Assembly: GCA_905331295.1 (NCBI GenBank)
Contig: CAJNYD010000106.1
Location: forward strand, 62,001 to 126,000
DNA length: 64,000 bases
DNA from: Rotaria socialis
Lineage: Eukaryota
Direction: 5' to 3'
Shown: positions 1 to 64,000 of the stretch, one piece after another
Layout of the letters: each line of letters starts with the position of its first letter
Numbering within the stretch: the stretch's first letter is position 1
Notes under the pieces: model-generated
The model's input: only the letters and a program-made list of their open reading frames with translations
What the model was told of the DNA's origin: nothing
The model's database searches: none
Made by a program: the position numbers and the translations under genes

Positions 1-281
1 GAACCAAGTTCAGCATAACAAAGGCCAGAAAGTAACGAAGCTATGCCAGCAATAATGAACGATAAAAGAACCCCAGGACCAGCTAAATCTCGTGCAACTG
101 TACCCGCCAATATGTAAATTCCAGCACCTAGTGTACTGCCAATGCCAAGCGTAGTTAAATCGAATACTGTTAAACATCGCCGTAATTGTGAATGAAGAGC
201 ATTGGTAGCTGAAATTCGTTTACGACGTGAAACAATAGCTAATGCACGTTGCATAATATTATTAGTTTCGATAGTTTCCAT
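1..281 (-). CDS. Cationic amino acid transporter (SLC7A1-4/CAT family, APC superfamily), N-terminal part; continues past the left edge of the window
   Basis: Manual translation from ATG at 281: METIETNNIMQRALAIVSRRKRISATNALHSQLRRCLTVFDLTTLGIGSTLGAGIYILAGTVARDLAGPGVLLSFIIAGIASLLSGLCYAELG. It contains the CAT signatures LRRCL..FDL..LGIGSTLGAGIY, AGP and GLCYAE.G. Confidence 0.93.
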   Translation of the reverse strand, partial: METIETNNIMQRALAIVSRRKRISATNALHSQLRRCLTVFDLTTLGIGSTLGAGIYILAGTVARDLAGPGVLLSFIIAGIASLLSGLCYAELG

Positions 282-2830
282 TCAAGTATCAATAAATAGT
301 GCATAAAAGACAATACAACTACGATTACTTTTTTGGTTTCATAAAGAGTTATTTTAATCTAATAAATTCTATCCTATATCAATTGAACTACAGCATAATC
401 TTTGCTAAAAAGTATTAATACAGTCTTCTACAAGTCGTCATGTGTAACACTCTCGACATGAACAAATAAAAGAGTATTATAAATGCAAAAAAAGGCTTTT
501 TTTTCTTTTTTCCTGTCGTATTATTTTTTTTTTATGTTCCAGCCTACTTCAGCTTAACATTAAATCGGCCGTCAAATGCAAAGAAACCCGCATATTCTCA
601 CATATACTGACATACGTAGCGCTTTCATGGTCGATACACATGTGCGCGCGAGAAGATTTTAATCAGACGAAGAAAAAAGAAAGAAACTGCAAATTCATAG
701 GAAGAAATATTTTCAAATACGTTCATATTCATCTGATTATATCTATCAACACAAGAGGTGTTTGCTCATTATAAAACTAAAAATGGGTTTCTATACACAC
801 GTAGTTATTACACGCATACGGAGTAGCTTATTTGTGTCGTTCGACCACATCACTCCGCCTCTTTAAGTTGTAATCGACCAGTAAAATAGAAGTAGACTGT
901 CTATTAAATTTATAATAAAAACGAAAGTGGGACGAATATTCTTTTCTTCTCTTTTTTTGTGTACATTCGTCTTGTACTAGCCTATTGAATATATTGAACA
1001 ACGTACGAACGTACACGCGTTTAGATGAGCCATATAAACAAATGTGTAGAGAGAATGAGAGAGAGAGAGAGAGGTATGAAGAGAGCCCCTCTTAAACCAA
1101 AAGAGGATGGTCTTGCTCGACTATTGTGAACATCACAACAATTTTACGTCATACAACTAGTCAATGAATGAACGAGCACAACTAAAAGGTGTTGTCTGGC
1201 TTTTGTTTTTACTTTCGTTTTTTCCCTCGTGCACTCATATGCGTGCGAAGTAATTCAAGCAATTATATATATATATATATAAATTGATGATTGATTGGAT
1301 GAATAATCTTTTTTATTTGCTTTTGAATAAGTATTATACATAAAAGTATTTATGATCAAATTAACAAGTTCATCTGATCTACTGTATACTTTTGCTCAAT
1401 CCAAGATAAGTATAAAAACCAAACAAAACAAAAGAAGCAGTGTATTTATCAATTTTCATTTTTTTCAGTTTTACCTATATGAAATTCAGTAAATGAGTCA
1501 TCTTAAATATCGACTAAAGCATTGTAAAATGGTTCAAGCCAGAATCAAAAAAACACTACTTATTATACTTTTTCCTCATAAATCATGATCTTATCGTTTT
1601 TTGTTTCATTCAAAAGCAAAGAGGATTATATTGAAACACCCAACAAATTATCTATTTTTTCCCCACCAGAGCTCTCTCTCTCTCTCTCTGCTCAGAATAA
1701 AACGCGTTTTGCCTTAGAATACATATGAGTGTTACAATGATATTACTAGGCACTTTGAGCGTGTGTGTATGTACGCATAGATGGACACACTTAGGCGTCT
1801 TTTTCATCGCCTTGCGACCTATTTTATGGAGAGCTCGTATATGTAACTTATCCATGTATATAAATAAAAGTATATGCACGCGTTTCGCCTTAGGTGAGAT
1901 GAAATAAATGTGCAACTATGGACGCTGGATCCTTATCAGTTTTCAATTTAATTCAAACTATAGCACAAGTGTCACCGTATGAAATTAAGAGCAGACGAAA
2001 TAATAGAATACTTCAGTATAGTGACGATTGAACAATCAAAATTGGCTACTGTTCTATGCGCAAAATTATTTGTATATTCGTATGTTCTCTTTATTCTATT
2101 TTGATGAAAATATACGCAATAGGTAGTCAATCTTATTGAAATGCTTTCAATAGACAAGAGCTGTTTTGTCTATTTGATTTATTGTAGAATTATTTATATG
2201 TATATTTTTTTTTTGTGAAACTTATTTCAGATGTATTCTTGGTCAAGCCCACGTATTATCTTCTCATTTATTTGAATGAGCTTGGTTCACGTTGAGCAAT
2301 CTTATATTCAATTATCATATTCTTGAAAGTATACAATCGGTTATTTGTATCAAGCGAAAGGAGAAGATTCTCAATACTTCTCCATCTCATATTCATTGTG
2401 AATTCGTATATTAGAAATCAAAATATACTCCAGTGAAGGTAATAACAAGAGAAAAATAACAAAACCTTTTTTTATATATACAAGCGCCTACCCTATAATC
2501 ATCGTTTATACGTTTGATACTATTTCTTATGGCATTTATCTTGTATATTAATCTACACATTGATTTCGTCCAATAGTTCTCTCTAGTGGTTGATGATTGA
2601 TATCGATATGTCGTCTAGTCGACCATAAAATTATTTGAAAAGAAAAGTATTGTCGAAAATAAGTAATGAAAATATAAGAGAGACTGTTTCATATCTATCT
2701 CGTACGCGTGCACTGATTCTCATTATTTGAGACGTAAAGTACGTTTCAATAAAAAGAGACAATCTCATAAATCAAACAATCGAATACTATTGACGATACT
2801 TCTTTTCTTGCTTTCTCTTGCTCTTCTACG

Positions 2831-3376
2831 GTAAGAAATACAATTTTGACCGACTTTCGATACGCAGTCGACACTGCAATTGATCGATGCAGTTTGTAGT
2901 GGTTGTCTGCGTCACAATTTTACTAACGTACTCTAGAGTGCATATATATATATGAAACGTAAGAGGCGACGGCAATAAGCAGCAATTGATCATTTAATTG
3001 CTTGAAGTAGGTATAATAGATCATACAACTAATATGCAAACACATCTACACTTTTACATGTGTGTGCGTGTATATGTGTATAATTTGTAAAGAAAGTATT
3101 TTGAGCCTTGAATTATTGATGCTATTGATCGTTGTCATCATGATGATATCAGATGACACAATAAATGGTCATGCAATATACATGAAGACAATAGAAAGAT
3201 AATGTTGGTTTCTATTCATCTTCCAACGTATATACATTCTGCGCACGTATATATGTGAAAGCAATAGAGCGACAGCCACTTGAAAGTATTAGATTGATAA
3301 GGTATCCTATAAAGAATAATCATTTTTCTCTCTATTCATTTCATATTCACTAAATATTGTTTTTATTTTAATGGAA

Positions 3377-3416
<40 letters not shown>

Positions 3417-3538
3417 TATCGAGGACAATATTGTCAAAGATTTTTCTTCGTCTTTTTACAAACACGAATTAAGTGGATGATTAAAATTAGACCTGGCCGA
3501 TAATGTAGATTATTAATTTTGTTCTATTTTCTTTCCAG
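2831..3538 (+). other. Probable 5'-UTR intron of the giant gene
   Basis: Donor ACG|GTAAGA at 2831 and a pyrimidine-rich acceptor TTTTCTTTCCAG|G ending at 3538, 6 nt before the ATG at 3545. Confidence 0.55.
3382..3410. repeat. (GA)n microsatellite
   Basis: Direct reading. Similar (GA/CT)n tracts lie near 1057, 1673 and 46293, and (TA)n tracts near 1264, 8272 and 40205. Confidence 0.9.
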
Positions 3539-3544
3539 GTTTTC

Positions 3545-6500
3545 ATGGCTGAACCATCGGAAACATCAGCAGGAAATATTAATATTAATTCCAGTTTCAC
3601 CACAGCGATTCAACCAACAAGAAAATTAGGCGGCCGTGGAACACCTCGCCGTAAAACACGTCGACTAAGTAATAATAATAATTATGCAGCATTAGTGGCT
3701 GCACGAACTCTAGAAACTAAATTAAAACCATTCCGTGCACAATACCAATTATATGATCAACAAGAATTATGTGATATTACAATTCTATATGAAGATGGTC
3801 ATGTTGATGTACAAAAGCAAGTTCGTATACATTCAACACGGCCAATGACCCTACATGAGATAGATTCATCGGAAACAGGTGTACAAACATATAATATTAA
3901 TGATCTTGATTCAGCATCCTCTGAATATTTATTTGGTAATCTTGATAGCTTAAAAGCTGAATTCTATTCTGAATCAATACCATCAGCAACACATGCAATA
4001 AAAACTGCAAATGCATCAAATTATTTTACTGGTTTACAACAGCGTCAATTTTATTCTCAACCATCTCATCACTATTTGAATTATACACCTTATCAATATT
4101 ATCCATATGGATATAATTCTTATGATAGTTATACGAATAATATTCGCCAAATATATGGTGATGTTAATGAAAAATCAGAAGATGAAGAAGAAAAAGAAAA
4201 AGGAAAAGAAGAAAACGAGCCAAATCCAGTATCAACAAAATCAAAAAGACGAAGACGTCGACATAAGCACCAACAGAAAACATCTGAACAATCATCATTA
4301 ACTGCACCGCCACCTCCTCCTCCTACTACTACTACTCAAGAAGATGAAATAATCATTGATAAGCCAATTGAACATCTCGAGCATGAAAATATCACAACAG
4401 AAAAACTAACGAAAAATAAACGACGAAGAATACGAAAGCCAAAAAAATCTCTTCCCATTTCTTCTGAAACCGGTGTAAAAATAGAAACTTCTATTAATAA
4501 TGAACAACCTGAACTAAATAACGAAGTCGTTTTGTCATCATCATCATCACCGCCGCTGCCGCCTATTCAATTTACTGAACAAGATTCTTTACGGGTTGAG
4601 TCTGTGAAGCAGCCGCGATTAATGTCAACGGAGTGCGTCAAACATGCGAATAGAAATACTTCTACTGAGCATGTTACGAACGTTCTAAATAAAAGAAAAA
4701 AGAAAGGAAAAAGAAAAGAAAAAGAAGAACTGCGACCAAGAAATTCTTCACGAACAACTACTGACATCAGTTATGATGACTGGACTTCAAACATTAGTGA
4801 CAGTACAAATATTGTTGACATACATAAAAACAATGATATACCCATAAAAAATTCATTACCTATCGCGAACAATGAAGTGATATCAAATGTTTCGAAAAAT
4901 CAAAACCCATCAGCAATAATTATCAGCGAACATGAAAACAAACCATTCAATCAAAATGTTTCTGTGCAGAAAAACAGAAGCAAAAATAAGTTTAATGATC
5001 AACAAAAAATAAAATTATCAAATAGTCAAAAACAATCATTATCGGATCACAGTGAAGTGAGTATTGTATATTTTTCTTTTTTGTTCTTCTTCAGTTGATT
5101 TTCTATAGACTAAATAGAGGCAAACATCTCTTCGTTCATATTTCTCGAAGGGCAAAAACAAGACATTAACGATATGATTAATGCTTTACTTTTATCATTC
5201 ATTTCATACAAAAATAATAATAAATAATATTTTTATATTGACCTTGATCTTTTTTTTATGATAGAGCTACTAAACATGCAAACTACTTATCGTTAGTTAG
5301 AAAAATGATTGATTAAAGCATGCTTAGTTTTAAAACCCACATAAAAATTGCAAGAATGTGTTTTCAGTCATATCTTTTTTCGTCTCGTAAGAGTTATTAA
5401 TATACTTTCAAGGTAAAAAAATGAAAACAGTTCCCTAATCTCAACTAATTCTCATTTAATCATGACTATTTACGAAAGAAGAGTCAAATAAGAAACAATA
5501 TTTTCTTGTTTTCACGTCAAGTTTAAGTTGTATTCAATTGCCAAATAGACAATCGTATCCATCGTATTGCTTTTTACAAGATAAGGATTTATATGACCGC
5601 ACACGCACAGAAAAACTTTAAAAACCCATAAACAACATTTTTCAAAAATAAAACATCGTTCTGCATCATTTAACGATTTTTATCTTAATAACGAACATAC
5701 AAATAAGAAAGTAATTTTCAAAAAAAAGCTTTGTTTTTTCGATACTATCAAATAGAATCGTAATAATGCCTTCATGAATTTGTATTGATCAGACTAAGAA
5801 ACAATAATTATTGACGCAAAACAAAAGAATATCTACGCTAATCAATCAATCAAATAGATACAGACGATATTATAAAAACAAATAAACATTCTTTGATTAG
5901 CAATTAAGCAACGATAGTCTTCAGGTTATATAACTGTATATTCATCATCGCATTGATCATTGCCCTCAGTAATTTTATATTCATACTGAGTTCATATCAC
6001 ACATGCAATTCCTGTTATGTATTCAAAAAGGAAATATAATTCATCAGTATATTTGTCACGTAGAGAAATTATCGCTAATGCATATAGTTCCTTTTCGTAT
6101 GTTTTACGAATATTTAAAACAGGTCGTTACCCTTTTGATTTAATATTATACATCATAAAATAATCTATTGCACGCTTCATTTCTTGAAAACAAAAGAAAA
6201 AATGAAGCAAAAAACAGAAGTTAAATGAGTTTTTTTGTTATAGACTAAAAATAGTCTACGAATATGAGTAAAACTTACACAAAACATATTTTTATTTAAC
6301 ACATCTGTTCCTATTTCTATTCTGTGCTCGATTTCTATTCTAGAACGTCAATACACCGCGAACATCTGATATTAACGAGATATCTTGTTCTAAGAAGAAA
6401 TTCGATATGAATGATGAACGATCAACGACTGAGTCATGTTTGAATAAAGTTCGCAATCAATTGTCATCAAATAACTCAATGTCAACGACGATAGAAGATA

Positions 6501-9500
6501 ATTCTGAACGATCACAGTCAACAACAACGCCAGCTGATATAGCCATCAGTGATGATTTATCAACGAAAGACAGTCACGCATCTGTTAACAGTCGCAAAGA
6601 CGAACATTGTCATGCAACATCACGATCTTCGTTATCCGACGCTGAGAATGTAACAGAAAACTTAACAATCACCAATAAAAAGCAATCACACACAGATTTA
6701 ACCGAAGCAACACATCATGAAGGAAGTCATTTGTTACACATCGAAAATATTAATAAACCAATCGGAACTCATTTGAATCCTGATGCACCAGATTTTAAAC
6801 CAAGTGATACTTCTTCAACGTATCATTCTGAATTGATACCTAGACATTCACAAAGACACGCAGCACATGTAGATTCGCATAGTATTCGTCATCCGCGTAC
6901 ACGCTATTATTCAGACACATATCATTATCCAGAATCTTCAAGTTCAATAGATACATCAACGATAAGACCATTATTATCAATTGTACCACAATATATTCCA
7001 TATGATCCACAATCATGGAGTGCAATAACTCAGTTGCCATCATCAGAAAATGTATGGCGTCCACATGCCTATAACGATGTATCAAATACAGCGTCATCAT
7101 ATTGTTCAAGACCGACTTGTCAAATTTATTCTCCGTTAATGCAACAACAACAACAACAGTCATTAAGCGACGTCAATCATTTGCATAATCAGCATCAAAA
7201 TAAACACGCAAGAAAGCGAACGTGCACTTTTTCTGGCCGTGCTTTGGTTCATACAAATCAAACAAAACCTATAAAGCGACAACGTTCTCTTTCCGGCCCT
7301 GAAACATCTTTGCAATCATCATTGTTGTTATCGTCATCGGAGCATCTTGATGGTATCCATTCTTTAACAAGAATTATGGTTGATATATTACGAAACATTA
7401 ATCAAGTCTCCGACGAACAAAAACAAAAATACGCATCAATGTCATCAACAAATTCAATTGCACATTCGCTAACTCAAAACAAATATCAACAGCCTTCTAG
7501 TCATTCTGATCGGTTTTACTTCGAAAACGAAGAGAAAAGTCAGAAATCTGATGAAACAGAAAATGACCTAGTTGATTACCATATATCTACGAAAGCTTCG
7601 CCGTTATTGCCATTACTGGTCGATAAAGCCACAGGTATTTTTTATGGTGATTAGTTCGTTTCTGCTTCATCTACTCAGGGTGAAGGTGAAAAGCGAATAG
7701 AATAGCGAGACAAAAACACAGAACAGAAAATGCCTGTATCATTGATTTTGCATTACATTTAAGAAAGAAAAATAGCGTCTTAATTTTTTTATGGATGATG
7801 ATGATGGCGATTATTAAGAATACTTGACGAGAAAAAAAACAAAACTACCGCACTTCACTGTATCGGAAGAATACGTAACACTTGACTATTGGAATACATT
7901 ATCGACATAAATATATATATTTATTTATTTTTTCTTTTTCTTTTTCTTTTTCTTTTTTTTTTCTTTTTCTTTCTCATTAATGTTAAGCAGGCGGAAAACA
8001 AAAGGAAGCTAAAAATATGTTTCACTGCACGCTTATGACTACTTAAAATTAGCTTTCTTTTTCATTAAGGCAACGGAGTACAGATCTCATTCGATTCTTA
8101 TATGACCCAGATTAATCTGTACAACGAATTTCTCTTCTTTTTGATGAACTATCAAATTTCTTTATTTGTATAGGAAAAGGCCGAGTTTAATATAAATGAA
8201 CATAGTTACATAGATTAAGATTTGATATAATAACAAAAAATAATCTCTGTATATCGAACATAATTGAACTTTATATATATATATATATGTATATATCTGT
8301 ACACGCAATCAGAGACGATCGTTGACAGATAGAATCCCCATTCAAACTCTTATGTAAAGCAATTCTTTTGTCATTGAAGAATGAATATTGATGAAATATA
8401 GGTTCGTTACTTGATTGTATCATCAATCGTTTTATGTTCGCATAGTTCATTACGATTGTCTTCGAAAACATTAAACGAATTAAAACTCATATGACAACAA
8501 TAGATACTGTATTTAACTATCAAACCAGTGTGTAGCTATGTATTAGATTGAAATATTTGCATTTTGGATATTATATCAAAAGGCAACGACGTTGAAAAAT
8601 GCGTGAGAGTCAATAAAAGAATGCACTGAAGCGTATAGAAAGATGTTACTCATAGAAGTAAAGGTGTCTGTACAATAGCCTGTCATTTGTAATTTTAGCT
8701 GACGGATTCTTTACTTTGAATAATGTCTTTTTGCGCTGTTGGTCTGTGTACGGTTGCATAACCTTTGTCATACTTATTAGTGAAATATGAAAATGATAGA
8801 TATCATTTTTTCTTCTTGTACAAGAAGAAAAACGAAAAAAGTAACTATTTAATGATAGAAATCATTAAATGTTTGTATGCACACAACACTAGAAATTAGT
8901 TTTCTTCATTTGATACTTCAAATATTTTTATCATCGATCGAGTGAATATTTCGATAAAGATCTATTTCGTCCCTTTTTCTTTTTATCGATCAGACCCGAA
9001 TGGACTCTTGAATATTGAATATCAGAAAGAAAAATTTAATGAAAAATTACATGCATATTTTTCTGTTTTAGCTATGCTTGGCGAGAATGAAACCTTGTCG
9101 GCAAATCTTGACAATAATCAACAAAAAAAAATATCATCATCGATGTCGAATGATACAAATGAAAAAAGCATAGTAAATACTTCGTCAACATTTTATGATA
9201 TTACCGATGCGAAAGAATCGATAAAGCCTACGCCTAATACTCTCCCAGGTATGCCTGCTGTTCGAAGAACTAATTGAATTGACGCTAACACATACATGGG
9301 TGTATGCACACATAACTTTTATTTTCGCTTCTTATTTATTATTAACTCTTAGGCAAACTGTAGTACGTAATATTAAAAATACACTTCGAGTCAAAACTAA
9401 TTATAAAATAGACACATCAATCGCTTCACTTTTATCCATCAGTATCGCGTTACATTCATAAATTTTTATTATTATTTTTTTTACTACTGCCTGTTCTTTT

Positions 9501-12500
9501 TACTATCTAGAAAACAATTTTGTTGTGTATGCATATATTTGTCTACACTTGTTGTATGTTTCTTTATTCTTTTTCTCTTATTCAGGACTTTCTACTGGAG
9601 AGCAAGAAAAAGAAAAATCCAGTAATCAAACTCGGTATATGGTAAAAAATCTTGCAGATGAAAATCAACACAAGCAGAACCAGACGAATTCTACACTTGC
9701 ATCATCATCACGTTCGTCTGAGCCAAGTAAATATTTTGAATTCTCTCCCAAAAACAAAATAACTTTATCAAAACCTAAAAAAATCAAGAGTAATTCTAGA
9801 AGAAAAACATAATGTACCCGCCATCGCAGATGACAAATGACGTTTTACAGTAATAGGAGACCTTCAAGCGCAGATACTCTCCATAGTAATATTGATGATG
9901 GTGTGATGAGAAAAAACAAAAGAGAGAAAGAAAAGGAAATCTACGAACAGAAGAAGAAAATTGGATAAGTAAAGAACGAGTATAAATACGAACAAATATG
10001 TACAATAATTCTGAAGGACGCAGAACAAAAGGCAAAGACGCAAAAAAAATGATTTCTTTTTTTATGGGATCGAACCTAGACCACTAGCTATAGCTATGAT
10101 ACGAAAATAGCAATAATAATAACAAAAAAAATACAAAATACTATTCATTATTTTTTTTCCCATTTGCTAATGTCCGTACTTATTTTTATTTCAATGTAAG
10201 AGAATGAATCTATAGAACATAATACTGATTTTGTTAAAAGGAAAAAATACAACAACATCATTATTGATGATAAATCGACGACAGACATATGTACCAGAAT
10301 CTAGCATGCCTATTGTGAATGATACTACTAGCATGTCGGCTGTAACTACTCATGATATTACGACAACATCTATCGAAAACGAGACCAACAACAACAACAA
10401 CAACAACAGCAGCACGAGTAAAAGGGATGAGCAATATGTACATGCTACGCTGAGTGGTGGTGAAAGAGCATCAATGGCTGCATTAGCAAATGTCGACGGT
10501 GGGGCCGAAAATGAAAGAGATGGAGAAAAGGGTGAAAGAGAAAAAAGAGAAGACGGGAATAGAAGAACGCCAACGTCGACGATGGCGAAAACGCAAGAAA
10601 AAACAGAGAGAGAAAGAGCAAAGCAAGCAAATAAATATATAGATTCAGTTACTTCGTTTACAAGCGAGCAGCACAGTTGCCCGAGCGTCGTCCGTCTTAG
10701 TGTTGACGACTCAATGGCGAACCGTGTCTCGGCGCCCTCATTTAATAAAAATAATAATCGTCAAAATATTTCATCGTCGAATAATCGTTCAAGTCGTTCG
10801 ACACTGACAACACACACGTATGCATCGACAAATACAGTAAATACAGAACCAACATATACAACAACACCGATAACGGGTGATCCTCGAACTCTTCATTCAT
10901 ATTATGTCTCATCACAAACGTATTGTCCACCATCGACGAGTCCGACTAATTCATTGACTCTTCATCATCGCGAATATGAACCTTCATATCCATCTATATC
11001 ACGTTATCGTACGCCATCTTCTACATCACCATATCGTAAGGCACATTACCTAGATGATTCGGATGAAGAAATAATCAATGAGGAAATACTTGAAATTACC
11101 GATATTAATCATTATCCAACATTAATCGAACGTTGGGGTGATGACGCGAAAACAGTGGTTAGAGAAGAAGGTGAATTAAAATTTGAAGATTTTGTTGAAT
11201 TTGAAGAAACTGATCCGACTGTTGTGGAAGAAATTTTCTATGAACTTGTCTATTCTGGTGATAATTTAAAAACATGCCGACAAATACATCGTTCACGTTC
11301 TGAATCAAGAAACTTTCGTAAAATAAAGAAACGTCGTACAAGACGAAAACGTCAAACATTAGATGGTACATCAACATTAACATCGCAACCAAGTTCAAGA
11401 GATACGAGTGGTACACGTTCACCATATAAAAATGATAATATAATTAGTCCTGAACGTTCAACTACACCAATACAATCGACACTATCTGATTCGTGGCAAT
11501 CAACTGGATTTCTTGCAGCTGATAAATCATCACTTGATGTATCTGTACGTAATCGTTCTGATGATCAAAATTATGTTAATTACGTACGAGTCAATGAAAG
11601 TGACCCTATTCGTTCACATACTCAAGTTCAACAAGTTCCACAAACGAGAATAGCAACTGGTTATCATTATCCATCGATTCCTATCGATACAAAACCTATA
11701 TCAGGAAGAAATCTATCTACAAATGAACGTGATTCTACACGTCGTGGTGACAATTTAAATGATACTGATCTATTTCGTTCACAACCACAAGTTTCACACA
11801 CAAGAATAACAACTGGTTATCATTATCCATCGATTCCAATCGATACAAAAGTTATAGCAGAAACAAACTTATACAATAATGAGCGTGGTTCTGCACGTCC
11901 TGACAATAATTTAAATGATACGGATGACTTCGTACCAATAATTAGTGAAGAACGAGGAGTAACAAAAATAAATATCACACCAACAAATAATGAATATCAA
12001 ACTAGCGACTTATTGTCAAGATGTCGAGCTGATGTAAATACAACTACATATGAAATTAGTTCTTCGGATGGTTTGTTAACATCTACTAGAACAACAGACA
12101 ATATCGAGCAATCAAGGACAACAATAAACGATCAAACATCTGCTCAGGGAGAAATCAACGACCGTAAGTTATTATTCTTGCTTGCCTTTGTTTCATCATA
12201 AAAGATCAAATAACATAAACATATTATAAATGTCTCTTACAAAAAGAAAACACTGAATTATAATAGACCTAGGACAATAAAATTAATCATTGTAACATTA
12301 TAGAAACCAAAAAAAATAAAAATAAAACCGATTCTTTAATATTGAACTTTGCAAGAAGAATGTCAATATTAGTTCTCAGTATAGCTATATGTCTTTATTT
12401 TAAAAATACTATTTATCATATCGTTGAAGAAACAGAATAATTAATTACTTATTTTTTTGTTTTTCTCAAGGTGAACTGGATTATTCTCATGATAGAGAAA

Positions 12501-15500
12501 AACAAATCAATAAAAAAATTGTGTCAACCGATGATGAACTAGAAAAAGATGATGAAGAACCATCGAGTACAACTGAACAAACAATAAAAGAAATATCAGG
12601 AAGAGATACAGATGAGGATGCATCATTTTCTGAAAATGAACAAATACCATCAGAATCTTTCAAATCAGATGAACAACAAAAAACAATTGAAGATTCTCAT
12701 CCATCATTGTTGTTATCATCATCAACAACAAATGAAAAACAAGATGATCACGAAATTCAACCGACAACAGCCGAGTCATCAATCAATGATTTAGAATCAA
12801 AGTCGCAATCGACATATTCAATTGTAGAACCATCCGAGACAACTATTCATCGAGAGGTAAATTTGTAAAATTCTTCTTTTTTTTGTTATATGCTTATTAT
12901 GGTTTTTTTTTCTTTCTTTCTTTCCTTTCCAGGACATTGAACAAATACAAACAACCGACATTGCTTTACCTAGAATTTCGATTGTAACAACGAAGTAAAA
13001 AGAACATTTTTTTTCTTATGCAAATTATGTTTTGCATGCCTCTTGTGTAGAACTTTATTGGAAAACATTGACACGCAACCTATTGAAATTAGTGTTTCTG
13101 AAGATGAAAAGATATCATCATCATTATCATCATCGTCGAAGGGCAAAACAAGTGACTCAATTGATGAAAGTAATCAAGATCTTCGAGCCTTCATGAACAC
13201 ACTTACAACTCATCTTATGCCTGGATTACCAACATCATTTGATGATGAAACCGAAGATGAACATTCGTTTGTGTCTGAAACAAAATCATCTGAAGAACTA
13301 GTAACACAAGATGAGCAAGTTCTTAATTATATTCCACGAAAATCGATTGAAGATACTAAAGACATATTCGATCAATCATTCGAGGAATTTTCCTTAGAGA
13401 AAAATGATGAAATCAAGTAAATTTTAAAATAACTTAATTTTTTCAATGAACTATTGTGTTTTTTTTTAAATTGTTATTAAGAACGGAAATTGATGAACAG
13501 CAAGACAAAAGCGAACCATCTTCTTCGTTAATTCCTACAATGGAAACTAAAACTTCAACATTTGAACAATCAGATTTAGATAAACAAAGTTCAACAACAC
13601 ACGAAGCAATAATTTTATCGAAAGATTCTCTAGTCAATGTTGTTGAACAAATGAAATCTCAAGATAAACAACATTTAGATCAAGATGAACCTGATAGTTT
13701 TTCTCAGGATTCTTCGACTACAACAACTGAAATATTTGCAACTCAATTACAACCAAAACCAATACTAATTTATGATACAGAAGACGTAACACAAAAGCAG
13801 CCACTAACTGTTAATGATGTTGCTCAAGTTACTAATGAAACGAATTATTTTCAATCTCCTCTTGAGAAAGAAAAAATACTTACAGATACTCAGGAATTCA
13901 TCGAACCGATAACACAACACGATACATTACTATCAGTTGAATCAACAATTGAAAGTAATCAATATGTCATCAAGCTAGACGAAGTACCACAACAACAACC
14001 AGTATCTAGTACTTTATCTGGAACTGATGAAACCATCGAAAAATCAACATCGCACGATGATCAATCATCAGTTGAATCTCAATCAAAACAAGAAGTCGAT
14101 GAGCAAAAACCATTCGAATCTTCAGTAGATATTGTTCGTCAGATGGGTCCTGCACTGCAAATTATTCGTCTTCCATCGACTGATAATAAAACCGAAACTA
14201 CGCATATTTTGCAACAAGACATTGAAAAGTCATTAGTTGACTCTCATGTAGATATCGTATCAACCAGTGAAAGCATTCCCAGTGAACTAGTGACAACGAA
14301 AGAAGATCAACCAGAACATATTTCATACGAAACTATGACAGAATCTATTCGTGAAATTATCAAAGAAATTACAACTCCTTCAGAACAAACATGTGACATT
14401 ACTATGCAACAACAACAAGATGAACATGTTCCTGAAGTGCAAACGTAAGTTATTTGATATGATCATTTTTTTTTCATAATTGAAAATTTCAATTTTTCTT
14501 AATAGTACATCGTCAACATCACTCGATTTACCTGCCACAGAAACTACTTGTCCTAAAAGAGTTGAAGATCATGTTAACGAACAACTTACTACAAACACTC
14601 TTACAACTACTTCGCAAATTACAGACCAAACAGTTTCTGAAGATTATCAACTGACTGCTGACGATCTTGAAAAAACAGGTGAAACCGATCGTCCCTCTTT
14701 GGATGTGTTAACAGAAGCTGCTCGTGAAATAATAACCACAACAACAACTACTTCTATTGATCAGCCATCAGTTATAATAAAAACAGATGCCGTTGAAAGT
14801 GTCGATTTTGTTCCATCTCCATCAACAACATTAGAAAAAATTAACAAAGTAGCAATACCTTTAGATGAAAAAGAAATATCTTTTGAAATACTAACAAAAA
14901 CAACAACAGCAGAACAAAACACATTTGTTGATAAGTACGAAGAGAAACCATTGATCGAAAATCTTGCGACAATTATCCATGAAGATTTGCCAACTACTCA
15001 CCAAGATCAAGAGCAATATGTTTTAGAAACTGTCGAAGAGTCTGTTCAACAACACGAAACACCGAAATTTGATCAACCTCAAATTCAAGAAATCATTCAA
15101 ACAGTTACCGATGAATTTCAACCAGAAACTCATATAGAAAAACATGAAATTGCCGCGGAAAATGTTATCATACCAGATAATGTTCAACAAACATCTGATT
15201 CGCAAATCAAAGCAGAAACAAGCTCGGAACATATAGATTTAGATGAACCAACAAGAACAACATTTACTACTGCAGTTGAAAGCACTAATGAACAGCCAGA
15301 AACAACAAGTCTTTCATCTCTAAATTCGGGAAAAAATGCTCCAGAAACTCTAGTTCTGCCAATTGCTGCTGATCTTCCAATAGTCGATCCTACTGTAAGC
15401 CCGAAACTCGAGAAGGAACAAACAATTCCAAAAACATTAATCGATTCATTTGGTCAAATTACTGGAGCATTCGTAAGAACACTTTCTGGTACAGCACTAA

Positions 15501-18500
15501 AAACCGAAGAAAACTTAATAGAAAAAACAGATATTAATCTAGAAGCACAACAATCACTTAGCACATCATCTTTAGTCGAATCGGTCGAAATTTCGACATC
15601 AGATAATCAACAAGAATCAATCAAAGATAACAACCTTGGACAAGATTCATTGAAAGTGTTGAGTGAAGTGTGTTCAGCAGCTCTCGCTACACCCATTACT
15701 TTGGATGTTCCAACAGCTGATCACAAACTAGACTCAACAATTGAGCCGGAGCTATTAGTTCCAAAGCCATCTATAGAATCACTTACTCAAATTATTAAAC
15801 AAGCTACCACAATTGAATCCGCAGAAAGGAAATCCTATGCTGAAGAAACACTACATCCGCATATTAAAGAAGATGCAACTACAGAATCACCACCAACATC
15901 TCCTGGAGACGTCACAAATAGAGATGAAGTTGAACACGTGAAATCAACAACAGTGATTCAAGCACCCTCGTCCGATATTGTCGCTGAATTAAATGAACCA
16001 TTTGACAAACTTCAAACTTCCCTGAAAACAACACCGTCAGAAGAAAACCCAGAAGACAAAAACGAAGAACAAAAGCGACACGATGAACAAATTTCAATGC
16101 AACCATTAACAGAAGCTCTTCCTGAAATTCTTACTACATCAGCTGCACCACATCAACCCACTGTAGAACAAATCCTACTGGAAGCAACTAAAAATGAACA
16201 TATATTGGAAACACCAACAATCCCATCGATCACCGAAACAACAAAAACAATCCTGATAGTAACACCGACAGAACTTACTGTACTCGAAGAAGAGAAAATT
16301 AAACCAGCCGATCTGAAAGATGAAGAATTACAACATCCGATCGTCACATCATCAAACATTCAAATTAATGACGAAATCATCCAGGACGATCCACAAAAAC
16401 CAGTCACAGAGTCTACAACAAAACCAGCTGATCATGTTTCTACAGAGGCACTCACTGAAGCACCTCGTGAAATAATTGCAATTCCAGTCACTCTACATCA
16501 GCCAATTGACACACGCGAGGAAGTACAAGCTATTGAAAATCAAACAATAGTGGAAGAGCCATCATCAGAAACTATCATTGAACTTAACAAACAACTTCAA
16601 GAAATTGAATCCTCATTATTTGGAACACCTGATGAAGAGAAGCCAGCACCAGTCGATATCCAACATGATGATAAACAACAATTGCACACAACACCAACTA
16701 ATATTGAAACCACAGAAGATATCACTACACAAGTTCAACAACCAGCAATAACAGAGCCTACAACAGAATTAGCTGATCATGTTTCAACAGACGCACTCAC
16801 TGAAGCTGTTCGTGAAATAATTGCAAAGCCACTTATTGCTGATATGCCAACAGAGCAACAGCAAACAACTCAAGCATCATCGTTGTCATCCATCATCGAA
16901 ATACCAACATTTACAGAACTGACTACGACACCTGAGGAAACAATTCAACCTGTCGATGTGAAACAACAACAATTACAACAGGCAATTGCAACATCACCGC
17001 ATAGTGGAATTGTTGACCAAATCACAATGGAAAAACAACAACCGGTGTTTGTAGAGCCTACAACAGAAGTAGCTGATCGTGTTTCTACACAGGCACTCAC
17101 TGAAGCGGTTCGTGAAATAATTGCAACACCACTTATTGCCAAAATACCAACACAAGAACACGTTGAAGAACGAACAATTGAAACTGAGGCAATAACGAAA
17201 AAGTCATCATCCGAAACTATCGGTGAACTTAAAACAGAAATTGAATCCTCATTATTTCAAACACCTGATGAAGGGAAGCCAGAATCAATGCATATCCAAC
17301 ATGACGATGAACAACAATTGAGCACAATACCAACCAATCTTGAAACCACAGAAGATATCACTACACAAGTTCAACAACCAGGAATCACAGAGCCTCCAAC
17401 AGAATTAGCTGACGATGTTTCTACAGAGGCACTCACCGAAGTTGTTCGTGAAATTATAGCAAGGTCAGCTATTGCAGATATACCAACAGAAGAAAACGTC
17501 GAACAAAAAACAGTTGAAAGTCCTACGATTGTCGAAATACCAGCACCGGCAGAAATCATTAACACGCATGAAGAAATAATAGAACCCGTCGCTGTCAAAG
17601 AAGAGCAATTACTCCAAGCACCTATAACATTAGCGACTCCTGATATTGTTGAAGAAATCACGAAGGACGATCAACAACCATCATTCAAAGAGCCAACAGC
17701 CGAAGCAGCGGATCACGCTTATACAGAGGTACTCACTGAAGCTGTGCGCGCAGTAACCGCAACGCCAGTCATTGCTGATTTACCAAAAGAAGAACATGTT
17801 GAAGAACGAACTATTGGAACACCAACGATTGTCGAAATACCTGCATCGGTAGAAGTCACTACAACGCATGAAGAGAAAATCGAACTTGTTGCTGCCAAAG
17901 AAGACGAATCACAACAAGCACCACTCACACAGCCTACAACAGACTTAGCTGATCATGTTTCTGCAGAGGCACTCACTGAAGCTCTTCGTGAAATAATTAA
18001 AACGCCACTTATTGCTGATATACCGAAAGAAGAACACGTTGAACTAACAACATTTGAAACTCCGTTGATTCTCGAAATGCCTGCACCAGGAGAACTTACT
18101 ACAACACATGGAGAGAAGCTCGAACCTGCCGCTGTGAAAAAAGAAGAATCCCACGAACCAGTCGCCATGTCACCGCCTTCTGAAATTATTGAAGTAATCG
18201 CAAAGGAAGATCATCAAACGCTAGTTGTGGACCCTTCAACAGAATTAGCTGATCGTGTTTCTACACAGGCGCTCACTGAAGCTGTTAGCGAAATAATCCC
18301 AACACTAGTTATTGCAGATATACTGGCACAGCAACATGTTGAAGAGCGAACGATTGAAGCTGAGACAATAACGAAAAAGTCATCATCCGAAACTATCACT
18401 GAAATTAAAACAGAAATTGAAGAAATTGAATCCTCATTATTTGGAACACCTGATGAAGAGAAGCCAGAATCAGTCAATATTCAACATGATGATAAACAAC

Positions 18501-21500
18501 AATTGCACACAACACCAACTAATATTGAAACCACAGAAGATATCACTACACAAGTTCAACAACCAGCAATCACAGAGCCTACAACAGAATTAGCGGAACA
18601 TGTTTCTACAGAGGCACTAACTGAAGCTGTTCGTGAAATAATTGCGACGCAGATTATTGTTGATATACCAAAAGAAGAGCATGTTCAACAACCAGCATTC
18701 GAAACTCCATTGATTGTCGAAATACCAGCATCTGTAGAAGTGACTACAATATCTGAGGACAGATTCGAACCGGTCGCTGCGAAAGAAGAGCAATTACTAG
18801 AAGCTACCTTTACATCAGCGGCTCCCGAAATTGTTGAAGAAAGCACCAACGAAGATCAAAAACCAGCAGTGACAGAGGCTACAACAGAAGAAACTGATCA
18901 TGTTTCAACAGAGGCACTCACTAAAGCTGTTCGTGAAATAATTGCAAGGTCAGGTATTCCAGATGTACCGACCGAAGAACACGTTGAACAACGAACGATT
19001 GCAGCTGAGACAATAACTGAAGAGCCATCATCCGAAACTATTGCTGAAATTAAAACAGAAATTGAAGAAATTGAATCCTCATTATTTGGAACACCTGATG
19101 AAGAGAAGCCAGAATCAGTGGATACCCAACATGATGATAAACAAGAATTGCACACAACACCAACCCATATTGAAACCACAGAAGATATCACTCCACAAAT
19201 TCAACAACCAGGTGTCACAGAGCCTACAACAGAATTAGCGGATCATGTTTCTACGGAGGCACTAACTGAAGCTGTTCGTGAAATAATTGCGACGCAGATT
19301 ATTGTTGATATACCAAAAGAAGAGCATGTTCAACAACCAGCATTCGAAACTCCATTGATTGTCGAAATACCAGCATCTGTAGAATTGAATACAACATCTG
19401 AGGAAAAATTCGAACCTGCCGCTGTGAAAGAAAACGAATTACAACAGGCAAGCGTGACATCGCCCGTTTCTGAAATTGTTCCCGAAATCACAAATGAAGA
19501 TCAACAACCGGTATTGGCAAAGCCTACTACGGAAGTAGAGGATCATGTTTCTACTGAGGCACTCACTGAAGCTGTTCGTGAAATTATTGGCTCACCAGTT
19601 ATTGTAGATATACCAAAAGAAGAGCATGTTGAACAACCAACATTTGAAACTCCGTTGATTGTCGAAATACCTGCACCGGCAGAAGTTAGTACAACAGATG
19701 AAACGAAAACCGAACCTACCGCTGTCAAAGAAGAGCAATTACCAGAAGCTTCCCTCACATCCGCGGCTCCTGAATTTGTTGAAGAAATCAGGAAGCATGA
19801 TCAACAACCAGCAGTCACAGAGCCTACTACGGAAGTAGAGGATCATGTTTCTACCGAGGCACTCACTAAAGCTGTTCGTGAAATAATTGCAAGGTCAGTT
19901 ATTGCAGATGTACCAACAGAAGAACACGTTGAAGAACGAATAATTGAACCGCCAATGATTGTCGAGATACCTGCACCGGTAGAAGTCACTGCAACGCATG
20001 AAGAGAAAATCGAACTTGTTGCTGCGAAAGAAGACGAATCACAACAAGTTTCCGTCACATCAGTGGCTCCTGAATTTGTGGCAGAAATCACGAAGGAAGA
20101 TCAACAACCAGCAGTCACAGAGCCCACAACGGCAGCAACTGATTATGTTTCAACAGAGGCAGTCACTGAACCTGTTCATGAAATAATTGTAACGCAGGTT
20201 ATTACTGATATACCGAAAGAAGGCCATGTTGAACAACCAGTATTTGAAACTCCATCGATTGTTGAAATACCAATATCTGTAGAATTGACTACAACATCTG
20301 AGGAGAAAATCGAAGCTGCCGCTCTCAAAGAAGAAGAATTACAACAGGCAATTGCGACATCATCTGATAGTGGAATTGTTGAAGAAATTACAAAGGAGGA
20401 TCAGCAGCCAGCAGTCGTAGAGCCTACCACAGAAGCAGCTGAGGATGTTTCTACTGAGGCACCCATTGAAGCTGTTCATGAAATTATTGCTACGCCAGTT
20501 ATTGTCGATATACCAAAAGAAGAACATATTGAAGGCCGAACAATTGAAACTCCATTGACTGTCGAAATACGAGCACCAGGAGAAGTTGCGACAACAGATG
20601 AGGAGAAAATGGAACCAGTCGCCGTGAAAGAAGAAGAATCCCACGAACCAGTCGCCATGTCACCGCCTTCTGAAATTGTTGAAGTAACCGCAAAGGAAGA
20701 TCATCAACCGCTAGTTGTGGAGCCCTCAACAGAATTAGCTGATCGTGTTTCTACACAGGCACTCGCTGAAGCTGTTAGTGAAATAATCCCAACATTAGTT
20801 ATTGCTGATATACTGGCACAGCAACATGTTGAAGAGCGAACGATTGAAGCTGAGACAATGACGGAAAAGCCATCATCAGAAACTGTCGTTGAGCTGAACA
20901 AAGAACTTGAAGAAATGGAATTGTCATTATTAGGAACACCTCTCGAAGATAAGCCAGAATCAATGGATATGCAACTTGATGTTGAAGCGCAATTGAGCAT
21001 GACACGAAGCAATATTGAAACTTCAATGGATATCAGTACAGAAGATCAGCAACCACCTGTTGTAGAGACGATAACAGAAGTAGATGATCGTGAAATAATT
21101 GGAACTGCAGTTTCTGTTCAATTACCAACAGAGGAACGTGCTTTAGAAGCAACTGTTGAAAATGCATCGATTGTCGAAACGGTAATATTTACAGAAGCTA
21201 CTACAACAGACGAGGAGAGAACTCAACGAGCGGGCGCAAAAGAATTAGAGTTACCACAATTAATTGTCTCATCGGCTGATGCTGATAGTGTGGAAAACGT
21301 TACAGAAGAGTGTCATCAAACAGAAGTCTTAGAGGCGACGAAAGAAGTAGCTGAACGTGTTTCTTCCGACGCAGTTGTCGACGCTGTTTGTGAGATTGTT
21401 GGAACACCAGTTATTGTTGAGTCCCAGCAAGTCGAGAATACGGTACAGGAAATATTCGAAACGACGTCATTGCCATATTTTCATGAAGCTCCTGATCAGA

Positions 21501-24500
21501 TGGAATCAGTTACATTTGCAGATATAATTGCAGCAGAGGAAGAAATGAATAAATCCTTGGATCGTATACAAAAAGAAGTAGAGCAATCAACAAGTGTACC
21601 AGTAGTTGCTATGGTCAGTACAGAAGAAATCAAAACAGAAGACGATCAATCAGTAGTTGCAGACAAGCCGAACGAAGACGTTGCTGAAGAAATGTCTTGG
21701 GATGCATTAACTGGAGCAGTTCGTGAAATTCTCAGTACAACAGTTATTGCTGATCTTCCAGTAGTCGAGGATAACCTTCAACAAACACCTCAAACTGAAG
21801 CAATACCAGAAACACCTTTGTTGTCATCGCTTTCTGAAAGTAAAGATGAACTCAAAACAATGTCACCATTGGAGAAAACTACACTAGAAGAAGAAGAACG
21901 AACAGAACCATCGGATACTAAACAACAAGAATTACAAGAATCAAGTTTGATACCATCTATTACTGAAATTGCAGTAGAAAGTAGTACAGAAGAACAAGAA
22001 GCTGAACGAATCGCTTCCGAAACATTAAGTGAAACAGTTCGTCAAATTCTTGCAACACCAGTAACTGTTCATCTTCCAACTGTAGAACACTCGATACAAG
22101 AAGCTACTGAACATGAACCATCACTGGAAAGAACATTATCAGCATCTCTTGATGAGGCTTCTGATCAACTCGATAAGTTATTGTCTTCAACAGATAGTTT
22201 AGCTGTAGAAAAAATAACGGAAGTCGAAGTGAGAAAGCATGATGAAGTACAACAACCAACGATAACATCATTTACTACACAGGAAATAGAGGTAAGAACA
22301 ACAGAAGATCAATCATCATCAAACGCTGACACGAAAACAGAAGAAGTCGCTGAACGTATTTCTTCGGAAGTGTTGAATGATGTTGTCCGTGAAATTATTT
22401 CTACACCTGCAACTGTTGAGATTCCAGCGATTGATATTATACCCGACAGCAAAATTACAACTATTGAAGGAGAAGCGGACAAAACATCCGATGAAACAAT
22501 ATCTTCAGTTCTAGAACAAGAAGTACCAGTTGTTCTACCAGCTGAAGTAGTAACAGAAGAAAAACTTCAACTAACAGATACGACGTTAACTGAAGAACCA
22601 CAGTTAAGTGCGCCTGCGTCAGTTATGGAAATTAAGGCCGAACCAACAGCAACAAAAGATGCAATGACTGAACATGAAGTTGAATCATTGCCATTGAAAT
22701 CATCAAATGAAATTGTTCCAGAAACGACGGATACATCAGTTAATGCAAATTTGTCTTTTGTTGATGATAAATCAAAAACTACTGAACAGATCGAACAACC
22801 AGTCATACTTTCTGAAAGTAGTGCCATGGAAAAAAGTGAGGCTATTCCGGAAAATGTTATTTCTATTACAACAATAACTACCACAGCTCACACGGAACAA
22901 ACACCAGCTGAAAAACAAAGTCCATCTAACGACCAAAAGGAAATAGAAGAAGAAGAAGACGAAGAAACTTTGTCAACAGATCTATCACGAGAAGGCGTCA
23001 ACCAAGTTTCAACTGCACCAATACAAACTGATATATCGTTGGTTGAAACTAGTTTTATAATTTCTGCTGATACAATAGATGTAAATATTGAGAAAAATGT
23101 TGAAAAACAATTAGATTCAATTACAGCAACAAGCGTAACTGAACATGTTGAAAAACATGTTACAGGTGCGAATGCAATGTATTTCGAAGACACAACTCAT
23201 GACATTGTAACAATACCAACCGCTAATGATAGAATCGAAATTGTAACTCCGGTTGAAGAAGTAAAACAGCCAACATATACGTCAATTGAAGTCGTTCATG
23301 AAACTATTACAGTAACACCCGAAGTGGATTCGGACAAGAAAGAAATATCATACGTTCAAACTCAGCTACGTGAATCTGACGAAGTTATGTCTCTTCCAAA
23401 TATAATTACATCGTCTGAAAGGGAACCAGTTCCAGTTCAATCAACTCCTACAGTTATTAGTGAACAACCAGATCAAGAAACTTCTCTTCAAGATAATGTT
23501 TCAAGTTCTGAAATGAAAATTGTGTCCAGTGAATCAGAGTCACCAGTTCATCCATTGGATTTTACGCTATCTGCTTCTTCGAAAGAGGAATTGTCATCTC
23601 AACATGATAACGAAATTATTTCGCCAGCATTATATGGCACAATAAAAAATCTTGTTGATGATGCCATTGTTGATGCATGTTGTATGCTTGAACAAACAGT
23701 TCCTGATCAAATCACCGATCAATCACTAACCTCGACATATACCGTATCAGATGAATATCCTAAAGAAGTTACTCCTGATATAAATTTAATAAATGATCTT
23801 GAAACTAAAGCGGTGGATGATTATTCTTCAATATCTGGTCTAACAAATATCGTCAATGATTTAGTTAAAATTTCAAATGAAGCATCTCCAGAATCGTCTA
23901 TTTCAAATGAAGATAATAAAGTTATTGTTTCTCCAAAATCAGATTTTCATGAACAAATTCAAACAACTGAACTTCCGAATATTGCTGATGCAACTACAAA
24001 AACATTGAATATTCAAACAAGTTTTCCGGAACAATTCGATATCTCAGAAGATACACCTTTACAACGAGCCAGTGCCGTTAAACCAACTTTTGTAATTGGT
24101 GATCTAGATCAAGATATTACAGATGAAGAACCACCAACATTTTTTGTGCCGGATACTCCAACAAATTCAGAAGCAAACTTTATAGCACTATACGAACATC
24201 GACATTTCGTATCAAATGCAGACGAAGAATCATCGTCACCGTTCACTCCTGCAGATAGTCAAACATCACTTGAATCAGTGACTCAACTAGAAGAGAAAAC
24301 ATATGTATCAGATTCGCCTTTGGCATATTTTGAGCTACAAGAAAAACGTCATACATTAATGTCTCCTGAAAAATCAACTGAATCTGATAAAACAGAACAA
24401 TCTACTTCTTCTTTAACCACATGGACAACAATGGAACCGTTTATTGCTAATGAAGAACAACAAAAGAAACCAGACATATCAGATATTAATCTTGATGATC

Positions 24501-27500
24501 GTTCCTATGAATATGCTCGAAAATTTGATTTAGAATCTCCTTCAGTTGTATCACATTTGCCTTCAAGAGAATATCATCAAGTATTCGGTGTATCCGAAGA
24601 TATCATTAAAACAGTTGATGATATGACAGATCATGTTCAACAAGCACTCTCAACAGAACTAGAACAAAATCAACAACCGGTTACTTCAGATGAAATATCA
24701 AGTCTACTCTCTGAATCGAATGAAAACTTAGCATCCGAAGATATTCAATCTGCATTGTTCTCTACAGATGCACCTGTTTCCGAGAGTGTAAAAAGAATCA
24801 CAGAAGCACTTGCAGCACTTGAATTCGATCTACGCGCGCAGCAAGATAATATACAATTACATGAAAGTTCATTTCTAGAAACAGATGAACATGTAGTCGA
24901 TGAAAACAATATAGTATCTTCTAAACTTGCAACAGCACTAACTGATGATATCGAACAAGCATTGAAAGATCATCCACCTGTTTTTTCACCTGAAAAGGAG
25001 TTCAGTAATGAAGATTTATTACCAGCAGAAATAAAAAGCGAAAATGTCGGTGAAATTACATCAACGGTTGAATTAGATTCACAATATTCGAAATTACAAG
25101 ATCTAATTGATAGTTTAAAAGAACCATTGGACGATTTACAATCATCTTCATCATCAATTGTTGAACACCAATCAATAACAACAGACATTGAAGAAAAGAC
25201 GGATGATGATTATCATCTAGAAGATCGATATGATACGCTTATTGACCATATTACAAAACTTGAAGAAGCTACACATGAAAGTCTTATTCCTGATACTAAT
25301 CAAGAGGTTGTTCTATTACCACAAGATGATAAATCAGTTGACGATAATATGACCAGTGATGATCTAGTTAAAACAGTCGAAGAAATATTTGCTTCACCTG
25401 TCTGTTCAGTTATTAATCCATATGAAAAAATAGCCAGTGAAGAAGGAATCAACTATTCAAATCTTGCAGTGACTCTCGAACAAATGATCGCACAAACGCA
25501 ATATCCAACAAAATTCACCAAACTAGCAGCACCAACTGACTTAACTTTATCTTCAAATGAACTGGAACAAAAACAACAAGAAGAAACACAAGTAGTAGAA
25601 TCTCACAATGAAATACTTACTTCAACATCCATCGATCAAAAAGAAATATTGAATCAAGACGATTTACCGGAGACAGAAAAAATACAACCATCAAGCATTT
25701 TTGAAAAAGGTAGATCAGCCATTACCGATGCTCTGACACTACTTACTGATGCTACCCTACAATCGAGTACAACTGATGAGATAACTAGTTCGGCAGATTC
25801 GAGTTTCCACGACAACAGTGATCTTCAAGCAAAATTTATAGCAACTATTACGGAGACAACCACAACTACTCAACCAGTAATTACATCTGAAGAAGTAATA
25901 AGCTCACCTGAAACAAAAGATGAACATATCGTTCAGACATCATTGAACGACAATGAAATAAAACCAGAAGACAAACAAATACAAACATTGGCAACAGATG
26001 TATTATCAAGTTCAGCTATTTTATCATCAAGTATGATTCCATCGACAACAACAGAAGTAAATGATACAGAAAAACATGTTGAGAACTCAGAAATCGCATC
26101 GAGCCCAGCAGCAGGTTACTTTAGTAGTAGTGATGTTTATCATGCATACAAACAACCAATTGAACCTGTAATTGAAAAAGAACCAACAACGGAAACTCAC
26201 GATGAAGTCACTTTAGCCAGTCAAGTACCAATCATCGATGAAGAAAAATCAGCTCCAGTCGTAGTCGAACAAGAAGTTGACGTTTTAAAATCAGTTTCAG
26301 AAGAAAAAGAGAGTGTCGATGAAGATACATCATCCGTTGGACTATTGGAAACATTAAAAAGTTATTTACCAGCATCAATTCGATCAACAGAAATAGAAGA
26401 GACCACTTCTGAAACGCCTAGCGTATCAAATACGACAGACGAAGATACTACTACGTCGTCAATGACTGGCTCGATGGTAGCTTCAGTATCAGAAGAACAT
26501 TTGACTGAAAGTGTAGAACCATTAATTGAAGCATCCGAAAAATCATCAATGTCCAGTCCAGTAGCAGGTTATTTCAGTAGTAGTGATGTTTATCATGCTT
26601 ATAAACAACCAATTGAACCGGTCTTTGAAGAAGAACCAGAATCATCCAGTCTGATTGAAAAAGCCACAACAATTGTTAGTAGTATCATTTCTAGTCTCAC
26701 AAGTGCTGTAACAACAACAGACAGTACACAAGATTCGATTTCTACTGTTGATGAAACACTTTCACATTCAGCTGTAGTAGAAGATGAAACTAAAATTTTG
26801 AAACCATTACCCGACGAACAAAATATCCAGCAAGAATCGTTATCGTCACCAATCATGTTAGAAGAGGTTAAAACTGTATTACCATCCGATATTTCGTTAA
26901 CAGCAACAGATCAAATTACTTCTGAAGAACCAGTAGTATCATCGTCGTTAGAAGAAGTCGTAGTAGCGGATGTTCCTGGTGAAGATCTTAGTAAATCAGA
27001 GCAACAAAAAATAGAAACGATGAAACCGGTAGAAATTTCATCACCAGTGACTGGTTACTTCACCAGTAGTGATGTTTACCATGCATACAAACAACCCATT
27101 GAGCCCGTCTTGGAAAAAGAACCGGAATCACCCAGTCTTGTTGAACAAGTCACAAACATTGTTAGTCATATTATCACTGATTTCACAAGTCATTTGCCAA
27201 CATTATCAACAACTGAAACAGAACTCACCAGCGAACCATCGATCACTGAAATAGAGATGTCAGCTCCAATTGCAGTCGATGAAGAAATAATCGCACTAAA
27301 ATCAACTCTAGATGAACAAGAGACTGCGCCAGAGGAAGCATCTTCAACAGGCCTATTAGAAACATTGAAAAGTTATTTACCAGCATCAATGCGATCAACA
27401 GAACTAGAAGAAATCATTTCTGAATTACCAGCTGAGTCAACAAAGATTGATGAAGAAACTGTGGCATCTTCTAGTACTCCTGCAGTAGTCACTTCAGTGT

Positions 27501-30500
27501 CAGAAGAACATTTGACAGAAGGAGCAGAAAGCGAAAAATCATCCATCTCAAGTCCAGTAGCAGGTTATTTCAGTAGTAGTGATGTTTATCATGCTTATAA
27601 ACAACCAATTGAACCAGTCTTTGAAAAAGAGTCCGACTCATCCAGTCTTGTTGAACAAGTCACAAACATTGTTAGTCATATTATCACTGATTTCACAAGT
27701 CATTTACCAACCTTACAATCTCACGAAGAAGTCAGTCAAGCACCAATCATTGATGGAGAAAAATCAACTTCAGAAGAAAAAGTGATTGCCGATGACGATA
27801 CATCTTCCACTGGTCTATTAGAAACATTGAAGAGCTATTTACCAGCATCTCTTCTATCAGCAGAAATCACTTCCGAAACACCAACTGAATATACTAAGGC
27901 TGTGGAAGTAACTGTGCCTTCATCTAGTACAGACACCGTAGCTACTACAGCCACTACAGAACAAATTGAAAAGACAGAAAACGAATTGATGGCAAGTCCT
28001 GTAGAAGATGTCGTACCCGATGTTTCAAGTTCACTGAATGAAGACAAAGTTAAAGTAGACGCTCCAAAATCTGTTGAAAGTGTCGTTCCATCAACTGAAG
28101 AAGTTCAAGAAATGATTGTTTCAAAACCATTGGAAGTTTCGAAAGAAGAACAGCAACAACAAGAATCATCGCCGGTTGTATCTGAAATTACCACGAGCAT
28201 TGTCACAACGACTACTCTACCTGATACCTCCACTATAGACATTAGTAAAGAAGAACCCCAAATAGAACGTGCTCTACCGTTGATGGATATTCAACAACCA
28301 CAACAAGAGCAAGAAGTCTCAGATCAGCAAGAAATTGTTGCTAGCCAGTTTGATATCTCCCATGTAGAAGAACCGGTTGTTGAAGAAAAAGGTTTAACAA
28401 GTGAAAGTGGTCAAGATAAGTCTGCTATTATGGATGCGATTCATGCAGTCCAAGATATTTTACCGACATCAGTTACTTCACATACTGATATCCAAGAAGA
28501 AAAACCAATTTCTAAGGATGACGAACCAGAAATTTTAACCACCACCGTAAGTCAATAAATAATTTTTTTATTTGAATATAACTTTTTTTTTCTGATGTAG
28601 TTACAAACATCAGTAGCTGATGAAATCAAGCACCAAGATAACATTGATTCTGTTGAACAAGATTCATCAGTTAACACAGAAATGATCTCAAATATGGTAT
28701 CTTCCAATGAGAAATCAATTGCTCCTGAAGTTTCCTCTACAGTAGAACAAGAATTGACTGCAGAACAATTAGAAAATTTTGGCATTACTGAAGATAAAGG
28801 ATCACTGATTGAAATTGCTAAAGAAATCCTCGCGGCTCCACTTCAATCTGCTGTTGACAAATATGAAAAAATTATTGCTGAACAAGAGCAGCCAACATCA
28901 ACAACGACTGTTCAAACGGTTGATGAACAAGAAACGTTAACTACGATTACTAACATCGCACAAGATGAAATAACAACACAAGAACAAATAGAACAGCAAC
29001 CATCACAACAACTTCAAGTTATTGGTGATGATTATCCATGGTATTCAAACTATTATACGATTGCTGATGCAGATGGAAAATTAGGTCCATTATACGAAAC
29101 TCTAACAAATACTATCAAACAACTCGAACAAAGACCACCTCCAACGATAGTCGAAGTTCAACCTGAACCACATGAAAGAGTTGTTATACCAGACTATGAT
29201 CATCAAACATTGACTGAGACACAAGATACAAGAGAAAAAGTTCATGAATTAGCTCAACTAAGTGCAACACTTACATCATCGATGACACCAACACAAGACG
29301 AGCAAATCAACGATGAAAACGGATTTCAAGTTGTACATCGTCGAAAACGTGCACCATCATCAACAGCACAAGAAGAGCCATCAACGAATACAAAAATTCC
29401 AAGTGAAACAACTCTCAGTCCAGATATAGATCTCATTCCAGTAGTTATTCACGGACATCCGGTTTCACCAACTAGTTCTATGTCAACAAGTGTCTCAGAA
29501 AATAGTGCAATAACTAGCAGTACAACTAGTAAGAAGAAGCATCACAAAATAAAGAAAGATGAAGAAATTATTTTCTTTGATGCTCCTGTACCATCCATAT
29601 CTGATACGGATAAACACGAGTCAGATACTGCCAAATCAGAAGCAGTTGAAGAACATATGGAAATCCTTGAACCACAAGTATTATCGTTCGTTCATACAGA
29701 TGACTCCACGGAAATCAATCAATCATTATCAACAGTAAAACATGAAATCGACCATCCATCAGACAACATTAAGCATGAGCTCGATCACTCATCAACCGAA
29801 ATCAAACTTCAACAAGATGAACCAACATTGGAAGTAAAATCTCAGCAAGATGAGCCACCAGTCGAAGTGAAATCGCAACCAGACCAACCGTTGGAAGAAA
29901 TAAAACTGCAACAAGTTGACCCATCAGTAGAAGTGAAACCTCAAGAAGACCAACCGTTGGAAGAATTCAAACTTGAACAAGGTGAACCGCCAGTGGAAGT
30001 GAAATCGCAACCAGACGACCCATTGGAAGAAATCAAACCTAAAAAACGTCAATCATTCGAAGAAGTTCAATTTCAACAAGTTGAGCCATCAGTAGAAATG
30101 AAATCTCAGCAAGACCAACCGTTGGAAGAAATCAAACCTCAACAGGGTGAACTATCGGAAGACAAAAAACTTGAAGAAGTCAAGCTTCAACAAGGTGAAC
30201 CATCGGAGGAAACAAAACCTCAACAACTTGAATCACCAGCAGAAATACAGTTTCAACAAGACCAATTATTCGAAGAAATCAAGCATGAGTTGGATCAGAC
30301 CTCAGAAGAAATTAAACTTCAACAAGATCGACCACCGGAAGAAATAAAAGATCAAGAAGATGAGCGATCAGTAGAAGTGAAATCTCAAGAAGACCAACCG
30401 TTGGAAGAAATCAAATTGCAAGAAGGTGAACCATCAGTTGAAGTAAAATCTCAACAAGATGAACCATCGAACAAAATAGATTCTCAGCAAGACCAACCGT

Positions 30501-33500
30501 CAGGCGATATTGGACATGAAATAGATCATCCATCTGAAAACATTAAACATGCGGTTGAGTTATCACATCGAACAGTTGATGAGCTGAAACAAACTTTAAC
30601 AGATACAAACAGTGACGAACAGCGTGGTGAAATTTTGTCAGCATCAGTCGCTTCTGATATCGCAGCACCTGAACAAGTAGATGATGATAATAACGACTCG
30701 ACGTCTTCGGATGCTTCACAGTGGTTGTCATCCTCATTTGTAACTTTTCCAGAAGATGCTAAACTTGATACACATGCCACTGAACAAAATATTGTTACGC
30801 AAGTTGTTTCGACAGCTGTGTTAAGTGAACATGAGTCGGCGAAATCAGAAGTATTGTCAAGTTCATCATCTATTAAGAAGAAGAAAATTAAAGTACGGTC
30901 GGCGGATCAAGAAAAACATCAGGAAGCCGAAGTTATATCATCAACGGTAGTTATTGAAGAACCAAAGGTAGTATCCAAACCAATTTCATTGATACCTGTA
31001 AAGACTACAACAATACCTGTTCTTACTAAAATGACTGTTCCAAAACCAGAACAGAAGGAAGAAGAAAATATCGATGATAATGAAGGTTTTCAAGTTGTTA
31101 CTTATCGTAAACATGTACCATCGACAGCAACGCATGAAAAAGTTCTACCACAATCACCAACACTTATATCTAAAAAACGATCTGGTTCTGATAATGATCG
31201 TAAACAAGCAGCCCCTCGAAGAACTCAAGGTTCATCAATACCTGTTGCTACTACTTCCACTACTCGTCCTGTTTCACACACCAGTACAACAACAAAACAG
31301 AAAATATATAGAAAAGAAACAACATTATCAGACGCTCCATTATCATCAGCATCGACTGATAATGATATCACTTCTTCGTCCAGTATCGGCAAGAGCCGAT
31401 CGAAGGACATGAAACAAAAACCGATGGATCAACCTACAACGAGTAGTATCACAACAGAATCGAAGTCTATATCTTCAACATTCTTGACAACTAGTACTGG
31501 TCCTTTACTAACGGCAGAAATCAAGAGCAAACCACTTCCAAAAAGTGAACAAACAATTCTAGAATCTCAAGCTCCATCATTAATAATAACTACTGTCGAA
31601 GAACCTGAAATCAAATCTGAGCCAATCGTATCAACACCAACGAAAACAACGACAACAACACTTCGTGTAAAAGCATTAACTTCACCAGAAGAAGAAGAGG
31701 AAGATAACGAAGGATTTCGAGTAGTTCATTATCGAAAACGTATATCTTCGGCACCGAGATCAGAGAAAACATCACCAACATTGCCACCACAAGGAAATAT
31801 ACAAAATATGAGTCGTAGTATGGATCCTAAATCGGTAATTATTCATGGACGTCATGGATCAGGATCAAGTTCAATACCACGTTCAAATGCTGGTAACCAA
31901 ATGCCCTATCACAGACGTCAACAAATTAGACCAAAACATGATCGACATCAATTTCCACCAACCCATCCTCCACGTTCACCTGCTTCACAAGAGTCACGTA
32001 TAACGCCATTATTTGGCACGGAAACTCGAACAGTTGAATTAATAAAACCACTAATGAACGATATATGTGAAAAAATGAGTGATGTTGTAATTCAATCACC
32101 ATCGATCGATCAAAAGTCACCGGAAGAAATTTTATACGTACAACCAACAATTATTTATGAGCCACCACAAGCACCGAGCATTGAACATCAAACTATTCTT
32201 CCAGTCGTAAAATCCAAACCATCAGATTCGATTCAACAAGAAATAATAAATGTTGAACATCCAGCTGTTCTTGTTACTGTGCACCCAAAATCATCTGATC
32301 AAGATCAACAAAAAAAGGAAACCGAAATAAAAGATGAACCATTAACTTCGAAAATTTCGGCTCATGTAAATCAATCTGTTCAGAAAGTTGTTGAAGAATA
32401 TCTTACGTCAACAAAAGTCGAGACCAAAAGTCAAGTTCGACAAGTAGCTCCAACGAAAGAAAACATTCTACCAGTCATAGCTAGTACAATTACAACTGAA
32501 TTTCAAAAACGTTCATCAATTGAAGACGAAGATGAAGATGGTTTTCGTGTAGTACGTTATCGTAAGCATGTACCTTCTTCGCCAACAGCAACGATGGCAA
32601 CAACAACGACAACGCCATTTTCTAAGCCATATAGTCACAGTTCGGATAGTGAAAAGAGCCAATCAAGAAGTTCTAGGAAACAAATTTCGTCACCATCTAC
32701 AGTGGCTTCTATAGGAACTACTTCGCAAAGTATGACTCTTAAGAAAAAACCAAAGAAAACTGAAGAAAAATCTGCTGCAGCTGATACAGCTTTACATGCT
32801 GATGTTCGTTCACCGCCAACTACCGATACTGATCTTGTTTCGTCATCAAAAGATGAACCTATCACAAGAACAATAACTAAACATATTGAAAAAGTTGTCG
32901 AATCTCAAATAATAACCAAAGATGTTTCTTCTCCTCTTCATTCAGACAACCAATCTAAATCAACAAAAGAAGATCATAAACCAATACGTCTTCCTGGACT
33001 TGTACAAAAAACATCCGATGATACTCAATATCAAATACAACCAACTGAATCAGCAACATTACTATCAGTAGCAAGTGCTGATACGAGTGAGGATTCATCA
33101 AAGAAAACGAAGAGAAAACATAAACGTCCAAAACAAGAATCCGCTAGAGTAGACATATCGACAACATCCGATGAAGTCTCTAGTACAACTGGCAATATTC
33201 CATGGAAAAAAACGCTAACACCTTCAATTCCATCTCCAAAACCAGCTGTCGAAATTTCATTGACATCCAGTCCAATCGAGGAGAAATCTGATCAAGTTCT
33301 ATTAAAAGAACAAACTCTTCTATCACAACCAACGATACATATTGAAGATGATGAAAGTAAAATAGAGGCCAGTAAAAAACATCCGAAGCAACGAAAGAAA
33401 AAATCACAGTCTAGTGAAAAACACGATCAAAACGACAATAGCTTAACTTCTTCAGCAAGCAGTACAACAGACAAAGATAGTAGTAGTGCAACTAGAGCAA

Positions 33501-36500
33501 CATCTACGAAACCTACTGCAATTGAGTCTACAACTCAAAGCCGTTTAAGAACTGATGATGATAAGCACGAGTCCGAATGGATAGTAGCTCAAAGTAAAAA
33601 GAGAAAATCAAAAGCAGTCGAATCGCCCACTACACCTGAATCGAGTGAACCAAAACTATCACTCTATCCTCATTCAACACTACAGCCAGCAACAACAACG
33701 AAAAGTCCACCAGAAAAAGTGACTGATGTTCAATTTAAATTTAAAAAAAGTGGTGAACTAGTCGTTACAAGTCAAGTACCAATAGAACATTCACCAACTG
33801 AATGGGGTACAGTTATATTTCTATCCGATGAACAACCAAATATTTCACAAAAAGATGAAATTACGGTAACAACTGAAGATATTAGTTCACAACAACCATC
33901 GGTGGTCATTGAACAGCAACCGATCATTGAACAAATAGTCGACATAATTTCTCAAACTGATGATGAAACTAAAATAGAATCATCGCCACAAGCAATCGAA
34001 AGTAGTGAAACCAGTGGTGAAGCTGATTTAGATGCTTATCGTGATCAAACTGGTCGTCTTCGTCGAAAGAAACCACGCAAACATACAACTAGTCTAAGTA
34101 GTAAACCTGAAGATCTACAATCACCACCAACTACTGCTGCTGCTGTTGCTGCTGCTGCTACTACAAATACTGAGCCAGAATCATCTGAAGAAACTAAATT
34201 TGACCGTAAAACTACCAGCGAACATTGGGCTATTGTTTTAGACGCTCCAATATCGAATACAGATGACGAAGAGAAAGTTCAAGCTAAACTAATTCAACAA
34301 GAAAAACCAACTGAAGATGAAGACAGCAGTGAAACAAGTAGTAAATTAGACTCATTTCTACCTGAATATATTCGTCAGCAAATCAAAGCTGAATCATCAG
34401 CACGTTCATCATCTTTACCTGGTCATCGTTCAAAATCATCATCGAATGAACCAACAATGCCTGATGTACATACACGTACAACGCGTGCTGAATTTCCATC
34501 AACATCACATCAATCAACAAGTACGGATACATCGGAAAATGAAAGTCGAAAATTTGTAGGTGAACCTCATGAAGAAGAAAATCATTCAACAGAAGATTCA
34601 CGTTCTCTGTCGACATCGAATCAAATTGAACATGATACAATCATAACGTCATCTTCATCCATTTCATCTGCTGCTGCACCTAAAAAAAAACAACGGCCTA
34701 AAATGTTAAAAAAAGATATTGAAGCTACAACATTATTAACGCATGAATTCGATGATACACCATTGACTATCACTGAAATTCAAGCAGCGTCAACAACAAC
34801 AACAGCAACAACACAAGACGATGAATCATTTTTATCTTCAACAACTAGTCAATCTATTTCAGCGATTACGGATTCGGTGATATCATCTTCATTATCTGCT
34901 CATAAACAAACTCCCACTAATGAACAAAAGTCTCTTCAATCGGATGAGCCACTGTCATCAATTGAAGAACCGCCAACTAGTTCTATTTTAACAATTACAG
35001 AACCAACAACAACCATAATAATGAGAAAAAAAGCATCAACTCGTTCACCTCGTAAACGTTCAAAACGAGACAGTGGTCCTGATTATGAAAATGTAATAAC
35101 TCCAACATTGGACGATGTCGAACAAGCATTTGCTGATGATCGAGTGATGACAACAGCCGTTGATAATGATCAAACAGATTTTATTAGAGTTGAAACTCAT
35201 AAGCATCAATCACGACAACGAACATCATCGGGTCGACAAATCATAAATAGCCAAGAAGATAATGAACAACAAGCTATATTAGCTGACGATGAAGAAGATG
35301 ATGACTTTGCTGTCAAACCTATCGTATTACATGGAACTGGTGTCGGTACAAATGTTCAAACACCAACTGAATCGGCTATTGAACAACACGATTCATCGGC
35401 AACAGCAACAGCAACAACAACAGCAATAACAACATCGAAAAAGAAACGACAAAAGAAGAAAAATGCAACTGAAGAAGTTGAATTCATTGCAAAAATACCC
35501 GATGAATTAAAATCTGATAAAGATGATACATCAGTATCAGAAGAACAACCAGAATCACCTAATGAACAATTACGACCAGTTCAAGGTTTTCATTCATTTA
35601 CACCGAATAAATATCAATACAATCAATATGAAGAAGTACCAGCAGCTCCAACTGAACAAACAGTAACTTCAACGGCAAGTACGACAGCTACTACAGAAAA
35701 TAAAGATGAAGTTTTTGCCCGTGGTTTTAATCTATGGTTAAAACAAAACAATGACAATGAATCAAGTTCAACAGTAAAGAAAGACGAAACAGAAGAGCCA
35801 TCACAACAACAACCAGAAGCAGTTAGTGGTTTAACTCGTGCAATGCAGAGTCTCATTATTCAACCAGTTGAAAGTGACAACGATGAAGAAGAAGATGATG
35901 AAGATGATTCATGGAACGGACCACGAGCTAAAAAGCCAACGTATACAACAGGTGCGCGAGCCGAAAAACGAATTCATACATCTAGTGGATATAATGTAAA
36001 TCATCCACGATCAGTCGCTATTTCACCTTGGCTAATGCCAAAATCAAACGATAATACATATCAAGATGATTCATCGAAGTATGATCCAAATGACTCATCA
36101 AAATATGATCCCGATGATGAAGAAGATTCGATAAATGATGCATCCGATAGATTGCAGCTATCTCATCCAATTAATACACAATTTTCGACAAAAGAAGAAC
36201 GACAAATACATCTAAATAGTTTAGCTGACTTAACATTTCAAGCAACTACCAATACTTTATCTTCTTCGACATCATCATCATTATCATCAGCAGTCAAATG
36301 GAATGAAACACCAATACGTACTGATGAAACTGTTCCACTGCAGACAAATTTTACCGATGATGACGTACAACGATGTTTAGGCGAAGATTTCTATCGAGAA
36401 TCATTAGCTGTAGATCCACTTCATGCTGAAAAACGAGCACTAGCAAGTTTAAGTGATCTTGTTTTAAAGCCAACTCAGCAATTAGAAGAAACAGACAATG

Positions 36501-37048
36501 ATGACGATGATATCGATGATGATAGTCAAAGTAATGAAAACAATAAAAATAATAATAATAATAATACTTCAAATAATTTCGATGAATGGGGGCATTTTCT
36601 TGACTATGATGATGAACAAAACATAATTCTATCATCTGAATCGACATCATCGAGAATTCTTCAACCACGTGTATTAACATCCTATGAATGTTCATATGCA
36701 CGAGAATTAGATGATGATACACTTGTAACTGACGCTGATCGTTCACATTTAATAGACTATACTCAGCATTCATATGAACATGAACGACAACGCTATGGTG
36801 ATTTTGCGTGTACAAGCGATGATTCTAGTGTGACACAATCGATGACTAATCCTTCTTCAATATTGACAAATTCAAATATACCGAGACCCTCAGAAACATT
36901 TCAGAGATGGCGAAATCAATCAAATCGTGATCGAGACGAATCGGATTCACGCGTAACAACCATATCAACAGAAGATCAAAATGACGATGAAATATTTGTA
37001 TCACATACAGACGGCGGTCTTAGTCGACGAGTGAGACCAACACAATAA
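3545..37048 (+). CDS. Giant (about 9,795 aa) acidic, repeat-rich, mostly disordered protein with an N-terminal NAC-beta/BTF3-like domain and a PAM2 motif; 11 coding exons
   Basis: Hand-spliced GT-AG exons: 3545-5056, 6344-7634, 8994-9248, 9586-9726, 10241-12163, 12471-12856, 12933-12994, 13051-13416, 13482-14444, 14506-28546, 28601-37048. Junction phases 0,1,1,1,1,0,2,2,2,0 all match, and the total of 29,388 nt is divisible by 3. Exons 6-11 are joined by short (54-76 nt) introns and are very secure; exons 5 and 6 are joined by a 307-nt intron. Linkage of exons 1-4 across longer introns is less certain. Confidence 0.8.
11600..11930 (+). repeat. Two-copy 156-nt (52 aa) internal duplication containing TGYHYPSIPIDTK
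   Basis: ACTGGTTATCATTATCCATCGATTCC occurs at 11656 and 11812. Confidence 0.9.
16085..22400 (+). repeat. Coding tandem array of about 21 units (mostly 300 nt/100 aa and 345 nt/115 aa), core DHVSTEALTEAVREII
   Basis: Core starts at 16085, 16430, 16775, 17075, 17411, 17711, 17951, 18251, 18596, 18896, 19241, 19541, 19841, 20141, 20441, 20741, 21086, 21353, 21686, 22004 and 22352. All spacings are multiples of 3. Confidence 0.95.
26080..27860 (+). repeat. Second coding repeat family: 4x SSP(V/A)(A/T)GYF(S/T)SSDVYHAYKQPIEPV and 3x GLLETLKSYLPAS
   Basis: Copies of the first motif lie near 26098, 26549, 27038 and 27548; copies of the second lie near 26339, 27350 and 27812. Confidence 0.92.
29740..30550 (+). 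repeat. Coding minisatellite, 33-nt (11 aa) unit in alternating 22-aa pairs, e.g. KLQQDEPSVEV-KSQQDQPLEEI
   Basis: Recurrent GACCAACCGTTGGAAGAAAT and CCATCAGTAGAAGTGAAA-like units; roughly two dozen degenerate 11-mers. Confidence 0.9.
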
Positions 37049-40000
37049 TGTAGTTATTGCTCACCTTTATTTTCCTGTTTCTTGCTACCTTTTCACCGCA
37101 TCAGTATTTTTCCTTTCCTTTTCTTTTTTTGCTTCTTTCGTTATCAGTTTTTCATTTCGATTCTTACTCACTCTATTTCTATCTTCTATTTTCTTTCTCA
37201 TATCGCTCTTTAATCTAGTCGATCAACAGATTCCTTCACATTTTAACAGACATTATCATATGCAATAACAAAAAAAAAATACTTCTTCTTAACTACTTCA
37301 ATCATATATGGAAAAATCAAAACGCAAACGGATAAATATTATCTTGACATTCCCATCCGATTTTTAACGTGTCAATTCTAATTCAAACATTACATATATA
37401 TATATTTGAAGAACACTGAATAGTATTCTTCATATGTTTGCTTTATTAATAGCAAGTGTTATATTGATGTTTCATTATTAATTATTTCAACTGTTTTCTA
37501 TTATTGAAATCGGTGACATTATTGTTTTTATTATATTTTTCTACAAATGCGAAGGCGTGAATTGTTCTTCGTTAAACAAGCAAGGGCATGTATATCGTCT
37601 ATATACATTCATCATACGGATATGGCCACTTTACAAAGTAGTTTTTGTTTTATTATTTGTTAACAATTATAATTATTTGTATTCTGCTGATAAGAGTATG
37701 TTTTTCATGTTACTGAGCAATAATTACATTATCACAATTATTCAATGACACGCAAACAAGAAGAAGTTATTATAATACGTATTGCAAAACTGACCACTTT
37801 CTTTGTTTTTTAGATGAACAATTAGTCTCGTGTAATTCTTTCAATAGTGTTTTTTGTTTTTTACTCGTGTATGTTACATGCGAATCATTATTCATATGTA
37901 CAATGTATTTGTCAATTGTTTTCTTTTTTTTTCAACCCTGTCTGTTATTCACTTATTCATCACACACAGTGTCACATTTCTTTCGTTTCTTTTTTTCTAT
38001 TTGTTGATGAGTTCTGTTTACTTCTTTCATTCAGTTTTAGTTGAGTTGATTAGATTAAGAGAGAAAGAGAAAGTGAATAATAATAATATAATAATAAAAT
38101 TCGAAACACTTGCAAAATTCAAAAGAATTTATATGCCTCACATTCAATACGCATATACGTATATATCTATCTATACTTAGACATTGGATCAGCTTTCATC
38201 CTCACGTATATATTTATCATCGACAAGCAATTACCGGATTCGTACGGATCGAATATCTCTTTTTAATCCTCTTTTTTCTTCTTCTATTTAACGTATTACG
38301 TCAATGTTATCCTAGAGTTGTACGATTATAGCACATACATATTCGTGATAACGCACGTTAAATGTATATTCGATATTATTCATGATTCAAAAGCAAGACT
38401 TTGCTCTTTTCGCTTTTGTTTTATTATGAACTTATATGCAAATTCAATACAATGGTTGTATAAAAAAACAGCAGAAGAAGCAGAGAGAGAATTGCATATA
38501 CACGCACTTGTTACTTTACAAAAAAAGAAACACACGTTGTACCACAGAGGTGAAAAAAGTTAATGAATATCGACAAGAGATTATTCTATCACATGTATTT
38601 GGTGATCATATTCGTTTATTCAATTGCATTAAATAAATATTTTTCTTTATAAAAAAAAGAAAAGAAAAAAGAAATAGAAATCATGAAATTTTGTAATATA
38701 CGGAATGTTTATAATAGAGAGAAAGAAGAAAAAAATGCCTACCAAAATTTCTAGGGAAGAACATTCTTGATATAATTAAATAACATTTTTATAACAAAAA
38801 GAAAATCAATTAAGCTTGACTTTTCTTTTTATTACTGCTTCTCAGTATTTCTCTGGTTTGATGATACATCTGGCTCTTTGTAATGATAATGTATGCAACG
38901 TTTGTATATGTCAACAGCATTGACTTCAGTTTAGCGAGGTCGATATGTCTACAGCTCCTTGTAGAAGATGATGATAGCGACGACAACAACAACTAGTAAA
39001 GTAATCGACAGTCAACATTCTTGATGGATGACTGCTATGGATAAGAATACGTATGATTACTAAAGCGCGAGCCCTATGATGAAAGCTTCATGGCTGCTCT
39101 TCTTCGTGTTCTCCTTCTTTCCTATGTTCTATTTTTACATTCATCTGCGGAATAGTTTTGCTGCTCGGTTGTACGGTTACAACATCGAAGAAAACAATAA
39201 CTGCATCAAAAAGAAAGAAAGAAAAAATGCATACGTGATATAACCGTTTCTTTTTCTTGTACTAAGACTTTTTTTAGTGTAACACATAGAGAAAGCAAGG
39301 AATAGGTAGAAGAATTAGTCTTATTCATTCACGCATCGATTCTATGAATGACTTGGATTTCTCAGTTTCGTTTTTCTTCCTTCTATTTCTTCTTTAATAA
39401 ATGACCATTGATACATTAATACAAATCACATATGTCAAATCAAATTAAATTTTCCATTTTATTCGACTATTATTATTGCCACTTATATGTATGCTTATTT
39501 CAAAACCGGCGATAATAGATTTATATTCTAAATTTAACATTCAACTTGGCACCAGCCTGCTGAATATCAAGGTAAGCAGACTCTCTGTACATATATGTAA
39601 ATATACATGTATACTTGTATTACTACTAATATTACTATTACTACTACCTTTGCATCGAATTCACATGTGGTTTCAGTATATAAACGAAAAAAAAAAGCCA
39701 TGGATGTAAAATGCTGAATTGAAAGAGAACGAACTATAACGTAAGCAAAAATTTTGAGAAGAAAAAAGAATAGAATAGAATTGCCGGATCAATTTATTTC
39801 GACAGTATTGAAGTGAAGGTTTCTCACGCCCATCGGATGTGCTTATCAATTGGCTGAATTTTTTTCTTCTTATACAAAAGGTAGCTTCTTAATTTATATT
39901 ACAAATAGAAATTAAGAACAAAGGGTTTTTTGGTATTAGTATGATCTATTAGATATAATTATTCTCGTAGACAAAACCCATCGTTTCTTGATATTACATC

Positions 40001-40196
40001 ATTTATTATCGATGGATTTGCTACTCTTTGTACCATTTAGTCTATTCAGCATCCAGCTGAGTCAAATGGGCCAATCCGCATTTCTATTACATCTTCGCTT
40101 GATAATGGAAAATACTGCGATAAAGAATAAGTTATAGAAGAACACAAAAAGGAATAAACGATAGTTCTTATGTTCATTCAGCCTCTACACATACAT

Positions 40197-40230
<34 letters not shown>

Positions 40231-40240
40231 ATCTATATAT

Positions 40241-40392
40241 ATGTTGTAGTGGAAATTAAAATTCAGTAGAATTTAAAATCCTACTAGTAGAAATTGAAAT
40301 TTTAGTTTCTACTATAGGTAAAATTCAGTAGAATTTCAATTTCTACTAGTAGAATTTTAAATTCTACTGAATTTTAATTTCTACTGCGACAT
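40241..40392. mobile_element. MITE-like foldback element embedded in a (TA)n microsatellite
   Basis: 61-bp arms (40241-40301 and 40332-40392) are reverse complements with 4 mismatches around a 30-nt spacer. TA runs lie on both sides and there is no coding capacity. Confidence 0.7.
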
Positions 40393-41880
40393 ATATATAT
40401 ATATCTATTCTCTTGATTGTCTGTCTATGCATATGATGATGCTCTATTCCTACAAGTCGACTACGAAAAAGAATGACAATCTGTAATAATACTCCCGTCA
40501 TCTTTTTCGTCGTCATTTATCCTTCCTTTTCGTCGTCGTAGTCGTCATCTTTTGTTTCTCGCTTATAAACACACGCACATACTTAAGTGTAACAGAATGA
40601 AAAAGAGCCTATTATATGGTTTTAAGTTCATAAAACGAGCAAAGAAAGATATGAGGTGATTGATTTCGTTTCATTACCTGTCTTCTTTACTCCTCGTTTT
40701 TTTCCTCCTCATCGTCTATTTTCAAATTTTGCGTACACCTAAACACTTGTCGGAAAATGGTGATCTATGATAGATTGATACATTCAACAAGTCCAACGAA
40801 ATTTTTTTATATTCTACGAGAAGAAACAACGTATACCTATGACAGAGATGAAAATAACAATGATAATGATCTGTTATCAACTGGTAGGTTCGATTTTCTA
40901 CTAGCTAAACAAAACGAAAAACAAAAACTCACAAAAGTCGAAGGATTGTCGATCTCTTATGTTACACGAAAAAAAATTAATATCAAGGTTTTAATTATAA
41001 TCTAATCCTTTTGAGTAGACATAGTCATTTGAGAACAGGCTCACTACAAATGCATGTCTAAGCAATGATTACTACGTATAGGAGAAAGACAAGTGTTTCA
41101 TAGTGTAAGTGAATGTTCTACTGTTGACTGTCTTGTCTTTCTTTTGCTCTATGCCTGTATAATCCTTGCCTCTCTTTCTAAGTAATCCTCGTTTTATATT
41201 AGTCATATGATCGTCATCAACGTCATCTTTTCTAGGCAGCCGAATAAAGTTGCTGCTATGCAGATAGCATTCGTCACTTCGTTTAATATGATTGCAATCG
41301 ATCACTTTGCCATCGCACGCACGTATTGTATACGTTACAAGAGTGTTTGTGTTCTCCTATTGTCCTTCCTTTTTTGCTGCTGCTGTTGTTGTTGTTTTTA
41401 TTATAATAGTAGTAATGGGTACAAGAAGTCGATGTTGCCTCATCTTCATTCATTCTTTCTTTCTCTTTTTCTCTCATTTTCCTTTGTACATCTCTTGCAT
41501 TCAACATAGTTATGTATGTAATAGGAACGAGGAAAAGATATGGAACAAAAGAAAGGAACAAGATGGAATTGTACAATGACAGGAACAAATATTCTCTCTG
41601 TTTTCTTTACTATCGGAATGAATGCATATTCGTCTTCCACATCTTTCTCATTTAGTGTAACTAAAGATAAATGTTTATTTTATGCGTCGCAAATCTCAGT
41701 TAGGAGACAAGAACAACAAGTTCGTCAACCTCGTTTAGAAGAATATTATTAAATAAAATATTATGTCATAAGTCAATAAGTCTTTTACATATAAAGCTTT
41801 TTTTTTATAATATTGATAGGTAATGAAAAAGATCATATAAAAATACTTAATTTTCTATTTTAGACGACACACCCGAGATT

Positions 41881-44800
41881 ATGAATATCGATCAATCATC
41901 ATTTTCTTCGTTGTCTCGATCACTAAATGGTCCTTTACAAGAACAACATATGATAAAGGACGAATCAAATTTTGAACATGTTTTACCTGAAAGTTATCAG
42001 CATGCATCGTACGAATATCTCTCGGCGTGTAATGGCGAAGGAAGTACGAATCAGTTTTCACCTTCAACAAATCTTTCTTCTCATCAACAACAATCATCAT
42101 CGCCATCACAAAAATATCCTAATAAATACATAACGTCAACATCTTACAGTCCGGCATCTTATCGATATCCACCAACATCGATCATCGATGAATCAACACT
42201 TACTACTAAGTCGACTTATTCAAATAATCGGCCCACGCAACAGCTATTACCAACAAGTTCACATTCAGCTCATATTTCTCAGAATAATAACAACAACAAC
42301 AACAACAACAACAATAATAATAATAATAATAATAATTCTAATCATCATTTATTACATCCAACACCATCAGATGATTCCGGCACTGAATCATCTGCAAATT
42401 ATCAACAACAAATAGGAAATCATACACATTTTGTTGTTGTTGCCATTGATTTCGGTACTACATTTAGTGGTTATGCATTCGCATTTACACGAGATATTGA
42501 TTCAATTTTAATGATGCGTAAAGTCGACGGCAATGATCCCGGTTTGTTGGATAATTTGTTTTTGTTTGTTTATCAATCGTTGTCGATTTTTTTAATAGGT
42601 GTAATAAATCAAAAAACGCCGACGACAATACTTCTAACACCAAATTTAGAGTTTCATTCATTTGGTTTTTTTGCACGAGATTTCTTTCATGATCTCGATC
42701 CAGATGAAGCTAAACGATGGCTTTATTTTGAAAAATTTAAAATGCATCTTCATTATGTACAAGTAAGAAACGATTTCCTATTTTCGACCTTCCTATCAAT
42801 TAGAAACCTTGAAGAGACAAGAAATTTCTTGCATTACAGAATAGAGGTTAGAATCATTATGCAAGAAAATAGCAACATTTATAGATATATAAATACATAC
42901 TCAATAGATCATCTGTTACGTCACGAAAGAACATCATGAGAGTAACTGACGATCGTTTAATAAAGCAATAGAAAGAGAAAAAAAAAGCCACAATCACATA
43001 ATTAATATTTTTGCCTTTTCTAATTTCTTTTTGTTATTCTATTCTTCACTCGTGTAATTACGCTTCTTCGCTTGAGAGCAAAACAAAAGGAAAAAGAATG
43101 ACTTTGGTTAATGAACAACAGATATCATCAGCAGCTGTTCGAATAAACAATGCACATGTCACTTTTTTCCTCATTTTCATTCTTGTCTACAATCCATCGA
43201 CTAAAGACAACACACATAAATAACTTCTATATAGAGAATAGAACATGTTTGTGTGTTTGCTGACGCGAGTGCAATTAAACATAACAGTTGTGTGTACGTC
43301 GTGTATATTGAATTATATAATCTCAATTTTGATTTTTTTGTTTTTTTTATAAAATTAGGATCTTAATACACAAACATTAATATCAGCTAGTAACGGTCGA
43401 AAAGTTCCAGCATTAACAATATTTACATATGCATTACAATATTTCAAAGAACATGCTCTACGTGAACTTAGTGATCAATCGGGTACAAGATTTGTTAATG
43501 AAGATGTCCGATGGGTCATCACAGTACCCGCAATATGGAAACAATCAGCTAAACAGTTTATGCGAGAAGCTGCTTATCAAGTTCGTATATAATTTGATTA
43601 TCTACGAAAGAAAAATATCTCTTAAACATTCTTAGGCTGGTATTGCATCACGTGAATTTCCTGAACAATTACTTATTGCTTTGGAACCTGAAGCAGCATC
43701 AATTTATATCCGTAAACTTCGGATGCACCAATTCGTTCCTGATGAAACACCCACATTTTCACGTAATACAGTAAGACGTGAACATGGCATATTTTCATCG
43801 GCATTATCTGATCAATCGTCGTTATTTCATGATCCTGAACGAGGTTTGTACATGATGTTTTCATTAGTCTAATCAATTAATTTCTATTCTATAGCACCAA
43901 ATGATCATACAGATTCTAATCCACATAATCAAACATTTGAAGTACTACTAGATCGCGGTACACGTTATATTGTTGTAGATTGTGGTGGTGGAACAGTTGA
44001 TATTACTGTACATGAACTCGATAATCGAATGGGTACATTAAAAGAATTATACAAAGCAACAGGTGGACCTTTCGGTTCAGTTGGTATGTTAGATGAAGTT
44101 TTCAAGAAACAAACTAAGAATCACATTTGTTTATTTTTCAAAGGTGTTGATCAAGAATTTGAAAAGACAATGAATTCAATATTTGGTGCAGAAGTTATGG
44201 AAGAATTTAAATTAAAACGACCAGCTGGTTATGTAGATTTAATGATTGCATTCGAAGCACGAAAACGAACAGCTAGTCCATTTAAAAACAATCCATTAAA
44301 TATATCGTTGCCATTTTCATTTATTGATTATTATAAAAAGAAAAAGGTAGAATTATTTGATCCGATTCATTTCTATGCACGTTCCTTAAATAAGAATAAT
44401 CTTCCCTGTTTTGCTTGCGAGTTTATTTTATTTTTTTCTTGTGCCCTTTTCCTGCGCACGTAGTTTTAGAGCGATGATTTAAGAAGAATTTTAAAAAAAT
44501 CTACTTAGGACGCCTTAAAACACATCTGTATCCTTAGTTATTGTCGAGCCTTCCTTTGAAAAACCAAGTGCTTGCTTATGTGGCCAAACTCAACAAGGTG
44601 GGAAATGAATGTTTCATATAATCTATACACACATATATACTTTTTTCATATTTCTCGCCTTATTGATTGATTTTTCTACTCGTTTTTTTTGTTGTCTGTC
44701 TGGTTTTTGTCCCTATTTTGATATGGTTCGAATAGAATATTATTGTAGCTTTTTTTTCGTCCTGCACTTCGGTTCGCTGATGAAAAATAGAATTTTTGAG

Positions 44801-45926
44801 AAGATTTTTTATTAGAAGAGAGCACTTTGTCCCAATGTTTTAGCATGCGTATTTGTCGTTTGATTATTGTTGTTGAAATAGAAAAGTCAGAAAAGCAATC
44901 TCGAGGGTTTTTCTAAATCGAGTTCTATTTTCATAGGGTTCAACAGTTGAGTCAGCTATTCGTCGTTACAATGATCCAGATATAAAATGGTCAACACAAG
45001 GAATGATGAGATTAACACCAGAAGCTATGAAACGTCTTTTTCATCCGACAATAGAAAAAATAAAAGCAACCATTGGAGAAATATTGAATACTCCTGATGT
45101 TAAAGGTGAGAAAGAACAACTATCTTAACAAATTATAACAACTCTTATTTTCTATTTAAGGTATTCAATATCTTTTTCTTGTTGGTGGTTTTGCTGAATC
45201 ACCTATACTTCAACATGAAATTCGTCGAGCGTTTTCATCGATACTTAAAGTAATTATTCCTCAAGATGTATCTTTAACAATTTTGAAAGGTAACATATAT
45301 TCTTTTTTTCTGATTAAATGAAAAATATTTAATTATGTTTTTCTTCTCTAAAAAAAAACAAGGTGCTGTTTTATTTGGACTTGATCCTACTATAGTTAAC
45401 GTTCGTCGTTCACGTTTAACATATGGAGTTTCTGTACTCAATCGATTCGTAGCAGATTATCATCCAAATGAAAAGAAAATCATCAAAGATAATATTGAAT
45501 GGTGTGCTGATATATTTGATAAATTTGTTCTCGTGGATCAATCCATTGGACTTGGTGATATTGTTGTTAGAAAATATACACCAGCAAGACATAATCAAGC
45601 ACAATGTATTATTTCATTCTATTGTTCCGAATCAGATAAGCCAATCTATGTAACTGATCCGGGTGTAAGAAAAATCGGTAAGTCAAACCAATATATTTTT
45701 CTAAAAATGTTTTGATAATTATTTTTCTTTTTAAGGTACTCTTGTTTTGGATATGTTTCAAAGCGGACATTTATCAGTCGACCAAAGTATTTTAGCAGCT
45801 AATAAAAATCCAAGACGTGAGATTCAAACTCGAATGGTTTTTGGTGATACTGAAATAAAAGTGAGCGCACTTGATGTTACAACAGGCAAATGTGTTCGAG
45901 CTACAATCGATTTTTTAAATAAATAA
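41881..45926 (+). CDS. HSPA12: Heat shock 70 kDa protein 12 (HSPA12A/B family)
   Basis: Exons 41881-42541, 42599-42762, 43359-43580, 43636-43843, 43895-44083, 44144-44346, 44937-45105, 45161-45289, 45363-45677, 45736-45926. Motifs: [85 protein letters not shown] and C-terminal IDFLNK. A further upstream coding exon (40757-40883, phase 1, spliced to an acceptor at 41864) is possible. Confidence 0.95.
42284..42341 (+). repeat. AAT/AAC trinucleotide tract encoding poly-Asn in the HSPA12 N-terminal extension
   Basis: In-frame mixed AAT/AAC codons translate as a long Asn run followed by SNHH. Confidence 0.9.
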
Positions 45927-46290
45927 ATTTTATCTTCTATTGACAGTATCATTGTATATATAAATCTATATTTATAATTAGAGAATCGCTCTCAGGGCGT
46001 CTCTACGTATTGACATATAGTCAAATATTGATCAGTAGAGAATGAAATAAATATTCGAAGAAAACTATTTTCATTGAACTTGAACTTGTCTTTTTCTTTT
46101 TCTTTCTTGTGTGATTTATCTTTTTTGCTTTAATTCTTTTCTTTTCGTTTTTTGAACTTGTAGCCCGCTTTTTGTTTTTGTTCGTAAGCAATATGCATTT
46201 TTCTATTTGTTATTGAAAAAAGAAATTAGAATCTATGTTAAGTAATGTTATACAGCGCTCTTTTTTTTAAATATTCATATATATTATATG

Positions 46291-46326
<36 letters not shown>

Positions 46327-49300
46327 CACATTCGTCATCGAACACTAAAATTTATTGGTTTTGTTTTTTTGTTTTTGTCTTTTTCTACTTATTCAATTTT
46401 TTTGCTATTGATGGTTAGGCAGATAATAATTCACTAAAATGAAAACGAGAGTAACGAACAAAACTTACAGATTGTGTTTGTATATAAAATTTTATCATTA
46501 TGCATAATTGATTCTTCAAGCATATTGTTCTAAAAGCTCGACGTTGATTATCTTACATATTGGACTCGATTGTTGACTCTAGTAGACGTATAATGTCGGA
46601 CTAAACTAGTTGTCTTCGTCAATAACTAATGTTTTTTTTTATGATATTATGCTTATCTTTGGGGTGTGTATGTAGAGCAATAAAAACTGCTTGTAACCAT
46701 TAAATCGCTCTCCCTTGATTTGTATGTAATGGATTTAGAAGGCAAACATGATCTATCACCAGGGATCATTTCAGCTTAGCTATACAAGTAAACAGACTGA
46801 TATTCTCCGAAAAAATGAGTGCCACGTGCATTAGAATCTACTGAGGTATTGTCTATGTGTAGTGAAAGAAAAAAGAACTAAACGGTGGCTTTGACAAAAT
46901 AGTAAGTTCTGACCAGATGATGATGATACCATCTTTCAGAACTAGTCTACAGAGATAGGTTCATCATCGTAAGATGCGCCACATATTTCACTGATAATAG
47001 AGACGACATATGGTATTGCCTTTAGCACTGAAGAAAAATACATTAAATACTTTTAGACGGGCTACATAACAAATGAAAATTGTTCGAGTGCATGCGTTGC
47101 ACTTAATGTATTTTCCGGAAGGAAAGATCATATTTTAATCCTAAGTCGAGTACATCTGAATCTACGGGAAACAGATTGATTGTCTTATAGATATGAAAAG
47201 AATAGCAGTATTCCATAGCATAGAAGCGACTGCTTGAGATATTTTTCTAGTCTGATAACATTTATCAAAGAAGATAATTTCTATTTTTATGCATGCCTAC
47301 ACTAAACTAACTTCCATCAAAACAAATTTGCTTGTTAACATACACGAATGAGATGATAATTGCAATAAGTTAATAAAGAACATTATTATTGTAGACAATT
47401 ACATATTTCATATCAATCAGTTTGATGAATATATGCATGAGATATATCTGCACTTTGTTTATTTAGATGTTATAGGTCATGCATAATTCGTCTTTGATAT
47501 GAAACATTATTTTTTGTCTTATCTTTACTTCTGTCACCATTGGAAACTTTTTATATATAAGCTACACATCTCGTCTTTTATTTGACCTACATGTCTGTTT
47601 TTGCTAACTCCTGTGGTTATGACAGATTTTGTAAAAAAACAGAGACAATATCCTTTTGATTAATGTAAGACAAATTGTATTTATGCAAGTGTCATTCTGC
47701 CAATTACTCGTGGGGATTCTCTTCTGTTCTATTGAAATTGGCTAAATATAGAAGTAAACGTGAATAATATAGTTCAATAAAAAAATAAATGATACATCTC
47801 GATCCATCAATAGCATCTCAGTAAATTTGAATACTTATATCTCGTAGAGAATATATCTGTGCTGTCACTGAATCATACAAATATAGTAATACAACAGACA
47901 TTACCCAATCAGCAATACAAATCTAGACATGTCTTTAGATGAGATATGCATCAAAGCAGCTGACACAAACGGCATCATCCATTGCTTATTGGTTTGCTGA
48001 CTGGAAAGCGACAGATACAATGTCGCATGGACATTATTTGCTGTATGCATCTCATACGTAATCATGTCTAACTGATTTATTGAATCAATTAGTGAACCTA
48101 TTTGAGTTGACCCATTGGCATATCATTTGTTTGATGGGTGAAACGCCGGGAGATTGTTTATTCTCTCTCCCTCTCTAATCATCTCAACATACTGATGGCA
48201 ATTGATCAGCAAAGAAGAGATGCTACGGAAAATTCTTGTTCTATAGAATCAAGATTGTGCATCATCTATTGAAATAAAAAAAAAAGAGTTATCTTCTGAT
48301 GAATCATATTAATTTGATTTTAATGATAGTTTTTATTCTAAATTCAACCTTGATCAATGCATATCATTTCATAAAACTTCAAAACTCCTTCTTTTGCATC
48401 TATGATAATACTACAGTTGAGCGTACTTTAGAATTAATATGACATTCACATTCTCTAAATTAATATTGATAGTAAATGTGGGAGACAACCAATGAAAATA
48501 GTAGACATTTTTTAAATGCCGCTTCTTTTCAATCTTATGATTTATGAGTAGATCATAAAATATGTTAACAACCGATCTATTTTATGCAGCGAATTGTGAT
48601 CATGATCGATGATGCTTTAAATACTACAAAAGAAAACTCACCAGAGCCTATCAAGATTCAAACGTTGAATATTAATTGAATGAGTTTATCTGTATTAAAG
48701 TCGTATGAGCTATCATCCAACTGGAGAATTGTTCGTAGAATAAACATTTTTTCTATTCTTCAGGAGAGGTATGCAAAGGTAATTCAAGTTATTTTATCGA
48801 GTTTAGCTTCAAACGTCAATAAAAACTTGTCGAGTGTTATTGCTGATAAGACTGTATAACAGTAAAGATAGAGAAACGTGTTTTGATTTTTTGATTCGAT
48901 GATACTTTACGTCGACTTGAGCCTCAAATATTTCATCTAATATGATATTCATAAGTTGTTCAACAACTATAAAAAAAAGAATATCACTAAAGATATGCGT
49001 ATTAAATCAATGTGTCTGGCATAAAGATTATCACAAACTTAAAATAATAAAATATTTTGACAGATACTTTAATTTGTTTTTATCTAAACTAAAAATGCAA
49101 CTAGAAATACCATAAGGTTTTTCAGTACTTCGTGACTTATGTGTCATGATAAAGCTATCTCAGTCAGAGGTCAGATCCAAACTCGAATCAATCAAACTAA
49201 ATGCAATTTTGCCCTTGATATAAATCATGCAAAAACCTAAAAACAACAACTTCTGTTTATTGCGGTATCATCTGTCAAAATGGCAAGCTCTTGGAAATCC

Positions 49301-50287
49301 TGAATAATTGTATATTCATTAATCAAAAAAACTGTGTTGGCTTCTTTCGAAAAAAACATCACCGTTTTGTGACAAATGTCTCTGCGCATAGACAAATGTA
49401 AACATGGTCTTGGAAGATATTTTTTAAACATCTGAGAATAATCAATATCACAATAAAACGATGCTGTTAATTAATCAAAGTACCAACCTTTCCTATAATC
49501 TAAACAATAATGTTAATTTATTATTAATATTATTGTTTTCTGGAGGCTGTCGGGCATTATAGAAAAACATATGTAAAATATTGATGAATTAATCATGAAG
49601 GTCGAATATTTGAGATATTCGGAATATTTTGTCTTTGATATTGAAGATACTAATTTTTCTAGCACATATAATTTATTGATTATGTTTAAAAATGATGCAT
49701 ATTTTTATAAGATTCGATTTCGTACACATTTCATTTAGTCTACTTGTGATATTCACATATCAGTTATGATTATGATCGATTTTCTTAACTTCAAACGTTC
49801 AATTTTAGTCAAATTAAATATTTTTTTTTCTAACCCGATCAATTAATGCGTTGTGAAGAATTATTTTGAGTTGTTTAGCATATTTAAATAAATTCCACCA
49901 TTGAGTTTCGTGACAGAAATATTCTGCCAGTCAATATTGATATCAAAGCTATGCCATATTTATCAATACTTTAATTTAATTTCAACTTGCAATACTCATA
50001 CAACGATTGTCAATACAAAAATTCACTGATGAAAGCTGCAATATGATCGACATCTCCAAAAAAATGTCTCTAAATAACAGAAAAACATTGAAAATAGTTA
50101 GTACGATTTTCGTAGTACCAATTGAATAGCTCTCTATCTACTAGATACGAAAATACCAATAGATTCGATATTTTCCTGTTGTTTATTTATTCGTTCTTCC
50201 GATGATATTATTCGATAAACAAGATAGCCATTCGATCTATAGTTGGACGTCCATAGATCACCAAACTATTAGAACATCGATTTCAAA

Positions 50288-50914
50288 ATGTCAGATAATC
50301 ATGAATCTTCGATTACTTATTTCATATCTATCACACATTGTCAAAGGGATGATGCCATTCAATTTTTAGAAACAACCAACTGGAGACTTGATAGATCTCT
50401 AAATTTATTCTTTGAACAAGATTATAACCGGCAAAAATCTCCTGTTCATTCAAAACGTATCGATGCACCGTACCAGCAATGCGAAAATAAAGCTAATGCT
50501 CGCGCTTTTGATCTTGTTCCCATATCACCTAGATCATTATCTAAAACGATTATTATACCGACGATGCTTGAATTTCAACGGTAAATATTCTAAGTGAAAT
50601 AAGAATTTTGAAATTTATCTTATATTCTTAGATTTATTCAATCATATGAGGATCGTACTACAAATTTACTAGAAAATTCATCGAAAATGATGAATTTAAC
50701 AATGAAATATGCAACACATAAAAACGTTAATATTCCGTCCAATGAACTCGAGCATTGGAAGATTCATTTAAAAGCCGATTATACACGTTTACAAGCATTA
50801 CTTGATAATGACATGTGTGCACCGTTAGTTTGGATAGAACATTTCGAACATTTATTGAATGGAAATATCTGTCAATTATTCGATTGTGATTACATGTTTA
50901 CTATCAGTGATTAG
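50288..50914 (+). CDS. Small two-exon protein (191 aa) with an N-terminal UBA-like domain (DCN1/TDP2/UBXN7 type) and an unrecognised C-terminal region
   Basis: Exons 50288-50580 and 50632-50914, separated by a 51-nt GT-AG intron in phase 2. ITYFISITHCQRDDAIQFLETTNWRLDRSLNLFFE fits the F..IT....A..FL...NW.L..A...FF UBA-like pattern. Confidence 0.75.
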
Positions 50915-50974
50915 ACCTACATGCGTATTTCTATTTTTATTTGCTTTAAATAAAACAAGCAGAAAAGCGAAAAA

Positions 50975-51775
50975 CTATTCGAGCTTTTCTGACCATAAAA
51001 CGCGTCCTTCCATACCACCGTGTATCATTAAAACATTTCCTGTCTGATGTCCAGCTGTTTTATTTGATGCAAAGAATAGACAAGCTTGAGCAACATCTTC
51101 AGTTTCAGCTACTTTTCGTAACGATGTTGTTCGTAATGCTTTTAAATGTTTTCCTTCTTCAATTGCAGTTACAGCCATCGGTGTACGTGTCCATCCCGGT
51201 GCAATTACATTACAACGCGCATTAGGAATAATATGAACGATTTCATTTTTTAAAGATTTGATAAAACCTGATTGAATTGCACCTTTACTTGTGGCATAAT
51301 CGATATGATTTGCTTCGCCGAATTTGCCTGCTGTTGAACCGATGAAAATTAAATTAGCATTTAAATTACTAATATCACCCGTTGGTTTTAAACGTATTAA
51401 TTGACGACACCATTCACGTGCATAAAGGAAGTACGATGTTAAATTAACATCCAATGTACGTTGCCATTGCTCAAGTGACATTTCCCATATTGGCTTTTCA
51501 TCATCAACATACGTCGCATGATTGACAATACAAACATTAATAAGACCGAATCGAGTACAACTTTGTTCAATACCTTTCGCTACAGCTTGCTCATCGGTTG
51601 CATTGACCGATAGAGCGCAACATTGATCAGCATATTGGCTGAGTAGAGAATTTAGCGTTTCAAATGTACGATTGTAATGTAGAGAAACATTTGCACCTTG
51701 CTCAAGAAATAAACGTGCAACAGAAAAACCAATACCGCCAGCCGCACCGGTTATGAGAACATGTTGGCCTTTCAT
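50975..51775 (-). CDS. Short-chain dehydrogenase/reductase (classical SDR), intronless, about 266 aa
   Basis: The likely start is ATG at 51775 (MKGQHVLITGAAGGIG, Rossmann TGxxxGIG). The catalytic Ser lies in IGSTAG, YxxxK is YATSK, and NVIAPG is present. The upstream extension in the ORF track starts at a non-ATG codon and is probably UTR. Confidence 0.93.
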   Translation of the reverse strand: MKGQHVLITGAAGGIGFSVARLFLEQGANVSLHYNRTFETLNSLLSQYADQCCALSVNATDEQAVAKGIEQSCTRFGLINVCIVNHATYVDDEKPIWEMSLEQWQRTLDVNLTSYFLYAREWCRQLIRLKPTGDISNLNANLIFIGSTAGKFGEANHIDYATSKGAIQSGFIKSLKNEIVHIIPNARCNVIAPGWTRTPMAVTAIEEGKHLKALRTTSLRKVAETEDVAQACLFFASNKTAGHQTGNVLMIHGGMEGRVLWSEKLE

Positions 51776-53044
51776 TTTCTTTCTTTGGTTGTGAGACAGA
51801 AGATAAGATATAAAATAATACAACACACAAAGAAACTTTTGTTTCTTCTTCTCGAAAGAAAACAAAGACAACCCAGTATGGTCAACCATTATCAGAAATA
51901 AATGATTGGATAAAAAATATCTGAACACTTGATTCAATTCAAAAGTTTTAAAGATTTAAAAGAAAATGTTTTTTTAGATATCTTAACTAAATTTTAGATA
52001 TTAAGAATAAATATACTAGATCGAAAGATGTCAGATCTTGATTATAACTATGAAATATATTCCTGTTCAAAATTAGTGAAGATTAATTTTATTTTCAATA
52101 TCGCACAACTTCCTATGTTTCTATAATTTACATAACTTAATCATAATATCTAATAGATAGTAATGCGTCGGATAAAGGTAGCATATTATTTTTGTTTTTG
52201 ATATAGCGTTCAATTTTTATATCATACAAACTTGATCCTTATCTGGTTACTGAGTTTTTTGTAAGCAAGGAATTATCAATCTACTTAGAAAAAAAATATT
52301 ATGTGCAACAGGATTTAAATTCTACATGAAAATTGAAAGCATATCGAGTTGTTCCATTCTTAATTGCAAATAAAATTATGTATGTAGCTATCTATTTTTC
52401 AATCTTCTATACATTAGATCAACTATTTAAATCTCAGAAGAAAACTCATCATGCCAGAATTAATTAATTATGTACTGATGAAGTACATTATCGAACACCT
52501 CTACTAGAGAGCTGTACTTGAAGGTGCAACGAAATTTTAGAAAAGTTTTGATTTTTAAATTTGCATGTGAGCTTCGGTCAAGTTTTCGAATCAAATTCTT
52601 CACCATTTTGAATTCCTTAATGATCTCTGTCAAGTTTTATATGAGGATCTTTTTTCCATGTGAAAGAATACACATCTTGTATATTAATATAAAATACGAC
52701 GAGCACTACATCTACCAATATCGTTCTGTCTAGCCTTGTCTATCTTTGTTGTTTTACTAACAACTATGCGGAATTCGCATCGTCGAGTATGAATCTTCGA
52801 ATAACAACATATATGACGTTATCGTTGATGAAAACTAATCATTTTTTTCTCATCAAGCATAAAAAAATACCCATAACATTCGACACAGCTCAATCACAAA
52901 AAGAAATAAAAGTGATTGAAAATATTTCATTCACATTGTCAATGTACCCTAAATAACTAGACAAATAGTCTAAACTAAATATAACCAGTAGAATATTTCG
53001 TACAAGAAAAAAAAACTGTTAGCGCAATCCCTGTGAAATTAAAA

Positions 53045-53347
53045 TGTGAAACACGATGAAACGTCTTTGCTGAAATCCGTCTACCACAGTCTGTGAGCCT
53101 TTACAGCTTTTCGCCACTGTCTGTAATTATATATGGAGCCTTTCGACTATGGTCTGTGGTGATCTGTGGAGCTTTTCTGTCACGGCCTGTATCATGATGT
53201 ATGGAGTCGCTAGAGACCATCACAGACCGTTGCAGAGAATTCAGAAACTATCGCTGAGAAATTAATTTCCATGTAACGGTCTGTGGGGGAGGGGGGGCAA
53301 AGTTTTACCCTATACACTTCAACACTCCTTTCAGATCGTGTTTCACA
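53045..53347. mobile_element. Decayed non-autonomous DNA-transposon-like element with 13-bp inverted repeats and internal degenerate tandem repeats
   Basis: TGTGAAACACGAT (53045-53057) and its reverse complement ATCGTGTTTCACA (53335-53347) flank about four degenerate 30-34-nt units (c.acgGTCTGT...GGAGCTTTTC), an inverted CACAGACCGT and a G-rich run. GC content is above that of the flanks. Confidence 0.5.
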
Positions 53348-53933
53348 AAAGTTTTTCGAACGGAAATTTCTTGAGAGGTTTAAAAATTTAGTAAAAAATA
53401 TCAGAGAAAAATCGACAAAGGAATATTAATTCAACATTTCGAAACAAAAAAACGAATATTATCGACGATCTAAATGCAAAATTTTGATTATAAAAAGACA
53501 TGCTTGGAGAGAAGCATAATTATGCATTAATTGAAAATAATTTAGAAAAAGGTAACATTCATTCCCGACTGTGTACTGATTGGATATGGGGTGCGCTATT
53601 TACAACAAGACGTGTGTACAGCGTTCAAATCATGATGAATCACACGAAGATTCAGCATATGGGTCTTTCATTTGACGTTGCTTTTATGTTCAGATTATTG
53701 CATTTTATCAAGCAGCTAGATGATATTCGAGTTGACAATGAAGAATAAGAATATTTAAATAGAGAACATATGATTTATTGAATTTGTCATGAAAGAAATA
53801 TTGAATTTTATTCATCCGAACATGAAATCCGAATTTTTGAGTATCAAATGGTTGAAGTTTAAAGAACAAAAAATTAAAATAAAACACTCTTCGAATAGAA
53901 AAAAAGGAATATAGATATTCATATTCATATTTT

Positions 53934-56455
53934 TCAATGTCGCGTATAAATATATCCTCCAGCTTCCTCAGTCATAAAACATTTTGTTTTAGCGAGCAAA
54001 GTCATGATTGGATGTTTGACCGATAATGTATGACTAGCTGTTTCTTCTGCTCGTTCCAAATACTGTTTAGCTTGTTCCATATTCCCTAGATGTGTATGAA
54101 CAACTGCAAGATTATGTAGTGTACGAGCAATATCAGGATGATCACCTGGTAATGATGCTTCTTGTAATTTTAATGCAGATTCATATTCATTACAGGCTTT
54201 TATATATTCTCCAGCCGCTAGATAAACATTACCTAGGTTAACTCGTGGTAATGCATGATTAGGATGGCCTGGTGGAAGAGAACGATCGTAGATTTTTTTT
54301 GCTCTTGTAAATCTAGTTTCAGCTTGATCATACTAAATAAAACATGGAGAAAAGTGAACATTGAAATTTTGAAACATTTTCATCTTACGTTTTGCCGATC
54401 GCAATCAATTGCACCCAAATTAATCAATGTTCCAGCGACATCAACATGTTTTTTTGGAATACTTATTTTATATAATTTCAGAGCCTGTTGAAAACATTCT
54501 TCGGCTTTCAATTGTCGTCCTTGTTCCGTATAAACAACTCCAAGACCATTTAAAGTTTTTCCAGCACTAGCTAAACGTTTTGGCCGAGCATTCAAATGTA
54601 AATTCTTTGCACGATTATAACTATTTATGGCACGAACAAAATCACCTTTTAATCTATGTGTACGACCAAAATTAAAAAAGATACAAGCAATTTCTTCATC
54701 GTTTGGATTCGAAGAACTGAGAATAGTATCAAAATATCTTTCGGCTTTAGAATATTCGCCCATTTCAAGAAGTAAATTACCAAACATAAGAACTATATTT
54801 GATTCCGTCATCTTTTTCTTTTGATATTCCATGTAATCAGCGGCTAAAGCAGCACCTTGATCAGTCGCGTGTACTTTGACAAGCCATAAGTCAGCGTTTG
54901 CATCGAATTCGCAAGAATCAATTTGGAATGATGCTCCTATAAAAGCAAAAATAATATGGTTAATAGAATAATGAAAGAATTCCAATAGATTTAATATAAA
55001 TCATATTCAAAAACATTAGTACAGCTATTTTCATACTCGCACACACCTGGCGTTTTTTCTCTTAGCATCAACTATTTGCCATCCTCAAATTATAGTTAAC
55101 AAGCGCGGTAGATATACAAATAAGTCTAAATCTTTTTCGTCAAATTTATCGATGTAAAAGAAAGCAACGCTCTCACCGATATCAACTAAAACTTCAGCTT
55201 CTTCTGGAAACGCTGAATATTGTCGAATGTCAGCAATGACAATTTTTTGTACCGTATTTAAATCAACAGCATATTCGAATAAAGCTCGTACAACACCCTC
55301 TCGTTTAGCCGATTTAGTCGCAAAGCCATATGCAACCGAATGTTCACTACTTGTTGATAAATAACCGTTTGTTGAAATCAAATTTCCGATACTGTTTTGA
55401 AAATTTGCTACTTCATCGTGACTCAGTTTTAGACCTCGATAAAGTTTCAAAACATCTTTTTGTCTTGCTTTAAGTTCTTGAAATTTCAATTCAAGTTGTT
55501 CACTTAAATCCATAATGTAAAAACGAAATTGATATAAGACATCAACATCTTCTGTACGAAGTGCTTTGTTAATAAATCTAAAAATAAAATGTTTATTATT
55601 TTCTTTTACTTTTCGTAGAAATTTACTTATAAACAAATGTTTCTTTGGTATACCATGGGATAGCATCAACCGATTTATATGTTTTATCGAAGTCATCAAT
55701 ATTTTTTAATTCAGTTAAATTTCCACGATAATAATTTCGACATGTTGTGACCATAGTCTTTTTTGCTTCACCTGTTTTTGGCATATTTTTTAATACATTT
55801 TTAAACAATTGAAAAAATAAAAACGAGCCGGCTTCTTTGGAAAGATCCCGAGTTGCTTTTTCCTTCTTATTATACATACTAAAAGCGGCTGTTTGTTTAT
55901 CCAATTCTTCGCGAGATTTTCTTAAACTATCAATGAGCATTTCTTCTGTTTCACATAAATTAACAAGAAAACCATGTGTTACTTTTGCTATATTAGTTAT
56001 TGCATCATTTTGAGGAGTATAGAAAAATACGGAATCAATTTGTTTTAACGGCTCAATGCCTTCCATTAGAGTTGTCGGTGGTACACCATCGATTACAACA
56101 AAAACTTTCGTTGTTACTGGCTTTATAAATTCTATACATTCGCTCTCCACTGTAAAAATCTATAATTATTATTTATTTATTTAGAAATTTTTTAAATATA
56201 GATGAAAGAACTTACGTCGACATTTTTGCTAGCCGAGTGGAGTATTTCGATGAGAGGTTCTAATGGTGTTTCACAAGCAAAATAAACCATTTTAGTTCCA
56301 TCATTAACATGTGCTTCTTCATCATTTCGGCCCATGCATGTGTTTTCGTCTTCTTCGCCGTCACGTCCATCGCCGTTTTCGTCAAAATCATCTCCGCGAT
56401 TGTTTGGTTCATAACCTTTCTTGCCACGTCTTTTAAGCCACTTAGAAATAGGCAT
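53934..56455 (-). CDS. Mono-ADP-ribosyltransferase (R-S-E clade) domain plus six TPR repeats, about 706 aa
   Basis: Exons 56455-56216, 56159-55627, 55577-55177, 54936-54389 and 54332-53934 are phase-consistent (2,121 nt). ART motifs are LYRG, YLSTS and FPEEAEVL. The 42-aa kinesin-light-chain-type TPRs include HPDIARTLHNLAVVH. Confidence 0.9.
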
Positions 56456-57334
56456 ATTGTCGCAGTATATTCAACAAAAATTTATCTTGCTATTTAACTT
56501 CTATCTATAGTTCAAAACCAATTGCTGGCGCAAACAAACTGACATCACGTGATACGCTTCATTGATCATCACAATAATCGAAGAAAAATATATTTTTTTT
56601 AATGTTACACATGTTTGTCATAAATTTATTTTTCTATGTTAATAGACCAATAACATGTGCAATAGAAAGCAGAAGTAATTACGCCTTTCGAAAAAAAAAA
56701 ACTAAAATCAATGTGAGTACTTTTAAGCGACTCAATATAACATTCAGCACAAAAAAAACCTTCAAAACTAAATAAGAAACAATGTACTTTACCTAAGTTT
56801 TTTTTTTCTTTGATACTATTATATTGCTAATTAGTTCACATAAGAAAGACTAACTTAGTTAATGAGTAGATGATTAATGCATGAATTACAACGAGCCAAT
56901 GAAAAATGAGATATTCATATCGCCCTTGTATATTTTTAACGTTCTTTTAGTTTCTTTCATTGCAATTATGCAATATTGACGAATAAAATAATTTCTAGAA
57001 TCTCATAGATAACTATAGTTTCTTAGATATTGTACTACTTTGATTTTTATATTTATCAATCTCGATGAAAGTGTCTATTCTTCGCATAAAAATAATTTAT
57101 TTTCATTAAAAATATACATAATGATGAACAAAGTGGCTCCCATCGATTCATCCACTTTTTCATCGCTGCATTGATCAGATCAATTTTTATTGCTGCAGCG
57201 CATAATCTATTATGTTGTGTCTAAAACAAAAATATCGCTTCGTGTGTATTCGATTTTTTTCTTTTACCATACCTCATATATTTTTGTCGAGCATAAATAG
57301 AGACAGGATTTCATTCAAAATAATATATCTCACG

Positions 57335-57350
57335 AACGTCACGTGACGTT
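57335..57350. promoter_or_regulatory. Perfect 16-bp palindrome containing an extended E-box (GTCACGTGAC)
   Basis: AACGTCACGTGACGTT lies in the divergent intergenic region between the ART-TPR gene and CFAP69. Confidence 0.4.
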
Positions 57351-58216
57351 TAGACATTGAATGAAAATAAAAGTCGACATTAACCTGAGCACTATTGCTC
57401 AAAGTATATAGCTTCGTCACACCTAAAAGCGTAGAGTGGCTTGGATGGGAGCTTCATTGACTGAAATATCAACATGCAGTTGATATTTACTTATTAGTTT
57501 TTTTCAAGAAGTGAAGTTTCATTCACGAGAATTCAGACCGATTGCGTTTTGCAAAAGTCATGTAGTCGACTGAGATAGTTGTTGATATGAAATCCAAGCA
57601 AATGTACTGAGCTCAAGATATCAGGATCATAAATGAGTTGCCAGACAGATGCATTTTTGAATATACTCTAACTCAATTTGTAACAGAATCTTGATTAAAT
57701 AATGTTTTAAGAAATAACTTGATACATCATTTCATACGAAAATTTCTTCGCAGTTTCTCAAGTATCCAATGAAAATTTTACCGAAAAGTTAATCTATGGT
57801 ACAACAACAACAAGTTTGATATAGACTTGAAAATATTAATTCCTTCTAGCTTTGTCCGAAGGCACCTATAAATCATATAGTAAAATATACGGGGAATCTT
57901 TTATACGAAGTCTTATAAAGTGATTGAATATGACTAAAAATGCTGAATATTCCTGGTAAAATATTCCAGAGTCCTTTCAAAAGTTTAGCTGACTTCATAT
58001 AATCAAAAGATACTCAATTATCTTTGGTTACATATCGAAAATTCTAAAATATCAAGATCGTCCTTGACCAAAATACAGGCAAATTTTTCGTGTGTAGTGA
58101 CATCTATCGGTTTGTTTGGAATGTTTCGATGATCAAATGAAGCTAGGCATCGAGTTCAAAAGACTAATTACGAAAAAATCTACTCAGTTTATGCCTTGAC
58201 TTCCTTTCGAAATATA

Positions 58217-58229
58217 GTTGCTAAGTAAC
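58217..58229 (+). promoter_or_regulatory. RFX X-box in the CFAP69 promoter
   Basis: GTTGCTAAGTAAC fits GTNRCY-N(0-3)-RGYAAC and lies 20 nt upstream of the ATG at 58250 of a ciliary gene. Confidence 0.7.
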
Positions 58230-58249
58230 TGAACCCTCCGGAAAGCGAA

Positions 58250-61200
58250 ATGGTAGGAACCGGGAGAATCTTACAAGTGAGTACTGTAAATTTTTACTTG
58301 CACTTTTATTTGAAAATGTCTTTATTAGCGGTACAACAACAATCGATCGTTAAGAGTATTATCCTTCCGAAAATAACACAAAATCGTTTACCAATCGTTC
58401 ACATTTTAACTTCCCGAACAGATAATGATGATGAACGAGTACGATTATCATGTAAATTCGTTCAGTTCTTAACTTTGATATCTTTAGAAAGTTGAACCAT
58501 TTCAATTCGAAAAGATAATCAAATTCCTTCAAGATCCTCTTTCAGTAAGATTTCATGCCTTAAAAAGCAAAAAATCTGCAAATCTTTCGTCTTCAGTCAC
58601 ATCTAATTGATCGGCGTGTACGTCTTTGTAGCAAAATATGTCAACATCACAAAAACGGATATGTAAGAAATATCTTTTTTTTTCAAGTTTTTTTTTATAA
58701 AAAAAATGACAAAATATTTTTAGATTTTAAAAGATTTGCATTATCTTATGAAGATCTTCAATATACTTGTAGATCTTTGTCAACAACAACCATTATTTAT
58801 CGATCCTTTTATAGAAATTTTGAAGAATTGTTCAAAAGCATTTCTTTTGGATAAATCGACAGATGCAGAGATTTATTCATCTGCACTCGTATCGTTTTAT
58901 TCAGATTTTGGTAAGAATTCAATTCTTTTTCTTTTTTTTTTTGAAATATCATATGCCGAAAGAGAATATTTTCTCAAAGGATATCTTCTTCGTATACCGA
59001 ATAAACGTATTCAACAATGTATTCTTGAAACGCTTTACAAATCAATTCAAACAACAAATAAATCACCAAGAATTGACGATGACTACGACGGTCTGAGACC
59101 AGCAGCACGCATTTATTTACTTCGCACTCAATGTAGTAGTGATCTTTGTGAGACACTTGTTAAAGTAGAACCTAGAATTTTCATCCTACACTGTCCACAT
59201 TTGATTACTTTTTCACAGGCACTTTCTATGGTACAAAATGACTTATCACTTCGTATTCAAATAATAAAATTATTACAAATTTATTCATCTAAATCATGTA
59301 TGTCCAATGATGTTTTGCTGAATTTCATGCATATAACCTAAACTATCTATTCTAGTCAATTGTGTGGTAAGAATGTTGACGCACGATTGTGTAAATCGTT
59401 TAATAACGAAAATGAACGACCCTGATCCATCAGGAGAGTAAGAGATTTCAATTATTTCTTTGATATACTCATTACAAATTTAAGATTTTGAGTAAAAAGA
59501 AAGCGAAAATGTAGGCAGTTAAATTTCATAAGTGCATAGTAGATGTTCAAAATTAGGTAAATTTGAAGACTAAAACATCCTTTTGAAGGTGATGCCCGTG
59601 GAGAAGAAGGTTAAATGTAATGATTTCCAATGCCAAAAAGCTTGAAACGAAACCTCGAACATCGTTTAATAGCCATATATCCTTGTAACCATTAAAATAT
59701 GAATTGAAGAGAACGTTTTACGATAAACGATTGAAGCACTACTGCAATACATAGATTCAGCTCCGAAAGAGCAAATAAAAAGTAATAACACTATGTAAAA
59801 TTTATTTCTAAAGGTATTTTAAGTAAACAATCGAATACTGCAGACTTTACTGAGTCGAATACAAATATAAAACCGATAACAAACAAAAATTTATAATTTG
59901 CCCTCGGCTCACTTGAATCGTATAGTGATGTATAAAGTTCAAACAGGAATATATGAATAATAGTCTTACATCATGAAATTGGTTGTCGTTTGTTCAAGTG
60001 AAGCCATGAAAAGTCAAAATTTCTGAATGATCGATGAACTCTCTACTAATTCTTCGTATTATAACTTATTTTAAATCATAGATGCTGAAATTAGTAGTGC
60101 AAATAAAAGCAAAAAACATCAGCAAGGATATTTTAGACTCTTTTTCTCCTCAACAATAATAAGTAGTTGAAAACAGCAATGAAGCTGAATAAGTTTTCAA
60201 TCAAGAGAAGTACTTGTCAACATTCATGAAAGCTATGATTGCAATGTGTTTGAATATCGTGATCCTCTACAGTCAGATCTTCTGATTCTAGTAGAACACC
60301 TTCATTCAATAGAGAAAAAAGAATGTTCTGAAAAATCACCCTATCGTATAATTTTCCTTTGTGCAGTCGTTTTTAATCAATTTTTTCTTATATTAAGGCT
60401 ATTATTTCGTACTATTGAATTATTATGGAATCTAATTGAAAATGGTGACGATGAACAAGTTGCTGACCAATTGAATTCACGTGTTACTATGGGGTTGATT
60501 ATAAAACAAATTTGAACTCACTGAAATATTATCGCCTTTTTGTTTTAGTCTTCTAAAAGAAGCATTTCTTGGTCAAGTTACACAAAGTCACAGTCAATAT
60601 CATCGCCAATTAAGGTTCAATTATAGATTTAATAAAATAGTCTCGTACAGAAATATATTTTTAGAAATGATATTCTTGTTGTTTTATCACTTATTATGAA
60701 TGCTAATCCAAATGCTCCAGGTATTTCAAAAACATCTTTCTGCATATCTTCGATAACATTTTTTTTTCTTCTAGTCGTTGAAACCGGTTTTGCAAAGCAA
60801 TTGTTTTTACTTGCCTCTTGTCCTGAATGTAAATTTAGAAGAAAAACTTAATTTCCAATTGAAAACTAATTATTTCTGTTGCTATTTAGTACGTAGTAAT
60901 AGTCCGCTAGTAAAAAATTTCAAATTAACAACGAGTCAAGAAGATTTCGAATTTAAAAAATTACTTATTAACACAGTTGTAATACTTAATCGAAATCCAA
61001 TGATGGGCGAAGTGAGTTTTGTTGATTTGTTTTTAAAGATTTGATTTAATTTTCTTTTTAAAGTTAATGAGCAGTAGTCGAGTTTTATTGGCACTGTTGT
61101 CTTATATTGAACCTTTACCAAGAAAAACAGATCACCAAATAAATACATTTCATTGGAACGAATCACAATATGAAGACCTACAATTGCATGCACTTGCAGC

Positions 61201-63401
61201 TCTTTCAATTCTCTTGCCACATTCATTAAGTGAATATTTTGAGTATGGTGTTAGTACAAGACTTTTATTATTTTATGAATGGACAATCAGTCAAGGTCAG
61301 CATAGAATTTTTTTTATTTTGAAAGAATTCTTTGTTTTCTTGTTGTGCTTTATATTAAGATGAATATAAAAGTGAAGGAAATAGCTTTTTTGCTAAAGGT
61401 GGTCGAAACACTAAACGATCGCAATTAAGATATACAGTACGATTGTTTCGTAGTCTTGTGTCAACAAAAGATGAACGTATTTATCTAGACTTATGTGATC
61501 AAGGAATTATTCCATCGCTTACAGGTTTGATTAAAAATGCTTATTTTTCTATTATGATATTGTTGTTTTATTTTGATTTATATAGGATACTTGAGAGTTA
61601 TGACTCAAGAGAAATCATCGCATATAGATTATGTTGATTTAGATATTATTTGTGATGGATTGTTTATTCTAAGTTGCATGGGTGAATTAGATGTTCATAG
61701 AAAAGTAAGAGAGTGTTTGTTTTTCCAATGTATTGTTAAGCTTTTTCAAAACAATCTCTTTTTACCTTAAGGAAATTTTCGGCTCTGAAGGTATTGAAAT
61801 GTTAATTCAAATACTTTCAACGAAATCTTCGTGTGTTTGTGGTGGTCTTGGTTATCATCGTTTGCTTGTCGCAACTATTGATTGTGTATGGTGTTGTATT
61901 GTCGGCAGTATTCTCAATGAAGATGAATTTATTCAAAAACAAGGCATTTTTTCTCTACTCGATTTAATCGAAGTATAAATTGGAAAGAAAATTCTTTATT
62001 CTTATCACACTGAGTAATTTCGTTTTGTTTAAAATAGATGAATCCGAAATCTTTACAAAACATCGTTCTTGGATGTTTACTAGATTTAACAGAGAATGCA
62101 AAATGTCTTCATTTTATGATGGCATGGAAAGGACATAAACAAGATTATTTTCCACATGTTCTTTGTGAATTATGGCGAGACGAAGAACATGAAACCTATG
62201 TAAAAACTGAAATTTTTATTAATAATTTATTTCTAAATTATTTTTCACAAGGTTGCTCGGACAGAGAGAGGCGTTATTGGTGATCATCGAAAACCTTTAA
62301 TGGGGTTTCTTCAACAATCAGTACCATTAACTCCGCTTAAGCATTTGGAACCATCCCGAGCAATATTAGATCTAATTGATAATATGCGTTCGAAGATCTA
62401 TGGATTTTTTTGTAAAATAGGTTTCGGTGACTTGCCGGGTTTACAAGAAGAAGATTATATTACACTGTGTATTATTGAAAATTTTCTTGATTTTAAAATG
62501 GGTGAAATATGGCAAGAAATTATTACTGAACTTGAGATGGAAGGTGTAAAATTAATCGCATCAGATAATGAAGCGACGGATACAATCTTACGAGCGTCAG
62601 AAGAACGTGCCTTAGGTATGCAGAACGCTAAAATGCAAACATTATTCTTTATATTTAATTTTAGCTGTAACTGCAACACAAAATTATATCTTACAACAAT
62701 ATCATAAACATGATTTAGAATTCGAAAAAACATTTTACAATGAAGTAAAAACATAATGAAATGAAAATATTAAAAATTTTTTTTCTCCCTTTTAGTTAAT
62801 AAGAAACCATATATTTCACGAAAAACAACTCGATCGATGGAAATCTTTTATTGCAAGGACATCAAAATATCCATTATTGATGGTAAGTTAGGATGAATCA
62901 ATTTTTCTACCGCCCGAAAAATTGCATTTCTTTTGTTTGGAATTGGAATCAAATCAAAAGTTACTTATTTCGAAACGATTCTCAATCAACTTTTCAACCG
63001 CCACTTTAAGTGAATGAAAAGTAGACTCTTTAGACTTCGCCGAAGGGTATTATGAGGGCTCGTCAACAAATCTCTTGAGAACTGTTTGAAAACAAACTTC
63101 ATTTCTAATTCATTCAAAAAGAAATAGGTTTCTTATGTATGAAATTTGTTTTTTTTGTTTGTTATTAGATTGCAAAAGATTCTCAAAATCAAGCTATTCG
63201 GCAATCTCGACCTGAAGAAAAAGATTATTCAGGCTATCATACGGTTCATAATTTTGAAATTCCAAATCTATCTATAACGGTATGTAAAATGGTGTCGTCT
63301 TTTATTTTGATTTTATATTATAATTGATTACATTTTAGACGTTTTCTGGACAATTTTTAAAAATTGAAAGTACACCACTTGAAATATTAATCAGACATTG
63401 A
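58250..63401 (+). CDS. CFAP69: Cilia- and flagella-associated protein 69 (ARM-repeat), about 23 exons
   Basis: Motifs: LLFRTIELLWNLIE, QYHRQLRNDIL, NFKLTTSQEDFEFKKLL, QYEDLQLHALAAL, GGLGYHRLLVATIDCVWCCIVG...EDEFIQKQGIFSLLDL and IIENFLDFKMGEIWQEI. The last exon, 63339-63401, ends ...EILIRH-TGA. The exact N-terminal splicing is uncertain (alternative ATG at 58316). Confidence 0.88.
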
Positions 63402-63607
63402 TAATCGATACGAGCGACAGAAGATCTACAAAAGTTTTTGTTGTATTTCAGAACTTTTTTTTAATATTATAGATATTTTTTTAATAATTAATTCTTTAAT
63501 TCTTTAAATTATTTTATAAGCTGAAGTAATCATTGGTACTTTTTATGCTATATATAGATGTACGAAATAAAATAATATTAACGCCGAAGATATATCTTCT
63601 GTTTTAA

Positions 63608-64000
63608 TTATTTATTATTTTGAAGTTTTGGTTTCATTGTAAGAACAGTCACGGTTTGTTGTGGCGAAAAAAGATAAGATTTCAACAGTCGATTTATTGA
63701 ATAATCATTCAAGAGATATCGTCTTGCTCTATTACGACTGAATAATTGACCATTACTTAATTGTCTAATTAGATTCAATACGGAATATGTAGTTGAATTT
63801 AAATTAGTTAATAAACCTTTTGATCTTATTGAACAGATAGGTGCCAATTGAAGAAAAAGAAATGAACCAGATAGCGATGATTGTTTGCTATAAAAATTAA
63901 TGATTAATATTTGATGTGCAAATGACATGTTTTTACTAAGATGATTCAAAGCTTTGCCGATATCATTAGAAGTTCGTAATGGTATTTCACATGCAGGTAG
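63608..64000 (-). CDS. 3' end of an unidentified protein-coding gene, convergent with CFAP69
   Basis: The frame is open from the window edge (LPACEIPLRTSNDIGKALNHLSKNMSFAHQILIINFYS...) to TAA at 63608: 130 codons without a stop in AT-rich DNA. No motif was recognised. Confidence 0.55.
   Translation of the reverse strand, partial: LPACEIPLRTSNDIGKALNHLSKNMSFAHQILIINFYSKQSSLSGSFLFLQLAPICSIRSKGLLTNLNSTTYSVLNLIRQLSNGQLFSRNRARRYLLNDYSINRLLKSYLFSPQQTVTVLTMKPKLQNNK

Follow-up and report, generated by a model that had tools for sequence, protein, structure and literature searches.

The giant gene on the forward strand of the window, the 64,000-nucleotide stretch of Rotaria socialis DNA analysed here, is a real, spliced and polyadenylated bdelloid gene, and it represents an undescribed, lineage-specific family of giant scaffolds. 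From its architecture and by analogy, we give about an even chance to the proposal that this is one spliced gene with an internal spliced-leader start, whose predicted product, acidic and for the most part disordered, has a mass of 0.98-1.08 MDa and would likely serve as an elastic tether or spacer connecting two structures in the cell.

As first modelled, eleven exons joined through ten GT-AG introns give 9,795 amino acids without an internal stop, a conceptual product of 1.087 MDa and pI 4.5 that is rich in E (12.0%), S (11.8%), T (11.4%) and P (6.3%), the bias that an earlier note on this DNA had described. The stop-free join and the ten introns of that note stand; its exon-3 acceptor is wrong, so 9,795 aa is not the likely product. 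The acceptor at 3538/3539 implies an upstream UTR exon, probably the non-coding stretch at 2744-2830, of which positions 2744-2825 are 76% identical to the orthologous locus L005 and whose donor, GTAAGA at 2831, pairs with that acceptor as read from the sequence. Exon 1 (3539-5056, ATG at 3545) is an optional 5' extension with a NAC-beta-like head and has 17 relatives by phmmer; its phase-0 donor is kept in L005. Exon 2 (6344-7634) begins in phase 0, ends in phase 1, carries a PAM2 motif and is joined to exon 3 in the database models P0001, P0002, P0008 and P0035. The phases of exons 1-2 (0/0 and 1/1) are the same in L005, and the tails obtained by reading through exon 2 vary between species; conserved phases, differing tails and the join in P0008 of D. 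carnosus suggest that exons 1-2 are part of the giant gene.

Downstream lie exon 3 (corrected to 9072-9248), exon 4 (9586-9726) with a conserved Met, intron 4 (9727-10240), exon 5 (10241-12163), exons 6-9 (12471-12856, 12933-12994, 13051-13416 and 13482-14444), which are part of the stop-free join, exon 10 (14506-28546), an acidic linker of 14,041 nt, exon 11 (28601-37048), 8,448 nt including the stop codon and with 21 relatives found, and a 3' UTR (37049-38124) with AATAAA at 38093. Both very large exons are open and belong to the stop-free join, as the earlier note had stated. L003 and L005 have the equivalents of exons 6-8 as a single open frame; similar introns divide them in L009.

Evidence of splicing comes from shallow contigs of two runs, one of a related species (X1) and one near-identical to the window (X2). 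Neither is on record as RNA; we treated both as transcripts because they contain spliced joints, poly(A) and a leader, their status being otherwise a guess, and such shallow contigs show presence only, with much of exon 10 uncovered. They bridge two of the ten junctions, one on each side of exon 5: 9726/10241, present in X2 with no differences and as an equivalent joint in X1, and 12163/12471, present in an X1 contig. The former supports the exon 4-5 join, on which the earlier note had staked its single-gene model; at 9248/9586, which that note had also singled out, the match is a 14-letter loose contig end corresponding to the exon-4 start. These shallow contigs have no listed joint at 5056/6344, at 7634/9072, at any of the four introns from 12856 to 14506, or at 28546/28601; the exon 1-2 and 2-3 joins and six later introns are drawn from phase, homology and automated models. 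X1 contigs also cover pieces of exon 1 and of exon 10 (e.g., 24544-24906), and an X2 contig ends in poly(A) after 38124. All six X1 indels listed in the coding part of exon 11 are multiples of three, versus one of four in the UTR. Apparent joints at 12736/13114, 22963/35655 and 25268/38499 were rejected as noise: their ends are non-canonical and each side is just 20-24 letters long.

Contigs from both runs begin at 9070, placing the exon-3 acceptor in use at 9071/9072 instead of the start at 8994 given earlier. The acceptor 8993/8994 was rejected on this ground and because use of the homologous site in L009 leads to a stop, while the L005 counterpart has no AG. In one X1 contig, hence in the related species, the loose end at 9070 together with AG makes up the 23-nt leader listed as Rotifera 1 in Table 1 of PMC3795323, which is the configuration of rotifer spliced-leader trans-splicing, a 23-nt leader at an AG acceptor; X2 has only five unaligned letters at this position. 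The arrangement TTTAG/NT-ATG recurs at all four distinct loci read there (the window, L005, L009 and the paralog L015). Three database models (P0001, P0002 and P0035) have Val in place of the in-frame ATG that follows (9074) and would need the exon-4 Met. The leader-started form, its leader read in the related species' run, would comprise 8,834 aa (978 kDa) and carry neither NAC-like head nor PAM2. With the acceptor moved to 9071/9072, the full form would have a length of 9,769 aa; conserved phases and database gene models supply the joins of exons 1-2-3. Reading through exon 3 adds the tail GMPAVRRTN and a stop (9249-9277); L009 has a similar tail and UJR26384.1 of A. vaga finishes with one, while one extra base breaks its frame in L005, and this conserved tail suggests a third form of 1,002 aa. 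Intron 2 contains two conserved non-coding blocks within 8647-8925 (8647-8712 and 8852-8925, 77% identical to L005) that are candidate internal promoter or outron elements, and none of the 1,287 nt of intron 1 is conserved.

The same features might instead reflect a locus divided in the manner of fungal Leashin, which we consider doubtful though the strongest of the alternatives. Two overlapping transcription units would then have exon 3 in common, and no chain would carry both parts: exons 1-2-3 plus the tail would encode a 1,002-aa NAC-like/PAM2 translation factor, and the leader-capped giant of 8,834 aa would follow downstream. Such a division would suit the leader and ATG in exon 3, the conserved blocks in intron 2, an ATTAAA at 9372 and the Neurospora lah-1/lah-2 precedent (PMC2690989); the conserved tail, at which the A. 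vaga model (938 aa) terminates, also fits, but its frame is disrupted in L005. The A. steineri, R. sordida and D. carnosus models, moreover, are continuous from exon 2 through exon 5, and after exon 2-3 splicing the ordinary exon-3 donor remains available.

Intron 4 is decayed coding DNA that is still open in other bdelloids. It is removed in X1 and X2 contigs; the region is an open read-through in L005 and L009, coding in model P0001 and frameshifted in the window. As in the exitrons and intronisation treated in PMC4484396, relatives have coding sequence in place of the intron, with splice sites inside it; the difference is that this lineage has lost the retained frame, so that splicing is now obligatory for the long product.

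The NAC-beta-like head spans aa ~24-135. Its basic motif KLGGRGTPRRKxRR (3623-3664), invariant at 13 of 14 positions in 14 aligned sequences, resembles the ribosome-binding motif of NAC-beta, defined as RRK(X)nKK (PMC5986199); RRK is invariant in all 14 heads, and RR stands where NAC-beta has KK. The Pfam NAC model matched none of the 14 heads at E up to 5, phmmer and profile searches of PDB sequences found no NAC chain for the head, and its 17 phmmer matches include no canonical BTF3-sized protein. The structural model (pLDDT 51.6, pTM 0.16; helix 45-66, strands 72-81 and 87-96) is too poor for a fold search to be decisive: from it, Foldseek gave no match at E 0.001 and the best VIA Z was 2.7, and the best atlas match, a BTB at 0.84, is a lead only, echoed by KLHL3 at E 0.51. 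The NAC-beta-like head claimed earlier comes down to motif resemblance, and its NAC-beta identity is unproven.

The PAM2 motif reported in the same note is well founded. LNPDAPDFKP (6773-6802, aa 648-657) agrees with the consensus LNxxAxEFxP in L, N, A, F and P, with D for E; none of 300 block shuffles reached the observed match, and the motif recurs in seven proteins as well as in L005, the species represented being A. steineri, A. vaga, D. carnosus and R. sordida. The Pfam PAM2 profile scored 12.1 bits against a cut-off of 20 on a 20-aa piece without the profile's first six positions, and gave no match on the whole of exon 2.

The earlier note had taken the full-length chain to be the main product, leashing ribosomes and PABP-bound mRNPs to a distant structure. 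A PAM2 motif kept across four genera-level relatives, the invariant RRK and a head predicted as a helix followed by two strands are what such a leash would call for, but a leader-capped form without head and PAM2, the lack of any Pfam NAC match and several complete paralog models that start in exon 5 make it unlikely. A related version, which we find improbable, is that the full 9,769-aa chain is made and acts as a translation leash: a degenerate NAC-beta head and PAM2 would hold ribosomes and poly(A) mRNPs, a new beta-hairpin domain would anchor or self-assemble, and the acidic linker, of micron contour length, would connect them to the ER or cortex in syncytial tissues. If this were true, trans-splicing onto exon 3 would remove the head, and one gene could yield a tether for localised translation or, alternatively, a spacer with a purely structural role.

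The family-defining domain lies in exon 5 (11044-11349, aa ~1335-1436) and is modelled as a short alpha/beta cap followed by a beta-hairpin of 27 and 29 residues, with an acidic strand opposite a basic one. Thirty-seven of its columns are invariant in 11 sequences. The model made from these 11 sequences (pLDDT 64.6 overall, 86-97 in blocks 91-120; pTM 0.34) predicts that the domain folds as a long beta-hairpin. Foldseek returned nothing at E 0.001, the best Z being 4.1 with an rmsd of 4.6 across 59 residues, the atlas search no usable match, and PDB sequence searches with head and hairpin nothing significant; these nulls for head and hairpin do not demonstrate a new fold. The predicted exon-5 domain, the exon-3 spliced leader, the acceptor at 3538/3539 and the coding origin of intron 4 had all been overlooked in the earlier note.

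Most of the chain is predicted to be disordered, in line with that note: 76% of positions have a FoldIndex below zero, three acidic residues fall within even the most hydrophobic 19-mer (1.65), and the exon-10 linker has a net charge of about -0.15 per residue. Pfam detected no family at cut-off in the nine of eleven exons scanned (all but the 141-nt and 62-nt ones), and neither these nine nor 10 relatives gave a Pfam hit to Ig/FN3, ankyrin-ZU5-death or spectrin/CH domains, as had been claimed for Ig/FN3, ankyrin and spectrin. All three repeat families proposed earlier are present. Family 1 (16394-20806) is made up of units of about 100 aa that all contain a VSTEALTEAVREII amphipathic helix, with 15 strong and 3 weak profile matches (none in 20 shuffles), a TRF period of 300 and 6-9 weaker copies in P0001/P0057 of A. 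steineri; family 2 (26111-27886) has four copies of AGYFSSSDVYHAY and three of LLETLKSYLP, and family 3 (29798-30468) is built of 11-aa-based E/Q/P/K units.

Exon 11 contains a module of DYPWY, DxxGFQVVxRRK and a basic tract with IFFDAP (29003-29596), single in the window and with up to seven FFD sites in paralogs. The window has IFFDAPV against the FFAT core E-F-F-D-A-x-E, and among relatives 24 of the 34 FFDA sites have a final E; in the nine sequences aligned at the site's orthologous position, LFD occurs five times and FFD, FFE, LSD and a gap once each. No acidic tract lies upstream of the FFAT-like core; a KKKHKK-type basic tract is found instead, separated from the core by few acidic residues, if any. 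A C-terminal cluster of conserved motif islands (33707-37048) has several members in common with paralogs, and about 596 of 2,815 exon-11 columns fall in conserved islands, compared with a mean identity of 41%. SxIP occurs 28 times against 19 expected, and among six sites checked only that at 8070 is partly kept; RVxF is below chance (1 versus 3.2 expected). An acidic-FxxV-basic pattern was drawn from the window's own sequence, which makes its shuffle test circular.

These motifs could instead belong to a scaffold with many binding sites that serves signalling or stress, in the manner of an AKAP or of a hydrophilic, LEA-type desiccation matrix, with length reflecting repeat expansion and not a measured distance. 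A loose PKA-anchoring helix pattern matches 32 times against a shuffle mean of 13.5, AKAPs are known to have FFAT-like sites, and motif modules occur up to 10 times in paralogs; the helix excess, though, stems from one repeated helix, the pattern fits any amphipathic helix, and both ends are much better conserved than the repeats, so that we place little weight on this reading. Giant exons are skipped or cut short in giant ankyrin isoforms, and paralogs of 1,500-3,800 aa work and linker exon boundaries differ among species, but an everyday product of a few thousand residues is very unlikely here, as exon 10 is stop-free over 14 kb and parts of it are present in X1 contigs, and skipping exon 10 alone breaks the frame, given the phase-2 end of exon 9 and the phase-0 start of exon 11.

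The single-gene tether reading draws on the family as a whole. Named relatives of exons 1, 5 and 11 are all bdelloid, among proteins of up to 5,000 aa and with a word index that may miss distant ones; the earlier note's view that the architecture is not that of a named protein is supported. The query for full-length relatives returned one protein of 3,513 aa, chains of full length lying beyond the 5,000-aa range of the search. Paralogs P0005 (2,473 aa), P0022 (3,827), P0023 (3,744), P0028, P0029 and P0003/4 (~1,500) have the hairpin domain and C-terminal motifs in common, and paralogs of about 1,500-3,800 aa follow one plan, with a predicted hairpin near the N-terminus, a variable acidic linker and C-terminal motif islands. 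P0019 and P0017 each match exons 10 and 11 within one chain, P0057 is continuous from exon 2 into exon 10, and P0008 has head, PAM2 and hairpin domain on one chain. A literature search found no paper on the family, which has been invisible so far because the public annotations examined (A. steineri, A. vaga and R. magnacalcarata) divide the locus among several unnamed genes.

The idea of a tether or ruler agrees with the plan of this family, in which conserved ends flank a variable-length linker. We propose that the exon-5 hairpin domain may anchor one end, that the C-terminal islands and the DYPWY/GFQVV/IFFDAP module may bind partners at the other, where the FFAT-like site possibly contacts the ER membrane, and that the acidic linker with its spaced amphipathic helices would set the distance and supply elasticity. 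The longer form with exons 1-2 would add PAM2 and the basic head, and the choice of promoter or leader might act as a switch for coupling to the translation machinery. The giant tether of the earlier note fits the family plan; its link to ribosomes and poly(A)-mRNPs is weakened, as the leader form omits exons 1-2.

In animals, giant proteins are usually built from modules of the Ig, spectrin or ankyrin type. The skNAC gene combines a NAC element with very large S/T/P/E-rich exons, and giant ankyrins and Futsch/MAP1B have multi-kilobase acidic exons, short repeats and long and short isoforms. The rotifer gene resembles skNAC/NACA and BTF3 in its NAC-like element, giant S/T/P/E-rich exons and RRK basic motif, whereas its head is N-terminal and optional, matches no NAC profile and has RR for KK, and no UBA was detected; it differs from giant ankyrins and Futsch/MAP1B in that no ankyrin, ZU5, death or MAP1 domain was detected and its SxIP sites are mostly unconserved. 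In titin PEVK regions and invertebrate giant muscle proteins, giant exons encode disordered stretches. The E/P/V-rich disorder of PEVK-type regions, as outlined in PMC2690989, is comparable, but the rotifer protein is S/T-rich and K-poor, with no Ig, FN3 or kinase domain detected. The closest parallel in plan is Leashin/Lah of Pezizomycotina, which, according to the same source, is a strongly acidic predicted gene product of about 10,000 aa with three repeat regions, its conserved N- and C-terminal parts separated by a poorly conserved linker of variable length, and in Neurospora an internal promoter and an intragenic end divide the locus into lah-1 and lah-2 (PMC2690989). The rotifer gene likewise has conserved ends and a variable acidic repeat linker, but it is an animal gene without Woronin bodies, has other end domains and motifs, and obtains its internal start by trans-splicing; no sequence relation was found with exons 1, 5 and 11 among proteins of up to 5,000 aa, using a word index that may miss distant relatives.

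If the proposal is true, a megadalton animal protein without Ig, spectrin or ankyrin modules would have reached the plan of fungal Leashin independently. Paralogs of about 1,500-9,000 aa with common ends make the ruler or tether idea testable through spacing. The locus is also a clear case in which trans-splicing yields an isoform with a different N-terminus, and one in which a coding segment is caught becoming an intron.

The eleven exons proposed for the giant gene on the forward strand (3545-37048) join into 29,388 nt that encode 9,795 amino acids with the sole stop at the end, and each of the ten introns has GT-AG ends and matching phases, so that the claim of one reading frame through ten canonical introns is borne out. 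The joined product has a computed mass of 1.087 MDa and a computed pI of 4.5; FoldIndex scores 76% of its positions as unfolded and the linker carries a charge of about -0.15 per residue. In agreement with the earlier note, which saw neither Ig/FN3/ankyrin/spectrin-type domains nor transmembrane segments, no family reaches the Pfam cut-off in 9/11 exons scanned and no clean transmembrane stretch is found in the giant product. The three repeat families it described are all present: units of about 100 amino acids, each of which contains a single amphipathic helix (15 strong profile matches versus none in 20 shuffles), a family of four copies near residues 6,170-6,760, and 11-residue-based units within exon 11.

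The joined structure was compared with two transcript-like contig sets, X2, which is near-identical to the window, and X1 of a related species, which differs by several percent. The joint between exons 4 and 5 (9726/10241) is found in X2 with zero differences and has its equivalent in X1, which confirms this proposed junction; X1 also contains 12163/12471. A 14-letter loose end of X1 past 9248 matches the start of exon 4 at 10 letters in the window and at 13 in the related rotifer locus L005. In X2, poly(A) follows 38124, 26 nt beyond AATAAA. Each of the six X1 indels listed within the coding sequence of exon 11 has a length divisible by three, against one of four in the UTR. The unbridged junctions have comparative support: the equivalents of exons 6-8 form a single frame in loci L003 and L005, one chain carries both exon-10 and exon-11 matches in the database models P0019 and P0017, and P0057 of Adineta steineri spans exon 2 into exon 10. 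We consider a giant product spanning exon 3 to exon 11 quite probable, while a full-length form that includes the N-terminal head is slightly favored.

The start of exon 3, previously placed at 8994, had to be moved: contigs of both X1 and X2 start at 9070, not 8994, and the outer acceptor was rejected, as it leads to a stop in locus L009 and lacks the AG in L005. Together with the AG, the X1 letters preceding 9070 spell out the 23-nt spliced leader of rotifers (sequence in Table 1 of PMC3795323). An in-frame ATG lies at 9074, downstream of the leader acceptor, and the order of acceptor, two bases and ATG is also found in L005, L009 and the paralogous locus L015; Val replaces this Met in three database models, and the exon-4 Met is retained in all five sequences examined at that place. 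Two blocks of intron 2 and none of intron 1 are conserved with L005, a pattern that would fit an internal promoter. The predicted products are 8,834 amino acids (978 kDa) from the leader start, 9,769 from the exon-1 start and 1,002 if exon 3 continues into its own tail, which is similar in L009, terminates a 938-residue A. vaga model and is frameshifted in L005. Exon 1 stands as a separate gene in the A. steineri annotation. By sequence, exons 1 and 2 appear to belong to one gene with the rest, because the phases of both are conserved in L005, the exon-2 read-through varies from species to species and database models from three species pass from exon 2 into exon 5. Within the start region of exon 2 (6344-6410), some 20 codons from its beginning, lies a Met that is also found in L005 and is the start of A. 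steineri P0001; because of this Met, exon 2 may be a second trans-splice acceptor.

All nine named relatives of exon 5 are bdelloid rotifers, as are the 11 of 21 exon-11 relatives that carry names, and the closest relative is a Rotaria magnacalcarata fragment (85%). A search with exon 1 among 1.84 billion proteins found 17; two of the seven checked carry species names, A. vaga and A. steineri. L005 is orthologous to the window, as the same permease gene lies upstream; loci L004-L008, >99% identical, were counted as one. The exon-5 domain and C-terminal motifs are shared by paralogs of about 1,500 to 3,800 amino acids. In a midpoint-rooted tree of this domain with many open forks, a group of paralogs (10 of 22 rows, support 100/99) stands apart from the window's group. 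The domain has 37 invariant columns among 11 sequences and is predicted to form a small cap and a 27+29-residue beta-hairpin (core pLDDT 86-97, overall pTM 0.34). Among nine exon-11 orthologs, mean identity is 41% and about 596 of 2,815 columns lie in high-identity islands, the closest relative being excluded and overlapping islands possibly counted twice. The module made up of DYPWY, acidic-GFQVV-basic, and a basic tract followed by IFFDAP occurs once in the window gene and in multiple copies in paralogs.

Intron 4 is a former coding segment converted to an intron. It can be aligned end to end with open in-frame sequence of L005 and L009, and in A. steineri P0001 its counterpart is coding sequence. 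The window copy is interrupted by frameshifts and stops, and splicing removes the intron in X1 and X2. Introns 6 and 7 are missing in L003 (2025-2741) and L005 (11448-11897) and present in L009 (4315-5244), a distribution that points to intron gain or loss inside the linker. Intron 5 opens with ~140 nt (12164-12306) that share 76% identity with L009 and have a similar counterpart in L003; this stretch is a possible splicing element.

The NAC-beta identity of the head is not confirmed: the motif GGRGTPRRK is invariant and close to the NAC-beta RRK(X)nKK, and the predicted helix-strand-strand order agrees with that of NAC domains, but none of 14 head sequences matches the Pfam NAC model and the structure model is poor. 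The proposed PAM2 motif in exon 2, LNPDAPDFKP, fits the consensus (PMC7356810) except for D in place of E and is conserved among relatives. An FFAT-like core is good in paralogs and weaker in orthologs, with a basic, not acidic, flank.

The upstream neighbor, divergent from the giant gene, is an amino-acid permease gene whose first coding exon lies at 1-281 (reverse strand; Pfam AA_permease_2, E 0.0015, under the cut-off); this neighbor is also present in L005 (76%), and between the two genes are non-coding blocks conserved with L005 at 808-872 (75%) and 2974-3019 (85%). Downstream, an AT-flanked element (40191-40400), in which AGTAGAATTT-type units of 17-21 nt stand in direct and inverted orientation, is possibly a small transposon remnant. 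The multi-exon gene at 41851-45926 (forward), with an N-terminal poly-Asn run, is presumably HSPA12-like from its VVAIDFGTT motif; its four exon pieces gave no notable Pfam match. It is followed by an apparently intronless short-chain dehydrogenase (50975-51780, reverse; adh_short_C2, E 1e-35), a gene in which TPR repeats come after a weak ADP-ribosyltransferase-like region (53934-56470, reverse; E 2e-4, under the cut-off), and a CFAP69-like ARM-repeat gene (58724-62707, forward; E 6e-34).

The best reading of the giant protein, to which we give about an even chance, is a tether or spacer. Its conserved ends would bind partners, an acidic disordered linker whose length differs several-fold within the family would lie between them, and the spaced helices would act as secondary contacts. 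With each residue contributing about 0.36 nm, the contour length would be about 3 micrometres, and the relaxed chain would span tens of nanometres. The predicted disorder and the conserved ends around a variable linker fit the giant modular tether or ruler put forward in the earlier note, while its ribosome leash is optional for the product and unproven. Among described systems, fungal Leashin comes closest: it is alike in plan, with 10,821 predicted amino acids, an acidic composition, three repeat regions and conserved ends, and its locus in Neurospora is split by an internal promoter (PMC2690989). Because no homology to Leashin was found, the likeness is one of analogy: the giant protein may function like Leashin and is not a member of it. 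Literature searches found no paper on this giant scaffold family, and the bdelloid family of giant disordered scaffolds is real and apparently undescribed.

What the first reader, a model, noticed from the sequence alone, without database searches (positions are those of the whole stretch)
3620..3961. Divergent NAC-beta (BTF3/ICD-1)-like domain at the N-terminus of the giant protein
Seen: RKLGGRGTPRRKTRR...KLKPF...CDITILYEDGHVDVQKQVRIHST...YLFGNLDSLKAE. Established: NAC-beta proteins carry RIGGKGT(A/P)RRKKK, the ribosome exit-tunnel anchor, followed by a NAC barrel (EEVNM..D.G.V.HF.NPKVQ.S) and ..QLG...L.SL. The order and spacing match by eye. Canonical NAC-beta is only about 150-200 aa. Inference: a NAC-beta paralogue is fused to a huge disordered tail. 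This is reminiscent of vertebrate skNAC, a giant-exon muscle isoform of the alpha subunit, but here the beta subunit is involved.
Basis: partly seen in the sequence, partly recalled or inferred. Interest (0 to 1): 0.88.

Follow-up and report, generated by a model that had tools for sequence, protein, structure and literature searches.

The report
Rotifer ribosome-chaperone offshoot with long tail
A bdelloid rotifer gene encodes a roughly 940-1,000-residue, mostly low-complexity protein whose front end keeps the ribosome-gripping motif of the chaperone subunit NAC-beta on a likely, badly eroded NAC fold; the giant reading frame behind it also makes its own leader-capped RNA, so a giant fusion is possible but unproven.

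Summary
The motifs are there (3620-3961), in a Rotaria socialis protein. LGGRGTPRRK is invariant in 24 of 24 homologues. A NAC-beta origin is likely but not proven. Profile comparison with canonical NAC-beta gives probability 85-92%, E about 1e-6, mostly from the anchor. Without the anchor, a gapless 60-column match in the expected register remains (12 of 4,000 shuffles), at only 4-11 identities of 60. Pfam NAC is not hit and fold searches are inconclusive. 'N-terminus of the giant protein' is the weak part. The representative gene model is 940 aa. An RNA contig shows the exact 23-nt rotifer spliced leader on the exon at 9072, so the 8,834-aa downstream frame has its own mRNA. A 9,769-aa fusion is open on paper, but no contig bridges it. 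NAC-beta with an ~800-aa disordered tail is already known in flies (uncNAC-beta, PMC9249742), a closer analogue than skNAC. New here: extreme barrel divergence and a conserved PAM2-type motif. Verdict: new variant of a known kind, moderate interest.

The parts
3545..5056 (+). First coding exon (acceptor ends 3538, ATG 3545, GT donor after 5056); residues 1-504
   Evidence: an RNA-type contig of a relative covers 3902-4189
3626..3664 (+). NAC-beta-type basic ribosome anchor, LGGRGTPRRKTRR
   Evidence: L28-K37 invariant in 24 of 24; canonical form IGGKGTPRRKKKV
3698..3877 (+). Helix plus predicted beta-meander; aligns without gaps to NAC-beta helix 2 and the barrel strands
   Evidence: 4-11 identities of 60
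3878..3961 (+). Last strand and two short predicted helices; position fits the end of NAC-beta, sequence score does not
   Evidence: negative scores
4020..4160 (+). Moderately conserved Y/Q/N-rich stretch ending NIRQIYG
   Evidence: 44-57% conserved
6344..7654 (+). Second coding exon: ends the 940-aa form (stop 7652-7654) or splices at the in-frame donor after 7634
6773..6802 (+). PAM2-type (poly(A)-binding protein) motif LNPDAPDFKP
   Evidence: Pfam PF07145 E 0.008, 16.3 bits, under the 20-bit cut-off; identical in 6 of 6 long homologues checked; consensus LNxxAxEFxP (PMC7356810)
7343..7393 (+). Second conserved island, HLDGIHSLTRIMVDILR (helix-like, unassigned)
   Evidence: 4 of 4 long homologues printed
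9072..9277 (+). Switch exon: acceptor AG 9070-9071 takes the spliced leader (ATG 9074); in frame with the donor at 7634; donor after 9248, or read-through to a stop at 9275 (1,002-aa form)
9074..37048 (+). Giant acidic S/T/E/P-rich frame, 8,834 aa over 9 exons, all introns GT-AG; no Pfam domain at the curated cut-offs in the four large ORFs scanned
   Evidence: joints 9726-10241 and 12163-12471 seen in RNA contigs

Best explanation
This is likely a bdelloid-specific paralogue of the chaperone subunit NAC-beta: a ~940-1,000-residue protein whose invariant basic motif would dock it beside the ribosome exit tunnel, while its long low-complexity tail would recruit poly(A)-binding protein through a PAM2-type motif, and the giant frame downstream has its own leader-capped mRNA. 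Shown: the motif, its conservation, the tail composition, the PAM2-type motif, the spliced leader at 9072, and an ordinary NAC-alpha in the same species. Inferred: descent from NAC-beta (about 0.8), ribosome binding through the anchor (about 0.65), pairing with NAC-alpha through the eroded barrel (about 0.4), PABP binding (about 0.6). It would act as a specialised ribosome-bound scaffold linking translating ribosomes to mRNA tails, not as the housekeeping NAC.
For: Anchor invariant in 24 of 24 and placed near the N-terminus as in NAC-beta; that motif is the ribosome anchor of NAC-beta (bioRxiv 2025.07.29.667405, passages). hhalign against canonical NAC-beta: probability 84.6-91.7, E 7e-6 to 8e-7, 58-70 columns running from the anchor into the barrel. 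Anchor removed: best gapless 60-column window falls in the same register, reached by 12 of 4,000 column shuffles and 19-30 of 2,000 block shuffles; reversed query -0.8 against 9.2; hydrophobicity correlation 0.37 against at most 0.20 at 35 other offsets. A NAC-alpha profile picks the same register (p 0.08), a joint alpha+beta profile too (hhalign P 0.011). AlphaFold2 gives helix, four or five strands, two helices (pLDDT 53 and 66). With the anchor, Foldseek lists 7 chains of NAC-ribosome entries among its top 36 of 416, five labelled NB/Nb, one at rank 1 (E 0.79). PAM2-type motif. R. socialis NAC-alpha is an ordinary 245-aa protein (P0340). Spliced leader: 23 of 23 letters match the published rotifer leader, are absent from the window, and the same leader tail heads a bdelloid NAC-alpha transcript contig (L041).
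Against: Pfam NAC is not among the families listed at E<=10 for the domain alone or the members scanned. The PDB sequence searches returned no NAC chain. Anchor-free hhalign against NAC-beta alone is not significant (P 0.09-0.12), and at 30-45 columns a reversed query scores close to the real one. Core identity is about 11%. The Foldseek NAC rows are non-significant (TM 0.15-0.23) and came only from the model that included the anchor. RRKKK is changed to RRK[TAIV][RL]R. The C-terminal helices have no sequence support. The ESM Atlas and the PDB sequence searches lean weakly to BTB. PAM2 is under Pfam's cut-off. A canonical bdelloid NAC-beta was not retrieved.
Confidence: 0.55

Rival explanations
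1. One reading: one giant (9,769-aa) NAC-beta isoform made by cis-splicing 7634 to 9072 and onward, a beta-subunit counterpart of skNAC, existing beside the shorter forms.
For: An 11-exon path with ten GT-AG introns gives an unbroken 9,769-aa frame, identical to model P0035 at 3,296 of 3,301 residues. Models from three other or same-species records join exon 3 to the 9072 exon in frame (P0030, P0008/P0043, P0011). The Met at 9074 is not conserved in the Silwood1 or A. vaga models while the exon stays open (chance about 0.01 for 67 codons at local intron composition), so it is probably also used as an internal coding exon.
Against: The exon takes a spliced leader. In the A. vaga model and one Silwood1 model it ends in a conserved read-through tail (GTPDARAAN, GTPAVRAVN; here GMPAVRRTN), giving 938-1,069-aa proteins. 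Only 1 of the 6 cluster members that start at this Met runs into the giant exons (P0035). Gene models are predictions.
Confidence: 0.25
2. Only the anchor peptide is NAC-like (captured or convergent, or a basic localisation signal), and it sits on an unrelated small domain, possibly a degenerate BTB domain.
For: ESM Atlas feature hits are BTB at 0.80-0.83, under the tool's 0.9 lead level. KLHL3 BTB matches at E 0.27-0.29. A 30-column window matches a BTB profile at p 0.02. The significant NAC-beta scores depend on the anchor.
Against: Against a 5-sequence BTB control (Pfam-confirmed) the match does not extend: p 0.19 at 45 and 0.52 at 60 columns, against 0.008 and 0 of 500 for NAC-beta; that control is small. 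Both models put strands where BTB has helices (BTB layout recalled). An 8-residue G-rich motif, not just a basic patch, matches at the right distance from a register-matched core.
Confidence: 0.15
3. It is NAC-beta-derived but no longer pairs with NAC-alpha: the barrel is vestigial or self-pairs, and the protein only uses the anchor to occupy ribosomes (for example in mRNA storage during drying).
For: The core has drifted to about 11% identity while bdelloid NAC-alpha is ordinary; fly long-tailed paralogues keep 53-54 of 60.
Against: The core is still strongly conserved within bdelloids (58-77% per block) and keeps the hydrophobic pattern, so it is folded and constrained. No expression data under drying were available.
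Confidence: 0.3

Closest known systems
Drosophila uncNAC-beta (CG11835) and its fly orthologues
   Same: N-terminal NAC-beta anchor and domain followed by about 800 aa of disordered sequence (PMC9249742, passage); orthologues of 494-1,188 aa were recovered here.
   Different: The fly core keeps 53-54 of 60 identities to ordinary NAC-beta, the rotifer core 7 of 60 to the fly paralogues; no tail similarity at E<0.01; no PAM2 pattern in 11 of 11 long NAC-beta proteins scanned. Likely an independent origin.
Drosophila germline gNAC-beta (betaNACtes)
   Same: Paralogue keeping the charged motif with an extended C-terminal disordered region; shown to sit on ribosomes and pair with an alpha subunit (PMC9249742, parts 1-2 of 7 read).
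   Different: Its tail extension is only about twofold; it has a dedicated alpha paralogue, none of which was seen among the best 120 bdelloid-led NAC-alpha hits.
Canonical NAC-beta / BTF3 (PF01849)
   Same: Anchor motif, order and spacing of helix, strands and helices.
   Different: Pfam NAC not detected; anchor-to-helix linker about 7 residues longer; 940 aa or more against about 160-200.
Vertebrate skNAC
   Same: A NAC subunit gene tied to very large low-complexity exons.
   Different: skNAC is the alpha subunit with a ~6-kb exon, 2,187 aa, and is proven (bioRxiv 2025.10.23.684272, abstract and introduction). Here the giant exons lie downstream, have their own leader-capped mRNA, and fusion is unshown.

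Membership tests
NAC-beta (BTF3) | N-terminal GGKG[TS]xRRKKK ribosome anchor | tested here: met
   LGGRGTPRRK in 24 of 24; 4-9 (mean 7) of 13 identities to 110 canonical chains; last two lysines replaced
NAC-beta (BTF3) | Pfam NAC domain (PF01849) above the curated cut-off | tested here: not met
   No NAC hit for the domain alone or listed members at E<=10; the canonical control scores 84 bits
NAC-beta (BTF3) | Remote sequence homology of the barrel, independent of the anchor | tested here: inconclusive
   Gapless 60 columns: p 0.003 (column shuffles), 0.01-0.015 (block shuffles); hhalign P 0.011 (alpha+beta) but 0.09-0.12 (beta alone). Pairwise values, not database-corrected
NAC-beta (BTF3) | NAC half-barrel fold | tested here: inconclusive
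   Secondary structure fits, but pTM 0.27-0.31; no significant structural match
NAC-beta (BTF3) | Heterodimer with NAC-alpha | tested here: inconclusive
   See Tried and rejected
NAC-beta (BTF3) | Binds ribosomes through the anchor | not testable with these tools
   Needs co-sedimentation or cryo-EM
NAC-beta paralogue (not the housekeeping copy) | A separate canonical BTF3 in the same genome | not testable with these tools
   No genome held; none named Rotaria or Adineta among the 120 best hits to an insect query
skNAC-type giant isoform | One mRNA joins the NAC domain to the giant exons | tested here: inconclusive
   Frame open; spliced leader at 9072; the 7634-9072 joint lies in a part without contig cover
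BTB/POZ domain | Profile match over the whole domain with helices after strand 2 | tested here: not met
   No Pfam BTB hit; match to a small control profile fades beyond 30 columns; strands predicted
PAM2 motif | LNxxAx[E/D]FxP, conserved in a disordered region | tested here: met
   LNPDAPDFKP in 6 of 6 long homologues; D for E; Pfam 16.3 bits, under the 20-bit cut-off

The most novel reading that the evidence does not exclude
One locus uses a switch exon to choose between cis-splicing and spliced-leader trans-splicing, yielding a ~1,000-aa ribosome- and PABP-binding NAC-beta, a free 8,834-aa scaffold, and a 9,769-aa NAC-beta fusion that would tether ribosomes to a titin-sized disordered protein, more than four times the length of skNAC.
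Probability: 0.18. Interest if true: 0.8.

Novelty: new variant of a known kind. Interest (0 to 1): 0.4.

Why it matters
If right, animals have built long-tailed NAC-beta paralogues at least twice (flies, bdelloids), and the rotifer one has drifted so far that Pfam misses it, so similar proteins may be hidden elsewhere. A ribosome-exit anchor plus a PAM2-type motif in one chain would link the tunnel exit to the poly(A) tail; a search for BTF3 + PAM2 motif + NAC found no paper. The switch exon is a testable case of cis- versus trans-splicing deciding whether two proteins are fused. It also warns that gene models joining these frames may be wrong.

Tried and rejected
Complex prediction, R. socialis NAC-alpha 69-148 with the domain: no answer (runs 0.03, 0.49, 0.02; alignments not used; controls not folded); neither for nor against. 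Fold searches: VIA wide and second look on the anchor-containing model found nothing useful; on the anchor-free model neither NAC nor BTB appears among the rows shown by Foldseek or VIA (best Z 3.3). PDB sequence searches gave only weak unrelated hits. A second Atlas search without BTB families gave no usable hit. RNA: no listed holder is on record as RNA; X1 and X2 are guessed RNA, contigs only; no contig covers 7156-7634 or bridges 5056-6344 or 7634-9072, which shows nothing; contig depths were not used to rank exons. X2's 21 extra letters before 9070 fit the leader by length only, as the letters were not displayed. Viral scans for NAC motifs gave none or no NAC-alpha. One scoring block failed and was redone; exon ends were off by 1-7 bases and corrected. 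Rows dropped: 34 of 161 NAC-beta segments with over 25% gaps; 17 of 127; 21 of 26 loci not used for the BTB control. Earlier-finding look-ups returned nothing. PMC2825203 passages were not informative; PubMed 15788744 is not held.

Full report
Source and gene. The window is AT-rich eukaryotic DNA. The frame from ATG 3545 is 100% identical to a 940-aa Rotaria socialis protein, P0001. All 24 hits of 597 candidates (lengths 297-2,000 aa) are named bdelloids (6) or unnamed environmental proteins (18). P0001 is exon 3545-5056 plus exon 6344-7654. Cluster members disagree on the 3' end: 940, 1,167 and a partial 3,301 aa that runs into the giant exons.

The observation. The quoted motifs are present. 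L28-K37 (LGGRGTPRRK) is invariant in 24 of 24, and residues 21-140 form a conserved block before a low-complexity tail. The motif occurs once in the window's six frames.

Is it NAC-beta? Pfam found no NAC domain, and PDB sequence searches found no NAC chain. I obtained a canonical NAC-beta from locus L037 (Pfam 84 bits), 120 close relatives and 150 more diverse ones. hhalign gave probability 84.6-91.7 and E about 1e-6, aligning the anchor, the next helix (ENKL to DKKL) and the first strands (CDVTILYEDG to EEVNMFKDDG). A domain-only HMM scores the best canonical chains at 20-25 bits. With the anchor removed, hhalign falls to P 0.09-0.12 against beta and 0.011 against a joint alpha+beta profile. 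A gapless profile score over 60 columns still selects the same register: 12 of 4,000 column shuffles and 19-30 of 2,000 block shuffles reach it, and the reversed query scores -0.8 against 9.2. At 30-45 columns the reversed query comes close. Identity there is 4-11 of 60. The final helices have no sequence support. AlphaFold2 predicts helix, four or five strands and two helices at low confidence (pLDDT 53 and 66, pTM about 0.3). Foldseek ranks NAC-entry chains first and at six further places in the top 36, none significant, and only with the anchor present. I put NAC-beta descent at about 0.8; the fold and dimer are unproven.

The BTB rival. The Atlas (0.83) and KLHL3 (E about 0.3) point weakly to BTB because of an LCD.T strand. 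Against five Pfam-confirmed BTB domains the match holds for 30 columns (p 0.02) but not 45 or 60 (p 0.19, 0.52). The control is small, so this lowers the rival without excluding it.

Is it part of the giant protein? On paper it can be: 11 exons with ten GT-AG introns give 9,769 aa. RNA-type contigs confirm joints 9726-10241 and 12163-12471, and a loose end supports 9248-9586. But the X1 contig over 9070-9248 begins with letters found nowhere in the window. With the AG at 9070-9071 they give the published 23-nt rotifer spliced leader, 23 of 23 (PMC3795323 Table 1, passage; leader length and frequency also in PMC1925144, passages). A bdelloid NAC-alpha transcript contig starts with the same leader tail. 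The X2 contig has 21 extra letters at the same place, which were not displayed. So the downstream frame has its own mRNA, with an ATG two bases in (9074; 8,834 aa). The exon is probably also used in cis: the donor at 7634 is in frame, the Met is not conserved in Silwood1 or A. vaga models, and three species share a read-through tail ending in a stop, which gives 1,002 aa here. The best reading is a ~940-1,000-aa NAC-beta-like protein upstream of a separately headed giant protein, with the full fusion possible (about 0.25) but unshown.

The tail. Residues 141-940 are 43% S/T/P/Q/N, with basic clusters, a Y/Q/N-rich stretch and LNPDAPDFKP at 6773. That motif is identical in 6 of 6 long homologues, matches the PAM2 consensus LNxxAxEFxP with D for E (PMC7356810, passages) and hits Pfam PAM2 at E 0.008, under the cut-off.

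Mechanism (inferred). [quoted passage not shown] The rotifer motif would do the same. The eroded core may pair with the ordinary 245-aa NAC-alpha of this species. The tail would bind PABP and other partners. None of these bindings was shown here.

What is known. Drosophila has germline NAC-beta paralogues with longer tails and uncNAC-beta, a NAC domain plus about 800 disordered residues (PMC9249742; parts 1-2 of 7 and passages). Its knockdown gave a mild flight phenotype (PMC7534622, one passage). Ten of 150 representatives were 450 aa or longer with an N-terminal anchor, several named uncNacbeta. The fly cores are near-canonical and their tails unrelated to the rotifer's, so the architecture is known and this looks like an independent, far more diverged version. 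skNAC is the alpha subunit with a ~6-kb exon. Searches for bdelloid + nascent polypeptide (2 papers, neither on this by its listing), Adineta + BTF3 (0) and BTF3 + PAM2 motif + NAC (0) found no description in the held library.

Verdict. A real, conserved, probably NAC-beta-derived domain; new variant of a known kind; the giant-fusion claim is unproven and partly undercut. Interest 0.4.

Noticed in passing
window 9074-37048: The giant frame carries repeated short motifs: 12 STEALTEAVREI-type units, SDVYHAYKQP x4, GLLETLKSYLP x3, GFxVVxxRK x4 after acidic runs, and one FFAT-like IFFDAPV. No Pfam domain at the curated cut-offs. Unexplained.
   Followed up: partly
window 9070-9072: An apparently internal acceptor takes the rotifer spliced leader, so exon 9072-9248 may serve in both cis- and trans-splicing.
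   Followed up: partly
L039, L069, L079, L111, L072: Metagenome NAC-alpha frames with 217-500 residues upstream of the conserved motif, against about 100 in most; possibly skNAC-like long forms in unnamed animals.
   Followed up: no
L037:339-884: An insect BTF3 (97% to a Papilio protein) sits on a 1-kb contig of a Microbacterium assembly: likely contamination.
   Followed up: partly
window 54380-56159 (minus): Frames with an ADP-ribosyltransferase-like domain (E 2e-4) and TPR repeats.
   Followed up: no
window 1-281 (minus), 41851-44463, 50975-51955 (minus), 58724-59341: Neighbours: amino-acid permease start (E 0.0015), an Hsp70-12-like gene (motifs recalled; no Pfam or PDB hit), a short-chain dehydrogenase and CFAP69.
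   Followed up: no
window 7343-7393: Conserved helix-like island HLDGIHSLTRIMVDILR in the tail, unassigned.
   Followed up: no
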